Positions 1-64,000 of a DNA stretch of 64,000 nucleotides are shown here, piece by piece (positions within the stretch are counted from its first letter, which is position 1; the number at the start of each line of letters is the position of its first letter). The stretch is from assembly GCA_963796275.1 (NCBI GenBank), contig CAWCKY010000006.1, forward strand, positions 96,001-160,000, written 5' to 3'. Origin of the DNA: an uncultured Acidobacteriota bacterium (GTDB lineage Bacteria; Acidobacteriota; Blastocatellia; RBC074). Made by a program: the position numbers and the translations under genes. The notes beneath the pieces are model-generated. The model saw nothing but the letters and a program-made list of their open reading frames with translations. It made no database searches and was not told where the DNA came from.

Positions 1-1617
1 CGACCGATCGCTACATGATCGGGGGCGCGCTTACTGATTCGGCGGTTCGTGCTCGCGGCCATTATTCTCCTCGTCTTCTTCATCGGGACCTACGGGCTTT
101 TCAAAATAACGCCTGGCGGGTTCCTGCCGTTTGAGGACCAGGGCGCGTTCTTCGTTATGGTGCGGCTGCCGGACGGCGCTTCGCTCGAGCGCAATGATGC
201 GGTGCTCAAGCGGGCGGAGGAGATACTCCTCAATACGAAGGGCATCAAGTTCGTCAATACCCTCGGCGGTTACGACCTGATCAACCAGATCAACAACATG
301 AATATCTCCTCTTTTATCGTGGCCCTTGAGCCCTGGGAGGAGCGACATGCACCCGATCTGCAAATCGAGAGCATCGTTGAGAAAGTGCAACGGCAGTTCA
401 ACGGGATCGAGAGCGGGATGGTGTTGGCCGTCAATATGCCGCCAATTCTGGGGCTCGGCAACGGCGGCGGGTTTGAGCTTTGCGTCGAGGATAGGGCCGG
501 GAGGGATATCGACGATCTTTACAATGTGACGCAGGAGCTGATCGTCACTGCATCGCAGCGGCCGGAGTTAACGCGCCTGTACACGCCCCTGCGGGTCACG
601 GTCCCCCAGATCAGAGTTGAACTCGACCAGGACAAGGCGAAGACGCGTGGCATACCGGTGACCAACGTCTACGATACGCTGCAGACCTTCCTCGGCGGTC
701 TATATGTCAATGACTTCAACGCCTTTGGCCGGACATGGAAGGTCATGATGCAGTCCGCGCCCGAATTCCGGCGAACCCCGGATGATATCAAGAATTTTTA
801 CGTCCGCGCGGGGGACGAAACGATGGTGCCGCTCTCGACGCTGGTCACCGAGGGGACACGAAGCGGGCCGGAGGTCGTCTTCCGATATAACAGCTTCCGC
901 GCGGCGAAGATCAGCGGCGATGTCAAACCGGGCTACAGCTCGGGGCAGGGGAACGCCGCAATGGAGGAGACGGCGGCCAAGGTGCTCCCCTCAGGCTTCG
1001 GCTACGAGTGGACCGGAACGGTCTTCCAGCAGAAGAAGTCGGAAGGCAAGGAGCCCTTCATTTTCGGGCTGGCCGGTCTGCTCGTGCTGCTCTTCCTGGC
1101 CGCGTTGTACGAGAGCTGGTCGATCCCCTTTGCCGTGCTACTCTCGGTACCGATCGGCATCTTCGGCGCCATGCTCGGGCTATGGTCGACTGGCCTGAAT
1201 TACGACATCTATGCACAGATCGGGATTATCACCCTCATCGGGTTGGCGGCGAAGAACGCGATCCTGATCGTGGAGTTCGCCAAGATGCGCCGGGAAGAAG
1301 GGCGCGGAGTGGTTGAGGCGGCGACCGATGCGGCGCAATTGCGGTTGCGGCCGATCCTCATGACCTCGTTCGCCTTCATCCTAGGGTGTATCCCATTGAT
1401 CATAGCATCGGGGGCGGGCGCCGGCGCGCGCACCGCGCTCGGCACTGGAGTCGTCTGGGGCATGACGATCGCGACCTGCGTCGGGGTATTTATCGTGCCG
1501 ACGCTCTATGTGTTCATACAGGGAACGACCGAACGCTTCTCCCGCAAAGCCCAAAAGACAGCCGAGGCGACGACCCGGAAGGCTTCGGTTGAGGGCCCTT
1601 CTCACGTCGGAGATTGA
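1..1617 (+). CDS. RND efflux transporter permease (AcrB/HAE1 family), C-terminal part; 5' end lies outside the window; probable 1-nt G-run frameshift at 21-25
   Basis: Motifs PGGFLPFEDQG, LAALYESWSIPFAVLL, IGLAAKNAILIVEFA and RLRPILMTSFAFILG. Frame 3 reads TDRYMIG and continues as ARLLIRRFVLAA in frame 1 across GGGGG. Confidence 0.93.
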
Positions 1618-1620
1618 AAT

Positions 1621-3030
1621 ATGAAAATATGGACAATCGTGTGTTTGACCATCGCCCTGCTGCTTGCGGGCTGCAAGATAGGGCCAAACTACAAACGGCC
1701 GCAGGCGCCTATGCCGGCCGAATACCGCGCAGCCGTCCTGGATCCGAACCGACCGCTTGCGGCGAGCCTGGCCGATACCAAATGGTTCGACCTGTTTCAG
1801 GATGATCAGCTCAAGGCTCTGATCCAGACGGCTCTCGAGCAGAACTACGACCTGCGGATCGCCTCTGCGCGCGTGCTTCAGGCGCGGGCGCTCTACGGTA
1901 TTACGCGCTCCGATCTCTTTCCGACGGTCAACGCGGATGTCGGCGCCATCTCGTTTCGGCCTTCGGAGAGCGCCCGGTTCGCTTTTCCGGACCCCTTCAC
2001 CGCCGGAACCAGCAATTACACCAGCCTCGGCCTGAGCCTGGGCTGGGAAATTGACGTGTGGGGTCGCATTCGGCGGTTGACCGAAGCGGCCCGGGCTGAG
2101 TACCTCGCTCAGGAAAATGTGCAGCGCGGCGTCATCACGACTCTGGTGGCCGATGTCGCGAGCGCCTATTTCGATTTGCGTGAACTTGATCTCGAGCTGG
2201 AGATTGCGCGCAGCACGCTCGCGACTCGTGAGAAGGGGTTGCGGTTGACGACGGCGCGACGCGACTATGGGGTAGATAGCTCCCTCGCAGTGCGCCAGTC
2301 CGAAGACCTGTTGTACTCGGCAACGTCCCAGATCGCGCGGATCGAGCGGCAGATCGAGCAGAAGGAGAATCAGATCAGCCTGCTGGTGGCTCGGAATCCA
2401 GGAGAGATTGTGCGCGGAAAGCCGCTGAATGATCAATACATCCCTCCGGCAATTCCCGCCGGATTGCCCTCGTCGTTGTTGGAGCGGCGGCCGGACATCA
2501 GGGAGGCGGAGCAGAGTCTGATCGCCGCCAATGCGCGCATCGGGGTGGCGAAGGCTGCCTACTTCCCGCGCATCACGCTGACCGGATTTCTGGGCACAGA
2601 GAGTCAAGACCTCGGCAATCTATTCACGGGACCGACGCGCGCCTGGGATTTCATCGCGAATGCATCGACGCCGATCTTCAACGCCGGAAGGATCAAATCC
2701 GGAGTCAAGTTCTCCGAGGCCGCCCGGCAAGAGGCACTGGTGCGCTACGAGCAGTCGATCCAGACAGCCTTCCGTGAAATCTCGGACGCCTTGATCGGTT
2801 ACACCAAGACGCGCGAGGAGCGCACGCAGCAGGAGCTGGTGGTCAGGGCGCGCGCGGAGGGCAGACGTCTCTCCGAACTCCGCTGGATTGGCGGACTAGA
2901 CAGTTACCTCCAGGTACTGGATGCAGATCGAACTCTCTTCGAGGGACAGTTGCAGTTGGCACAGTTACGGCGCAACGAACTGCTGGCCGTCGTCGAGGTG
3001 TATCGCGCCTTGGGCGGGGGTTGGCAATAG
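1621..3030 (+). CDS. Efflux outer-membrane factor lipoprotein (NodT/OprM family)
   Basis: Lipobox LLAGC followed by GPNYKRP; motifs WEIDVWGRIRR, LPSSLLERRPDI and YRALGGGW; directly follows the RND permease. Confidence 0.95.
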   Translation: MKIWTIVCLTIALLLAGCKIGPNYKRPQAPMPAEYRAAVLDPNRPLAASLADTKWFDLFQDDQLKALIQTALEQNYDLRIASARVLQARALYGITRSDLFPTVNADVGAISFRPSESARFAFPDPFTAGTSNYTSLGLSLGWEIDVWGRIRRLTEAARAEYLAQENVQRGVITTLVADVASAYFDLRELDLELEIARSTLATREKGLRLTTARRDYGVDSSLAVRQSEDLLYSATSQIARIERQIEQKENQISLLVARNPGEIVRGKPLNDQYIPPAIPAGLPSSLLERRPDIREAEQSLIAANARIGVAKAAYFPRITLTGFLGTESQDLGNLFTGPTRAWDFIANASTPIFNAGRIKSGVKFSEAARQEALVRYEQSIQTAFREISDALIGYTKTREERTQQELVVRARAEGRRLSELRWIGGLDSYLQVLDADRTLFEGQLQLAQLRRNELLAVVEVYRALGGGWQ

Positions 3031-3051
3031 TCAATTCAAAGGATGGAAGCC

Positions 3052-3867
3052 ATGGGAAAAAAGAATAGCAATAACAATAACGACAAACCTGAGTTCAGTC
3101 GCAAGGAATACGAAAAGGAATTGGAGCGGCTACAGGTGGAACTCTGCAAACTACAGGAGTGGGTGAAGCACAAGGGACTGCGGGTAATCATCGTGTTTGA
3201 AGGGCGCGACGCAGCCGGCAAGGGAGGAACCATCAAGGCGATTATGGAGCGCGTCAGTCCACGCATCTTCCGTCTCGCGGCCCTGCCCGCCCCTTCAGAC
3301 CGTGAGAAAAGCCAGATGTATATGCAGCGTTACATCCAGCATTTTCCCGCGTCCGGAGAGATCGTCATCTTCGACCGCAGCTGGTACAACCGCTCCGGGG
3401 TTGAATATGTCATGGGCTTTTGTACCGCTGAGCAGCATGATCGTTTCCTCAAACTCTGTCCGGAAATCGAGGAATACATCGTGAACGGCGGGATCATTCT
3501 GATCAAGTTCTGGCTCGAAGTCAGCAATGAAGAGCAGAAGCGTCGCTTCGAGGCGCGTATCGATGACCCGCTCCGACAATGGAAATTGAGCCCGATGGAT
3601 ATGCCGTCCCGCGAGAAATGGTATAAGTACTCGCGCGCTCGCGATATGATGCTCGAGGCCACAGACACCGAATTCGCGCCGTGGTACATCGTACCCTCCG
3701 ATGACAAGCGGCGCGCGCGCCTGAACTGCATCTCGCATTTGATTAGTCTGATCCCCTACAAAGAGGTTACCCGGCCTAAGGTCAAACTCCCAATGCGGTC
3801 AGAAAAGGGGGCATACGACGACCAGGCCGCTCTCAATGGAAGACAATTTATCCCGGAAAAATATTGA
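3052..3867 (+). CDS. ppk2: Polyphosphate kinase 2
   Basis: Motifs FEGRDAAGKGG, FDRSWYNR, WKLSPMD and SDDKRRARLN. The AAAGGA RBS favours ATG 3052 over 3043. Confidence 0.95.
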   Translation: MGKKNSNNNNDKPEFSRKEYEKELERLQVELCKLQEWVKHKGLRVIIVFEGRDAAGKGGTIKAIMERVSPRIFRLAALPAPSDREKSQMYMQRYIQHFPASGEIVIFDRSWYNRSGVEYVMGFCTAEQHDRFLKLCPEIEEYIVNGGIILIKFWLEVSNEEQKRRFEARIDDPLRQWKLSPMDMPSREKWYKYSRARDMMLEATDTEFAPWYIVPSDDKRRARLNCISHLISLIPYKEVTRPKVKLPMRSEKGAYDDQAALNGRQFIPEKY

Positions 3868-3916
3868 CAGGCGCATCTCGGATCGATCCAGACGGGGGAA
3901 CGGCGGCTGAAACTGT

Positions 3917-5311
3917 ATGAGCCCCGATGCAATTCAATCCAAAGCCTTCCAACGCGCGGCTCTGAAGAGTGAGTCGTACCGTATCCTCGGATTGCTGTGC
4001 GTCTTGGGCGGATTGTTCCTTTACGCGATAGCTCGCGGTGCCGTTACCGGTGAGCTGCGACTCCTCCTCACGCAAATCCTGCTGCTTGCTGTCGCGGCCG
4101 GCTTTGAAGGAGGGATGTTGCTGATCGTGAGAAGAGCGGTCCGATTGGAGCGAGACCTTACGCCTTCAGTGTGGCTGGTCATGGTGTTGGTTGAGACGCT
4201 TCTTCCCACGATCGCTATTTTCATGCTGACCGAAAGCCGGTATACCACTCCGTACCAGGCGCTCGTCGCGCCGGTTGTCCTCGTCTATTTCTTTCTCATT
4301 ATCCTTACAGCGCTTCGGCTGAGTCCTTATCTCTCCTTGTTGACCGGTCTCTTTTCCGCATTGGGTTATCTCGCTGCCACATTCTATATGCGCTGGCAGT
4401 ACCCAAATCCTGACGCCAGTAGCGGCGTGTTCCCCATGGCCATCTATGTCATGTATGCAGTCTCGATGCTCATTGGCGGAATTATTGCAGCCTTCGTGAC
4501 CGGGCAGATTCGGATTCATGTCTCTGCGGCCTTGCGCGAAGCCGAGTTGCAACGCAAGCTCGAGCGGATGAACCACGACCTTGGCATCGCGCGTTCGATC
4601 CAACAAGGACTGCTGCCACGTCATTCACCCGAGCTCACTGATTTCGAGATTGCCGGCTGGAATCAACCTGCCGACCAGACCGGGGGCGACTACTTCGACT
4701 GGCAGGCGCTGCCCGATGGACGACTCGCCATCAGCCTCGGTGACGTGGCCGGCCATGGCATCGGACCCGCGCTGGTGACCGCGGCGTGTCGAGCTTATGC
4801 GCGCGCCAGTTTTCTAGCCGATGGTGATCCAGCCACCGTGCTGAAGCGCCTCAATCAGTTGCTGGCTGAGGACCTTCCCCCGGACCGGTTCGTCACCTAC
4901 GCGGTCGCTTTGCTCGATCCAATCGGGTCAAAACTACAGCTGCTCTCTGCAGGCCACGGCCCAATCCTGTGGTACAGGCCTGCCACGGATGAAATCCGGA
5001 ACCTTGATGCCCAGGGCATTCCATTGGGCCTGATCCAGGGCATTGAGTACGGCCATCCTACGGAGACGCCTCTCGCTCCGGGGGACATGCTCGTGTTGGT
5101 AACTGATGGCTTCTACGAATGGGAGAATCCCCAGGGTGAAGAGTTCGGATTGACGCGGCTTCAAGAGGTGATTCGGGAGTCGTGCGATTTTCCAGCCTGT
5201 GAGGTAATTCAGCGGTTGTACTCAACCTTAATGAACTTTTGCCAGGGAACTGAGCAAAAGGATGATCTGACCGCGGTCGTTCTCAAGCGGAAGGTAGAAT
5301 CACCCAATTGA
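3917..5311 (+). CDS. Membrane-anchored PP2C/SpoIIE (RsbU-like) serine phosphatase
   Basis: Hydrophobic N-terminal half, then ARSIQQGLLP, GGDYFD, LGDVAGHG, SAGHGP, VTDGFYE and DDLTAV. Confidence 0.9.
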   Translation: MSPDAIQSKAFQRAALKSESYRILGLLCVLGGLFLYAIARGAVTGELRLLLTQILLLAVAAGFEGGMLLIVRRAVRLERDLTPSVWLVMVLVETLLPTIAIFMLTESRYTTPYQALVAPVVLVYFFLIILTALRLSPYLSLLTGLFSALGYLAATFYMRWQYPNPDASSGVFPMAIYVMYAVSMLIGGIIAAFVTGQIRIHVSAALREAELQRKLERMNHDLGIARSIQQGLLPRHSPELTDFEIAGWNQPADQTGGDYFDWQALPDGRLAISLGDVAGHGIGPALVTAACRAYARASFLADGDPATVLKRLNQLLAEDLPPDRFVTYAVALLDPIGSKLQLLSAGHGPILWYRPATDEIRNLDAQGIPLGLIQGIEYGHPTETPLAPGDMLVLVTDGFYEWENPQGEEFGLTRLQEVIRESCDFPACEVIQRLYSTLMNFCQGTEQKDDLTAVVLKRKVESPN

Positions 5312-5739
5312 TATCCATTCCATGACACTGATATTACGGGTGAAGCGGAAAGACCTCCAATATTTCGTGGCTAACCCAATATCTTGGGTTACAAGGAGCC
5401 CTTCTACTTTTTAATCCGACTCGCAGGTGATTGTGTTCAATAGCTTTTCCACTTTTTCCCCTGGTCTTCTCCTCGGCTCAAAGCTTGCTATCTATGAATT
5501 CGAATAACGGTTCGGAGTGTGGGAACCCTCAATGGAGACATTATGAAAAAAACGATCGTCATCCAATTATCTTTGACTTGTCTTCTTGTTGTTCTTCCGC
5601 GAATGGCCAGGAAAAGGTCAGAGCTTTTGAATCGTTTCTGTATGGCGTCGTCATAGCGAACATTCTATCTCTCCTGTTGAAGGAGATTGGTTCCGCAGTT
5701 CGAATAACGTCGGCAGGAGTGACCAGGGAGGAGAAGAAG

Positions 5740-5903
5740 ATGAATCGAGAAACCGAAACCGGAAAGTATGAACGCCTGCTGGAGCGTTGCCGGAGTTTGG
5801 ATCCGATTCGAACTACTGTGGCCGGGCCGATAGTGTGCGATCACGGACTGCCAGTTGCGCAGTTGCCATGTTGGCGGCTCATGCGCGGCGAAGGAGGACA
5901 TAG
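5740..5903 (+). pseudogene. Internally deleted phosphate acetyl/butyryltransferase (only ~28 N-terminal and ~26 C-terminal codons remain)
   Basis: GGAGGA RBS, then MNRETETGKYERLLERCRSLDPIRTTVA joined out of frame to RADSVRSRTASCAVAMLAAHARRRRT*. These resemble the two termini of Pta/Ptb-family enzymes. Lies immediately upstream of ackA. Confidence 0.75.
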
Positions 5904-5914
5904 GGGGTGCTTTG

Positions 5915-7099
5915 ATGGATGATTACTCTCTTGTGCTCAATGCCGGCTCATCGAGCTTGAAATTCTGCGTTTTCCAGCGGCCGAAGGGAAAAAACTGGCG
6001 ATTGGAAGAGCGGGGCCAGATCGAAGGTATCGGAACCGCGCCGCGGCTCTCTGTCAAAGACGCTCAGGGCGCAAACCTTGCCGATGATAAGTTGGACAGG
6101 GCTATCCGCGATGGGCGCGCCGCTATCGATGCTCTGGCATTCTGGCTCCAATCCAGGTATGGCGGCTCGCGAGTGCTGGGTGTCGGCCACCGCGTCGTCC
6201 ACGGGGGATCGCGATTTGCCGGTCCCACGATCGTGAACAGGCAGGTTCTGGAAGAGCTCTATCGACTGGTTCCTTTGGCGCCATTACACGAGCCGTACAA
6301 TCTGGCAGCCATTGAAGCGGCCTTCGAGCGATTGCCGGGCGTGCCGCAGGTTGCCTGCTTCGACACCAGCTTTCATCGCGGCCATTCGGCCGTTGCTGAG
6401 TTGATCCCGCTGCCACGTGATATTTGCAGATCGGACCTCCAGCGGTATGGTTTCCATGGCCTGTCTTACGAATATATCGCATCCGTTTTACCGGAGGTGG
6501 CCCCGGAGATCGCCATGGGGCGCGTCATCGTTGCCCATCTTGGAAGCGGCGCCAGTCTATGCGCATTGCAGGAGGGGAAAAGCATCGACAGCACGATGGC
6601 CTTCACAGCGCTCGATGGGCTGTGCATGGGCACGAGGCCGGGCGCGATCGATCCCGGTATAGTTCTGTATCTTTTTCAGAATCTCGGACTTTCGGCCAAA
6701 GAGGTGGAGACCATCCTCTATAAGAGGTCGGGATTACTCGGCATTTCCGGCATCAGTAGCGACATGCGAGACCTGCTTGGGCGGAGTGAACCGGAGGCCC
6801 GCCTGGCGGTTGATTTCTTCGTTTACCGGATTGCCAAGGAGACAGGCGCGCTGGCTGCCGTATTGGGCGGCCTCGATGGACTGGTATTCACCGCCGGTAT
6901 TGGAGAGAACTCAGCCGATATCCGCCGGCGAATCTGCGAGACCGCTTCATGGCTTGGAGTAGAACTCGACGCGGAAGCGAATGCCGGCAGAGGTCCGCGC
7001 ATTTCCGCTCCGCAAAGTAAGGTCTCGGTCTGGGTGATCCCGACCAACGAGGAGCTCATGATCGCGCGGCATACCGGAATGCTGCTCGGGTTGGGATAG
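5915..7099 (+). CDS. ackA: Acetate kinase
   Basis: Motifs LVLNAGSSSLK, GHRVVHGG, FDTSFH, YGFHGLSY, FTAGIGENS and IPTNEELMIA. Confidence 0.96.
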   Translation: MDDYSLVLNAGSSSLKFCVFQRPKGKNWRLEERGQIEGIGTAPRLSVKDAQGANLADDKLDRAIRDGRAAIDALAFWLQSRYGGSRVLGVGHRVVHGGSRFAGPTIVNRQVLEELYRLVPLAPLHEPYNLAAIEAAFERLPGVPQVACFDTSFHRGHSAVAELIPLPRDICRSDLQRYGFHGLSYEYIASVLPEVAPEIAMGRVIVAHLGSGASLCALQEGKSIDSTMAFTALDGLCMGTRPGAIDPGIVLYLFQNLGLSAKEVETILYKRSGLLGISGISSDMRDLLGRSEPEARLAVDFFVYRIAKETGALAAVLGGLDGLVFTAGIGENSADIRRRICETASWLGVELDAEANAGRGPRISAPQSKVSVWVIPTNEELMIARHTGMLLGLG

Positions 7100-7135
7100 C
7101 TCCGCTCGTGCGCAATTTAAGTGAGAAGAACCACG

Positions 7136-7366
7136 ATGGCTAATACCGCATCACAAGAAATCGCCCGCGAGCAAGTTATTCCCGCATGGCAAGGATTCAG
7201 GCCAAAGTCCTGGTGTGACACGCTGCTCGATGCGATAGATCACCCGGAGCAGTATCCGAACCTGACGATCCGCGTCTCAGGATATGCCGTTAACTACATG
7301 CGGCTGACGCGCGAGCAGCAAATGGACGTGATCAACCGCACGTTTCACGGAGTATGGGCGATATGA
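7136..7366 (+). pseudogene. In-frame internally deleted pyruvate formate-lyase, or a GrcA-like autonomous glycyl radical mini-protein (76 aa)
   Basis: PflB-like N-terminus (AWQGFRP) fused in frame to the PflB C-terminus [44 protein letters not shown]. The stop overlaps the pflA start (ATGA). Confidence 0.8.
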
Positions 7367-8208
7367 GCGAAAAACAAATGTCGCAACCTGTTCGGCTGGA
7401 GGCGAAAAGCCCTTTCGACCTGCGGGTGAACCTGGGCCGGGGCGTGCCTGAATCGGACGTGCGAAAGGCGCTGGCCACCGGGGAGATGGGCTTCCTTCAT
7501 TCATTCACCACCGGCTCCACCGTCGATGGGCCTGGCCTACGCATTGTTGCGTGGACGGCGGGCTGTCAGTTTCGATGCCTCTACTGCCATAACCCGGACA
7601 CCTGGAATATGAGCAACGGCATTCCCGTGACCCTGACTCGTGCGACCGAGGAGCTGCGCAGGTATCGCTATGGCCTCAAATCGATGTCGGGCGGGTTCAC
7701 CTTGAGCGGTGGCGAGCCGCTTATGCAGGATCGGTTCGCAGTCAAGCTATTTACAGCGGCACAGAGGATGGGAATCCATACCGCTTTGGATACCAACGGC
7801 TTTCTGGGCGTACGGCTCAGCGATGCGGAGTTGGAGACGATCGACTTGATGTTGCTGGACATCAAGACCTGGGATGATCAGCGCCACCGGCGACTTACGG
7901 GAATGGATATTGGCCCGACCCTGGATTTCGCGCGCCGCCTTTCCGCCCGGAGAAGACCGGTATGGCTGCGCTTCGTGTTGGTGCGCGGATTGACTGACGA
8001 CGCGGCAGACATCGCGGGGATTGCCAAGTTCGCCGCCGGCCTGGGAATCGTCGAGCGAGTCGACGTACTGCCCTTTCATCAAATGGGCCGATTTAAGTGG
8101 AAGGAACTCAAGCTCAACTACACCCTCGATGATGTTGAACCTCCGACGATCGAAGCGGTCGACCGCGCCTGCGCCCTGTTTCGCGCCGAAGGACTCAAGA
8201 CAGTTTGA
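7363..8208 (+). CDS. pflA: Pyruvate formate-lyase activating enzyme (radical SAM)
   Basis: Motifs [29 protein letters not shown] and LPFHQMG. Confidence 0.95.
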
Positions 8209-8348
8209 GCAAAGAGTCGGTCACGTCTTCAGAGAAGTAGAGGCTATGAAACTACGAAAATCAGGTTTCCATATAGAGCTATTGTTGGGAACAGTGCTTC
8301 TTGCGTAGAGAGACTGGCAACAGATGATCATTTTCAGAAAGGAACATT

Positions 8349-10868
8349 ATGGCGGAAGGACAGAAACACAGTAGGTCGGTTTCGCAGAGATTGATGGAAT
8401 CCGATAAGCTGTCGAAGCTCCTCCAGAAATACGGCTGCGGCCCTGTTGAGTTATCGGGGACCGACAACGCATTCTATGAACGCCATCTCGTCTTCGACAA
8501 AGTCCTCGATTTAACGGCTGCTGGTCCACGCGAGCGCTTTGAGGCGTTCGCCCGCTCCGTGCGGGATATCCTCTCGCAGAGATGGGTGCATACGGAGAAG
8601 ACCTACGAGCGCGAGAACCCCAAGCGAGTCTACTATCTCTCGATGGAATTTCTCATTGGCCGCTCGCTGGCCAACAATATCGCGAACCTTTTACTCGATC
8701 CCCATGTGAAGCAAGCCGTCAAGCAAAAAAACCTCGACTGGGTTGAATTGCTCGAACAGGAGCCAGACGCCGGGCTGGGCAACGGGGGATTGGGACGACT
8801 GGCTGCTTGTTTCCTTGAATCGATGGCCACGATGAAGCTTCCGGCTATGGGCTACGGGATGCGGTACGAATACGGAATATTCAAGCAATCCATCAGGGAC
8901 GGCTGGCAACACGAAGAGGCTGACAACTGGCTGCGGCGCCCGGACCCGTGGGAGGTCGCTCGTCCCGAGGAGCAGGTGGAAGTCAAGCTCAACTGCTCAT
9001 TCGAAATCCATGGCGGCACGTTGCGAGCGGTTTGGAACCGCCCGTCTACTCTGATCGGCATTCCATTTGATCGCCCCGTCGTGGGCTATGATGGAGAGAC
9101 CATCAATACGCTGCGACTGTGGGCCGCCGCAGCGCCCGACTTCTTCAATTTTCAGGAGTTCAGCGGCGGAGATTTTGTCGGCGCGCTGGCCGAAACTCTC
9201 ACTGCCGAGTCCCTCACACGAGTCCTCTATCCGGACGATTCCACGAGCCAGGGGCAGGGGCTCCGGTTCGTGCAGGAGTATTTTCTGGTCGCCTGCTCGC
9301 TGGCCGATCTGGTGCGTCGCTTCCGGCGCACCAACAGCGATTGGAGCGCGCTTTCAGAGAAAGTCGCCATACAACTCAACGACACACACCCGGCGATGGC
9401 CGTCCCGGAGTTAGTACGGATACTACTTGACGAAGCCCACCTCGGATGGGACGAGGCCTGGGATATCACACAAAAGGCGCTGGCCTATACTAACCACACG
9501 CTTTTACCCGAAGCTTTGGAGAAATGGCCGCTGGCCTGGTTCAAGGCGGTGTTGCCGCGCCACCTGGAGATAATTCTCGAGATCAACAGTCGCCTGCTCG
9601 ATGATGTTCGGACTCGCTTTCCCGGCGATGAAGGGCGCGTCGCCAGAGTGAGCCTTATCGAAGAAGGCACCGCTCCTAAGATTCGCATGGCCAACCTGGC
9701 AATTGTCGGCTCGCACAGCACCAACGGCGTGGCCGCTCTTCACTCCGAACTGCTGCGCACGACGACGGTCAAGGACCTGGCCGAGATTTTTCCCGAGCGA
9801 TTCAACAACAAGACCAATGGCGTCACGCCGCGCCGCTGGCTGCTGCAGGCGAACCCGGTGCTCGCCCGCGCGATCACCGACGCCATAGGCGACGGCTGGA
9901 TTAGCGATCTCAGTCAATTGCGCCTTCTCCAGCCGCTTGCCGGAGACGACACTTTTCGCGCAAATTTTCGCAAGGCTAAACGCGAGGCCAAGTCCAAGTT
10001 TGCCGATTGGCTCAAAACGACATCCGGCCAGGAGGTAGACCCGGAAACCATCTTCGATTGCCAGGTCAAGCGGATTCACGAATACAAGCGACAACTCCTC
10101 AACGCGCTGCGCATCGTGGTGCTCTACAACCGGCTGCGAGCCGATCCCGACTACGATATGACGCCGCGGACGTTCTTCTTTGCCGGGAAGGCTGCGCCGG
10201 CTTACCACCTGGCCAAGCTCATCATCAAACTGATCAACAACCTGGCCGGTACCATCGACGGCGACCCGGCAGTCGGCGGGCGCCTGAAGGTAGTGTTCCT
10301 GCCCGATTATTGTGTTTCGCTCGCCGAGCGGCTGATCCCCGCTACCGACGTCTCCAACCAGATCTCGACCGCCGGCTATGAAGCCAGCGGGACGAGCAAC
10401 ATGAAGTTCATGATGAATGGGGCGCTGACCATCGGCACGCGCGACGGCGCGACCATTGAGATGGCTGAAGAAGCGGGCGAGGAGAATTTCTTCCTCTTTG
10501 GCCTGACTGCGGATGATGTGGCGGGCGGCCGTGCGTGGTACAGCCCATACTGGCACTATGAAAACGAACCGGAGACGCGCCAGGCGTTGGACCTGATCTT
10601 CTCCGACCACTTCAGCCGAAATGAGCCGGGAGTGTTCACTCCTCTCTGCGATCTGGTCCTTGTGCGCGGTGACTACTACAGGCATCTGGCCGATCTGACC
10701 TCGTATCTCGAAGCGGATCGGCGGCTTTGTGAATTGTACGCTGACCAGGACGGCTGGACGCGCAAGGCCATCTTGAATGTGGCCGGTTCCGGGAAGTTTT
10801 CCAGCGACAGGACGATCGCCGAATATGCCACCGGCATTTGGAGGGTAGAGCCATGCCCGGTGACTTAA
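8349..10868 (+). CDS. glgP: Glycogen/starch phosphorylase
   Basis: Motifs LGNGGLGRLAACF, IQLNDTHP, KRIHEYKRQ, EASGTSNMKF and FSSDRTIAEYA. Confidence 0.97.
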   Translation: MAEGQKHSRSVSQRLMESDKLSKLLQKYGCGPVELSGTDNAFYERHLVFDKVLDLTAAGPRERFEAFARSVRDILSQRWVHTEKTYERENPKRVYYLSMEFLIGRSLANNIANLLLDPHVKQAVKQKNLDWVELLEQEPDAGLGNGGLGRLAACFLESMATMKLPAMGYGMRYEYGIFKQSIRDGWQHEEADNWLRRPDPWEVARPEEQVEVKLNCSFEIHGGTLRAVWNRPSTLIGIPFDRPVVGYDGETINTLRLWAAAAPDFFNFQEFSGGDFVGALAETLTAESLTRVLYPDDSTSQGQGLRFVQEYFLVACSLADLVRRFRRTNSDWSALSEKVAIQLNDTHPAMAVPELVRILLDEAHLGWDEAWDITQKALAYTNHTLLPEALEKWPLAWFKAVLPRHLEIILEINSRLLDDVRTRFPGDEGRVARVSLIEEGTAPKIRMANLAIVGSHSTNGVAALHSELLRTTTVKDLAEIFPERFNNKTNGVTPRRWLLQANPVLARAITDAIGDGWISDLSQLRLLQPLAGDDTFRANFRKAKREAKSKFADWLKTTSGQEVDPETIFDCQVKRIHEYKRQLLNALRIVVLYNRLRADPDYDMTPRTFFFAGKAAPAYHLAKLIIKLINNLAGTIDGDPAVGGRLKVVFLPDYCVSLAERLIPATDVSNQISTAGYEASGTSNMKFMMNGALTIGTRDGATIEMAEEAGEENFFLFGLTADDVAGGRAWYSPYWHYENEPETRQALDLIFSDHFSRNEPGVFTPLCDLVLVRGDYYRHLADLTSYLEADRRLCELYADQDGWTRKAILNVAGSGKFSSDRTIAEYATGIWRVEPCPVT

Positions 10869-10870
10869 AT

Positions 10871-10947
10871 AGTTTTCAGTTTTAGTTTTCAGTAAGAAGA
10901 AAATTTCACTGAAATTCGAAAACTAAAAACTAAAAACTGAAAACTGA
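10871..10947. repeat. Heptamer-repeat hairpin, (AGTTTTC)n ... (GAAAACT)n
   Basis: Period-7 left arm and a reverse-complementary right arm, between the glgP stop and the tal RBS. Confidence 0.85.
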
Positions 10948-10965
10948 TTTTCTGGAGATACCGAA

Positions 10966-12060
10966 ATGAAAGCGACCACATTACTTCATAACCTGGGCCA
11001 GAGTATCTGGCTCGACAACATCACGCGTGACATGCTCGACAGCGGCACGCTCAAACGCTACATCGACGAGCTCTCGGTGACGGGGCTCACCTCGAATCCG
11101 ACCATCTTCGAGCAGGCCATCAAGAATAGCACTGCATACGACGCCGACATCCGCGAAAAGTTCAAGGAAGGGAAGACGGCAGAGGAGCTGTTCTTCGAAC
11201 TGGCGCTGCGGGATCTCACTCGGGCGGCTGACCTGTTTCGACCGATCTACGACCAGACGAACGGGGTGAACGGGTGGGTGTCGCTGGAAGTCTCGCCCCT
11301 GCTGGCTTATGACACGGCCCGCACGCTTGCCGCGGCCAAAGATCTGTATAGCAGGGCGGGGCGACCCAACATCTTCATAAAAATTCCCGGCACGAAAGAA
11401 GGGTTGCCTGCCATCGAAGAGGCGATCTTTGCCGGGGTTCCTATTAACGTAACGCTCTTGTTTTCTCGCGAGCACTATCTGGCAGCTGCCGAAGCTTTCC
11501 TGCGCGGCATCGAGCGACGCATCGATGCGGGGCTCAAGCCCAGTGTGGGCTCGGTAGCATCGTTGTTCGTCAGCCGCTGGGATGTCGCCGTCATGGATAA
11601 AGTGCCCGACGCGCTGCGAAATCGACTCGGCATCTCAATCGCCGAGCGTACTTACAAGGCCGCCCGGACTCTGCTCAGTTCGCCCCGCTGGCATCGCGTC
11701 TACAGCTCCGGAGCATGGCCGCAACGCCTCCTATGGGCCAGCACGGGGATCAAGGATCCCCTGGCCTCTAATGTCCTGTACATCAAATCGCTCGCCGCGC
11801 CTTTCACGGTCAACACCATGCCTGAAGGTACCTTGAAAGCGCTGGCTGAGCACACCGAACTGGGCGCGATCATGTCGGCCGACGGGGGCAATTGCGAAGA
11901 GGTGTTATCGGAGTTCGCCAAGGCGGGCATAGACATCGATACGCTGGCTGCCCGGCTTCAGGACGACGGAGCTAAGGCGTTCATCAATTCGTGGAATGGG
12001 TTGATGGAAGTGATCGCCTCAAAGAGCGCTGCCCTCAAGGCCAGCGCTGCAGACAAGTAA
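10966..12060 (+). CDS. tal: Transaldolase
   Basis: Motifs GQSIWLDNITR, GLTSNPTIF, VSLEVSP, IKIPGTKEG, NVTLLFS and RLLWAST. Confidence 0.95.
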   Translation: MKATTLLHNLGQSIWLDNITRDMLDSGTLKRYIDELSVTGLTSNPTIFEQAIKNSTAYDADIREKFKEGKTAEELFFELALRDLTRAADLFRPIYDQTNGVNGWVSLEVSPLLAYDTARTLAAAKDLYSRAGRPNIFIKIPGTKEGLPAIEEAIFAGVPINVTLLFSREHYLAAAEAFLRGIERRIDAGLKPSVGSVASLFVSRWDVAVMDKVPDALRNRLGISIAERTYKAARTLLSSPRWHRVYSSGAWPQRLLWASTGIKDPLASNVLYIKSLAAPFTVNTMPEGTLKALAEHTELGAIMSADGGNCEEVLSEFAKAGIDIDTLAARLQDDGAKAFINSWNGLMEVIASKSAALKASAADK

Positions 12061-12104
12061 CTCTAGTACGGCGGAGGTTTGTAGATTGCTAGATGTTGGA
12101 GACC

Positions 12105-12273
12105 AGATGCTACAGCAAAAAAGAAAAACATTAACATTTTTCATTTGTAATTTTAGATTTTTGATTTGTCATTTAAAAAGGATCGGATCGAAAGAGTTTT
12201 CTTCAATGACAAATCAAAAATCTAAAATTACAAATGAAAAATGTTAATGTTTTTCTTTTTTGCTGTAGCATCT
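12105..12273. repeat. Perfect 69-bp inverted repeat with a 31-nt loop; the arms contain TTTGTCA-like heptamers
   Basis: 12105-12173 is the exact reverse complement of 12205-12273. It is flanked by TAGATGC/GCATCTA-like heptamers. Confidence 0.95.
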
Positions 12274-12387
12274 AGCATCCATATATATGTCAATGTTCCC
12301 GCCTCGGATCTCGGGGTGGATTCGGGCGGCGTTTCGGACTGGCGCGTCGATGCGCTCCGTGCGCTCGCCGGCATCAAAGGAGGATTT

Positions 12388-14814
12388 ATGATTCCGAGTA
12401 GGTCTGTAACCAGCGACCTGAGCAGTTATGGGGTCGCCCGGTCCACGATTCAAGCCGCACCTTTAAAAGCGGAAGAACTGCGCAAGACACATGCGTTTTG
12501 GAGGGCGTGCAATTATCTGGCCCTGGGGATGATTTATCTGCAAGACAATCCGCTACTTCGCGAGCCGCTGAAGCCGGAGCATATCAAAAACCGCATGCTC
12601 GGGCACTGGGGCGCCAGCCCGGCCCTCTCGTTCATCTACACACATTTGAACCGAGTCATCAAGAATTACGACCTCGATATGATCTTCATGGCGGGTCCCG
12701 GTCACGGCGCTCCCGGAGTGCTTGGCCCGGTTTACCTGGAGGGCTCTTATTCGGAGATCTATCCCGACAAGAGTCAGGATGAGGAAGGGTTGGGGCGTTT
12801 TTTCAAACAGTTCTCCTTCCCTGGCGGCATCGGCAGTCATTGCACGCCCGAGACGCCGGGATCGATTCATGAGGGAGGCGAACTGGGTTATGTCTTGTCA
12901 CACGCTTGTGGCGCTGCTTTCGACAACCCGGAGCTGATCGTCGCCGCCGTGGTTGGTGACGGTGAAGCGGAGACCGGACCGCTGGCGACTTCCTGGCACA
13001 TCAATAAATTTCTCAACCCAATTCGGGATGGAGCCGTGCTTCCGATCCTCAATCTCAACGGCTACAAGATCAACAATCCGACCTTGCTGGCACGCATCAG
13101 TCACGAGGAGTTGGAAAACCTGTTCAAAGGCTACGGCTATACGCCATTTTTTGTGGAAGGATCGGATGTCGAATCGATGCATCAGGCTCTGGCGGCGACC
13201 TTGGATCACTGCATTAAGAATATTCGGGCTATGCAGACCGATGCACGGAGCAGTGGGACGGCGATACGGCCACGATGGCCGATGATTGTGTTGCGGGCGC
13301 CGAAAGGTTGGACCGCGCCATCGGAGGTCGATGGACACAAGCTCGAAGGGTTATGGAGGTCGCACCAGGTGCCATTGGCGGGGGTTAAGAAGAATCCCGC
13401 TCATCTGAAAATGCTCGAGGAGTGGATGCGCAGCTACAAACCAGAGGAACTGTTCGACTCAAACGGCAGGCTGGTCTCAGAACTGAGCGAGTTGACCCCT
13501 CTGGGTTTGCGCCGTATGGGCGCCAACCCTCATGCCAATGGCGGACTGCTGAAGAAGGCTCTCCGGCTGCCCGATTTTCGGAAGTACGGGATCAAGTTCG
13601 AGAAGCCGGGTCAGATCGAAGCCGAGAACACGCCGCCATTGGGTAACTTCCTGCGCGATGTGATGAAGTTGAATATGGATAGCTTCCGAATTTTTGGGCC
13701 AGATGAAAATACGTCCAACAAGCTCGCCGCGGTCTACGAAGCGAGCAAGAAGTTCTGGATCGCCGAGTCTTTTCCGGAAGACAAGGATGGCGGGGAGCTC
13801 TCGGTCGACGGGCGGGTGATTGAGATGCTCAGCGAGCACACGGTTGAAGGGATGTTGGAGGGTTACGTGCTCACGGGGCGGCACGGTTTCTTCTCTACTT
13901 ATGAGGCGTTCGCCCACGTCATCGACTCGATGTTCAACCAGCACGCTAAGTGGCTGTCGATCTGCAATGACCTCACGTGGCGGCGGCCGATCGCGTCGCT
14001 CAACCTGCTGATCACGTCTACCGTCTGGCGGCAGGATCACAATGGCTTTACGCACCAGGATCCCGGCTTCATCGATGTGGTCGTTAATAAGCGGGCGGAA
14101 GTGACCCGCATCTATATGCCGCCGGATGTCAACAGCCTCTTATCCGTGGCCAACCATTGCCTGCGGAGCGAGAACTACGTCAACGTGATCGTGTGCGATA
14201 AGCAACTCCACTTACAGTACCTGGACATGGAGTCAGCCATAACGCATTGCACGAAGGGGATCAGCATCTGGGGCCAGGCGAGCAATGATCAGGGACAAGA
14301 ACCCGATGTGGTCATGGCATGCGCGGGGGATATCCCAACCCAGGAGGCCTTGGCTGCGACAGCCATGCTGCGGGAGGAATTTCCCGATCTGAAGATTCGC
14401 TTCATCAATGTCGTTGATCTGTTCAAGATGCAATCGGACCGCGAGCACCCGCACGGTTTGAGCGATCGCGACTTCGACGGGTTGTTTACGGTTGATAAAC
14501 CGATCATCTTCAATTTCCACGGCTATCCGTGGCTGATTCACAGGCTGGCCTACAGCCGGAGAAACCACAAAAACCTGCACGTGCGCGGTTACAAGGAACG
14601 GGGGAACATCAATACCCCGATGGAACTAGCAATCGAGAATGAGATAGACCGCTTCACTCTGGCGAACGATGTGATAGACCGGGTACCGAAGCTCCAGGCG
14701 ACCGGTTCCCACGCCAAGGAGAGGTTCAGGAATATGCAGATTGCCTGTCGCCAATATGCGCACGAGCATGGAATCGACAAACCGGAGGTAGTTGAGTGGC
14801 GGTGGCCGCTCTGA
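12388..14814 (+). CDS. xfp: Phosphoketolase (XFP family)
   Basis: Motifs [32 protein letters not shown] and [15 protein letters not shown]. The AAAGGAGG RBS precedes ATG 12388. Confidence 0.96.
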
Positions 14815-14895
14815 CAGTTTTCAGTTTTCAGTTTTTTGGTTTCGGTTATCAGTTCTCGGTGAAGAGCGAACTGAAAACTGAAAACTGAAAACTGA
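14815..14895. repeat. Heptamer-repeat hairpin, (CAGTTTT)n ... (AAAACTG)n
   Basis: Begins at the xfp stop and ends just before the gap RBS. Confidence 0.9.
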
Positions 14896-14915
14896 TTCCC
14901 AGAGGAGATGACGAT

Positions 14916-15926
14916 ATGCCAATTCGAATTGGTATCAACGGTTTTGGGCGGATTGGCCGCCAGGTTTACAAAGCGATCCGCGAACACTACGACGAGGAGA
15001 TCGATGTCGTCGCCATTAATGATATCGGCCGAATCAAGATCATGACGCACCTGCTGAAATACGACACCAACTACGGTCGGTTTCCCGGGGAAGTCGAGGT
15101 GCGCGAAGACGGCTTCGTGGCTGACGGAGACGAGGTCAAGGTCTTTGCCGAAAGGGATCCCGCGCGCCTGCCGTGGGGCAAACTGGGCGTTGACATTGTC
15201 GTCGAATCCACCGGCCTGTTCCGGCAGCGAGACAAGGCAAAGCTCCACCTCGATGCCGGAGCCAAAAAAGTGATCATCACTGCGCCGGCCAAGGGGGAAG
15301 ATTTGACCATAGTCCTCGGTGTCAACGAGAAGATGTATGATCCGGCCCGGCATCACATTATCTCGAACGCTTCCTGCACCACCAATGGGCTGGCTCCAGT
15401 GGCCAAGGCGCTCTTCGACAAGTTCGGTATTGAGAAAGGCATTCTAACGACCGTCCATTCCTATACCAACTCGCAGAAGTTGTTGGATCTCGAAGCCGAG
15501 GACCCGCGCGATGCACGTGCCGCGGCGATGAACATCGTGCCGTCCGAAACCGGCGCGGCAAAGGCCGTCGGGCTGGTGATTCCAGAACTGAAAGGGAAGT
15601 TTACCGGCATGGCGTTCCGGGTGCCTACACCCACCGTCTCAGTCATCGACTTTACTGCCGTACTATCCCGTCGTGCAACGGTCGAGGAGATCAACGCGGT
15701 TATGAAGGAATACGCCGAAGGGCCAATGAAAGGCATTCTGGCTTACTCCGAAGAGCCTCTGGTCTCGAGTGACCTCAAAGGCGATGTGCATTCATCGATT
15801 TTCAGTGCACTCGATACGCTGGTTATCGGCGACGACCTGGCGAAGGTCGTGGCGTGGTATGACAACGAGTGGGGATATTCGATGCGCGTCGCGGACCTGG
15901 TTCAATATTTGGCGGTGAAGAAGTAG
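14916..15926 (+). CDS. gap: Type I glyceraldehyde-3-phosphate dehydrogenase
   Basis: Motifs [26 protein letters not shown] and WYDNEWGY. Confidence 0.97.
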
Positions 15927-16175
15927 TAAGTAGCGGAGACTGAGGAGGTACCACCGACTCGGGTCGTACGGCGCTGGCGCTGAGCAATCGGAGACCCACC
16001 GCAACAATTCTAGAGCTGGACTTTGGCATCGACTGGTCCAGGGCGCACTCGCTCGCCCTCTCTGGCCAGCATTTGTGGTTGCGCGGACAGGTCGACGGTC
16101 ATCCAGACGCCGGGCGGTTCTGGTGGGCGAGGTAATCAGAATACAGGCTGAGCCGACCACTGAAAGGAAGGCGTG

Positions 16176-17120
16176 ATGAAAGTTGGAATTGTAGGCAGCG
16201 GATTCGTCGGCGCAACAGCCGGGTATGCGCTCGTGATGCAGGGCGTGGGGCGTGAGATCGTCTTCGTGGACAAAAACGAAGCCCGCGCCGAAGCGGAGGC
16301 GGACGACATTCGCCACGCCGTGCCATTCGCGCACCCTCTTGAGATCAAGGCGGGCGGTTATGAGGTACTGGACGATTGTCGGGTGGTACTGCTCTGCGCG
16401 GGCGTCGGGCAGAAGCCCGGAGAGTCTCGCCTGGAGCTTCTCCAACGCAACGCGCGAATCTTCCATGAGGTGGTACCGGCAGTGCTTACGAACGCACCTG
16501 ACGCCGTGCTCGTCGTCGCCACCAATCCCGTTGATCTGATGACCCACCTGGCCGCGCGCTACGCCGCCGATTGTGGTGTACCCGCCGGGCGCGTCTTCGG
16601 CTCGGGTACGACTCTTGATACGGCCCGTTTCCGGAGCCTTCTCGGAAGTCACTGCGGCATCGATTCACAACACATTCACGCGCATGTGATCGGCGAGCAC
16701 GGCGATTCGGAGGTGCTCACGTGGTCGCTCGCGACTGTGGCCGGCATGCCACTGGAAACTTTCGTCAGGCTTCGCGCGATCGACCTCTCCGAACCTGTGC
16801 GGCAGGAGATCGACCGCCAGGTGCGCTGTGCAGCCTACACGATCATCTCTGGTAAAGGAGCCACATATTACGGAGTAGGCAGTGCGCTGGCTCGCATCGT
16901 GAAGGTGATCCTTTACGACCAGCGCGCCGTTATGACGGTGTGCTTGCCCACCCTCGAGGTTGCGGGTGTTCCCGACGTCACCCTCTCCCTGCCTAGGCTT
17001 GTGGGCGGGTCAGGTGTGCTTGAGACGTTCCCCCTGCCTCTCAGCGAACAGGAGAACGATCAATTGGGTAAAAGCGCGCGGGTTATCAGACAGGCCCTTG
17101 ATGAACTGGAAGTCCGCTGA
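16176..17120 (+). CDS. ldh: L-lactate dehydrogenase
   Basis: Motifs [41 protein letters not shown] and KGATYYG. Confidence 0.93.
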
Positions 17121-17129
17121 CGGGAAGAA

Positions 17130-17180
17130 CAGTTTTCAGTTTTCAGTTTTCAGTTGTTGGAAATAGTCAAACTGAAAACT
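17130..17180. repeat. Heptamer-repeat hairpin, (CAGTTTT)n ... AAACTGAAAACT
   Basis: Follows the ldh stop. Confidence 0.85.
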
Positions 17181-17224
17181 TTTTCCGAGGAATCGTTAAT
17201 GTCGTGAGCGACGCCCTGAAACAA

Positions 17225-17550
17225 TAGTTTTCAGTTGGTGGAGAATCTAAAACTAAAAACTAAAAGTGACTGTTCAGCCTCTTCGCCGCGTTAGCGGCGA
17301 TTGATTGTAGCCGTGGGTTTTAACCCACGGAAGGCTTGAAGGATATTCCCGCGTCGCGTTAGCGACGCCTGAATTCAACCGTCGCTGACGCGACGTGAAA
17401 AAATCTTACCGCCACCGTGGGTTAAAACCCACGGCTACAATCATCCGCCGCTAACGCGGCGAAGCGGATGAGCAGTTAATTTCAGATTTTAGTTTTTAGC
17501 TGACCTGTCTTTGATCAGCAACTAAAAACTGAAAACTGAAAACTGAAAAC
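17225..17550. repeat. Composite REP/MITE-like palindromic element (17269-17477) flanked by heptamer hairpins
   Basis: GTAGCCGTGGGTTTTAACCCACGG ... CCGTGGGTTAAAACCCACGGCTAC, with nested CGCCGCGTTAGCGGCG and CGTCGCGTTAGCGACG stems and ends ACTGTTCAG ... TGAGCAGT. Confidence 0.85.
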
Positions 17551-18300
17551 CATTTACCGAGGAGGTGAGTATGGCTACAACTGATTCCGCCACGCAAAGA
17601 AGGATGAACATTGATCAGTTAGCGATTAACACGATCCGTACCCTTTCGATAGATGGGTGCAGGAGGCTAACTCCGGTCATCCAGGCACGCCCATGGCATT
17701 GGCGCCGGTTGCTTATTGTCTGTGGCAGCGTTTCCTGCGGTTCGACCCCGAACACCCGATCTGGCCGAATCGCGACCGCTTCGTGTTGTCGGTGGGGCAT
17801 GCCTCGATGCTGCTGTACTCATTGCTGCACCTGACTGGAGACGTGAAAAAATCTTACCGCCACCGTGGGTTAAAACCTGGTTAAAACCCACGGCTACAAT
17901 CAATCGCCGCTAACGCGGCGAAGAGGCTGAGGAGTTAATTTCAGTTTTTAGTTTTTAGCTGACCTGTCTTTGATCAGCAACTAAAAACTGAAAACTGAAA
18001 ACTGAAAACCATTTACCGAGGAGGCGAGTATGGCTACAACTGATTCCGCCACGCAAAGAAGGATGAACATTGATCAGTTAGCGATTAACACGATCCGTAC
18101 CCTTTCGATAGATGGGGTGCAGGAGGCTAACTCCGGTCATCCAGGCACGCCCATGGCATTGGCGCCGGTTGCGTATTGTCTGTGGCAGCGTTTCCTGCGG
18201 TTCGACCCCGAACACCCGATCTGGCCGAATCGCGACCGCTTCGTGTTGTCGGTGGGGCATGCCTCGATGCTGCTGTACTCATTGCTGCACCTGACTGGAG
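17392..18300 (+). repeat. Tandem duplication (17392-17840 and 17840-18300) of the REP right half, heptamer hairpin, RBS and tkt 5' end
   Basis: Near-identical copies differing by a few substitutions, an 11-bp micro-duplication and a 1-nt indel. Confidence 0.95.
17571..17840 (+). pseudogene. tkt: Truncated, frameshifted duplicate of the first ~90 codons of tkt
   Basis: Matches 18030-18300 except GATGGGTGC versus GATGGGGTGC and one substitution; ends at LLHLTG. Confidence 0.9.
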
Positions 18301-20111
18301 TGAAGGCGGTTAATCCCAAGTATGAAGTGCTGGGCGAGCTCTCCGTGCCGCTCGACGAATTGAAACGCTTCCGGCAACTCGGCAGCAAATGTCCCGGTCA
18401 TCCTGAGTATCGGTGGACGTCCGGCATTGAAACGACCACCGGCCCGCTGGGACAGGGTGTGGCGACAAGCGTGGGCATGTCGATCGCGTGCCGGTGGGCG
18501 GCCAGCCACTTCAATCGTCCAGGCTTTGAGTTATTCAATTTCGACGTCTATTCCCTGTGCGGGGATGGGTGCTTGATGGAGGGTATCACGGGTGAGGCGG
18601 CGTCGTTGGCGGGCCATCTCAGGCTCTCGAATTTGTGTTGGATATACGACAACAACAGGATCACCATCGAAGGCAATACTGCGCTGGCATTTAGTGAAGA
18701 CGTCGCCACGCGCTTCCTCGGCTACGGTTGGAACGTTGTGCGCGTGGGTGACGCCAACGACCTGGACATGCTTGAGCGCGCGTTCAACACCTTCAAGAAC
18801 ACGAACGACCGGCCCACGCTGATCATCGTGGACAGCCACATCGCGTATGGCTCTCCCACCAAACAGGACACCAGTGCGGCCCACGGCGAGCCCCTGGGCG
18901 AGGAGGAAATCAAGGCGACCAAACGGAACTATGGCTGGCCCGAAGACGCCAAGTTCCTCATACCGGATGGCGTGCGCGAACATTTTCGCGCTGGTATCGG
19001 TCAGCGCGGAGGGAAGTTGCGCGATGAGTGGAACGAGTTGTTTCAGAAATACCAGCTCGAATACCCAGAGCTTGCCGAGCAGGGCTACCAAATGTTGCGG
19101 CGCGAGTTGCCCGCAGGATGGGATCGCGACCTGCCCACGTTCTCCACTGGCGGTAAAGGCATGGCGACGCGCGAAGCCTCCGGACAAGTGCTCAACGCGC
19201 TCGCGCGCAACATTCCATGGATTCTGGGCGGATCTGCCGACCTTGCCCCTTCGTGCAAGACGCGGTTGACATTTGAGGACGCCGGCGATTTGAGCGCGGA
19301 AAACCCCGCCGGTCGCAACCTCCACTTTGGGATCCGCGAACACGCGATGGCCGCGATCATCAACGGGTTATCGCTGTCGAAACTCCGTCCATTCGGTTCA
19401 GGGTTTCTGATCTTCAGCGATTATGCCCGGCCGGCGATACGCTTGAGCGCCCTGATGGAAATCCCAGTCATCCACATCTTCACGCACGATTCGATCGGCG
19501 TCGGCGAAGACGGGCCCACGCATCAACCTATCGAACAACTGGCCTCGCTCCGCGCCATCCCGGGGTTGATTACTCTCCGGCCCGGAGACGCGAACGAAGT
19601 TGTTGAGGCTTACCGCTTCATAATGCAGCTACGTCATGAGCCGGTCGCGTTGATCCTGTCCCGGCAGGCTCTGCCGATCCTGGACCGCAGCAGGTACGGG
19701 CCAGCATCAGGGTTGGCGCGTGGAGCATATGTATTGGCAGAAGCACCCGGCGGCGAACCCGAAGTGATCCTCATCGCGTCGGGCAGCGAAGTCGGCCTCG
19801 CCGTGCTGGCCTATGAGAAGCTGCTCGCCGATGCCATCCGTGCGCGCGTGGTTTCAATGCCGTCCTGGGAAATTTTCGACCACCAGACCGAAGAGTACCG
19901 CGACAGCGTGCTGCCTCCGGGTGTGAAAGCGCGGCTCGCTGTAGAGCAGGCCTCGACTTTGGGATGGGAGCGTTACGTAGGCTCGTCAGGTCGCATCATT
20001 GGGATGAAAACATTCGGAGCCTCGGCCCCGCTCAAAGAACTTCAAAGGAAGTTCGGCTTCGAGCCTGACTATGTGGCTGCGGCCGCGAAAGAACTGCTCG
20101 GCAGAGCATAG
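18030..20111 (+). CDS. tkt: Transketolase
   Basis: Motifs [40 protein letters not shown] and FGASAP. Confidence 0.97.
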   Translation: MATTDSATQRRMNIDQLAINTIRTLSIDGVQEANSGHPGTPMALAPVAYCLWQRFLRFDPEHPIWPNRDRFVLSVGHASMLLYSLLHLTGVKAVNPKYEVLGELSVPLDELKRFRQLGSKCPGHPEYRWTSGIETTTGPLGQGVATSVGMSIACRWAASHFNRPGFELFNFDVYSLCGDGCLMEGITGEAASLAGHLRLSNLCWIYDNNRITIEGNTALAFSEDVATRFLGYGWNVVRVGDANDLDMLERAFNTFKNTNDRPTLIIVDSHIAYGSPTKQDTSAAHGEPLGEEEIKATKRNYGWPEDAKFLIPDGVREHFRAGIGQRGGKLRDEWNELFQKYQLEYPELAEQGYQMLRRELPAGWDRDLPTFSTGGKGMATREASGQVLNALARNIPWILGGSADLAPSCKTRLTFEDAGDLSAENPAGRNLHFGIREHAMAAIINGLSLSKLRPFGSGFLIFSDYARPAIRLSALMEIPVIHIFTHDSIGVGEDGPTHQPIEQLASLRAIPGLITLRPGDANEVVEAYRFIMQLRHEPVALILSRQALPILDRSRYGPASGLARGAYVLAEAPGGEPEVILIASGSEVGLAVLAYEKLLADAIRARVVSMPSWEIFDHQTEEYRDSVLPPGVKARLAVEQASTLGWERYVGSSGRIIGMKTFGASAPLKELQRKFGFEPDYVAAAAKELLGRA

Positions 20112-20215
20112 CTGTTTTAACCGACCATATCCGGCTTTGAAAGCTTGTTATTACCCAAACTATTTTCGGTTTTGCACCGGAGCAGCAGCGGAATGTTGCC
20201 GGTGGTGAAGCGTAG

Positions 20216-20249
20216 CGTAACAAGTAGAATCTCGTAACAAGTAGAATCT
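20216..20249. repeat. 17-bp perfect tandem duplication, CGTAACAAGTAGAATCT x2
   Basis: Read directly from the sequence. Confidence 0.9.
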
Positions 20250-20307
20250 CCACTTTGTTCCCGACCTGGAGTTGGAGTGATCCATGCGCCAACTCGAGTT
20301 TCTCTAT

Positions 20308-20388
20308 TCGCAGACTCAGGATTTCACCTCTTCTCATTCCGGTGTTGAGAGCTGGAATGACAATCGGCGCAAATGCGCCTTCCTGCCT
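20308..20388 (-). pseudogene. Tyrosine recombinase/integrase fragment
   Basis: The minus strand reads (KAHL)/PIVIPALNTGMRRGEILSLR, the box I motif of phage-type integrases. The flanks are not recognisable. Confidence 0.65.
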
Positions 20389-20577
20389 AATCGCATATTC
20401 ATTAGTCGTCTACCGATAGATAGCGCTCTCGGCGATTATTGAGGCGAAGCTTGCGAGTCCTCAATGCTGCATAGGCCGGACGAGCCGCGTTATCTGCGAG
20501 ACTCAAAATAAGGTGTCCATTCGTCAACAAGCATAGGTATTAAACGTCAGCAAATTTTGAACAGAATCGTGAGATGC

Positions 20578-20631
20578 GCATAATGAAAATAATGGTGCAT
20601 TATGAAAATAACGTGTGCATTCGAGAAAAAA
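20578..20631 (+). promoter_or_regulatory. Three direct repeats of a GCATWATGAAAATAA-like motif; possible regulator operator
   Basis: Units at 20578, 20597 and 20617 (19-20 bp spacing), upstream of a metal-transporter-like gene. Confidence 0.35.
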
Positions 20632-20714
20632 GCGTGAATGAGCTGATGAACCTCCCGATCAATCGCGAGTTGTGGTAATGGTTAGTCGCAGTATTTGTCA
20701 TCCCAGATGAAGAG

Positions 20715-22037
<1,323 letters not shown>

Positions 22038-22383
22038 GGGTGAGCCTTCGGTGAGCAGTTTTGGTGATGGCACCTTCCTGTGGGTCAGGGCTGGCCCATT
22101 TCGATCACCTCATTCGGCCCACCCCGTAGTTAATGTTTATCCCTGGAAGCTTCTGCTCCATGATTGTGCACTAAATGCTGACATAGAATATCTGCTCCCT
22201 TTTTACGATGGCCATTTCTCAAAAGTTACGCCCAAATCTTGGAGTTTGCCAGCAGTATCTCAAGAGTGAAGACTGCGACATCCTGAGATGGGCGAGGTTT
22301 CAGCGGCTTACGCGCGAAGTATTACACACGATATTTGATCATGGGGTTGCCCCCTCTTTGCAAAAACGACGATATCTAAATCT

Positions 22384-24914
22384 AATCCAGGGGTTTATCT
22401 ATCGCTCTGGTTTATCTGTAAGTAACTTTGGTTAACCTGTTAATAAATTTAATAAAAATTCGAAATTTGAGTATTTACTTTCTGAAATGACTACCGTATT
22501 ATCCGCTGTGTGGTTACCATACGGTACTACGGGGACTGATTGTCAAAAAAAATACGGATTGCCAGGTTAAGAGATGGTTTCTCTCTTGACGCCCGTATTC
22601 ATATACTAGGTTTCATGTAACTCAATCCAGATGTGACTCTAGAATATAAGCTAGTAGAATACTTCGCAATTTTGTTATATATTCACCTATTGTAAGAGAG
22701 CCATGAGCCGCATCCCTTCGAGATACATGATTGCATGTAGTATCAGCATGCTTTGCGTAGCCGAATAATGAAGCTTCTCCTAAACGGCTGGAGATATAGA
22801 GAAATCTGAGGTCACCCAGTAGTCTGAGGTCGCCCAGTAGAGAAATCCTTAGCATCTCTGCCGCAAACGCTTTCATTTCATTCCGCGCACAGTACTATTT
22901 CACCTCCACGCTGATTTCTTGCACCAATAAGCCGGTAGTTCAAAATGAATAACTATGATTGGCGCCTGCTATGCCATGCAGGTGTAGCGCGAAGGCTCGT
23001 CTGGCGTCATATGGTAGTTACGATATGGCATAGGTAGCATATGTTATTATCAGTGTTATATCGATGTTATAGGATTGCAGAGTAGAAAAAACAAAGCCCC
23101 GTTGCTACTGTCGGGTAACAACGGAGCATGTTTGACAACACAATCTTCGCCGCACATTCGCGCTTTGATAGTGCATCATCTGATCGGCACGCATCATAGC
23201 GCAAAGTCAGCGAAGTCTCAACTATATTATTTTTGTAGACTGAAGCTCGATGCGCTTTGCCTTCACTCACAACCGAAAAGACGACAAGCCGAAATGCATG
23301 ATCTCAGGCCTCCTCCCGAGTGGCATTTCCGTCTTTATCTGTGTAACACCACAACTAATCAGTTGAAGTAGGCAGGCAATAGCTTCGCTCTATTTATCAG
23401 AGTGCCCATCCGCGAATGAAACACAGCTCCTCTCTGGAAGAAGAGTTGTGGCAAAGAGTTGGTTAGATTCGGAGCCGGAAGGGCGCGATAACCGAAATGC
23501 TGCCTCGACATGAGGTTTCCTTTAGGGTCCGATCAGGTGGGGTGAAGTGCGCCTTATGGCGGGTTTTACTGATGCTTGAGCGGGGTGAGGTGTGCCTTCC
23601 GGTTAGTTCTCAGGCGACCCACGGAGAAGGTCATGGCTGATAAAAGGAGAGCATCAAATCCGGGGGTTTGTCTATCGCTCTGGTTTACCTGGAAAGTAAC
23701 TCTGGTTGACCTGTTAATAAATTTAATAAAAATTCGAAATTTGAGTATTTACTTTCTGAAATGACTACCGTATTATCCGCTGTGTGGTTACCATACGGTA
23801 CCACGGGGACTGATGTCAGAAAAACATACGGATTGCCAGGTTAAGAGATGGTTTCTCTCTTGGCGTCCGTTTCATATACTAGGTTTCATGTAACTCAATC
23901 CAGATGTGACTCTAGAATACAAGCTAGTAGAGTACTTCGCAATTTTGTTATATATTCATCTATTATAAGAGAGCCCTGAGCCGCATCCCTTCGAGATACA
24001 TGATTGCATGTAGTATCAGCATGCTTTGCGTAGCCGAATAATGAAGCTTCTCCTAAACGGCTGGAGATATAGAGAAATCTGAGGTCACCCAGTAGTCTGA
24101 GGTCGCCCAGTAGAGAAATCCTTAGCATCTCTGCCGCAAACGCTTTCATTTCATTCCGCGCACAGTACTATTTCACCTCCACGCTGATTTCTTGCACCAA
24201 TAAGCCGGTAGTTCAAAATGAATAACTATGATTGGCGCCTGCTATGCCATGCAGGTGTAGCGCGAAGGCTCGTCTGGCGTCATATGGTAGTTACGATATG
24301 GCATAGGTAGCATATGTTATTATCAGTGTTATATCGATGTTATAGGATTGCAGAGTAGAAAAAACAAAGCCCCGTTGCTACTGTCGGGTAACAACGGAGC
24401 ATGTTTGACAACACAATCTTCGCCGCACATTCGCGCTTTGATAGTGCATCATCTGATCGGCACGCATCATAGCGCAAAGTCAGCGAAGTCTCAACTATAT
24501 TATTTTTGTAGACTGAAGCTCGATGCGCTTTGCCTTCACTCACAACCGAAAAGACGACAAGCCGAAATGCATGATCTTCAGGCCTCCTCCCGAGTGGCAT
24601 TTCCGTCTTTATCTGTGTAACACCACAACTAATCAGTTGAAGTAGGCAGGCAATAGCTTCGCTCTATTTATCAGAGTGCCCATCCGCGAATGAAACACAG
24701 CTCCTCTCTGGAAGAAGAGTTGTGGCAAAGAGTTGGTTAGATTCGGAGCCGGAAGGGCGCGATAACCGAAATGCTGCCTCGACATGAGGTTTCCTTTAGG
24801 GTCCGATCAGGTGGGGTGAAGTGCGCCTTATGGCGGGTTTTACTGATGCTTGAGCGGGGTGAGGTGTGCCTTCCGGTTGGTTCTCAGGCGACCCACGGAG
24901 AAGATCGTGGTTGA
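22384..24914. repeat. ~1.27-kb direct repeat of an AT-richer non-coding segment (copy 1 22384-23640, copy 2 23657-24914)
   Basis: Copies align with a period of ~1273 bp. Differences cluster in the first ~330 bp and the last ~40 bp. Confidence 0.97.
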
Positions 24915-25624
24915 CAATCGAAGAGCTTGAGATAGCAGACGCGGATTTCAGCATGACAATTATGTCTAATCCCAGACCGGCTCACGCTTACTACAATCGC
25001 GGGCTGATTCAATATTTCAGAAAAGAGTATGACGCCGCCATCAGCGATTTCGACCAGGCCATTTGGCTCGATTCGCGACTGGCCGAAGCGTGGTTGGATC
25101 GCGGAGCTGCCCGCATCTCCAAGTCGGATGTGGAAGGCGCGATCCGTGACTTCACGAAAGCCATCGAAATTAATCCGAAGCTCGTCCTCGCCTGGAGCAA
25201 TCGCGCCATCGCGCGGAGGGACAACGGCGAGATTGACGCCGCCATTGCCGATTTCGACCAGGCGATCGAACTCGACTCGAAGGGGGCGGAGCTATACGTG
25301 CACCGAGGCATGGCGTTCTATCTCAAGCAAGATTTAAACAAGGCGGAAGCGGATTTCACCAACGCCTTGAAGTATGACAAGCGACTCGCGGAAGCCTGGC
25401 TCAACCGCGGCCTCGCGCGGCACGCGCGGGGTGATCTGAGTGGCGCCGTCGCCGATTACGATCGGGCGATCAAGTTGAAGCCGCGGCTGGCAATAGCCCG
25501 GCTCAACCGCGCCATTGCCAGGTTCGAGAAGGGAGATAGAGAAGAGGCGGAGAACGATCTCGCCCAGGCGTTGAAGCTCGACCCGGCGCTCAAAGAGATC
25601 TTTGAACAATTGCTTCAGAAATAG
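24866..25624 (+). CDS. Tetratricopeptide repeat protein, probably N-terminally truncated (start uncertain; first ATG at 24953)
   Basis: About six TPR units (AYYNRG...AISDFDQAI, AWLDRG, AWSNRA, AWLNRG). TPR register continues up to the repeat boundary. Confidence 0.85.
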   Translation: MPSGWFSGDPRRRSWLTIEELEIADADFSMTIMSNPRPAHAYYNRGLIQYFRKEYDAAISDFDQAIWLDSRLAEAWLDRGAARISKSDVEGAIRDFTKAIEINPKLVLAWSNRAIARRDNGEIDAAIADFDQAIELDSKGAELYVHRGMAFYLKQDLNKAEADFTNALKYDKRLAEAWLNRGLARHARGDLSGAVADYDRAIKLKPRLAIARLNRAIARFEKGDREEAENDLAQALKLDPALKEIFEQLLQK

Positions 25625-25632
25625 ATTGGCTA

Positions 25633-28600
25633 ATGAGTAACAGAAGTAATATCTCAAACTCGATTGACAGACACAGTATCGCCATTATCGGAATGGCAGG
25701 AAGGTTTCCGGGAGCCGGAAATATAGAGGAGTTCTGGCGGAATCTCTGTGACCGCGTAGAATCCATCTCTTTCTTTACCGAGAAGGAGTTAATGTCCTCC
25801 GGAGAAGCGTCTTCAGCCATAAAAGACCCTCACTATGTTGGTGCGCGAGGAATATTGGAGGGCGTCGAACTGTTTGACGCCTCCTTCTTCGGTTTCTATC
25901 CCAAAGAAGCCCAACTGATGGACCCGCAACACCGGCTCTTTTTGGAATGCGCTTGGGAGGCGCTCGAGGATGCAGGCTGTGTAACCGAGAGTTATGAAGG
26001 AGTAGTTGGTGTCTTTGGCGGCGCCGGAATAAACAGCTACTTGTTATCAATCCTTTCTCAGAAGCTGGAAGGCTTAAACGCGGCCGAATGGTACCAACTT
26101 GCGATTGGGAACCATAGTGATTTTTTGACTACACGAGTCTCTTACAAACTGAACTTGCGAGGCCCAAGTCTGAATATCCAAAGCGCCTGTTCTACCTCCT
26201 TAGTGGCGGTCCACGTGGCCTGCCGGAGTTTGCTCGGGCGTCAATGCGATATGGCGCTGGCGGGCGGCGTGGCTATCGGTCTGCCGCAAAAGAGAGGCTA
26301 TCTTTTTCAGGAGGGAATGATTCTCTCTCCCGACGGACATTGCCGGGCCTTTGACGCGAAAGCCCAAGGAACTGTACCCGGTAACGGTGTGGGGATTGTC
26401 GTTCTGAAGCGCCTCGCAGACGCCATCGCCGAGGGGGATCATATCTACGCTGTGATCAAAGGCTCCGCCGTGAATAATGACGGCTCTCTCCGAGTCGGGT
26501 TCACCGCGCCGGGCGTCGCAGGTCAAGCGGAAGTTATTGCCACCGCCCATGAGATCGCCGGGATCGATCCCGAGACGATCACCTATATTGAAGCCCATGG
26601 TACCGGAACTTCATTGGGCGACCCTATTGAAATCGCGGCGCTGACGCAAGTCTTTTGTGAGAAGACCGAGACCAAAGGATTTTGCGCCATCGGTTCGGTC
26701 AAGACAAACCTTGGGCATCTGGATGCGGCTGCGGGCGTGGCCAGCTTGATCAAGACGGCGCTGGCTCTTGATCGCGGTATGATTCCACCCAGCCTGAACT
26801 TTGAGCAGCCCAATCCGAAGATCGATTTCAGTGGGGGCCCCTTTTATGTGAACACGGAGCTTTCCCAATGGATGGCGGGCGATGCGCCGCGCCGCGCCGG
26901 CGTCAGCTCCTTCGGCATCGGAGGCTCCAACGCGCATGTCGCCCTCGAAGAAGCTCCCGCGATCGACAGTTTCGCATCGAGACCCTGGCAGTTACTGGTG
27001 TTGTCGGCGAAAACGGATTCCGCGCTGGAGACAGCCACTACGCGACTGGCCACTCATCTGAAAGGGCATTCAGACCTCAACCTGCCAGAGCTTAATCTGG
27101 CAGATGTGGCCTACACATTGCAGGTTGGCCGCAAGGCGTTCGCCCATCGGCGAATCCTTGTTTGCCAAACGCTTGAGGGCGCCAGGAACGCGTTGGAAAT
27201 AAGCGATCCCAAACGAGTCTTTTCAGCTTCCGTCGCTTGTGAGACTGACTCTCGTCCAGTCGTCTTTATGTTCAGCGGGCAGGGCGCCCAATATGTGAAT
27301 ATGGGGTTTGACCTCTATCAGGCCGAGCCTATTTTTCGAGAGACGATAGATTACTGCTCGGAATTGCTCAAACCCTATTTGGATTTGGATTTGCGCGATT
27401 TACTTTATCCCACTTCGGAAAAAGTGGAAGAGGCCGCTGCGCGATTGAGCCAGACTCGCGTCACACAGCCCGCCTTGTTTGCCATTGAGTACGCGTTGGC
27501 CAGGCTCTGGATGGAATGGGGGATCAGACCGCAGGCCATGATCGGGCACAGCGTCGGGGAGTACGTCGCGGCCTGTCTAGCCGGCGTTTGCTCGCCGGAA
27601 GACGCGTTGAGGCTGGTGGCCGCGAGAGGACGTTTGATGCAGGGGGCTCCGCAAGGCGCCATGCTCAGCGTACGACTCGAAGAGTCGGCCGCGCGCGATC
27701 TACTCGGCGGCAAGCTTTCATTGGCCGCGGTCAACGGGCCGGCGTCCTGCGTCGTTTCCGGGCCGCGCGACGCGATAGTTGAAATGGAGCAGCGATTGAC
27801 AGCGGAGGGCGTGGACCATCGCCGGTTACACACCTCGCACGCCTTTCACTCGGAGATGATGGACTCCATCTTGAAATCCTTTGAGAGGGAGGTCGAAAAA
27901 GCCACTCTCCGGTCTCCCCAGATTCCCTACGTGAGCGACCTCACGGGAACCTGGATAACGGAGGCGGATGCGACAGATCCTGGCTACTACGCGAAACACC
28001 TTCGGCATACAGTCAGATTCGCGGATGGGATCGGCGAGCTGTTGAATGATCCAAACATCGTTCTGTTGGAGGTCGGGCCGGGGCAGACTTTAAGCGCTCT
28101 GGCGCGGGAGAACAGCGGTGCCGCGCGAGGACGGGTTATTCTCAATTCCACACGCCATCCGCACGATCAGCAGTCGGACGTTTCCTTCATCCTCAACACG
28201 TTGGGCAAACTCTGGCTTGCCGGGGTCAAGATAGATTGGCCCGGTTTCTATGCGAAGGAGAGGCGGCTACGCGTCTCTTTGCCGGCATACCCGTTTGAAC
28301 GTCAGCGTTACTGGCTCGATGTGAAGGAATCAGCGATCACCGGCGACGTTTATCAATCAAGTTCGCAGGCAGGTTCGCGAGCAGGCTCGCGGGAGATCGC
28401 GGACTGGTTTTATGTGCCTTCCTGGAAACGCGCCGATTTACCCAGGGGGCTCGCGGCGAATGTGGCGCCAAATGAGGCTTTGGATGAAAAAGTAAACTGG
28501 TTGCTGCTGATCGATGATCACGGGCTTGGCTCTCTTCTGGCTGAGCGGCTCGTTGATCGGGGACAGGATGTGATCACAGTCAAAATGGGCAGGCGATTCG

Positions 28601-30360
28601 AGCGGATCGGCGAGCGCGCTTATGTTCTCGATCCGCAAGCGCGCGCCGATTATGATGCGCTACTGGCAGCGCTGATCGAACTGAAGAAAACCCCTCAAAA
28701 AATAGCCCATTTCTGGAACGTGACGCCGACTGACCAGGTCAGGCCCGGCCCTGAGTTTTTTGAAGAAGCGCAGGCGGCCGGTTTTTACAGTTTGCTCTAT
28801 CTCGCCCAGGCTCTCGGTCGGCGAAATGTTACGGACCAGTTGCGGCTCTGGGTCGTCTCAACGAATCTGCAGGAGGTGACGGGTGAAGAGCTGCTATGTC
28901 CCGAGAAAGCGACTTTGTTGGGGCCTTGCCAGGTCATCTCTCAGGAGTGTCCGAACATAGCCTGTCACAGTCTCGATCTGATCATTCCCGATTCGCGAAG
29001 GCCGACCGGATTGATTGATGAGATCCTGATAGACAGGCTCATCACAGAATTCTCCGCAAATATCTCGGCCGATCGCACGATCGCTTATCGTGGAAATCAC
29101 CGGTGGGTGTTGAACTATGAGCTGGCGCCTGCGGATGGCTTTAGCAGGGGCTTATCCCGGTTAAGACAAGGAGGCGTGTACCTCATTACCGGCGGACTCG
29201 GGAAGATCGGGCTGACGATCGCGGAACATCTGGCTCGGACGGCGCATGCGAAGTTGATCCTGATAGGTCGCTCTGAATTCCCGCTGAGGGACGAGTGGGA
29301 TCAATGGCTCTCAACACACGAAGAGCGGGACCAGGCGAGCCGCATAATTCGGAGGCTGATGGGGATTGAGGAGGCGGGCGGCGAGGTCTTGGTTCTAAGC
29401 GCGGATGCCGCCAATGAACGGCAGATGCAAAAAGTGATCGCTCGGGCTGATGATCGGTTTGGCCGGATACATGGCGTTATCCATGCCGCCGGAGTAGTTG
29501 GAGAGAAGGCGGTCCGAACTATTCAAGAGATAGACCCGGATGAGTGCGCCTCGCAATTTCAAGCGAAGATTCACGGCCTGAACGTGTTGGCCCGCACGCT
29601 GAGCGGGAGGGAGCTTGATTTCTTCATACTGCAATCATCCCTGTCATCGGTTTTGGGTGGACTGGGGTTCGCCTCCTATTCTGCGGCCAACCATTACCTG
29701 GACGCGTTTGCCCGCAAGCAGAGTCAGACGAATGGCGTCCAATGGGTCAGCGTGAATTGGGACGGCTGGCGGTTCGATGAGGAGAAGAGATTCGGCGCTG
29801 CAACGGTCGAGTTAGCCATCTCGCCGGAAGACGGCGTCGAGGTTTTCAAACGCCTTCTCTCCGTAGACGGGTTCAATCAAGTCATCATTTCAACCGGAGA
29901 CCTGCAAGCGCGGATCGGCAAATGGATTAATGGTGAGGCGAAACTGGAGCCGAAGGCCGAGGCGCGATCGAACTCTTCTGCATCGTCGGCCTCCCGGCCT
30001 CAACTGCAAACGACCTATGTCGAGCCCGGAAGTGAGCTAGAGCGGCGTATCGTCGAGGTCTGGCAAAATCTGCTGGGGATCGAGCCGGTGGGAATCCACG
30101 ATAACTTCTTTGAGTTGGGCGGCGACTCTTTGCTCGGCACTCAGCTGATCGCTCAGCTTCGCAGCATCTTCCAGACGGAGTTTCCCATGCGCAGCCTCTT
30201 CGAGGACTCGACTGTGGCCGGGGCGGCGAAGATCATCGAGATGGCATTAAGAGATGGGCAGAGCCCGGTTGATAAACTTACTGAAGCGTTGAAAAAGGTG
30301 GAAGGACTTTCAGATGAAGAGGCCGGCGCGCTGCTCGCCGGATTTCAGTCTCGTGGGTGA
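25633..30360 (+). CDS. Type I PKS module KS-AT-KR-ACP (hybrid-type KS, malonyl AT)
   Basis: KS: QSACSTS, EAHGTGT, KTNLGHL. AT: GHSVG, HAFH. KR: GGLGKIG, YSAAN. ACP: LGGDSL. C-terminal LSDEE docking helix. Confidence 0.95.
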   Translation: MSNRSNISNSIDRHSIAIIGMAGRFPGAGNIEEFWRNLCDRVESISFFTEKELMSSGEASSAIKDPHYVGARGILEGVELFDASFFGFYPKEAQLMDPQHRLFLECAWEALEDAGCVTESYEGVVGVFGGAGINSYLLSILSQKLEGLNAAEWYQLAIGNHSDFLTTRVSYKLNLRGPSLNIQSACSTSLVAVHVACRSLLGRQCDMALAGGVAIGLPQKRGYLFQEGMILSPDGHCRAFDAKAQGTVPGNGVGIVVLKRLADAIAEGDHIYAVIKGSAVNNDGSLRVGFTAPGVAGQAEVIATAHEIAGIDPETITYIEAHGTGTSLGDPIEIAALTQVFCEKTETKGFCAIGSVKTNLGHLDAAAGVASLIKTALALDRGMIPPSLNFEQPNPKIDFSGGPFYVNTELSQWMAGDAPRRAGVSSFGIGGSNAHVALEEAPAIDSFASRPWQLLVLSAKTDSALETATTRLATHLKGHSDLNLPELNLADVAYTLQVGRKAFAHRRILVCQTLEGARNALEISDPKRVFSASVACETDSRPVVFMFSGQGAQYVNMGFDLYQAEPIFRETIDYCSELLKPYLDLDLRDLLYPTSEKVEEAAARLSQTRVTQPALFAIEYALARLWMEWGIRPQAMIGHSVGEYVAACLAGVCSPEDALRLVAARGRLMQGAPQGAMLSVRLEESAARDLLGGKLSLAAVNGPASCVVSGPRDAIVEMEQRLTAEGVDHRRLHTSHAFHSEMMDSILKSFEREVEKATLRSPQIPYVSDLTGTWITEADATDPGYYAKHLRHTVRFADGIGELLNDPNIVLLEVGPGQTLSALARENSGAARGRVILNSTRHPHDQQSDVSFILNTLGKLWLAGVKIDWPGFYAKERRLRVSLPAYPFERQRYWLDVKESAITGDVYQSSSQAGSRAGSREIADWFYVPSWKRADLPRGLAANVAPNEALDEKVNWLLLIDDHGLGSLLAERLVDRGQDVITVKMGRRFERIGERAYVLDPQARADYDALLAALIELKKTPQKIAHFWNVTPTDQVRPGPEFFEEAQAAGFYSLLYLAQALGRRNVTDQLRLWVVSTNLQEVTGEELLCPEKATLLGPCQVISQECPNIACHSLDLIIPDSRRPTGLIDEILIDRLITEFSANISADRTIAYRGNHRWVLNYELAPADGFSRGLSRLRQGGVYLITGGLGKIGLTIAEHLARTAHAKLILIGRSEFPLRDEWDQWLSTHEERDQASRIIRRLMGIEEAGGEVLVLSADAANERQMQKVIARADDRFGRIHGVIHAAGVVGEKAVRTIQEIDPDECASQFQAKIHGLNVLARTLSGRELDFFILQSSLSSVLGGLGFASYSAANHYLDAFARKQSQTNGVQWVSVNWDGWRFDEEKRFGAATVELAISPEDGVEVFKRLLSVDGFNQVIISTGDLQARIGKWINGEAKLEPKAEARSNSSASSASRPQLQTTYVEPGSELERRIVEVWQNLLGIEPVGIHDNFFELGGDSLLGTQLIAQLRSIFQTEFPMRSLFEDSTVAGAAKIIEMALRDGQSPVDKLTEALKKVEGLSDEEAGALLAGFQSRG

Positions 30361-33300
30361 GTATCGTGAGCGATCTTTATAAACAAATCTCCAGACTATC
30401 AGGTGAGAAACGCAGGCTCTTCGATCTGTACTTGCAGAAAGAGGGCGTGACTTTCTCAGAGTTGTTGATCGTCCCTCAAGAGAAGAGAGGCTCCGATCAT
30501 TTCCCGCTCTCTTTCGCCCAGCAGCGGCTTTGGTTTCTCGACCAGTTGGAGCCTGGGAATCCGCTCTATAACAATCCAGCCGCGATTCGTTTCACTGGCC
30601 CTCTCGACCGGGCGGCTTTGGAGCAGGCTCTGAATGAGATTGTCGGGCGGCATGAAATTTTGCGCACTACCTTTACGATGGTGAGTGGCCAGCCAGTCCA
30701 GGTTATCGCTCCCAAACTCATCCTAACTCTTCCGGTGGTTGACCTGCGAACCAAACCAGAGGTCGAGCGGGAAGATGAGGTTATGCGGCTAGCCACCGAG
30801 GAGGCGCGGAAACCATTCAACCTGTCTGAGGGGCCGCTGCTCCGCGTCATTCTGATGAAGCTGGCCGAGGAGGAGCACGTGGTCCTGCTGACCATGCATC
30901 ACGTCGTATCCGACGGTTGGTCGGTCGGAGTGCTCATTCGGGAAGTCGCGGCGCTCTATGAAGCTTTTACCAGCTGTGCGCCGGCGTCGCTGCCCGAACT
31001 TCCAATTCAATATGTGGATTTCGCCGTCTGGCAGCGAAAGTGGCTGACGGGGAAAAGGCTCGATGAACAGTTGACTTACTGGAAACAGCATCTAGCCGGC
31101 GCCGCACCTACATTGGAATTGCCAGCAGATCGCCCCAGGCCGGCGGCGCAGACCTATCGCGGGGCCACTCGCTTCTTCAACCTGCCAGTGGATGTTTTTC
31201 GTGCGCTGAAGGAACTGAGCCGTCAGAACGACGCCACGCTCTTCATGACAATGCTGGCGGCCTTTCAAACGATGCTCTACCGCTATTCGGGACAAGAGGA
31301 CTTCTGCGTAGGAGCGGCCGTCGCCAATCGCAATCGAGTCGAGACCGAAGGGCTGATCGGGTTTTTTGTCAACATGCTGGCGTTGCGCTGCGACCTGTCG
31401 GGCGATCTCAGCTTCCGCCAATTGCTCGAGCGGACGCGGGAGACGGCGCTGGGCGCATTGGCGCATCAGGATCTGCCGTTTGAAATGCTGGTGGAAGAGC
31501 TGCAGCCGCAACGGAACAGAAGCCACACGCCGCTGTTTCAGGTGATATTCGATCTCAACAACGCCGCGCCCGGCGCCATGGGCGCCTTGAAACTTGCGAA
31601 CCTGAAAGCGGAGGCGCTTCAGGTAGAGGCCGGCGTCGCGCATGCCGATCTGGTCATGAGTTTGATGGAGAACGGCGACGCGCTCAGTGGCAAATTGAGA
31701 TACAACACCGACATCTTCGATGCCGCGACTATTGAGCGAATGCTGGAGCATTTTCAGGTTCTGTTGATAGGCATCGCCGCTGATCCGGATCGGCGCGTTT
31801 CAGACATGCCTCTTTCGACCGAGGTGGAACGGCGCCGTCTCTTGTCAGAATGGAATGACACCGCCTCTGAGTATCCGCGCAATAAATGCGTGCATGAGTT
31901 GTTCGAGGCGCAGGTGGAGCGAAGCTCCGACGCGATTGCGCTGGTGGTCGAGGAGGAGCAGCTTACCTACCGGGAGTTGAACCGCCGGGCCAATCAACTC
32001 GCCGCCTACCTCGGAAAGCTCGGGGTCGGGCCGGAAACGCCGGTGGGCTTTTGCCTGGAGCGTTCCCCGGAGATGGTCGTCGGTATCCTCGGCATCTTGA
32101 AGGCCGGTGGAACCTACGTGCCGTTAGACCCGGCGTATCCCAAAGAGCGCCTGGCCTTCATGCTGGAAGATACTCGGACGCCGGTGATCCTGACTCAGCA
32201 AAGGTTGATCGAGCACCTGCCGGAGCATCAGGCCAGTGTCGTTCGAATAGACGCAGACTGGGAATTGATGACAGAGGAGAGCGAGGCGAATCGGGCGAGC
32301 GGGGCGACAGCCGGTCATCTGGCCTACATCATGTACACTTCAGGCTCGACCGGCAGGCCGAAAGGGATCGCCATCCAGCACCGGGCCATCAACCGGCTGG
32401 TCTTCAATACCAACTACATCGAGATAACGCCCGAGGACCGGATGCTGCTGGCGTCGAACTCGGCCTTCGACGCGGCGACCTTCGAGTTGTGGGGCGCGCT
32501 GCTGCACGGAGCGCGGCTGGTGGGGGTCAGCAGAGAGGCGGTCATATCGCCTCGGGAGCTCGCCGCCTCCATCCGCGATCACGGAATAAGCGCGATGTGG
32601 CTGACGGCGGCCCTCTTCAATCAAATGACGCGCGAAGTCCCCAAGGCTTTCGGCGCCGTGAAACACCTGCTCATTGGGGGCGAGGCGCTTGATCCCCACC
32701 GGGTGCGAGAGGCGCTCAAGAATGACCCGCCCGCTCGGTTGGTGAACGGGTATGGGCCGACGGAGGGCACGACCTTCACTACCTGGTACCTGGCGCAAGA
32801 GGCAGCGGAAGGAGCGAGCTCCATTCCCATAGGTCGACCTATCTCTAACACGCAAACATATTTGTTGGATCGTAACCAACAGCCCACGCCCATAGGGATT
32901 GCGGGCGAGTTATACATCGGTGGGGATGGACTGGCGCGCGGTTATTTCAATAGGCCGGAGCTGACGGCGGAGAAGTTCGTCCCGAATCCATATAGCGAGC
33001 GGCCGGGCGCGCGGCTCTACCGGACGGGAGACCTGGTCCGTTACCTGCCGGATGGCGCGATTGAGTTCCTGGGGCGGCTCGATCATCAGGTGAAGATCCG
33101 CGGTTTCCGCATAGAGTTGGGCGAGATCGAAGCTGCGCTCAACCGGCATCCGTCGGTGAGAGAGAGCATCGTTCTCCTCAGGGAGGATGCGCCGGGCGAG
33201 AAGCGGCTGGTAGCCTACCTCGCGACCGAGTCGAGGAAGGCGTTCACAGTTGATGATCTCCGTAACTTCTTGCGGCAAAAGTTGCCTGATTACATGACCC

Positions 33301-36140
33301 CTGCGGCCTTCGTGACACTGGACGCTCTACCCTTGACGCCGAACGGCAAGATAGACCGCCGCGCGCTGCCTGCGCCGGAACAGTCACGGCCGGAATTAGC
33401 CGAAGCCTTCGTCACGCCGCGTAATCAAGTGGAGGAATTGCTGGCTGCCGCCTGGGCGGACGCGCTGGAGATTGAGCGGGTAGGCGTTCACGACAACTTC
33501 TTCGACCTGGGCGGACACTCTTTGCTGGCGACGAAACTGTTCTCCCGGATCAGAGACACATTTCAAGTGGAGCTGCCGCTGGCCGCTCTGTTTGAGGCGC
33601 CCACGGTCGCCGCTCTGGCCGAGCGCATCGAATCGGCAAAGAGGACGGTGCCGGGTTCGTCGCTTCCGCCATTAACGCCCATCGTGCAGAGGGGTGGACA
33701 TCTACCACTCTCCTACACTCAGCAGCGTCTGTGGTTTTTAGATCAATTGGAGCCTGGTAGCTCCGCTTACAACATCCCGGCCGCCGTACGTCTGACCGGC
33801 GCGCTCGACACGGAAGCGTTCGCGCGAAGCTTCCACGAGATCGTGCGGCGACATGAATCGTTGCGCGCGACGTTCGTCACGGTAAATGGGCAGCCGGCGC
33901 AATTGATCGCTCCGGTGCGGCCGGTGGATTTAACCGTGACGGACTTAGGCGGGCTGACCGAAACACTGCGCGAGCTTGAGGCGGAACGGTTAGCCGACGA
34001 AGAGATGCGACGGTCGTTCGATCTGGCGCGCGGGCCTTTGATCCGCCTGCGCCTGTTGAAACTGGGCGACGAAGATCATATCGCGCTGATGACGATGCAT
34101 CACATCACCAGTGATGGCTGGTCAATCGGAATTCTCATCCGCGAATTCGCCGCGCTCTACCAAGCTTTCACAGCAGGGCTGCCGTCGCCGCTGCCTGAGC
34201 TGCCGATTCAGTATTCGGACTTCGCAGTCTGGCAGCAAGAGTGGTTGCAAGGCGAGGCGCTGAAGACTCAGCTCGCCTACTGGAAGCGGCAGCTTGCGGG
34301 TCTACCCATATTGGAATTGCCCACGGATCGCCCGCGTCCGCCCGTACAAACCTTCCGTGGAGCCTGGCAATCGTTGTTTCTGTCGGCCGAGCAGGCTGAT
34401 TCGCTCAAGGCGCTCAGCCGCCAGGAGGGCGTGACGCTGTTCATGACTTTGTTGGCGGCTTTCAAAACGTTGCTGCGCTATTACACGAATCAAGATGACA
34501 TCGTGGTTGGCTCCGACATCGCCAATCGCACCCGGCGCGAGACCGAAGATTTGATCGGGTTCTTCGTCAACCAACTGGTGCTTCGTACTGACCTGTCCGG
34601 CAATCCAACTTTCCGCGAATTGCTGGGACGGGTGCGCGAAATGACTCTGGGAGCATTCGGGCGTCAGGATATGCCGTTCGGGAAGCTGGTCGAAGAGGTG
34701 CAGCCGCACCGAGACCCGAGCCGTAACCCGCTCTTCCAGGTCATGTTCATTGTCCAAAACGCTCCGATGCCCGAGCTCAAACTTACGGGCCTGACCTTGA
34801 CGCCTCTCGACGTTAAAGGAGAGACCTCGGTGTTTGATCTGACACTGTCGTTTGTTGATGCGGAGCACGGGCGGATTCGTGTGTTGTGCCGCTATAACAC
34901 CGACTTGTTCGAACCTGCCACGATACGGCGAATGCTGGAGCGTCTGGAGGCGCTGTTGAATCGAATTGTGGCGAACCCCGAGGCGAAACTGAGCGACTTG
35001 AACCTTGAAGCTGAAGCGGAGAAAAAAGGGCGTCTTGGCGGCGTAGACGCGAGGCTGATGAAGCTGATGAACGTCAAGCCTAAGACCGTCAGCATGTCGC
35101 AGGAGAGATTAGTTAAGCTGAGTTACTTAAATTCGGAGCGGATGTTACCTCTGATAGCTCAACCCAGCGTGGAGGATGTTGATTTAGTAACCTGGGCTGG
35201 GTTCAACAAGGGGCTGATCGAAGAACAGTTACTGAAGCATGGCGCGATACTTTTTCGCAACTTCGGGGCCACCTCAATAACTAGATTCGAGCAATTCACC
35301 AGGACAATATCGCCCGAACTAATGCAATACGGCGAACGCTCGTCGCCACGCCACAAGGTGAGCGGCTCGATTTATACGTCGACCGACCACCCAGCCGATC
35401 AGCCCATAGTGCTTCATAACGAGCAATCGTACACGCTGAGCTGGATGATGAAACTTTGGTTCTTCTGCCTTCAGCCGGCGCAAACTGGCGGAGGCACGCC
35501 GATCGCAGACAGCCGTCTGATCTTCAGGCGTTTGAGTCCGAAGCTTGTAGAAAGGTTCGAGGAGAGACAGGTGATGTACCTGCGGAACTATGGCGCCGGC
35601 CTCGGGCTTCCCTGGCAGGAGGTTTTTCAGACCAGCGCAAAGTCGGAAGTGGAAGCGTATTGCAGCCAGGCTGGGATCAGGTACGAATGGTTGGACGGCG
35701 AGCGTCTGAGGACGCGACAGGTTCGCCCGGCGATCAGAAGACACCCGAAGACGGATGAGAAGGTGTGGTTCAACCATGCCCTCTTCTTCCACGTATCGAG
35801 CCTGGAGGCGGCTACTCGCGACTCGCTCCTGTCCGGGTTGGAGGAGGAAGACCTTCCGTTCAACACCTGTTACGGAGATGGCTCTCCCTTTGAAGCCGCG
35901 GCGCTGGGTGAAATTCGCGAAGCGTATCGGCGAGAGACGGTGAGTTTTCCCTGGCAGGCGGGGGACATCCTGATGGTAGACAACATGCTCGTGGCGCATG
36001 GGCGCGAGCCATATACAGGTCAGCGGCAGGTTGTGGTAGCCATGGCGGAGCCATTCAACACTGAGAAGGCGATCGACGCGCGTGTCTCCAACCGACGGCG
36101 GCGATGGCTTGAAACGGCGCGCAGGAGGTATCGAAGATGA
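30357..36140 (+). CDS. NRPS C-A(Val)-PCP-C-TauD (SyrP-like Fe/2OG hydroxylase)
   Basis: C: HHVVSDG. A code read by eye DAFWLGGTFK. PCP: LGGHSL. Second C: HHITSDG. TauD: HNEQSY...DNMLVAHGR. Confidence 0.93.
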   Translation: MSIVSDLYKQISRLSGEKRRLFDLYLQKEGVTFSELLIVPQEKRGSDHFPLSFAQQRLWFLDQLEPGNPLYNNPAAIRFTGPLDRAALEQALNEIVGRHEILRTTFTMVSGQPVQVIAPKLILTLPVVDLRTKPEVEREDEVMRLATEEARKPFNLSEGPLLRVILMKLAEEEHVVLLTMHHVVSDGWSVGVLIREVAALYEAFTSCAPASLPELPIQYVDFAVWQRKWLTGKRLDEQLTYWKQHLAGAAPTLELPADRPRPAAQTYRGATRFFNLPVDVFRALKELSRQNDATLFMTMLAAFQTMLYRYSGQEDFCVGAAVANRNRVETEGLIGFFVNMLALRCDLSGDLSFRQLLERTRETALGALAHQDLPFEMLVEELQPQRNRSHTPLFQVIFDLNNAAPGAMGALKLANLKAEALQVEAGVAHADLVMSLMENGDALSGKLRYNTDIFDAATIERMLEHFQVLLIGIAADPDRRVSDMPLSTEVERRRLLSEWNDTASEYPRNKCVHELFEAQVERSSDAIALVVEEEQLTYRELNRRANQLAAYLGKLGVGPETPVGFCLERSPEMVVGILGILKAGGTYVPLDPAYPKERLAFMLEDTRTPVILTQQRLIEHLPEHQASVVRIDADWELMTEESEANRASGATAGHLAYIMYTSGSTGRPKGIAIQHRAINRLVFNTNYIEITPEDRMLLASNSAFDAATFELWGALLHGARLVGVSREAVISPRELAASIRDHGISAMWLTAALFNQMTREVPKAFGAVKHLLIGGEALDPHRVREALKNDPPARLVNGYGPTEGTTFTTWYLAQEAAEGASSIPIGRPISNTQTYLLDRNQQPTPIGIAGELYIGGDGLARGYFNRPELTAEKFVPNPYSERPGARLYRTGDLVRYLPDGAIEFLGRLDHQVKIRGFRIELGEIEAALNRHPSVRESIVLLREDAPGEKRLVAYLATESRKAFTVDDLRNFLRQKLPDYMTPAAFVTLDALPLTPNGKIDRRALPAPEQSRPELAEAFVTPRNQVEELLAAAWADALEIERVGVHDNFFDLGGHSLLATKLFSRIRDTFQVELPLAALFEAPTVAALAERIESAKRTVPGSSLPPLTPIVQRGGHLPLSYTQQRLWFLDQLEPGSSAYNIPAAVRLTGALDTEAFARSFHEIVRRHESLRATFVTVNGQPAQLIAPVRPVDLTVTDLGGLTETLRELEAERLADEEMRRSFDLARGPLIRLRLLKLGDEDHIALMTMHHITSDGWSIGILIREFAALYQAFTAGLPSPLPELPIQYSDFAVWQQEWLQGEALKTQLAYWKRQLAGLPILELPTDRPRPPVQTFRGAWQSLFLSAEQADSLKALSRQEGVTLFMTLLAAFKTLLRYYTNQDDIVVGSDIANRTRRETEDLIGFFVNQLVLRTDLSGNPTFRELLGRVREMTLGAFGRQDMPFGKLVEEVQPHRDPSRNPLFQVMFIVQNAPMPELKLTGLTLTPLDVKGETSVFDLTLSFVDAEHGRIRVLCRYNTDLFEPATIRRMLERLEALLNRIVANPEAKLSDLNLEAEAEKKGRLGGVDARLMKLMNVKPKTVSMSQERLVKLSYLNSERMLPLIAQPSVEDVDLVTWAGFNKGLIEEQLLKHGAILFRNFGATSITRFEQFTRTISPELMQYGERSSPRHKVSGSIYTSTDHPADQPIVLHNEQSYTLSWMMKLWFFCLQPAQTGGGTPIADSRLIFRRLSPKLVERFEERQVMYLRNYGAGLGLPWQEVFQTSAKSEVEAYCSQAGIRYEWLDGERLRTRQVRPAIRRHPKTDEKVWFNHALFFHVSSLEAATRDSLLSGLEEEDLPFNTCYGDGSPFEAAALGEIREAYRRETVSFPWQAGDILMVDNMLVAHGREPYTGQRQVVVAMAEPFNTEKAIDARVSNRRRRWLETARRRYRR

Positions 36141-36265
36141 ATACTGGTACGAGTTTTTCTTCATATACACCTTTACACCTTGGCTGAGGACGAACAAGGC
36201 AACGAGATCATACCCATGGCGTAATAGTCAGCAACGTTATGGAAGGCAGGCGATGGAGCAGACAC

Positions 36266-39200
36266 ATGAGCGACTCGATTTTTGAATCCGACAATTTGTA
36301 TCCACTCTCACATGGTCAGCGGGCTTTATGGTTCGTGCAGCGGTTGGCGCCAAATGGCGTGGCTTACAATTTCGCGCATGCGGCCCGAATTCTGACTGAG
36401 TTGGACATCATCGCTTTTCAACGTGCGATCCAGCAGCTGGTGAGGCGCCATCCGGCGCTCAGGACGACCTTTCCCTCTCGTGACGGGGAGCCGGCGCAGC
36501 GGATTCACGATCACGCGGAGTTCCATTTCCGAACGGAGGACGCGACCTGGTGGAGCGAGGCGCAGTTGAACGAGCGCCTGGCCGAGGAGGTCTACCGCCC
36601 ATTCGATCTGGCGCACGGCCCGCTGCTGCGAATCTTCCTGTTCACTCGGTCAGATCGGGAACATGTCGTCCTCCTGGTGACTCATCACATTGTGGCCGAC
36701 CTCTGGTCGGTGGTGGTGGTTATGTCTGAGTTGGGGGCGCTGTATTCGGCGGAAAAGTCCGGCGGCCCCCTGGGTCTTTCCAGTCCGCCAACGCATGACA
36801 TCGATTATGTCCGCCAGCAAGCCGAGTCGATGACCGGCCCGGAGAGCGAACGACTCTGGGCGTTTTGGCGGAAGCAGTTGGCGGGAGCGCCGCCCATGCT
36901 GAATCTGCGGACCGACCGGCCGTGGCCGCCGGTACAAACCGACCGTGGCGCCTCCCGGACTTTGAGGCTAGGCCAGACGGTTTCGCAGGGACTTAAAGTC
37001 CTGGCCAGAACCCACGGGGCCACGCTGTTTATGACTCTGTTGGCCGCCTTTCAGGCACTGCTTCATCGTTACACCGGTCAAGAAGATATTCTGGTTGCCT
37101 CTCCGATGATCAGGAGGGGGCGTGAGGCGGCGAATCTGGTCGGTTATTTCATTAATCCGGTGGTATTGCGTGCGGATTTTTCGGGAGACCCGACATTCTC
37201 TTCCTTCCTCGATCAAGTGCGCCAGACCGCGCTCGAAGCCTTCGAACACAGCGCCTATCCGTTTCCGCTGCTCATTGAGCAATTGCAGCCGGCGCGGGAC
37301 CCTAGCCGGCCGCCGCTCGTTCAGGTCGCTTTTACCTGGCAGCAGACGACTCGCGTGATCAGCAATCAGGCGATGGCTGCATTTGCAGTGGGCGAAAAGG
37401 GAGGAGGGAGGCTGGAGTTGGGGAAGCTTCAGTTTGAATCCATGGCCCTCGAACCCCGGGTCGCTCCGTTCGAGTTGTTGTTGCTGATGGCCGAAGCGAG
37501 TGAAGAGCTGATAGCTACGGTGGAATACAACACCGACCTGTTCGACGGGGAGACGATGGAACGGATGCTGGAACATTTCCAGACTTTGCTGGAGGGAGTT
37601 GTCGCGGACCCGAAACGGCGAATCTCCGACGCCCCACTATTAACGGCGCGGGAGTTATCGCAAGAACTCGTCGAGTGGAATAGGGCCCCGGCCGAATGTA
37701 CTGAGAGTCAATGCGTCCACCAGCGGTTTGCCGAAGTGGCGGGAGAGAATCCGCAGGCCACCGCCCTGGTTAACGAAGAGGAACAGCTCACATACGAGCG
37801 GCTGAACGAGCGGGCCAATCAGTTGGCTCATTACCTGATGAAACGTGGAATCGGCCCGGAAGTATTGGTCGGCATCTGTATGGAGCGCTCAATCGATATG
37901 GCGGTGAGCTTGCTGGGAATCCTCAAAGCGGGTGGGGCATTTCTACCGCTGGACCCGGCATATCCGAGGGAACGACTGGCATACATGATCAAAGATAGCG
38001 GGGCGAGGATGATCCTGACGCGAGGAACAAGTGAAGGAGGAATATGGGAAAGAGAGGAGGAAATGATCCGGCTGGAGAGTGAATGGGAAATGATCGGGCG
38101 GGAAAGCACAGCTAATCCGGAGGCGGGGACGACGCCCGAGAATCTGGCGTATGTGATCTATACCTCGGGGTCGACGGGCCAACCCAAGGGGACGATGCTC
38201 CATCATCGAGGACTGCGCAATCTGATCGAGGGGCAAAGGCGAGGGTTCAATCCGGGAGCGAGCGATCGAATCCTGCAATTCTCATCGCTGAGCTTCGACG
38301 CGTCGGTATGGGAAGTGGTGATGGCGCTGATGGCAGGAGGAAGCCTGGTATTGCCGAGGCGGGAATCGCTGGCAACGGGTCAGGGGCTGGTGGGAACGAT
38401 GAGGGAGCAAGGGATCACGATAGTGACGTTGCCGCCGTCAATGCTGGGAGTGATGCCGGAGGAGGGGCTGCCGGAGTTACACACGATCATCACGGCGGGA
38501 GAGAAATGTCCTGGGGCATTGGCCGGGATTTGGGGGAAGGGGCGGCGATTCTTGAACGCCTACGGCCCGACGGAGACGACGGTATGCGCGTCAATATATG
38601 AGCTGGGGGAGAAGGATGTGATAGGGAGAGAGGGGAGAGGAGCTAACCCCGAAAACCCGCCGATCGGGCGGCCGATCACGAATTTCCAGATATATGTACT
38701 GGACGGGCAAATGAGACCGGCGGCGGTGGGAATAGCTGGGGAGTTGTATATCGGGGGAGTAGGGCTGGGGCGCGGGTATCTGAACCGGCCGGAGCAGACG
38801 GCCGAGAGGTTCATCCCGCATCCGTTCAGTGAGGAAGTGGGGGCGCGATTGTACAAGAGCGGGGATTTGGTGCGACGGCTGAGTGACGGGAATGTGGAAT
38901 ATGTGGGGCGAATCGATCATCAGGTAAAAGTTCGAGGATTTCGCATCGAGTTGGGAGAGATCGAAGCGGTGCTGAGAGGGCGGGAGGAAATACGTGAAGT
39001 GGTTGTGATGGCGAGGGAAGATGCGCCGGGAGAACGGCGACTGGTGGCGTATCTGGCGGTGGGACCTGGGCAATCTCCCCCGATAAACGAACTGCGAAAC
39101 CTGCTGCGGGAACGATTACCAGACTATATGGTGCCGTCGGCATTCGTCACACTGCAATCTTTCCCCTTGACCCCCAGCGGTAAAGTGGATCGCAGTGCGC

Positions 39201-39547
39201 TGCCGCCGCCCGAAAGACCGCGGCCGGAGTTGGAAGCCGGCTACGTGAGGCCCCGGAACGAGATAGAACGGGTCATCGCGGAAGTTTGGCAAAAGGTATT
39301 GGGCATTGAACGTGTGGGCGTCCATGACAACTTTTTCGACCTGGGCGGGCATTCGTTGATGCTGGCCAAGATCCACAGTCAAATGCAGGAAGTCCTCAAC
39401 CGCGAGTTACCCATGATCGAAATGTTCAAATATCCCACCATCAGTGCCCTGGCCGATTATTTGAGCCGGGAAGACGGCGGCCAACCCTCTTTTCAGATGA
39501 GTCGGCAGCGCGCCAGGGAGCAAATGGACGCGATGAATCTCGGGTAG
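36266..39547 (+). CDS. NRPS C-A(Phe)-PCP
   Basis: C motif HHIVADLW. A code read by eye DAWTIAAVCK (GrsA/TycA Phe type). PCP LGGHSL with a tail typical of PCPs that feed a KS. Confidence 0.93.
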   Translation: MSDSIFESDNLYPLSHGQRALWFVQRLAPNGVAYNFAHAARILTELDIIAFQRAIQQLVRRHPALRTTFPSRDGEPAQRIHDHAEFHFRTEDATWWSEAQLNERLAEEVYRPFDLAHGPLLRIFLFTRSDREHVVLLVTHHIVADLWSVVVVMSELGALYSAEKSGGPLGLSSPPTHDIDYVRQQAESMTGPESERLWAFWRKQLAGAPPMLNLRTDRPWPPVQTDRGASRTLRLGQTVSQGLKVLARTHGATLFMTLLAAFQALLHRYTGQEDILVASPMIRRGREAANLVGYFINPVVLRADFSGDPTFSSFLDQVRQTALEAFEHSAYPFPLLIEQLQPARDPSRPPLVQVAFTWQQTTRVISNQAMAAFAVGEKGGGRLELGKLQFESMALEPRVAPFELLLLMAEASEELIATVEYNTDLFDGETMERMLEHFQTLLEGVVADPKRRISDAPLLTARELSQELVEWNRAPAECTESQCVHQRFAEVAGENPQATALVNEEEQLTYERLNERANQLAHYLMKRGIGPEVLVGICMERSIDMAVSLLGILKAGGAFLPLDPAYPRERLAYMIKDSGARMILTRGTSEGGIWEREEEMIRLESEWEMIGRESTANPEAGTTPENLAYVIYTSGSTGQPKGTMLHHRGLRNLIEGQRRGFNPGASDRILQFSSLSFDASVWEVVMALMAGGSLVLPRRESLATGQGLVGTMREQGITIVTLPPSMLGVMPEEGLPELHTIITAGEKCPGALAGIWGKGRRFLNAYGPTETTVCASIYELGEKDVIGREGRGANPENPPIGRPITNFQIYVLDGQMRPAAVGIAGELYIGGVGLGRGYLNRPEQTAERFIPHPFSEEVGARLYKSGDLVRRLSDGNVEYVGRIDHQVKVRGFRIELGEIEAVLRGREEIREVVVMAREDAPGERRLVAYLAVGPGQSPPINELRNLLRERLPDYMVPSAFVTLQSFPLTPSGKVDRSALPPPERPRPELEAGYVRPRNEIERVIAEVWQKVLGIERVGVHDNFFDLGGHSLMLAKIHSQMQEVLNRELPMIEMFKYPTISALADYLSREDGGQPSFQMSRQRAREQMDAMNLG

Positions 39548-39575
39548 ATGTATTGGAGTTAAAGGAGCGAATCAG

Positions 39576-42500
39576 ATGAATAGTGAACCAAAAGTTTCCG
39601 ATGCGAGTAACCGACTCGACATCGCCATTATCGGTATCGGTTGCCGTTTTCCGGGAGGCGCCAATAGTCCTGGGGCCTACTGGGAATTGCAGCGGAACGG
39701 CGTGGACGCGATCACCGAGGTTCCGGCTGACCGTTGGGACAGTAAAGCCTTCTATCATCCGGACTCGGGCCGGCCAGGCAAGATCAATTCACGTTGGGGG
39801 GGCTTCATCGAACGAATAGATCATTTTGATGCCCGCTTCTTTGGCATCTCCCCTCGGGAAGCCGCACGCATGGATCCCCAGCAGCGGATGCTGCTGGAGG
39901 TTGCCTGGGAGGCGTTGGAGGACGGCGGCCAGACGCTGGAGCGGTTGGCCGGCACGGGGGTCGGAGTTTTCATCGGCGTTTCGACGATGGACTACCAGGA
40001 GATAACTCGTTGCGTGAGTGATCGCGAATTCATTGATGCTCATACGAACACGGGAGGGGCGATGAGCATCGCCGCGAACCGCATTTCCTACGTTTTCGAT
40101 TTCAGAGGACCGAGTTTTGCCGTGGATACCGCTTGCTCATCGTCGCTGACCGCGGTCCATCTCGCCACCCGAAGTCTGCGGGATGGGGAATGCGAACTCG
40201 CCCTGGTCGGCGGTACAAACGCGCTGATCAAACCTGAAACAACAATGGGTTTCAGCCGGGCCTCCATGCTCTCCCCAGACGGACGCTGCAAGGCTTTCGA
40301 CGCCAGCGCCAATGGTTACACGCGCGGTGAAGGCGCCGGGATGGTCGTCTTAAAGCCTCTGAAAAAGGCATTGGCGGACGGCGACCCGATTTATGCCGTC
40401 ATCCGCGGAACCGCGATCAACGAGGATGGGCACACCAGCGGGATCACGGTTCCCGGTCGCCAGGCGCAGGAGGCGATGCTCCGGCAAGCGTACCGACAGG
40501 CCGGAGTGGTGCCAAGCGACGTGCAGTACGTCGAGGCGCACGGGACAGGCACGCCGGTGGGCGATCCAATAGAGGCGCAAGCCCTGGGCGCGGTGCTGGG
40601 CCAGGGGCGTCCTCCCGGTGATCATTGCGTAATCGGTTCGGTCAAAACCAACATCGGACACCTCGAAGCCGGCGCAGGCATCGCCGGATTGATCAAGGTC
40701 GCGCTGATGATGAGGCATCGAGCGATCCCGCCGACCCTGCACTTCCGGGATCCGAATCCAAACATCCCCTTCGAAGAGCTCCGATTGCGGGTTCCACGAA
40801 CGCTCGAACCGTGGCCCGACGGAAAGGGACTGGCCCGGGCGGGCGTAAATTCCTTCGGTTTCGGCGGGGCCAACGCGCACGTGGTCTTGGAAGAAGCTCC
40901 CCAAGAAGATCGAGGATCGGGGATTGAGGATCGAAGATCGCAATCCGCAATCCTCGATCAATCCTCGATCCACAATCCGCAGTCTGCCTATCTTCTGCCG
41001 CTGTCCGCTCGCAGTCCCGAGGCGCTTCGGGCCGTCGCGCAAGCGTACCAGAGTTTTCTGGCCGGCGATGGCGCTGGGACGCCCCTTTCTGACTTGTGCT
41101 ATTCCGCCAGTCTGCGGCGAAGCCACCACGACTACCGATTGGCGCTGGTTGGCCGCTCTCACGAAGAGTTGGCTGGAAGTCTGGCGGCGTTTCTGGCCGG
41201 AGAGACTCGTCACGGGCTCTCATCCGGCCATCCCGTTTTCGGCCATCGTCCCAGGATCGTCTTCGTCTTCTCCGGCATGGGGCCGCAGTGGTGGGCGATG
41301 GGACGGCAGATGCTGGAGCAGGAACCCGTCTTTCGGGAGGCTATAGAACGGTGTGACGAGTTGCTCCGGCGACACGCGAAATGGTCTTTGCTCGAAGAGC
41401 TGTTGGCCGATGAATCCCAATCACGAATGAGCGAAGCGGAGATCGCTCAACCGGCGAATTTCGCGCTCCAGGTCGCGCTCGCCGCCCTGTGGCGTTCCTG
41501 GGGGATTGAGCCGGATGCGATTATCGGCCATAGCGCGGGAGAAGTGGCGGCCATTCACGTGGCAGGGGTGATGAATCTGGAAGAGGCGGTCCGTGTCATC
41601 TTCCATCGCAGCCGATTGCAACAGCGGGCGACCGGGAAAGGGAAGATGGCGGCTGTCAGCCTGTCGTTGGCGGAGGCTGGGCGCGCAATCGAGGGATATG
41701 AAGATCGCGTCTCGATTGCAGCCATCAACAGCCCCATGTCAGTCACTTTGTCCGGCGACGCTGATGCTATCGAGGAGATTGTCCGAACTTTAGAGCTGAG
41801 GCAGGTCTTTTCTCGCATCTTGCAGGTAGAGGTCCCTTATCACAGCCGTCACATGGAGCCTTTCAAGGACGAGTTATCGCAGTCCTTGCGCGATTTGGAA
41901 CTACGGCCCGCTTCGATCCCTCTCTATTCCACTGTTAGCGGCCTGTGCATAGGGCTCGCCGATAGCCGGGAGTTGGACGCGGAATACTGGTGGCGCAATG
42001 TCAGGAACCCCGTTCGCTTCGCGGAAGCGATGGACCGGCTCATTCAAGACGGGCATAACGTTTTCGTCGAATTAAGCCCCCACCCCGTCCTTGCCGGCTC
42101 GATCTCTCAATGCTTGATGCAGAGCGGACAAAAGGGAACCATCCTTCCTTCGCTGCGTCGCCAGGAAGCGGAACGGGAGCAGATGTTAGGGTCTCTCGGC
42201 GTGCTCCACACGCTGGGCAATAAGGTGGAGTGGGAGAGACTATATCCCGAGGGCGGGCGATTCGTCAGGCTGCCGTCCTACCCCTGGCAACACGAGCGTT
42301 ATTGGCAAGAGTCCGAAGTGGCGGAACAGAGCAGACTGGGACGACAGATCCACCCGCTGTTGGGCCGCCGGATGGCTTCGGCCCACCCGTCGTGGGAACT
42401 CGATCTGGATATGCAACACCTGCCATATCTGGGCGACCATCGGGTGCAGGGGACCGTCACCTATCCCGGAGCGGCATACGTGGAATCGGCGCTGGCCGTC

Positions 42501-45500
42501 GCCAGGGAAGTCTTCGGAGACGGGCTTTGCGCGATAAAAGAGATAGAGTTTCAAAAAGCGCTTTTCCTGACTGAAGGCGAAACGACGAAGCTCCAGATGG
42601 TCTTCGATCCAGGAGCGGCCGCTTTCGAGGTCTTCAGCCGGATTAAAGACACCAAGCAGGCTGCCAGACAACCGTGGATTCGCCATTCGGCTGGCAAGCT
42701 ACTCCAGGAGCCCGGCGCCGCTCAACCGGTCGCGCCCTTTTCTATAGATAAGATTCGAAGTCGCTGCGACAAGGATTTCTCAGACATTTGCTATTCCGCT
42801 TTTCGGGGATTCGGCCTCGACTTCGGCCCGTCTTTTCAGGGGATCGAGCGGCTCTGGCGCGGAGACAGTGAAGCGCTGGCGCTGATACAAGTCCCTGAAT
42901 CGGTAGCCGAAGACATTCAGGGCTACCAACTCCACCCGACCCTGATCGACGCCTGCTTCCAATCGCTGCTCGCCTTTTTGCTTGCCGAAGGGGCGGATAA
43001 CAACCGGAAAGGCCCGCTCTATCTCCCCGTGTGGATAGAGCGGCTTCGGGTCTACGGCCGCCACGGCTCTAAACTGTGGAGCTATGCCCGTCTGATTGAG
43101 CTAACCGACGTCGGTCTGGAGGGAGATGTTTGGCTGCTTGACGAAGCCGGAAATGTCTTGATCGAGATACAGGGCTTCCGTCTCCAGGCTCTGGAAGCGG
43201 CGCGGTCCAGCGCTTCAGAGTCTATGACAGACTGGTTGTATGAGTTCGAATGGCAACTTGATCGGCCGGAAGCGCGAATCGGGGAACTGATCTCCTCAAC
43301 ACAGGAGATGCCGGGAAGCTGGATGATCTTCGCGGACAGCGGCGGCGTCGGAGAGAAACTGGCGGAGTTGCTGGCGGCGCGCGGCCAGAAGCCGATTTTG
43401 ATCACCGCGGCAAAATCCTATCGTCGCATCAGTGAGGATCGCTTCCAGCTATGCCCGGAACGAGTGGATGACATCCACCAGCTGTTTGAGGCCGTGTGCG
43501 CCGATGAGCCGGGCGGAGCAAACCGCGCTGGCGGAGCCGGCTGTCGCGGCGTGATACATCTCTGGAGTTTGGATACCGCTCCGCCCGAGGTATTGACGCA
43601 CATCTCGCTGGAGGCGGCGCAGAATCTCGGATGTGGGGCCGCGCTGCGCCTGGTTCAGGAGCTGGCCAAACGCCAATGGACAAATGCTCCCCGCCTCTGG
43701 CTAGTGACGCGTGGCGCGAACACGGTCAGGGCCGGCATTGAGCCAGCCTCGGTCGCTCAATCCCCGCTGTGGGGGCTCGGAAGAGTGATCATCAACGAGC
43801 ACCCGAACCTGCGCTGCCGGATGGTCGATTTGTGCCCGCCTGGCCGAATGGACTCCTCACAAGAGATTCAACTGCTCTTCGACGAGTTGTGGATGGACGA
43901 CCATGAAGAAGAGGTCGCTTTTCGGGATGGCATGCGCTACGTCCACAGGATGAACAAAATGGCGGCCAAAGTCTCCGAAGCTGAGTCGCAGGAAAGATTC
44001 AAAGCCGGGGATGATCAACCTTTCCGCCTGGAGATTTCAGAGCCAAGGCTCCTGGACGCCTTGACACTGCGTGCGACACGGCGTGAGGCGCCAGGCCCCG
44101 GAGAAGTTGAAATTAAAGTACACGCGGCTGGTCTCAACTTCATGGATGTAATGAAGGCGGTAGGCATCTATCCTGCCGAAGACTTCAGCGAAACGACCTG
44201 GCTCGGCAGCGAATGCGCTGGCACGGTCGTTGCCGTGGGAGAAGGCGTGAGCGAATTTCGCCTCGGAGACGAAGTCATAGCGGTGGCTAGCGGTTGCTTC
44301 AGCGCCTTCGTCAAGACCGACGCCAATCTGGTAGTCCGCAAAACATCTCATCTCAGCTTTGAGGAAGCAGCGACGATTCCGATTGTTTTCCTGACGGCTT
44401 ATTACGCGCTCAGTCATCTGGCGCGACTGCGGAAAGGCGAGCGAGTGCTTATTCACGCCGCTGCCGGGGGCGTCGGCCTGGCCGCCATCCAATACGCCCA
44501 ATACATCGGCGCGGAGGTCTTCGCCACGGCGGGAAGCCCCGAAAAACGTGAGCTGCTGCGATCTCTGGGGGTGCGGTGGGTGATGGATTCACGATCCCTT
44601 GATTTCGCCGATGAGGTAATGGAGATCACCGGCGGAACGGGCGTGGATGTCGTCTTGAACTCTTTAATCGGAGAGGCCATCCCAAAGAGCCTCTCGGTTC
44701 TGGGCGCCTACGGGCGTTTCCTGGAGATCGGCAAACGCGATATTTATCAGAACAGCAAGTTGGGGCTCCGGCCTTTCCGAAACAACCTGTCGTATTTCGC
44801 CATTGACATATCTCGGCTATGTTTCAGAACGCCTGAAGTGGCCGGCAAATTTTTCCGCGAGCTGATGCATTATTTCGAGGACGGAACTCTCCGCTCCGTC
44901 CCGTATCAACCCTTCTCTATTTCAGATGCCGTGAGCGCCTTCCGCTACATGGCCCAGGCGAAACACACGGGAAAGATCGTGCTGTCGCTGCAAGGCCAGG
45001 AGGTGTGGGTGGCGCCCGCCGTCCATCAGGAGGAAGGGCAGGTTCTCCCGTTCCGTTCCGATGGGACGTATCTCATCACAGGAGGCTTGGGCGGGTTCGG
45101 CTTGGCAATCGCCCGGTGGATGGTTGAGCGAGGAGCGCGGCATCTGGTCTTGATGGGAAGAAGCGGGGCGTCGTCTCGCGAAGCGGAGACAGCCCTGGAG
45201 GCAATGGAACAAGCCGGCGCCGAGGTCGTCGTCGCCCGGACGGATGTCAGTAAGGAGCGGCAGTTGGCCGAGGTTCTCGACAACATACATAGATTCATGC
45301 CGCCGTTGAGGGGCATCGTCCACGCGGCGATGGTTATTGACGATGGCTATCTGTTCCAACTCGATGAGGAGCGCTTCAAGAAAGTAATGGCGCCCAAAGC
45401 CGTGGGCGCCTGGAATCTGCACACCCAGACCTTGACCTGCCCGTTGGATTTCTTTGTGCTTTTCTCCTCGGTCACGTCACTGATCGGGAATCCGGGGCAG

Positions 45501-46226
45501 GCGAACTACTGCGCCGCAAACGCCTTTTTGGACGCTCTGGCGCACTACCGCCGGTCCCTGAACCTTCCTGCCCTGACCATCAATTGGGGCGCCATCGGTG
45601 AAGTCGGATACCTCGCCCGGCATGGTGAGGTCAGTGAGCAGCTGGAGCGGCAGGGACTGGCGCCATTATCCATCGCAGACGCCACAGAGATGCTGGAACA
45701 TCTGCTGCAACGGAACCCGGCTCAGGCGGGCGTGATCAACATTGACTGGCAAAAGTGGGGCCGGTTTATGCCTGAGGCGGCCGCCTCGCCGCGGTTTTCT
45801 CATCTGATTCGCACAAACGGAGATCAGCAGGCAATGGACGATCAGGGAGAAATCGGCGGTTCGCTCCTCAACTTGATCCTCGCCGCAAAACCGGAAGAGC
45901 GCCAGCAAGCGCTGGCGATGCGGTTGTGCGAGCAGGTGGCGAGAGTGCTGGGAGCCGCGGTGGCTGAGCTGGATACCGAGCAGCCTCTGACCAGCTTTGG
46001 ACTCGATTCGATTATGGCGGTCGAGATGAGCCATTGGATCGGAAATGAATTGAAGATGGACTTGCCGACCATAGCCCTCATCCGGACCCCGAATCTCTCC
46101 CACCTCGCGGGGCAGATCCTCGACCAACTGGACGCCCGATCAACCGCGACCTCCGCCTCTAACTTGGCGGCTGCGAGCGAGACGGCGGATGTTGGAAATC
46201 TAACGGCGGGCACGGCGGTGGGGTAG
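39576..46226 (+). CDS. Reducing type I PKS KS-AT-DH-ER-KR-ACP
   Basis: KS: DTACSSS. AT: GHSAG, VPYH. DH: HRVQGTVTYP. ER: GGVGLAA. KR: GGLGGFG, YCAAN. ACP: GLDSIM. Confidence 0.95.
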   Translation: MNSEPKVSDASNRLDIAIIGIGCRFPGGANSPGAYWELQRNGVDAITEVPADRWDSKAFYHPDSGRPGKINSRWGGFIERIDHFDARFFGISPREAARMDPQQRMLLEVAWEALEDGGQTLERLAGTGVGVFIGVSTMDYQEITRCVSDREFIDAHTNTGGAMSIAANRISYVFDFRGPSFAVDTACSSSLTAVHLATRSLRDGECELALVGGTNALIKPETTMGFSRASMLSPDGRCKAFDASANGYTRGEGAGMVVLKPLKKALADGDPIYAVIRGTAINEDGHTSGITVPGRQAQEAMLRQAYRQAGVVPSDVQYVEAHGTGTPVGDPIEAQALGAVLGQGRPPGDHCVIGSVKTNIGHLEAGAGIAGLIKVALMMRHRAIPPTLHFRDPNPNIPFEELRLRVPRTLEPWPDGKGLARAGVNSFGFGGANAHVVLEEAPQEDRGSGIEDRRSQSAILDQSSIHNPQSAYLLPLSARSPEALRAVAQAYQSFLAGDGAGTPLSDLCYSASLRRSHHDYRLALVGRSHEELAGSLAAFLAGETRHGLSSGHPVFGHRPRIVFVFSGMGPQWWAMGRQMLEQEPVFREAIERCDELLRRHAKWSLLEELLADESQSRMSEAEIAQPANFALQVALAALWRSWGIEPDAIIGHSAGEVAAIHVAGVMNLEEAVRVIFHRSRLQQRATGKGKMAAVSLSLAEAGRAIEGYEDRVSIAAINSPMSVTLSGDADAIEEIVRTLELRQVFSRILQVEVPYHSRHMEPFKDELSQSLRDLELRPASIPLYSTVSGLCIGLADSRELDAEYWWRNVRNPVRFAEAMDRLIQDGHNVFVELSPHPVLAGSISQCLMQSGQKGTILPSLRRQEAEREQMLGSLGVLHTLGNKVEWERLYPEGGRFVRLPSYPWQHERYWQESEVAEQSRLGRQIHPLLGRRMASAHPSWELDLDMQHLPYLGDHRVQGTVTYPGAAYVESALAVAREVFGDGLCAIKEIEFQKALFLTEGETTKLQMVFDPGAAAFEVFSRIKDTKQAARQPWIRHSAGKLLQEPGAAQPVAPFSIDKIRSRCDKDFSDICYSAFRGFGLDFGPSFQGIERLWRGDSEALALIQVPESVAEDIQGYQLHPTLIDACFQSLLAFLLAEGADNNRKGPLYLPVWIERLRVYGRHGSKLWSYARLIELTDVGLEGDVWLLDEAGNVLIEIQGFRLQALEAARSSASESMTDWLYEFEWQLDRPEARIGELISSTQEMPGSWMIFADSGGVGEKLAELLAARGQKPILITAAKSYRRISEDRFQLCPERVDDIHQLFEAVCADEPGGANRAGGAGCRGVIHLWSLDTAPPEVLTHISLEAAQNLGCGAALRLVQELAKRQWTNAPRLWLVTRGANTVRAGIEPASVAQSPLWGLGRVIINEHPNLRCRMVDLCPPGRMDSSQEIQLLFDELWMDDHEEEVAFRDGMRYVHRMNKMAAKVSEAESQERFKAGDDQPFRLEISEPRLLDALTLRATRREAPGPGEVEIKVHAAGLNFMDVMKAVGIYPAEDFSETTWLGSECAGTVVAVGEGVSEFRLGDEVIAVASGCFSAFVKTDANLVVRKTSHLSFEEAATIPIVFLTAYYALSHLARLRKGERVLIHAAAGGVGLAAIQYAQYIGAEVFATAGSPEKRELLRSLGVRWVMDSRSLDFADEVMEITGGTGVDVVLNSLIGEAIPKSLSVLGAYGRFLEIGKRDIYQNSKLGLRPFRNNLSYFAIDISRLCFRTPEVAGKFFRELMHYFEDGTLRSVPYQPFSISDAVSAFRYMAQAKHTGKIVLSLQGQEVWVAPAVHQEEGQVLPFRSDGTYLITGGLGGFGLAIARWMVERGARHLVLMGRSGASSREAETALEAMEQAGAEVVVARTDVSKERQLAEVLDNIHRFMPPLRGIVHAAMVIDDGYLFQLDEERFKKVMAPKAVGAWNLHTQTLTCPLDFFVLFSSVTSLIGNPGQANYCAANAFLDALAHYRRSLNLPALTINWGAIGEVGYLARHGEVSEQLERQGLAPLSIADATEMLEHLLQRNPAQAGVINIDWQKWGRFMPEAAASPRFSHLIRTNGDQQAMDDQGEIGGSLLNLILAAKPEERQQALAMRLCEQVARVLGAAVAELDTEQPLTSFGLDSIMAVEMSHWIGNELKMDLPTIALIRTPNLSHLAGQILDQLDARSTATSASNLAAASETADVGNLTAGTAVG
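40905..40984. repeat. In-frame heptamer hairpin, (GAGGATC)n ... (CAATCCT/CGATCCT-like)n, in the KS-AT linker
   Basis: GAAGATC GAGGATC GGGGATT GAGGATC GAAGATC followed by complementary units; encodes EDRGSGIEDRRSQSAILDQSSIHNPQS. Confidence 0.85.
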
Positions 46227-46231
46227 TGCGT

Positions 46232-46315
46232 AGTTTTAAGTTTTCAGTTTTAAGTTTTCAGTTTCGGTTCGGTGACCTCGACCGAAAACTAAAAACTTAA
46301 AACCAAAAACTTAAA
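46232..46315. repeat. Heptamer-repeat hairpin, (AGTTTTM)n ... (AAAACTW)n
   Basis: Between the PKS stop and the RBS of the next gene. Confidence 0.9.
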
Positions 46316-46335
46316 TCTATTTTCGGAGGAATGTC

Positions 46336-46941
46336 ATGGAGATAGTTATCAAACCGGCGATCAACAACGAAGAGCGCGACTCGATGTTCCGCGTACGGCA
46401 GGAAGTCTTCGAGCGCGAATGGGGGATCGGGCTCGCGCAATTGCGGGCTTATAACGAGACCGCCTTACATTTACTCGCCCTGGTCGAGCCTGGCGAATAT
46501 CCGGTCGCGGCGCTCACCGTGGTGGACACAAGCGGCGATCAACAGCTCCACGAGAGCTACCGTTTGGGCTTCGCACCGCACACTCGCGCGGCGCGCTATA
46601 CCCAACTCGCCGTGCTCAAGCCTTATCGCGGGATGGACGTCCCGGTGCGGATGATCCTCGAAGCGCATCACCGCTTCGTCGTCCCCGGCCGGTTCGATTA
46701 CACCTGGCTGTTATTCGACGCACGGCACGCCGCGTCGTCGTCGCTCTGCCAGTGGCTCGCTTTTTCCGCGAGCGAGCAAGCTTTCGCGTCCGAATACGGC
46801 TTCAGCCGCTCGTTGGTAAGAGACGAGCGCACGCAGCGCTGCAAACGAGCCATCCGGCGAGTAGAGCGGTATTTTGGGCAGAGCGCGTGGCCTTTATTGC
46901 TTGCGAAATCGCAGCGCGAGCAGGTCGGATCATCTAGATAA
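46336..46941 (+). CDS. GNAT-fold acyltransferase-like protein
   Basis: FRVRQEVFEREWG, ALHLLA and RYTQLAVLKPYRG resemble the GNAT/ElaA/acyl-amino-acid synthase fold; GGAGG RBS. Confidence 0.65.
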   Translation: MEIVIKPAINNEERDSMFRVRQEVFEREWGIGLAQLRAYNETALHLLALVEPGEYPVAALTVVDTSGDQQLHESYRLGFAPHTRAARYTQLAVLKPYRGMDVPVRMILEAHHRFVVPGRFDYTWLLFDARHAASSSLCQWLAFSASEQAFASEYGFSRSLVRDERTQRCKRAIRRVERYFGQSAWPLLLAKSQREQVGSSR

Positions 46942-46966
46942 CTGTTAAAGAAAGAGAAACAAGGAA

Positions 46967-49900
46967 ATGCAGCGGGAGATCATCAACGGATTCCGGCTTT
47001 CACCGCAACAAAGGCGGCTGTGGTTATTGCAGCAAGGGAGCTCCGCCTATTGCGCTCAATCCGCCATTCTGATTGAAGGCGGCCTCAGACCGGAGGTTTT
47101 AAAGGAAGCGGTGTATCGAATCGTCAGGCGGCACGAGATCCTCCGCACGACTTTTCACAGTCTGCCAGGCATGAAGCTGCCGGTTCAGGTGGTGGCTGAA
47201 GAGAGCTCGCCTTCGTCTCTCCCATTGTGGTGGGACGACGACCTGAGCGATCGGAGCGCGGCGGAACAGGCGGAGAAGATTGAGGAGCTTTCCCGGGAAT
47301 ATCTCTGCCACCCATTTGATTTGGGTCAGGGCCTGCTCCTGCGCGCGTTTTTGCTGAGGGTTTCGGTTGAGAGACATATTCTCTTTCTCAGCCTGCCTTC
47401 AATTTGCGCCGATGCCCGGACGCTCAAAAATCTGGCTATTGAAATCGGCCTGTCTTATCAAGCTTATTTGATGGATGAGGCGCTATCCGGCGAGCCGATA
47501 CAATATGCGCAATTCTCCGATTGGCAGAATGACTTGCTCGAGGACGAGGATGCCGAGGCGGGCAGGGAGTTCTGGCGCAAGCAAACTCTCGCGGCGCCGC
47601 CGGCTGTTGCGCTTCCGTTTGAAAACGAGCGCGCGGGGCAAAATGGCTTTGAGCCGGACTCTTTTATGTTGGCGCTGGATCGGGGGATAGTGGCCGGTCT
47701 CGAGACCGTCGCCGAAAGACAAGGCGTCTCGACCGATGTCTTCTTACTGGCCTGCTGGCAGACGTTGTTGTGGCGACTGACGGCGCAATCCCGCATCGTC
47801 ATTGGTTACGCCCACGATGGCCGACGGCACGAGATATTGCAGGGCGGCCTCGGATTGTTCGCCAGATGGTTGCCGATCGGCTCCCGCTTCGGGGCGAATC
47901 TTCGGTTCAGCGAGGTCTTGTCTCAGATCGCAGCCTCCAAACGGGCAGCTGACGAATGGCAGGAATATTTCGTCTGGGACGATGCCCTGGCCTCGGAGGT
48001 TTTAAGGGATGACACGCCGCCGTTCTTTCCCATCGGATTCGAGTTTGAAGAACGCTGGTCGCCGCATCTGGCCGGCGGCCTGTTATTTTCAATCCACCGA
48101 CAGAGTAGTTGTGCGGAACGGTTTCACATCAAGCTCTCCTGCCACCGGACGGGCGATCTGCTCATGGCGGAGGTTCATTTCGATCGCGAACGGTTTCGCC
48201 GCGCGGATATCGAACGCCTGGCAGGCCAATTCTACGCACTGTTGTCGTGCGCCGTCGAGCGCGTCGAGACGCCCATCTGCGCATTGGAGATGCTGAGCGA
48301 CGCGGATCGCCATCAGTTGCTGGTCGCGTTCAACGATACGAACGCCGATTATCCCAAAGACCAATGCGTTCACCAGCTTTTCGAGGAGCAGGCTCAGCGT
48401 ACTCCGGGAAACCTCGCGGTGGTCTTCTCTGAATCGTTCGGGCCGGAACCGGAACAGCGATTGACTTACGCCGAACTCAACGCCCGAGCCAATCAGTTGG
48501 CCCGTTACCTGCGGCGAATGGGAGTGAGGCCGGAAGCGATTGTCGGCCTTTGCCTGGAGCGTTCGGTGGAAGCGGTGGTGGGTATCTTGGGTATTCTGAA
48601 AGCGGGCGCCGCCTACCTTCCCTTGGACCCGGCCCTTCCACAAGAACGACTGGCGTTCATGTTGGCGGAGACGCAGGCGGTGGCGCTGCTGACTCAGGAG
48701 CGATTGGTCGAAAGAATGGGGGATGGGGATTGGGAAGCGAAGACTCAGAGCCAGACATTCCGCATTCCATATTTCGCATTCGGCACTCGGGTGGTTTGCC
48801 TGGATGTGGATTGGGAGAACATCGCGCAGGAGAGCGAAGAGAATTTGGCCAGTGAGGCGACCGCCCGGGACCTGGCTTATGTGATCTATACCTCCGGCTC
48901 CACGGGAGAGCCGAAAGGGGTGATGATCGAGCATCGCTCGGTCGTGAATCTGGCCAATGGCCTCATGCGGACTGTTTACGCCGGTCAAGGCTCGCCTCTG
49001 CGGGTGAGTCTCAACGCGCCGTTGACCTTCGACGCGTCGGTCAAGCAACTGCTGCAATTGCTCTACGGCCACACGCTATGCATATTGCCGGAAGAAGTCC
49101 GGCTCGACGGGAAAGAACTGTTCTCCTATCTGAATCGCCACTCGCTCGATGCGCTCGATTGTACGCCAGCCCAGTTGCAGCTTTTGCTGGGGGCCGGATT
49201 TGGCACTCGCCCGGATGCGGCTACGAAGTTGGCGCTGGTGGGCGGAGAGGCGATTGACGACGCGACTTGGGGATCACTGGTCGAGAAGGGCGAGACGAAT
49301 TTCCATAACGTCTATGGTCCGACTGAATGCACGGTAGACGCCACGGTGTGCAGTGTGCGAGAGGCGGCGGAGCCTGTGATCGGACGGCCCATCGCAAACG
49401 CGAAAATTTTTCTGCTTGACGAACGCCTCAATCCCGTTCCCCTTGGTGTTCCCGGCGAGTTGCACATCGGCGGCGATGGGCTGGCCCGCGGTTATCTCAA
49501 TCGAGCGAATTTGACGGCCGAGAAGTTCATTCCGAACCCGTTCAACGCAGAGCCGGGCGCGCGCCTCTATAAGACGGGCGATCTGGCCAGCTACCTGCCC
49601 GATGGGATGATCAAGTTTCTCGGCCGCACGGATCATCAGGTGAAGCTCCGCGGCTTTCGCATCGAATTGGGGGAGATTGAAGCGGCGTTGAAGAGGGCCC
49701 CGGACGTGCGGGACGGCGTGGTCGTAGTCCGAGAGGACACACCCGGCGATAAACGCCTGGTCGCTTATGTCGTCCAGGCCCGGGGGCGTGCATTATCTAT
49801 CGGCGAGTTGAGAGATTTCCTCAAAGAAAAGCTGCCAGAGTACATGATCCCTTCGGCTTTTGTCCGGCTAAATGATCTGCCTTTGACGCGACACGGGAAA

Positions 49901-50272
49901 GTAGACCGCCAGTCGCTGCCTGCTCCCGAAAGCGATCGCCCGGAGTTGCGCGCGTCTTATGTGGCGCCCAAGACCAGCATCGAAGGAACCATCGCCGCTA
50001 TCTGGCAGGAGGTGTTGCGGGTCGAGAAGGTCGGAGTAAACGACAACTTCTTCGATCTAGGCGGCCATTCATTACTGATGGTTCAGGTTCACAGCAAGCT
50101 TCGCGAAGCTTTCAGCAAGGAGATTTCTCTGATCGAGATGTTCAGAAACGCTACTGTTGGCTCACTCGCCCGGTACTTTGCCGGGGAGGGAGACCAGCAA
50201 CCCTTGCTTCAGAAGGCTCATGACCGCGCTCAAAAGCGGAGAAGGGCGCGGGGTAGGCAGACGCAGATTTAA
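46967..50272 (+). CDS. NRPS with a non-catalytic interface-type C domain, A(Glu), PCP
   Basis: N-terminal GFRLSPQQ, with LPSICAD in place of HHxxxDG. A code read by eye DAKDLGVVDK (SrfAA Glu type). PCP LGGHSL. Confidence 0.9.
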   Translation: MQREIINGFRLSPQQRRLWLLQQGSSAYCAQSAILIEGGLRPEVLKEAVYRIVRRHEILRTTFHSLPGMKLPVQVVAEESSPSSLPLWWDDDLSDRSAAEQAEKIEELSREYLCHPFDLGQGLLLRAFLLRVSVERHILFLSLPSICADARTLKNLAIEIGLSYQAYLMDEALSGEPIQYAQFSDWQNDLLEDEDAEAGREFWRKQTLAAPPAVALPFENERAGQNGFEPDSFMLALDRGIVAGLETVAERQGVSTDVFLLACWQTLLWRLTAQSRIVIGYAHDGRRHEILQGGLGLFARWLPIGSRFGANLRFSEVLSQIAASKRAADEWQEYFVWDDALASEVLRDDTPPFFPIGFEFEERWSPHLAGGLLFSIHRQSSCAERFHIKLSCHRTGDLLMAEVHFDRERFRRADIERLAGQFYALLSCAVERVETPICALEMLSDADRHQLLVAFNDTNADYPKDQCVHQLFEEQAQRTPGNLAVVFSESFGPEPEQRLTYAELNARANQLARYLRRMGVRPEAIVGLCLERSVEAVVGILGILKAGAAYLPLDPALPQERLAFMLAETQAVALLTQERLVERMGDGDWEAKTQSQTFRIPYFAFGTRVVCLDVDWENIAQESEENLASEATARDLAYVIYTSGSTGEPKGVMIEHRSVVNLANGLMRTVYAGQGSPLRVSLNAPLTFDASVKQLLQLLYGHTLCILPEEVRLDGKELFSYLNRHSLDALDCTPAQLQLLLGAGFGTRPDAATKLALVGGEAIDDATWGSLVEKGETNFHNVYGPTECTVDATVCSVREAAEPVIGRPIANAKIFLLDERLNPVPLGVPGELHIGGDGLARGYLNRANLTAEKFIPNPFNAEPGARLYKTGDLASYLPDGMIKFLGRTDHQVKLRGFRIELGEIEAALKRAPDVRDGVVVVREDTPGDKRLVAYVVQARGRALSIGELRDFLKEKLPEYMIPSAFVRLNDLPLTRHGKVDRQSLPAPESDRPELRASYVAPKTSIEGTIAAIWQEVLRVEKVGVNDNFFDLGGHSLLMVQVHSKLREAFSKEISLIEMFRNATVGSLARYFAGEGDQQPLLQKAHDRAQKRRRARGRQTQI
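48714..48787. repeat. In-frame heptamer hairpin, (GGATGGG-like)n ... (CATTCCG-like)n, inside the A domain
   Basis: Adds about 20 residues (MGDGDWEAKTQSQTFRIPYFAFG) relative to the paralogous A domains in this window. Confidence 0.7.
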
Positions 50273-50277
50273 AGTTT

Positions 50278-50553
50278 GAGGATCGAGAATTGAGGATAGA
50301 CTCAAACCTCGATCTTCCTGACCCCCCCGGATTTTGTGGCTTAGCCCTGACGGGCGGAATATTTATAGCTGTTCGCTTATCGAAAAGTTGTCTTTAGTTC
50401 CAGCGGGGCGGCATCTTCACGGCTAGATGTCGCTCCGCTGGTAGTTTGAGAGCTTTTCCTTGCTGGAACTATAAACATTCCGCGCCGCTGGCGTTCCCCA
50501 GATGCTTAACTCACAAAATCCGGCGGGATCAGCGATCTTCAATCATTGATCTC
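50278..50553. repeat. GAGGATC-type heptamer hairpin with a nested REP/MITE-like element (50323-50527)
   Basis: Terminal IR CCGGATTTTGTG ... CACAAAATCCGG; internal stems CCAGCGGGGCGGCATCT/AGATGTCGCTCCGCTGG and GCGGAATATTTATAG/CTATAAACATTCCGC. Confidence 0.8.
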
Positions 50554-50569
50554 GGAGGAAGGAAGAACG

Positions 50570-53500
50570 GTGAGTAAATCGAAGACACACAATTCAGCAG
50601 ATGGCGTTGCCATCATCGGCTTGGCCGGACGGTTTCCCGGCGCCAGAAATATAAACGAGTTTTGGCAGAACCTGCGCGATGGGATGGAGACGATATCATT
50701 CTACTCCGACGAAGAGCTGAAGGCTTCGGGCGTGGATCCCGCGCTACTTGATGACCCTGGCTACGTCAAAGCGCACGGCGCCATCGATGGAATCGAGTGG
50801 TTCGATGCACCGTTCTTCGGCGTCAATCCGCGCGAAGCCGGGATCATGGATCCTCAACAACGCCTCTTCCAGGAGTGCGCCTGGGAGGCGCTTGAGGACG
50901 CGGGCTACAACCCTGAGAAATACGAAGGGTCGATCGCCGTCTATGCCGGCGTCGGTGTGCCCACATACGCAATGGTCAACGTTTTTTCAAACCCCGGCCT
51001 CAGACAATCCGTGGGCGCGCTACAGACTTCCATTCGCAATCGAACCGATCACCTGGCGACACAGGTCTCTTACAAACTCAATCTGAGGGGGCCGGGGGTC
51101 ACCGTTCAGACCGCCTGTTCTACTTCGCTGGTTGCTGTTCATCTCGCCTGCCAGAGCTTACTAGGCGGCGAATGCGATATCGCTATGGCCGGCGGCGTTA
51201 CCATCGCAATTCCCCAAAAAGCCGGGTATCTCTATCAAGAGGGAGGCATTCTTTCTCCCGATGGACACTGCCGAGCTTTTGATGCCAGGGCTCAGGGAAC
51301 GGTCCCGGGCAGCGGCGCCGGCGTCGTCGTCTTGAAGCGATTGGGAGATGCCCTGGCAGATGGCGATTGCATCCACGCCGTGATCAGAGGATCGGCGATC
51401 AACAACGACGGTTCTATGAAAGTCGGTTACACCGCACCGGGCGTGGACGGCCAGGCCCAGGTTATCGCTGAAGCTATGGCGGTGGCCGACGTTGAGCCTG
51501 AGACGATCTCCTATATCGAGACGCACGGAACGGGAACAAATCTGGGCGATCCGATCGAGATCGAAGCCCTGGCGCGCGCCTTTCGCGGCGACTCTGATAA
51601 AAAGGGATTCTGCGCTGTCGGTGCGGTCAAGAGCAATATCGGGCATTTAGACACGGCCGCCGGCGTGGCGGGGTTGATCAAGACTGTGCTCGCGCTCAGA
51701 CACAAACAGATTCCGCCCAGCCTCCATTACGATCAACCCAATCCGAGGATCGATTTCGAGAACAGCCCTTTCTACGTCAACACCAGGCTTTCCGAGTGGA
51801 AAAGGGGAGAGACGCCGCGCCGGGCCGGCGTCAGCTCTTTCGGGCTCGGCGGGACCAATGCCCACATCGTGCTTGAAGAGGCGCCCGACGAGCTTGATCT
51901 GTCCGGCGCGTCCGATGTCGTGGATTCAGGCGATGGTAGAGCCTGGCGGGCGCTGTTGCTTTCGGCCAGAACGAGCTCCGCGCTGGAGAATGCGACCGCA
52001 CAATTGGCCGAATATCTGCAGGGACACGCGGAAGCCAATCTCGCCGATATCGCTTACACGTTGCAGGTCGGCCGAAAGGCTTTCGGACGGCGTCGGGCAG
52101 TTATTTGCCGCAATGGCGACGCGGTTGTTTCGCTTGAGACATTAGACCCCAAGCGGGTTTACACCGGCGTTCAAGAAGCCAGGGAAAGACCGGTGGTCTT
52201 CATGTTCCCCGGGCAGGGCGCGCAATACGTGAATATGGGGTTGGACCTTTACCAGGTGGAGCCGGTTTTCCGTGAGCATGTCGCTCGATGCTGCGAACTG
52301 CTCAAGACTCATATTGGGTTTGATCTGCGTGATGTGCTTTATCCAAGTCAGGATCCGCTCAGCGATGATTGGCCAGGTCAGGATTGGCCGAGTCAGAATT
52401 GGCGCGGTCAGGATTGGATCGAGGAGGCTGCGGAGTTATTGAAGCAGACCTGGGTCACGCAGCCGGCGTTGTTCGTGATCGAGTACGCGCTGGCCCGGTT
52501 GTGGATGGAGTGGGGAGTGCACCCGCGGGCGATGATCGGCCACAGCGTCGGAGAATACGTGGCGGCCTGTCTATCGGGAGTTCTCTCGCTGAAGGACGCT
52601 CTGGCGCTGGTGGCTGCGCGAGGGCGATTGATGCAGAGCCTTCCCGAAGGCGCCATGCTCGTGGTTCCGCTTTCGGAGCCGGAGTTACTGCCGCTGCTCA
52701 CGCGACGGCTTTCACTGGCTGCGGTCAACGGCTCGGCGACGTGCGTGATCTCCGGTCCTACTGACGACGTAGTCGAATTGGAGCGGCGACTGACGGCACG
52801 GGGATTGGGTTGCCGCCGCCTGCATACCTCGCACGCGTTTCATTCGCAGATGATGGACCCCATCCTGGATCCATTTGCCGAAGAGGTGAAAAAGATCAAG
52901 CTGAGTCCGCCGAATATCCCATATCTGTCCAATGTCACCGGCTCATGGATCAGGGCTGATGAGGCGACCGACCCCAACTATTGGGCGAAACATCTGCGCC
53001 AGACTGTGCGATTCGCCGATGGATCGCGGGAATTGGTCAAGGATCAGGATTGGGTTCTGCTGGAGGTAGGCCCGGGTAAGACGTTGATGACGCTGGTCAG
53101 ATGGCATCCCGAAAGAGTTGCCGGGCAGATCGCGCTGACTTCGCTGCCGCAGCCGGCGCCGGCGGCGCAGGATGTGACCCAGCGAATCCATGGAAGTTTA
53201 CCGGAAGATTTGGTTGAAAATGTGGATTCCGCGTTCTTGCTGAAGACCCTGAGCCGGCTCTGGATTGCGGGCGCGGAGGTGGATTGGACCGCGTATTACT
53301 CCAACGAGCAACGACGCCGCGTCCCGCTTCCGACGTATCCATTCGAGCGTCAACGTTACTGGGTAGAACCGCAGACTCAGACATATGGGGGCGTTCACAC
53401 GCAAACGGCGTTGCTCAAGAAGCCGAACATCGCCGATTGGTTTTATGTACCCTCCTGGAGGAGGTCGGCGCCGCATTCGCCCGTTGAGGCTCTTGAATTG

Positions 53501-56500
53501 GCGGATCGGGAAGCGCCATGGCTGTTGTTCGTCGATGAATGTGGGCTGGGCAATCAAATGACGCGCCGTCTGGAGCAGATGGGCCAGGATGTTATTTGCG
53601 TGGCGATGGGAGAGGAGTTTGGCGAACGCGGCGATGGCGCATACATGATTAACCCGCGACAAGGCGCCGACTATCAAGCTCTGCTGCAATTGCTGCGAGC
53701 GCGGAAAAAGCTTCCGCAAAAGATAGTTCACCTGTGGGGCGTCGCGCAGGACGCGGAACCCGAGCAGGCGTTAAACAACGGCTTCCATAGCCTGCTGTTA
53801 CTGGCCCAGGCGATCGGCGCGGAGAAGATAACTGATCAACTCCAAATCGAAATCGTTACCAATAACATGCAAGAAGTTGTCGGCGGCGAGACCCTCTACC
53901 CGGAGAAGGCCGCCGCCATCGGCGCCTGCCGAGCCATTTCGCAGGAATACCAGAACATCGCCTGCCGGAGTATAGATATTGCCCTGCCAGGTTCGGCCCT
54001 GACAGATAGCGAGGGATTGCCGAAGGAGCGATTGGTTGACCAACTCATCTCGGAAGTCGCAGCCGGGCCGAAGCCATCTGAAAGTGTAATAGCCTACCGC
54101 GGCCATCATCGCTGGTCGCAGACCTTTGAACCTATGTCACTGCGTGGTTCGGCCGAGCGCTGGTTGCGGCTGCAGACGGGCGGCGCCTATCTCATTACCG
54201 GTGGGATGGGCGGGATCGGTCTCGAGCTGGCGGAACATCTGGCGCGCGCCGTGCGTGCCAAGCTGATCTTGACCGGACGTTCTGCTTTTCCAGAGAGAGA
54301 GACTTGGGATGAATGGCTGGCCGCGCACGATGAACAGGACGCGGTGAGCTATAAGATTCGGAAGCTCAGGTCTATCGAAAATCTTGGGGCGGAAGTATCG
54401 GTCCTCTGCGCAGATGTAACTGATAAAGAGCGGATGCGAGATGTGATCGAGCGTTTCGGCCCGATTCACGGCGTAATCCACTCAGCGGGCGTGGCCGGCG
54501 GCGGCATGATCCAGTTGAAGACGCCGGAGGCGGCGGCCGGCGTTCTGGCTCCCAAGGTACAAGGAACGCGCGTGCTCGAAGAGATATTAAAAGACCAGAA
54601 GATGGATTTCCTCGTGCTCTGTTCCTCGCGCAGCTCGATCCTAGGGGGATTTGGCCAGGCGGATTATTGCGCCGCCAACGCGTTTCTCGACGCATTCGCC
54701 CACTACCACAATGCCAGCAGCGATACCTTCACTGTCTCGATCAATTGGGCTGGCTGGCAGGAAGTAGGCATGCGCGCTGACACACTGGCCCAACTGGGAG
54801 TCAAGACGAATCAGCAACCATCCACAGTTATAGAGATCGGGCATCCGTTGCTGGAGAGATGTATAGAAGCTACGCCTGAACGCGCAACCTATTCCACCCA
54901 ATTCGGCGTCAGCACTCACTGGGTTTTGGATGACCATCGTATTATGCGCCAGCCAGTCATTCCCGGAACGACATATCTGGAGATGATTCGCGCCGCGTTG
55001 GAGAGGCACGCGGATGGCCGCACCCCGGAACTGCGCGATGTCTTTTTCCTCTCAGCCCTGCCCGTCAGAGAAGACGAGACCAGGGAGGTTCGGGCTGTCA
55101 TAGAAAAAAGCGGAGACAAGAATGAAGACGAATTCGAGTTCAGGGTCTTGAGCAAAATGCAGTCGGCCGGCGACGAAACCTGGCAGGAGTTCGTGATCGG
55201 CAAAGCCCGCTTGACAGAGCCGGAGCCGCCGAAGCGTCACGACATCAAAGCGCTCATCGAAAAGTGTAACATCAGGGAAGTCATTATCACGGACGACAAT
55301 CCAATCGTCACCTACGAAGACTTGGGTCCCAGGTGGCAAAGTCTCAAACAGGTCTTCATCGGCCACAACGAACTGGTCGCTGTGTTGGAGTTGCCAGAAG
55401 CCTTCGCGGCGGATGTCGAGACGTACAAACTGCATCCCGCCCTGCTGGACAAGGCCAATTTCACAGCTAAAGTCTTCCTGGCAGCCGAGGGGTTGCACCT
55501 GCCGATGTCATACCGGGGGCTGCGGATCAAACGGCCATTACCCAGCAAGATCTATGCGTACGCCAGATACAAACCGAACGGCGATCCATTGTTCGAAACG
55601 ATCACCTTCGACGTCATCCTGATGGATGAAGACGGACTGGAACTGGTGGAGATTGACGAGTTCAGTCAGAAACGGGTGAGAGAAGTCGCCGAGTCAATTA
55701 AAGCGATGGGCATTCAGGAAGCCCGCCGCAATGTTGCCAATCGTAACGGCGCGAACCGCTATAGTAGCGCGAATGGAGGGACCAGCAGTGATGGGCGCGA
55801 GATACTCAACGAAGGAATGTCGCTCCGCGAAGGGGTCGAAGCGTTCAGACGTATTCTGGCCTACAACACGTCGCCGCAGGTGATCGTCTCGCCCAATGAT
55901 TTAATGGCCGTAATCGAGCAGTCGCAGGCCGTGAGAGAAATGCGCCTGACGGAAGATCTGGGGAGTCTCGATGTAGCCCGGCCCAGGCATGCGCGGCCCG
56001 ATGTGCAAACCGCCTATGCCGCTCCGCGCAACGAACTGGAACAGACCCTGGCCGATATCTGGCAAGAGACGCTCGGGATCGAGCAAGTAGGCGTCCACGA
56101 CAACTTTTTCGAGCTGGGCGGTGATTCCGTGGTCGGCATTCAAATGACCGCCCGTTTCAAACGGGCGGGCTATCAGTTATCGCCGCTGCAGCTTTTCCAG
56201 AATCAGACCATCGCCGAGTTGGCTGTGGCTCTTGGCTCAACCCTGCCCGTAAAGATCGAGCAGGGAGTGGTCACAGGGCTGGTCCCATTGACGCCAAGCC
56301 AGCGATGGTTCTTTGAACAGAACTTGCCGGACCCGCAATATTTCAACCAGGCGTTGCTCTTGGATGTGCGGCAAGGTATAGACCCCATTTTGTTGAAGGC
56401 TGTCGTTCATAAGCTGCTGGAGCATCACGACGCGTTGCGCCTGCGCTTTGAACAAAATGAGTCTGGCTGGACACAGATCAACAATGGAACCGATGAGACG

Positions 56501-57808
56501 ATCCCGTTCATGCGGATTGATCTGTCACAAACGCCCGTGTCGAAGCGAGAATCGGCCATCAGGACCAAAGCCGCCGAATTGCAGGCTGGCCTGGATCTCA
56601 GCAGCGGCCCGCTTGTGCGATTCGCTCTCTTTGAGTTTGAAACTCTAGATTTCAATAAAAAGGAATTTGGAGCTCCGCCTTCAGGCGGTGAGTTTGTCGG
56701 GTCACAAAGACTGGCTGAAGCAGGAACTCCCAACCGGTTACTGATCGTCGCTCACAATCTGGTCATTGACAGCGTCTCGTGGGGGATTCTGCTGTCGGAT
56801 ATGGACACGGCGTATCAGCAACTTGCCCAAAGTGGCAGGGGCGAGCCATTTCTACTTCCGCCCAAAACCAGTTCGTTCAAGCAATGGGCCGAAAATTTGG
56901 CGAAGTATGCGCAATCGGATGCGCTGCGGCAAGAGGGCGACTACTGGCTGTTGGAATCGAGCAGGCGCGTCGATCCTCTGCCCATTGAGCGCTTTTCGGG
57001 CGCCAATACGGAGGCGTCTGCAAATGTCGTTTCGGTCTCGTTGGAGGTCGAAGAGACTCAAGCCTTGCTGCAAGAGGCGCCGCAGGCTTATCACGCCACG
57101 GTCAATGACCTGCTGCTGACTGCCGTCGCGCAGGCTTTCGCTCGGTGGACGGGAAATGGCTCGCTGCTGATCGAGCTGGAGGACCACAGTCGTGATGCCC
57201 TGGTCGGAGGCCTGGACCTTTCCCATACGGTGGGTTCGTTCAGTGCGGTCTATCCGATAGTACTCGAATTGGCGGATGGCGGCGATCCGATGGAAGCGTT
57301 GGGCGAATCGTTGAAGGCGATCAAAGAACAACTGCGCCGCGTTCCCGGGGGCGGCTTCGGCTACGGCCTGTTGCGCTATCTGAGCGGGAATGAAGAGATA
57401 GCGGAGAGGCTACGATCTTTACATCAGGCGGAGGTGAGATTCAGCTACCTGGGCCAGTTCGATCAGGTTTTGCAGGAATCTTCTCCGTTTATGCCGAGCC
57501 GCCGCACTATAGGCGCGCTCCGCAGCCCGCGAAGAGATCGCAGTCATTTGCTGGAGATCAACGGCGTCACCCAGCGAGGGCGGCTGCGACTGGATTGGAC
57601 TTACAGCGAAAATTTGCATCGCCGTGCGACGATCGAGCGTCTCGCTCAGGATTTCGTCGAAGCGTTGCGGCGATTGATCGCGCATTGCCAGAGCCCAGAA
57701 GTTGGTGGCTATACCCCATCCGATTTTCCGCTGGCCAATGTCAGCCAGAGACAGCTTGACGGCCTGATAGCCAGATTCAGTAAGACGCAGACTTCAGTTA
57801 AGCGCTGA
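50570..57808 (+). CDS. Hybrid PKS KS-AT-KR(with inserted DH)-ACP-E (degenerate)
   Basis: KS: QTACSTS. AT: GHSVG, HAFH. KR: GGMGGIG, YCAAN. DH: HRIMRQPVIP, HPALLD. ACP: LGGDSV. E-like domain with HNLVID, EDHSR and TPSDFP. GTG 50570 follows GGAGG. Confidence 0.93.
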   Translation: MSKSKTHNSADGVAIIGLAGRFPGARNINEFWQNLRDGMETISFYSDEELKASGVDPALLDDPGYVKAHGAIDGIEWFDAPFFGVNPREAGIMDPQQRLFQECAWEALEDAGYNPEKYEGSIAVYAGVGVPTYAMVNVFSNPGLRQSVGALQTSIRNRTDHLATQVSYKLNLRGPGVTVQTACSTSLVAVHLACQSLLGGECDIAMAGGVTIAIPQKAGYLYQEGGILSPDGHCRAFDARAQGTVPGSGAGVVVLKRLGDALADGDCIHAVIRGSAINNDGSMKVGYTAPGVDGQAQVIAEAMAVADVEPETISYIETHGTGTNLGDPIEIEALARAFRGDSDKKGFCAVGAVKSNIGHLDTAAGVAGLIKTVLALRHKQIPPSLHYDQPNPRIDFENSPFYVNTRLSEWKRGETPRRAGVSSFGLGGTNAHIVLEEAPDELDLSGASDVVDSGDGRAWRALLLSARTSSALENATAQLAEYLQGHAEANLADIAYTLQVGRKAFGRRRAVICRNGDAVVSLETLDPKRVYTGVQEARERPVVFMFPGQGAQYVNMGLDLYQVEPVFREHVARCCELLKTHIGFDLRDVLYPSQDPLSDDWPGQDWPSQNWRGQDWIEEAAELLKQTWVTQPALFVIEYALARLWMEWGVHPRAMIGHSVGEYVAACLSGVLSLKDALALVAARGRLMQSLPEGAMLVVPLSEPELLPLLTRRLSLAAVNGSATCVISGPTDDVVELERRLTARGLGCRRLHTSHAFHSQMMDPILDPFAEEVKKIKLSPPNIPYLSNVTGSWIRADEATDPNYWAKHLRQTVRFADGSRELVKDQDWVLLEVGPGKTLMTLVRWHPERVAGQIALTSLPQPAPAAQDVTQRIHGSLPEDLVENVDSAFLLKTLSRLWIAGAEVDWTAYYSNEQRRRVPLPTYPFERQRYWVEPQTQTYGGVHTQTALLKKPNIADWFYVPSWRRSAPHSPVEALELADREAPWLLFVDECGLGNQMTRRLEQMGQDVICVAMGEEFGERGDGAYMINPRQGADYQALLQLLRARKKLPQKIVHLWGVAQDAEPEQALNNGFHSLLLLAQAIGAEKITDQLQIEIVTNNMQEVVGGETLYPEKAAAIGACRAISQEYQNIACRSIDIALPGSALTDSEGLPKERLVDQLISEVAAGPKPSESVIAYRGHHRWSQTFEPMSLRGSAERWLRLQTGGAYLITGGMGGIGLELAEHLARAVRAKLILTGRSAFPERETWDEWLAAHDEQDAVSYKIRKLRSIENLGAEVSVLCADVTDKERMRDVIERFGPIHGVIHSAGVAGGGMIQLKTPEAAAGVLAPKVQGTRVLEEILKDQKMDFLVLCSSRSSILGGFGQADYCAANAFLDAFAHYHNASSDTFTVSINWAGWQEVGMRADTLAQLGVKTNQQPSTVIEIGHPLLERCIEATPERATYSTQFGVSTHWVLDDHRIMRQPVIPGTTYLEMIRAALERHADGRTPELRDVFFLSALPVREDETREVRAVIEKSGDKNEDEFEFRVLSKMQSAGDETWQEFVIGKARLTEPEPPKRHDIKALIEKCNIREVIITDDNPIVTYEDLGPRWQSLKQVFIGHNELVAVLELPEAFAADVETYKLHPALLDKANFTAKVFLAAEGLHLPMSYRGLRIKRPLPSKIYAYARYKPNGDPLFETITFDVILMDEDGLELVEIDEFSQKRVREVAESIKAMGIQEARRNVANRNGANRYSSANGGTSSDGREILNEGMSLREGVEAFRRILAYNTSPQVIVSPNDLMAVIEQSQAVREMRLTEDLGSLDVARPRHARPDVQTAYAAPRNELEQTLADIWQETLGIEQVGVHDNFFELGGDSVVGIQMTARFKRAGYQLSPLQLFQNQTIAELAVALGSTLPVKIEQGVVTGLVPLTPSQRWFFEQNLPDPQYFNQALLLDVRQGIDPILLKAVVHKLLEHHDALRLRFEQNESGWTQINNGTDETIPFMRIDLSQTPVSKRESAIRTKAAELQAGLDLSSGPLVRFALFEFETLDFNKKEFGAPPSGGEFVGSQRLAEAGTPNRLLIVAHNLVIDSVSWGILLSDMDTAYQQLAQSGRGEPFLLPPKTSSFKQWAENLAKYAQSDALRQEGDYWLLESSRRVDPLPIERFSGANTEASANVVSVSLEVEETQALLQEAPQAYHATVNDLLLTAVAQAFARWTGNGSLLIELEDHSRDALVGGLDLSHTVGSFSAVYPIVLELADGGDPMEALGESLKAIKEQLRRVPGGGFGYGLLRYLSGNEEIAERLRSLHQAEVRFSYLGQFDQVLQESSPFMPSRRTIGALRSPRRDRSHLLEINGVTQRGRLRLDWTYSENLHRRATIERLAQDFVEALRRLIAHCQSPEVGGYTPSDFPLANVSQRQLDGLIARFSKTQTSVKR
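52367..52417 (+). repeat. 15-bp in-frame tandem repeat (DWPGQ-DWPSQ-NWRGQ-DW) in the AT domain
   Basis: GATTGGCCAGGTCAG-like unit, about 3.4 copies. Confidence 0.85.
56666..56734. repeat. REP-like palindrome inserted in frame in the E domain
   Basis: TTTGGAGCTCCGCCTTCAGGCGG ... CTGGCTGAAGCAGGAACTCCCAA; absent from the paralogous E domain at ~61550. Confidence 0.75.
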
Positions 57809-57834
57809 CGGAAAAGTTTCGAGGCGCAATTGTC

Positions 57835-57947
57835 TTTCATTTTACATTTATCATTTTACATATGTCATTTGTCGTTGATTGCATCATTCAGGGGCGAATG
57901 AATGACGAATGACAAAATTACGAATGACAAATGGAAAATGAAAAATA
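57835..57947. repeat. Heptamer-repeat hairpin, (TTTKTCA-like)n ... (AATGACA-like)n
   Basis: Period-7 arms between the PKS stop and the NRPS start. Confidence 0.85.
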
Positions 57948-57980
57948 CCGAACAATTTTTGCCTGACCGCTTAGGTGAGT

Positions 57981-60900
57981 ATGGAAATTCAAGATTTGTA
58001 TCCTCTGTCTCCGTTGCAACAGGGGATGCTCTTTCATGATCTCTACGCCCCGGAGTCTGGGATGTATGTCGAACGTCTCAGGTACACGATCCGGGGAGAC
58101 CTGAACGTGGCGGCGTTCGAGCAGGCCTGGCGACAAGTGGTGGAGCGTCACCCGGTCTTGCGTTCGGCTTTCATTTGGGAAGAAGTGGATGAGCCGCTGC
58201 AGGCCGTATTCCGCGAAGTAGAGACCCCCCTGGAATTCCAGGATTGGCGCGGTGCGCCTGTCGCCGAGCAGGAAGAGCGGTTGCAGGCTCATCTTGCTGG
58301 GATATTGCAGAGAGGATTCAAACTCTCCCGGCCGCCGCTTCAGATGTTGACTCTGATCCAAATGTCGGACCGGATCAGCGAGTTTATCTGGAGCTATCAC
58401 CACCTGCTGCTTGATGGGTGGTCGGTCTCCTTGATTCTGGGCGAGATCATCACGCTCTACGAAGCCTTCTGCCAGAGACAGAATGCGCAATTGGAAAAGA
58501 TCCGCCCCTATCGCGACTACATCGCCTGGCTGAAGCGCCAGGATCAAGCCGAAGCCGAGGCCTTCTGGCGCAAAGCGTTGAAGGGGTTTACCCCTCCAGC
58601 TGCTATCTCGATGAACGGAGCGCACGACGACCTGACTGGACGGCAAGAGGACTACGAATCGCTGCAGATGCGCCTTTCAATAGAGACGGGTGAAAGATTG
58701 GATGCTTTCGCCCGCCGGCATCGTTTGACAGTGAATACCGTGGTGCAGGGGGGCTGGGCGTTGCTGCTGAGCTGCTATAGCGGGGAGCAGGACGTGGTCT
58801 TTGGAGAGGTTGTCTCCGGCCGCCCGCCTGATTTGGCTGGGTCGGAGTCGATGGTGGGCATGTTCATCAATACCTTGCCAGTGCGGACGCAGGTATCCCC
58901 TGAAACTTCGGTGTTGTCCTGGCTGGAGCGACTCCAGGCGCGGCAAATCGAGGCGCGCCGGTACGAATACAACCCGTTGGTCAAAGTGAGGGAGTGGAGT
59001 GAAGCGCCGCGCGGGCTGCCATTGTTTGAGAGCATCGTCGTCTTTGAAAACCCGACAATGGGCGTCCGGTTAGGCCGTCAGGAAGGAAGCCCGGAGATCA
59101 GCTATTCGACCCATTACGCCACTATCACAGGCTATCCGCTCACCGTGGTGATCGAGCCAGGCCCCGAGGGTGTGTTGGTGGTATTTACCTATGATCGCCG
59201 TCGCTTCAAGTCCGACGTGATACAGCGAATGCAGATGCGTTTCCAAACCTTGTTAGATGGCGTCCTGGCCGATCCCGAACGACGCCTCTCGGATTTGCCG
59301 CTGTTGACGAAGGCCGAAGAGCGGCAGCTTGTTCGAGAGTGGAATCGCGCTCAGGCTGAGCATTCGACAGAGGCATGCTTTCATCAGTTGTTTGAGGCGC
59401 AGACCGAGCGCACGCCCGATGCGGTGGCCGTCGTTTTTGAAGATAACCAACTGGATTATCAGGAGCTGAATAAACGTGCGAATGAGTTGGCGCATCATTT
59501 GCGCAACCTAGGCGTGGGGCCGGAGGTGTTGGTGGGCGTCTGTCTGGAGCCTTCCATCGAAATGATGGTGGGCTTGTTGGGCACACTTAAAGCAGGTGGC
59601 GCTTATGTGCCGTTGGATCCGAGCTATCCGGAAGAGCGTCTGGCTTTTATGCTGGAAGATGCCGACGTGGCGGTTTTGCTCACGCAACAAAAATTGGCGG
59701 AGCGACTGCCCAAGCGTCAGGCCCAAGTCGTTTGCCTCGATGCCGACTGTGAGAGCATCGCTAAACGGAGTGGAAGGAATCCGGCCAACCAATCGGGACC
59801 AGATAATCTGGCTTATGTGATTTATACCTCTGGGTCCACGGGCAAGCCTAAAGGAACATTGATCACGCATCGCGGATTGACCAATTACTTACACTGGTGT
59901 CTTTCTGCTTACCCGTTGCAGGAAGGTCGCGGTTCGCTGGTTAACTCCACCATTGCCTTTGACGCCACCATCACCGCGATCTTCAGCCCATTATTGGCCG
60001 GACGTACCGTCAGATTGCTTCCTGACATTATCGACGTCGAAGCGCTGGGGACCGCGCTGGGCCAGGAAGGAAATTACAGTCTGATCAAAATTACTCCGGC
60101 GCACCTGGAAATTCTCAGCCACCAATTGTCGCCGGAAAAAGCTGGCGCACTTGCCAGGTCATTCATCATCGGAGGAGAAAACCTGGTGGCGGATCGAGTC
60201 GCCTTTTGGCAAGAACATGCGCCCGATACGCTTTTATTTAACGAATATGGTCCTACCGAGACCGTGGTGGGCTGCGCGGTCTTCGAGGCGCGCCAATGGC
60301 GGGGAAGAGGCTCGGTGCCCATCGGCCGGCCAATTCACAACACGCAGGTTTATGTTCTGGATGGTCACCGACGGCCGGTTCCGATCGGGGTGGCAGGTGA
60401 ATTATTCATCGGCGGCGTTGGTGTGGCGCGCGGCTATTTGAATCTGCCCGGGCTGACCGCCGAAAAGTTCGTCCCCGATCCATTTTCTGATGAGCCGAAG
60501 GCCCGACTGTATCGGACTGGAGATATGGTGCGTTATCACGCTGACGGGAATATGGAATTCCTGGGACGCGCTGATGAACAAGTCAAGATTCGAGGTTACC
60601 GTATCGAGTTGGGAGAGATCGAATCGGTGCTGAACCAGCACCCCGCGGTGTGTGAGAGCGCGGTCATCGCTCAAGATGACAAACGCGGTAATAAGCGTCT
60701 GGTAGCTTACCTCGTCACCGATCCCGCGGCCTCGCTTTCCGAGCTTTCAAGCAAAGAGTTGCGCGGATTCATCAAGACGAAGCTGCCAGACTATATGGTG
60801 CCTTCGGCCTTTGCATTGCTGGATGCTTTGCCCCTGACGCCGAACGGTAAAGTTGATCGCCGGGCGCTGCCCTCGTTGCATGAATCACGGTCTGATTCGC

Positions 60901-63900
60901 GCGATTCGTCAGGAGGCGCCCGCGACCCCCGCAATAGGGTGGAAGAGATTCTGGCCGGGGTCTGGGCTCAGGTTCTCGGCATTAAGCAGGTGGGAATACA
61001 CGATGACTTCTTCGAGATGGGCGGCGATTCCATTCTCAGTATTCAGGTAGTCAGCAAAGCTAATCAGGAGGGGCTGCGTGTAACTCCCAGGCATATCTTC
61101 CAGCATCCGACTATCGCCGAGCTGGCCTTGGTGGTGGATACAGCCGTGACGATCCAGGCCGAGCAGGGGCTGGTGAAGGGGCAATTCCCGCTGACGCCGA
61201 TCCAGCATTGGTTCTTTGAACAGAATCTTCCTGAACCGCATTATTGGAACCAGGCGATTTTGCTAGATGTGCGGCAGGCGCTGGACCCCTCGCTCTTGCA
61301 GCGGGCTGTCGGGCTATTGCTTGCGCATCACGACGCTCTGAGGCTGCGCTTCGAGCGATATGAATCGGGTTGGCGCCAGAACAATGCCGGATGGGATGAA
61401 GCGGATCGATCCTTGATCACATTCGCCCGCGTCGATCTGGCGGACGTTACCGAACGTGAACGAAGCGCGGCTATTGAAGCCAAGGCGGCAGAGTGGCAGG
61501 AGAGTTTGAATTTATCGCAAGGGCCGCTGCTGCGTGTGGTGCTCTTCGATCTCGGACCACGGCAATCCAGCCGTCTGCTGATCTTGATTCATCATCTGGC
61601 GATTGATGGAGTCGCCTGGCGCATCCTGGTGGAAGACTTGATGACCGCCTACCAGCAATTGAGCCGGGGCGAGAATGCGCAACTGCCGCCCAAGACGACT
61701 TCCTTCGGAGATTGGGCCCAAAAATTGGCGGCGTATGCGCGAACGACCGAGCTGAAACAGGAGTTGGGGTATTGGCTGGCACCGGCCCGCGTCAGGGTGC
61801 CTCGCCTGCCAATGGATTATCCGGAGGGGCCCTGGGCCAACACTGAAGTCTCCGCCCGCGTCGTGTCGGTCTCGTTGACCGTTGAAGAAACACAGGCTCT
61901 GTTGCATGAAATTCCGAGCGCATATCGGACTCAGATCAACGATCTATTATTGACGGCTCTCGCACAATCCTTCTCGCAAATGACCGAGTCGCGAGCGCTG
62001 TTGGTTGATCTGGAAGGCCACGGACGGGAAGCGATATTTGACGACGTGGACCTCTCGCGCACCGTGGGCTGGTTCACGGCGATCTTTCCGGTGCTCTTGA
62101 ATCTGGAAGCTTGGGAGCCGGGAGAGGCTTTAAAGTCGATCAAAGAGCAGCTTCGCGCCATTCCGAACCGAGGCGTCGGCTATGGTCTGCTGCGTTACTT
62201 GAGTGGAGATGAAGAGATCGCCGCGCAGTTGCGACAATTGCCGCAAGCCGAAGTGAGCTTCAACTATCTGGGCCAGTTCGATCAACTGCTGCCTGAAGGG
62301 GCGCTGTTCGGGCCAGCCACGGAATCCGTCGGGCCGGCACGTAGCCCGCGGGATCTCGCCGCTATCCGCTGGAAATCAATGCATTCATCACCGGAGGCAG
62401 ATTGCAGTTGGAGTGGACCTACAGCGAGCGCATTCATCGCCCCGAGACAATCGAATATCTGGCCCAAAGTTATGCTTCGGCCCTGCGCGCGCTCATCTCC
62501 CATTGCCTGTCTGCAGAAGCAGGCGGTTACACTCCCTCGGACTTCCCGCTGGCGAATTTGAAGCAGTCGAAGCTGGATTGGCTGACCGGCGCGGATCGCG
62601 AAATCGAAGACATTTATCCGCTGGCGTCCGTGCAGGAGGGGATGCTCTTCTACACTCTTTTAACGCCGGAGTCCGGAGCTTATGTCACTCAGATGATCTA
62701 TCAACTGGAAGGCTTAAACGTCGAAGCGATGAAGCGGGCCTGGCAACGGGTCTTGGACCGTCATCCGGTTTTGCGAACCGCCTTCGTCTGGAAGAACCTC
62801 GATAACCCGCTTCAGATAGTCCGCCGGCGGGTGGATTTGGGCATAGAGGAAGAAGACTGGCGCGGGATATCTCCTGATGAGCGAAAAGAGCGCTTTGACA
62901 ACTTTTTGAAAGCGGAGTCCTCGCGCGGTTTCCCGCTTTCCCAGGCGCCGCTGATGCGGATGACGCTTTTCCGGGCGTCGGAGACTAGCTATCAATTAGT
63001 CTGGACCTACCACCATCTATTACTTGACGGTTGGTCTGTGCCATTGCTGGTCAAAGAATTTCTGAGTTTCTATGAAGCTTTTGACAAAGGGCAGGAGTTA
63101 CAAGCGGAGCGCGGCCGTCCCTATCGTGACTATATCGAATGGCACAGGCGGCAAGCCCATTCCAGTGCTGAGGCGTTCTGGCGGAGGTTGCTCAAAGGCT
63201 TCGCCTCACCCACACCACTGGGGTCGCTCGGGGCGATAACGGATCAATCGCTGAAGGAGAGCGGGTATGCCGAGCAAGAAGTCAGGCTGGATGAAGCGAC
63301 GACGGACGCCCTTTATTTCTTTGTTCGAAGTCAGCGGCTGACCCTGAACATTCTATCGCAGGCGGTTTGGTCATTGATGTTGTCCCATTACAGCGGCAGC
63401 AAGGATGTTGTTTTCGGCGCTACCCTTTCGGGACGGCCGGTCGATTTACCGGGCGCGGAGACGATGATCGGTTTGTTCATCAACACGCTGCCGGTTAGGG
63501 CGCGAGTCGCGCCGGAGATGCCATTGACGCAGTGGCTGAGAGAACTGCAAGCGCAGCAAGCGGAGATACTGCCATATGAGAGCAGCCCGCTCAATGAGGT
63601 CCAGCGGTGGAGCGATGTTCCACAGGATAAGCCTCTGTTTGAAAGCATCGTAGTTTTCGAGAACTTTCCGATGGATGGCGTCCAGTCGCTCCAGGACCGA
63701 GGTCTGAAGTTTGTCAACACCGGCTTCATTATTAGGAACAACTTCCCTCTCACGCTGAGAGTCGTGCCTGGTTCACGGTTGTTATTGAATATTCTGTATG
63801 ACAACGGACGATTTGCGGCCGATACCATCGCCGGGGCGCTGGCGCAGTTTGAAATGCTGTTGCGGAACATCGTCGCTCAGCCCGAGGTCAAACTGTCAGA

Positions 63901-64000
63901 GTGCCTGGAAACGCTGGCCGAAGCCGACCGCCGCCGCCGGGGCATGAAAGAGGAAGAATTCAAAGCTGTCAGCCGTCAGAAATTGCGAAATATCAGGCGG
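57981..64000 (+). CDS. NRPS C(DCL)-A(Asn)-PCP-E-C(DCL), running off the window; 1-nt frameshift at 62350-62352
   Basis: C: HHLLLDG. A code read by eye DATKIGEVGK (Asn type). PCP: MGGDSI. Intact E motifs HHLAID, EGHGRE, RTVGWF. Adding one G restores SPRGSRRYPLEIN...TPSDFP...IEDIYPL...HHLLLDGW, open to 64000. Confidence 0.9.

Follow-up and report, generated by a model that had tools for sequence, protein, structure and literature searches.

We report the front part (first third) of one hybrid NRPS/PKS assembly line, at positions 25633 to 64000 of the window (the whole 64,000-nt stretch analysed), in an Acidobacteriota (Blastocatellia-like) soil genome, a MAG. Its layout is best explained, with rather better than even confidence, by a single non-colinear line working in the order g4 > g3 > g1 > g2 > g6 > g7 > g8, and the order of the genes on the chromosome probably differs from the working order. 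As the earlier note stated, the line goes on beyond the window; it runs for about 115 kb on contig C6 (C6:121633 to about 230000) and holds 17 A domains and 3 PKS modules (3 KSs), and a product about 20 units long is predicted (20 modules). We read the cluster as an orphan of a kind already known, and a literature search for a known compound or cluster with such a make-up found no matching compound.

Gene content and proposed working order

The ORF check found all nine genes of positions 25633 to 64000 (g1 to g9, Table 1) as ORFs on one strand (+). Their domain sets are Pfam matches with E-values of 1e-10 to 1e-300, which exclude chance matches and agree with the domains listed earlier; that listing had missed g5, the E-like domain of g7, the 1-nt g8/g9 break near 62349 and an absent feeder gene. 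Binding-pocket codes of the A domains were DAWTIAAVCK (g3, Phe), DAFWLGGTFK (g2, Val), DAKDLGVVDK (g6, Glu) and DATKIGEVGK (g8, Asn), in agreement with all four specificities first assigned. Code positions and code table are what we take to be those of Stachelhaus; the register had a sole check, the match of the g3 code at 9/10 positions to what we take to be the GrsA Phe code.

Table 1 Features of the front part of the line and its upstream flank (positions in the window)
Feature	Positions	Strand	Remarks
Duplicated non-coding leader	22380..24877	.	Tandem unit ~1274 nt, low GC; copies 88-100% alike
g0, TPR-repeat protein	24866..25624	+	TPR_1, 2.8e-43
g1, KS-AT-KR-ACP	25633..30360	+	KS 25669-26967, AT 27256-28122, KR 29167-29778; AT motif HAFH, malonyl
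g2, C-A(Val)-PCP-C-TauD	30357..36140	+	Start overlaps g1 stop by 4 nt
g3, C-A(Phe)-PCP	36239..39547	+	C motif HHIVADL; start given earlier, 36266, is an internal Met
g4, KS-AT-DH-ER-KR-ACP, fully reducing PKS	39576..46226	+	28-nt gap after g3
g5, 201-aa protein	46336..46941	+	76% in G001
g6, interface-type C-like-A(Glu)-PCP	46967..50272	+	Weak C match; basic KS-feeding tail
g7, KS-AT-KR-DH-ACP-E-like	50546..57808	+	AT HAFH; E-like domain 56273-57694
g8, DCL-type C-A(Asn)-PCP-E	57975..62561	+	E end shifted into g9 frame
g9, end of E + DCL-type C	62402..64000+	+	Line continues past window

Every protein-to-protein hand-over described here, like the hydroxylation site and the product, is predicted from sequence. 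The fully reducing PKS g4 would make or extend an acyl chain, which the C domain of g3 would couple to Phe; malonate would be added and reduced by g1, giving a statine-type Ahppa unit, and Val would be added by g2. The second C domain of g2 and the interface-A(Glu)-PCP of g6 would form a split module, with the fused TauD hydroxylating the tethered Glu. Malonate added by g7 would then be reduced and dehydrated to a vinylogous unit, and g8 would add D-Asn, with about 13 more NRPS modules after it. The module order put forward earlier was the same, and it is supported by the KS tree, a fused homologue and the g2 to g6 link.

Feeder-gene deletion and downstream frame breaks

Upstream of g1 there are a TPR gene (g0), the duplicated leader, which is non-coding, an Nramp gene and genes of sugar metabolism, and nothing else. 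The earlier remark that nothing precedes g1 thus holds for this genome and not for the original state, since a feeder gene, gX (C-A(Phe)-PCP), was lost here by a 3.6-kb deletion. Two close relatives retain it, with the gene orders gX-TPR-g1-g2-g3-g4-g5-g6-g7 (G001) and gX'-g1-g2-two small ORFs-g6-g7 (G002, where it is called gX'). The leader is homologous to the stretch directly upstream of gX in G001 (blastn, 78% to L081 8654-9172), homology picks up again past the leader at L081 12766 (blastn), and the deletion junction (24866-24896) lies at the 3' end of the duplicated leader; an Rfam search of the leader gave no match. The g0 gene adjoins g1 in G001 too, is 69% identical to the G001 protein from residue 11, and had its N-terminus replaced at the junction. 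Because gX is deleted, g1 lacks an upstream feeder gene and the paralogue g3 is left as its sole candidate feeder. The reverse is seen in G001, where gX is intact and g3 frame-broken (a break taken from an 8x short-read MAG and unconfirmed), so that one intact feeder is kept per genome. Both gX and g3-g4 are present in G001, and g3 therefore need not feed g1 there.

At the other end, the last part of the g8 E domain falls in the g9 frame because of a 1-nt gap near 62349, next to a GATC; in G001 and G002, g8 and g9 are one ORF. One contig of run X3 carries an additional G behind 62349, and the contigs of run X1 (at least 99% alike) do not cover this site. There are six mid-domain frame breaks (g8/g9 and five further domains downstream), and a DUF3326 gene interrupts the last A domain. 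At five of the six breaks a GATC is no more than 5 nt away, as is the case for ~8% of random positions, an enrichment that is soft because break positions were picked by eye; the sixth reads GAATC. The pattern resembles the systematic base-calling errors that arise at methylated motifs. A reading of the downstream breaks as decaying pseudogenes was downgraded because GATC was found at them.

The six breaks could also mean a defective line, which counts against the proposed order. It is unlikely, though deserving of some weight, that g1 lost its one true feeder with gX, leaving g3-g4 colinear or idle and the line without a full-length product. The precise absence of gX with its leader retained fits such a loss, as do the frame-broken domains and the split A domain, but g1 to g7 are intact ORFs over 32 kb with every catalytic motif, the pattern of breaks at GATC and GAATC resembles base-calling error, the genome has, at another place, an unbroken NRPS frame of 9359 aa, and g3 shares with gX its Phe code and tail type. 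The stretch is in none of the runs on record as RNA, an observation that is evidence neither for nor against a defective line.

KS phylogeny and the starter cassette

The KS tree was built on 139 domains, taken from the window and from 111 fetched loci, and a branch of length 0.53 divides it into groups of 100 and 39. Both g1 and g7 have their KS among the 100, of which 69 are preceded by an A domain (61 with a strong A match); 18 have nothing upstream and 6 follow a KR, so membership of this NRPS-fed clade is a tendency, not a rule. All seven nearest neighbours of the g1 KS follow an A domain, as do all ten members of the g7 KS clade (g7 included), and an A-PCP lies directly upstream of g7 (in g6) and not of g1. 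The g4 KS falls among the 39, where a strong NRPS A match precedes two only, g4 and its G001 orthologue. The tree agrees with the hybrid type assigned to the g1 KS at the outset, and on the contrary case named with it, that the Phe PCP feeds the adjacent g4 KS, it places that KS in the non-hybrid clade. All three KSs carry the C, HGTG and N.GH motifs (catalytic Cys-His-His).

With KS-AT-KR-ACP and no DH, g1 has the domain set of a statine-type module, and we propose that it would turn N-acyl-Phe, presumably delivered in trans by g3, into a statine-type 4-amino-3-hydroxy-5-phenylpentanoyl unit. Neither of the signatures of KR stereochemistry, LDD and W, occurs in the KRs of g1 and g7. For the KS-AT of g1, the best structural relative is PDB 8XJY, which we suspect to be a colibactin ClbI/ClbH pair. 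The strings LSDEE (g1 C-terminus) and LSGEKRRL (g2 N-terminus) are present as the earlier note had it; as a docking pair they are of a generic class and link only two adjacent genes.

In a tree of 201 C domains, those of g3 and gX fall in a nine-member clade (support 0.94) that includes L002, L050 and L064, where the C domain has a PKS immediately ahead of it and A-KS behind it, and two members with nothing upstream; the clade is of a PKS-fed or starter type. The g3 A domain is 98.2% DNA-identical to C6:186850-188493. Among 62 PCP-to-KS tails compared, that of g6 is strongly basic, like 53 of the 62, and that of g3 has the motif with a net charge of -1; of the two KS-feeding tails proposed earlier, the first is borne out in full and the second in motif, not in charge. 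Only g3, its orthologue and two gX proteins have tails ending in LG.

The AT motif of g4 is atypical (VPYH where HAFH or YASH is expected). Of six g4 relatives fetched with more flanking sequence, three stand alone and the other three lead into an NRPS that starts with C; none of the six follows an NRPS module. The g4 KS lies in an initiating, non-hybrid clade, and g4 is the proposed chain starter. The next gene, g5, gave no Pfam match even at E = 0.01, and language-model features suggest, as a lead only, that it is GNAT/FeeM-like. The cassette g3-g4-g5 sits within the g2/g6 split-module junction.

One Zhuqueibacterota MAG, G403, has the order g4 > g3 > g1 > g2 colinearly and in part as a fusion: a single 4036-aa frame, FAAL-ACP-KS-AT-DH-ER-KR-ACP-C-A-PCP (49% identity to g4, 47% to g3), is followed by g1-like (57%) and g2-like (52%) genes. 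This FAAL-ACP-PKS-NRPS lipo-initiation passes from reducing PKS to C-A-PCP to KS-AT-KR-ACP, as proposed here, whereas the present line lacks FAAL-ACP and has separate PKS and NRPS genes 3' of the modules they feed. Several points count against the proposed order: G403 is in another phylum, with 47-57% identity only; g4 has no loading domain; no FAAL was found in the cluster, the sole FAAL homologue (50% identity) being at C4:45195-46895, in another cluster; and g3 lies directly 5' of g4 with a KS-type tail, making a colinear g3 to g4 hand-over physically plausible.

Such a hand-over would occur if a block had been transposed with its inner colinearity kept, g3 (starter C, acyl-CoA) passing to g4 and g4 to the g1 KS, to give acyl-Phe-C2(saturated)-C2(hydroxy)-Val. 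The 28-nt gap, the PCP-to-KS class of the g3 tail and the two C-clade members with nothing upstream speak for it. We nevertheless consider it improbable: the g4 KS belongs to the non-hybrid clade, of which no member besides g4 and its G001 orthologue follows a strong NRPS A match, both the g1 KS and the seven KSs nearest to it are NRPS-fed, the fused order in G403 is PKS then C-A-PCP, and in both G001 and G002 it is a PCP rather than an ACP that stands before g1.

Split module, vinylogous unit and predicted product

The second C domain of g2 (residues 1114-1557) is catalytically intact (HHITSDG) and is followed at the C-terminal end of the protein by the TauD domain (1604-1894), with the iron motif HNE (H98-N99-E100); H207, H223 and H292 are also invariant among 12 aligned TauD domains and are candidates for the distal iron-binding His. 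The C-like domain of g6 reads LPSICADA where HHxxxDG is expected, and in 12 aligned relatives both His are absent and C and D invariant, which upholds the earlier call of an I domain, a type reportedly defined by Reitz et al. in 2019. It belongs to a 13-member clade of the C-domain tree, in which a C domain precedes 9/13. Between g2 and g6 lie g3, g4 and g5 here and in G001 and only two small ORFs in G002, and the cluster has five C-then-I split modules, with other genes intervening in three. The link from g2 to g6 draws on the G002 gene order and these five split modules, and we propose g6 as the acceptor half of a split module begun by the g2 C-TauD. A complex prediction for the g2 TauD and g6 I domains (12-row alignment each) scored 0.00, gave no verdict and counts neither way. 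The published modules of C-TauD/I type have Asp or His as substrate, and the A code of three other I-modules of the cluster is Asp; the Glu code of g6 counts against the proposed order.

That g1 starts and g2, g3, g4 and g6 follow in strict gene order is very improbable, for although the single strand, the short gaps and the absence of anything upstream of 18/100 hybrid-clade KSs would suit it, g2 would have to hand over to g3 through two consecutive C domains, g6 has no catalytic C domain with which to accept from the g4 ACP, and g6 comes right after g2 in G002.

The non-colinear line can be compared with known systems. A section of PMC7100376 describes potashchelin PtcB as C-TauD, the protein after it bringing C-A(Asp)-PCP; the layout in potashchelin PtcB, cupriachelin and taiwachelin (C-TauD at the protein C-terminus, next module C-like-A-PCP; same section) is that found here. 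In contrast to these beta-hydroxy-Asp siderophore NRPSs, the present line has Glu and not Asp, a PKS that would extend the hydroxylated residue, and three genes between the halves.

The g7 DH keeps its His and Asp (HRIMRQPVIP and LLDKANF), has Arg for the Gly of HxxxGxxxxP and no Q/H after the Asp, and is of a subfamily that makes up 17/36 DHs compared. Behind its ACP stands a degenerate E-like domain (second His to Asn), which the KS-AT-KR/DH-ACP given earlier, correct in its domains, did not include. According to an excerpt of PMC13096860, vinylogous amino acids need an NRPS A-PCP and, after it, a PKS that reduces only in part and has KS, AT, KR and DH; g6 then g7 places these domains after an NRPS module, as in that definition, and we propose that g7 makes a vinylogous (beta-hydroxy)Glu unit. 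Syringolin/glidobactin, thalassospiramide and barnesin likewise have an NRPS module followed by a KS-AT-KR-DH PKS. Unlike the modules of these lines, g7 has KR then DH and a degenerate E-like domain after the ACP, and its unit would be mid-chain, outside a 12-membered ring, with a substrate that is probably hydroxy-Glu. In statine-type units a KS extends an amino acid with ketoreduction only, as in didemnin B and burkholdac A and in the Ahppa of thalassospiramides and cabrillostatin D (PMC11187115, in part). The A(Phe) plus KS-AT-KR-ACP pairing matches here, a likeness of domain set only, and feeder and KS genes are not neighbours here.

With 17 A domains, 3 KSs, TauD enzymes at three places and several modules for Asp, the cluster as a whole does not point to a small protease inhibitor with two warheads. 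The dual-warhead idea of the earlier note, itself speculation, has a precedent in miraziridine A (from Theonella), described in an extract of PMC3250042 as a natural peptide that contains a statine as well as a vinylogous amino acid and inhibits several protease classes, and in one of PMC13096860 as a pentapeptide of unsolved biosynthesis that includes Leu-statine, vinylogous Arg and an aziridine; the line here has 20 modules, Phe and Glu. We tentatively picture a ~20-residue lipopeptide in which a Phe-statine (Ahppa) and a vinylogous beta-hydroxy-Glu flank Val, started in trans by a cassette inside a split C/I module, with gX and g3 as interchangeable feeders and with the dead E-like domain of g7 and the DCL-type C domain of g8 as a relic of gamma-carbon epimerisation, maybe live in the HH-bearing L049 homologue. 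A literature search found no description of an Ahppa-Val-vinylogous beta-hydroxy-Glu scaffold.

This orphan cluster from a MAG, its product a prediction from genes alone, is a worked example of how gene order misleads structure prediction and of how comparative genomics recovers the likely module order, here through a fused homologue, the gene order of relatives and domain trees tagged by upstream neighbour. If the order is true, the N-terminal part of the product would join two protease-inhibitor pharmacophores, the statine and the vinylogous amino acid, a pairing otherwise that of miraziridine A. TauD/interface split modules would extend beyond siderophore-type Asp chemistry, and KS-AT-KR-DH-ACP-E-like would be a recurrent module type of uncultured soil bacteria.

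Gene content and frame breaks

The genome (G000; 9.46 Mb, 7 contigs, ~54% GC; the window is G000:C6:96001-160000, C6 being contig CAWCKY010000006.1) held 93 condensation (C) domain matches versus only three type I PKS ketosynthases (KS), all three within the cluster studied. The closest named relatives of g1, the first cluster gene, were in a Blastocatellales metagenome-assembled genome (MAG; 80% identity; L063, from G001) and an Acidobacteriota MAG (68%; L001, from G002). Parts of the stretch were present in four metagenome runs (three labelled soil, one plant), one of them with contigs at least 99% alike. A further tallied genome, G154, is unpublished, and none of the conclusions draws on it.

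Genes of the cluster in the window, with Pfam domains
Gene	Position	Domains	Source
g1	25633-30360	KS-AT-KR-ACP	Pfam
g2	30357-36140	C-A-PCP-C-TauD	Pfam
g3	36239-39547	C-A-PCP	Pfam
g4	39576-46226	KS-AT-DH-ER-KR-ACP	Pfam
g5	46336-46941	no Pfam family	
g6	46967-50272	weak C-A-PCP	Pfam
g7	50546-57808	KS-AT-KR-DH-ACP + C-like domain	Pfam
g8	57975-62561	C-A-PCP-E	Pfam
g9	62402 to past window end	C	Pfam

Every domain named in the earlier note, which was made from the sequence alone, was found with Pfam. Sugar-metabolism genes, an Nramp gene, a low-GC noncoding stretch, and a TPR gene lay 5' of g1. Cys-His-His residues were present in all three KSs (g1, g4, and g7), and HAFH in the ATs of g1 and g7; the g4 AT (window 41256-42170) has GHSAGE and VPYH where malonyl/methylmalonyl ATs have HAFH or YASH, so that its extender unit is not predictable. 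The g5 product, 76% conserved at the same position in G001, looks GNAT/FeeM-like by language-model features only and may help to prime g4 or g3. Pocket codes, pulled out via Stachelhaus motif anchors, returned the A-domain calls of the earlier note (Phe, g3; Val, g2; Glu, g6; Asn, g8), and the register is supported because the g3 code agrees at 9/10 positions with the GrsA Phe code. C-domain motifs were canonical twice in g2 (HHVVSDG and HHITSDG), HHIVADL in g3, LPSICADA without any His in g6, and HHLLLDGWS, the type that comes after E domains, in g8 and g9.

Genes g8 and g9 are one open reading frame (ORF) in G001 and G002; in the window, one base is missing near 62349, where a contig from metagenome run X3 (~91% identical) has an extra G. 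Five more domains are frame-split downstream. Real gene decay is a possible cause of the six mid-domain breaks (C6:158349, which is window 62349, 175462, 177074, 196497, 210352, and 213554), but 5/6 lie within 5 nt of GATC (versus ~8% of random positions; break positions were picked by eye) and the sixth is at GAATC. Base-calling errors can arise systematically at methylated motifs, and we think from this motif pattern that the breaks are probably such errors.

Proposed order of the assembly line

The earlier note had proposed a noncolinear order, g4 > g3 > g1 > g2 > g6 > g7 > g8, with a hybrid-type KS in g1. Domain HMMs built from the window were used to scan it and 111 fetched loci, and the resulting tree of 139 KS domains split 100/39 across a branch of 0.53 (retrieval by g1 and g4 queries biases clade sizes; upstream-neighbour labels played no part in retrieval). 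The KSs of g1 and g7 were both in the 100-member clade, where the upstream neighbour was an A domain (69), nothing (18), KR (6), a locus edge (5), C (1), or ER (1). All seven nearest neighbours of the g1 KS were preceded by an A domain, and so were 10/10 members of the g7 clade, g7 counted. The g4 KS was in the 39-member clade (nothing, 25; KR, 7; "A" hit, 5; edge, 2), in which a strong NRPS A hit preceded only g4 and its G001 orthologue; the remaining three hits were weak (50-78 bits) and look FAAL-like. Six g4 relatives with longer flanks are initiating PKSs, three stand-alone and three followed by a C-starting NRPS, and one of the six is preceded by a weakly matching adenylate-forming domain (48 bits). 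The best PDB matches by rank (CurL, DEBS, and MAS for the g4 KS-AT; 8xjy for g1) agree with this separation.

In a tree of 201 C domains, g3 and its G001 orthologue grouped with both gX proteins (C-A(Phe)-PCP proteins of the relatives, absent from the window genome) in one 9-member clade (support, 0.94); three members come directly after a PKS, ahead of A-KS (L002, L050, and L064), two more are at locus edges, and none is preceded by an NRPS A domain. In a distant Zhuqueibacterota MAG (Candidatus Coneutiohabitans; G403), a single 4036-aa open frame reads FAAL-ACP-KS-AT-DH-ER-KR-ACP-C-A-PCP, with 49% identity to g4 (2221 residues) and 47% to g3 (1095 residues); a g1-like KS-AT-KR-ACP (57%) and then a g2-like C-A-PCP (52%) follow, and unrelated genes lie 5' on the opposite strand. 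In domain order, G403 shows the proposed g4 > g3 > g1 > g2 order in colinear, partly fused form; a PKS, C-A, KS-AT-KR, C layout was also found in L050, L059, and L064. The noncolinear order overall is the best-supported reading, held with moderate confidence, and the links g4 to g3 and g3 to g1 are each moderately probable. In another MAG (L041:8790-9725), a TauD (hydroxylase) domain stands immediately 5' of a hybrid-clade KS-AT-KR gene with no A domain before it, which may be another rearranged line.

The earlier observation that nothing precedes g1 stands insofar as no module lies upstream here, but comparison with the relatives points to a loss. G001 has an additional C-A(Phe)-PCP gene, gX, then the TPR gene, ahead of g1, and G002 has its counterpart gX' immediately ahead of g1 (C motif of both, HHS.TDM). 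The best match of gX in the window genome is g3 at only 52%, versus 71-75% between g3 and its true G001 orthologue. By blastn, the 520 nt immediately upstream of G001 gX are matched twice in the window (23086-23592 and 24359-24866), and homology picks up again at window 24896, inside the TPR gene; ~3.6 kb (gX and the TPR gene start) is therefore missing. Because both relatives hold the feeder there, we infer deletion of gX in the window lineage. The surviving noncoding low-GC leader (window 22380-24877; no Rfam match) is tandemly duplicated (unit, ~1274 nt; copies 88-100% alike) and is 78% conserved in G001, where its counterpart lies ahead of gX; it is thus a long conserved noncoding region. 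The G001 gX pocket code is identical to that of g3. The G001 g3 orthologue (L063:22607-25949) is frame-split in its A domain (frames of 625 and 515 aa; 8x short-read MAG) beside an intact gX, the mirror image of the window genome; if the break is real, a single intact feeder is left in each genome, consistent with redundancy.

G002 runs gX'-g1-g2, two small unrelated ORFs, and then orthologues of g6 (57%) and g7, with neither g3 nor g4 present. The g6 N-terminal domain is of the interface (I) type, C-like without HHxxxDG; its clade in the C-domain tree has 13 members, 9 directly preceded by a C domain, and C and D are invariant at the HHxxxDG position in the 12 aligned. According to PMC7100376, potashchelin PtcB carries C-TauD, and the next protein is C-A(Asp)-PCP; the separate-protein layout is that of g2/g6, whereas the g6 A domain reads Glu. 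The whole cluster has five split junctions of the C/I type (I domains at C6:142982, 160116, 171149, 194223, and 206452), three with intervening genes (g3-g5; a tailoring cassette, 164907-171086; one unknown gene at 204676). Because intervening genes recur, G002 has g6 soon after g2, and the g6 domain is I-type, we read g3-g4-g5 as a cassette lodged in the g2/g6 junction. The g2-to-g6 link is highly likely, more so than g4 to g3 and g3 to g1.

Net charge over the last 25 residues was compared for 62 PCP-ending ORFs ahead of a KS-starting ORF (+2 or more in 53) and 15 ahead of a C-starting ORF (11 net negative, many with LS(D/E)E(E/D)). Of two PCP tails said to feed KSs, that of g6 (+7) resembles the majority; that of g3 (-1) does not, though it ends in LG, which among the 62 it shares only with its orthologue and the gX pair. 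The LSDEE/LSGEKRRL docking strings are present at the g1 tail and g2 head, but belong to a generic PKS/NRPS-to-C class and add little because the genes already overlap by 4 nt.

The g7 module, the remaining line, and the product

In g7, KR is ahead of DH, an "after-KR" DH type (17 of 36 DHs compared) that lacks the canonical Gly and Q/H. Its catalytic His and Asp are kept (HRIMRQPVIP and LLDKANF), which makes the proposed vinylogous product plausible; the domains also match the KS, AT, KR, and DH after an NRPS that vinylogous amino acids require, according to PMC13096860. KR stereochemistry in this module was not readable from sequence. The terminal E-like domain (window 56273-57694) sits after the ACP and reads AHNLVIDS, its catalytic second His gone. 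Such a domain shared the ORF in 5/16 KR-DH modules seen, with the second His replaced by N in g7, by Y in both close relatives (G001 and G002), and by P in L077; L049 alone keeps HH. We take the g7 domain to be a dead relic, the putative partner of the DCL-type C domain of g8.

The cluster extended to ~C6:230000 (domain scans and Pfam), with four E domains (not counting that of g7), three TauD enzymes (g2-fused, stand-alone, and C-TauD), and 17 A domains, which the Stachelhaus code table predicts to be Val, Phe, Glu, Asn, Asp, Asp, one unread, Ile, Gly, Phe, Ile, Asp, three unassigned, Val, and one unassigned. Tailoring genes included SbnA-/SbnB-like genes, two carbamoyltransferases, MacB, MFS and HlyD/ABC exporters, an MbtH-like gene, and a thioesterase that stands alone. 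The line ends in an E-like domain, and a search for an in-line TE was negative. Between two NRPS genes, C6:164907-171086 (L115:4907-11086) encodes a NodU-type carbamoyltransferase, an OTCase-like enzyme, the stand-alone TauD, and the SbnA-like and SbnB-like pair, by analogy presumably a diaminopropionate route. A separate DUF3326 gene (C6:225494-226813) interrupts the last A domain of the line ~42 residues in (C6:225366-228212; L118). Several of the A domains are nearly identical to one another. That of g3 (window 37562-39205) has 98.2% DNA identity to C6:186850-188493 over 1644 nt, with the flanking C domain and PCP at only 28-60%, a pattern that points to recent A-domain exchange; identical stretches of this kind are also present in the A domain of g2 and in the Asp modules starting at C6:159948 and C6:171104.

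Miraziridine A, according to PMC3250042, combines a statine and a vinylogous residue in one compound, a precedent for the pairing proposed here. A search limited to a literature library found no matching compound or cluster. Protease inhibition is speculation, and a compact inhibitor is not what the cluster as a whole predicts. The cluster is an orphan representative of a known system type, with some uncommon module features, and its product, judged by gene content, would be a large, acidic, hydroxylated lipopeptide.
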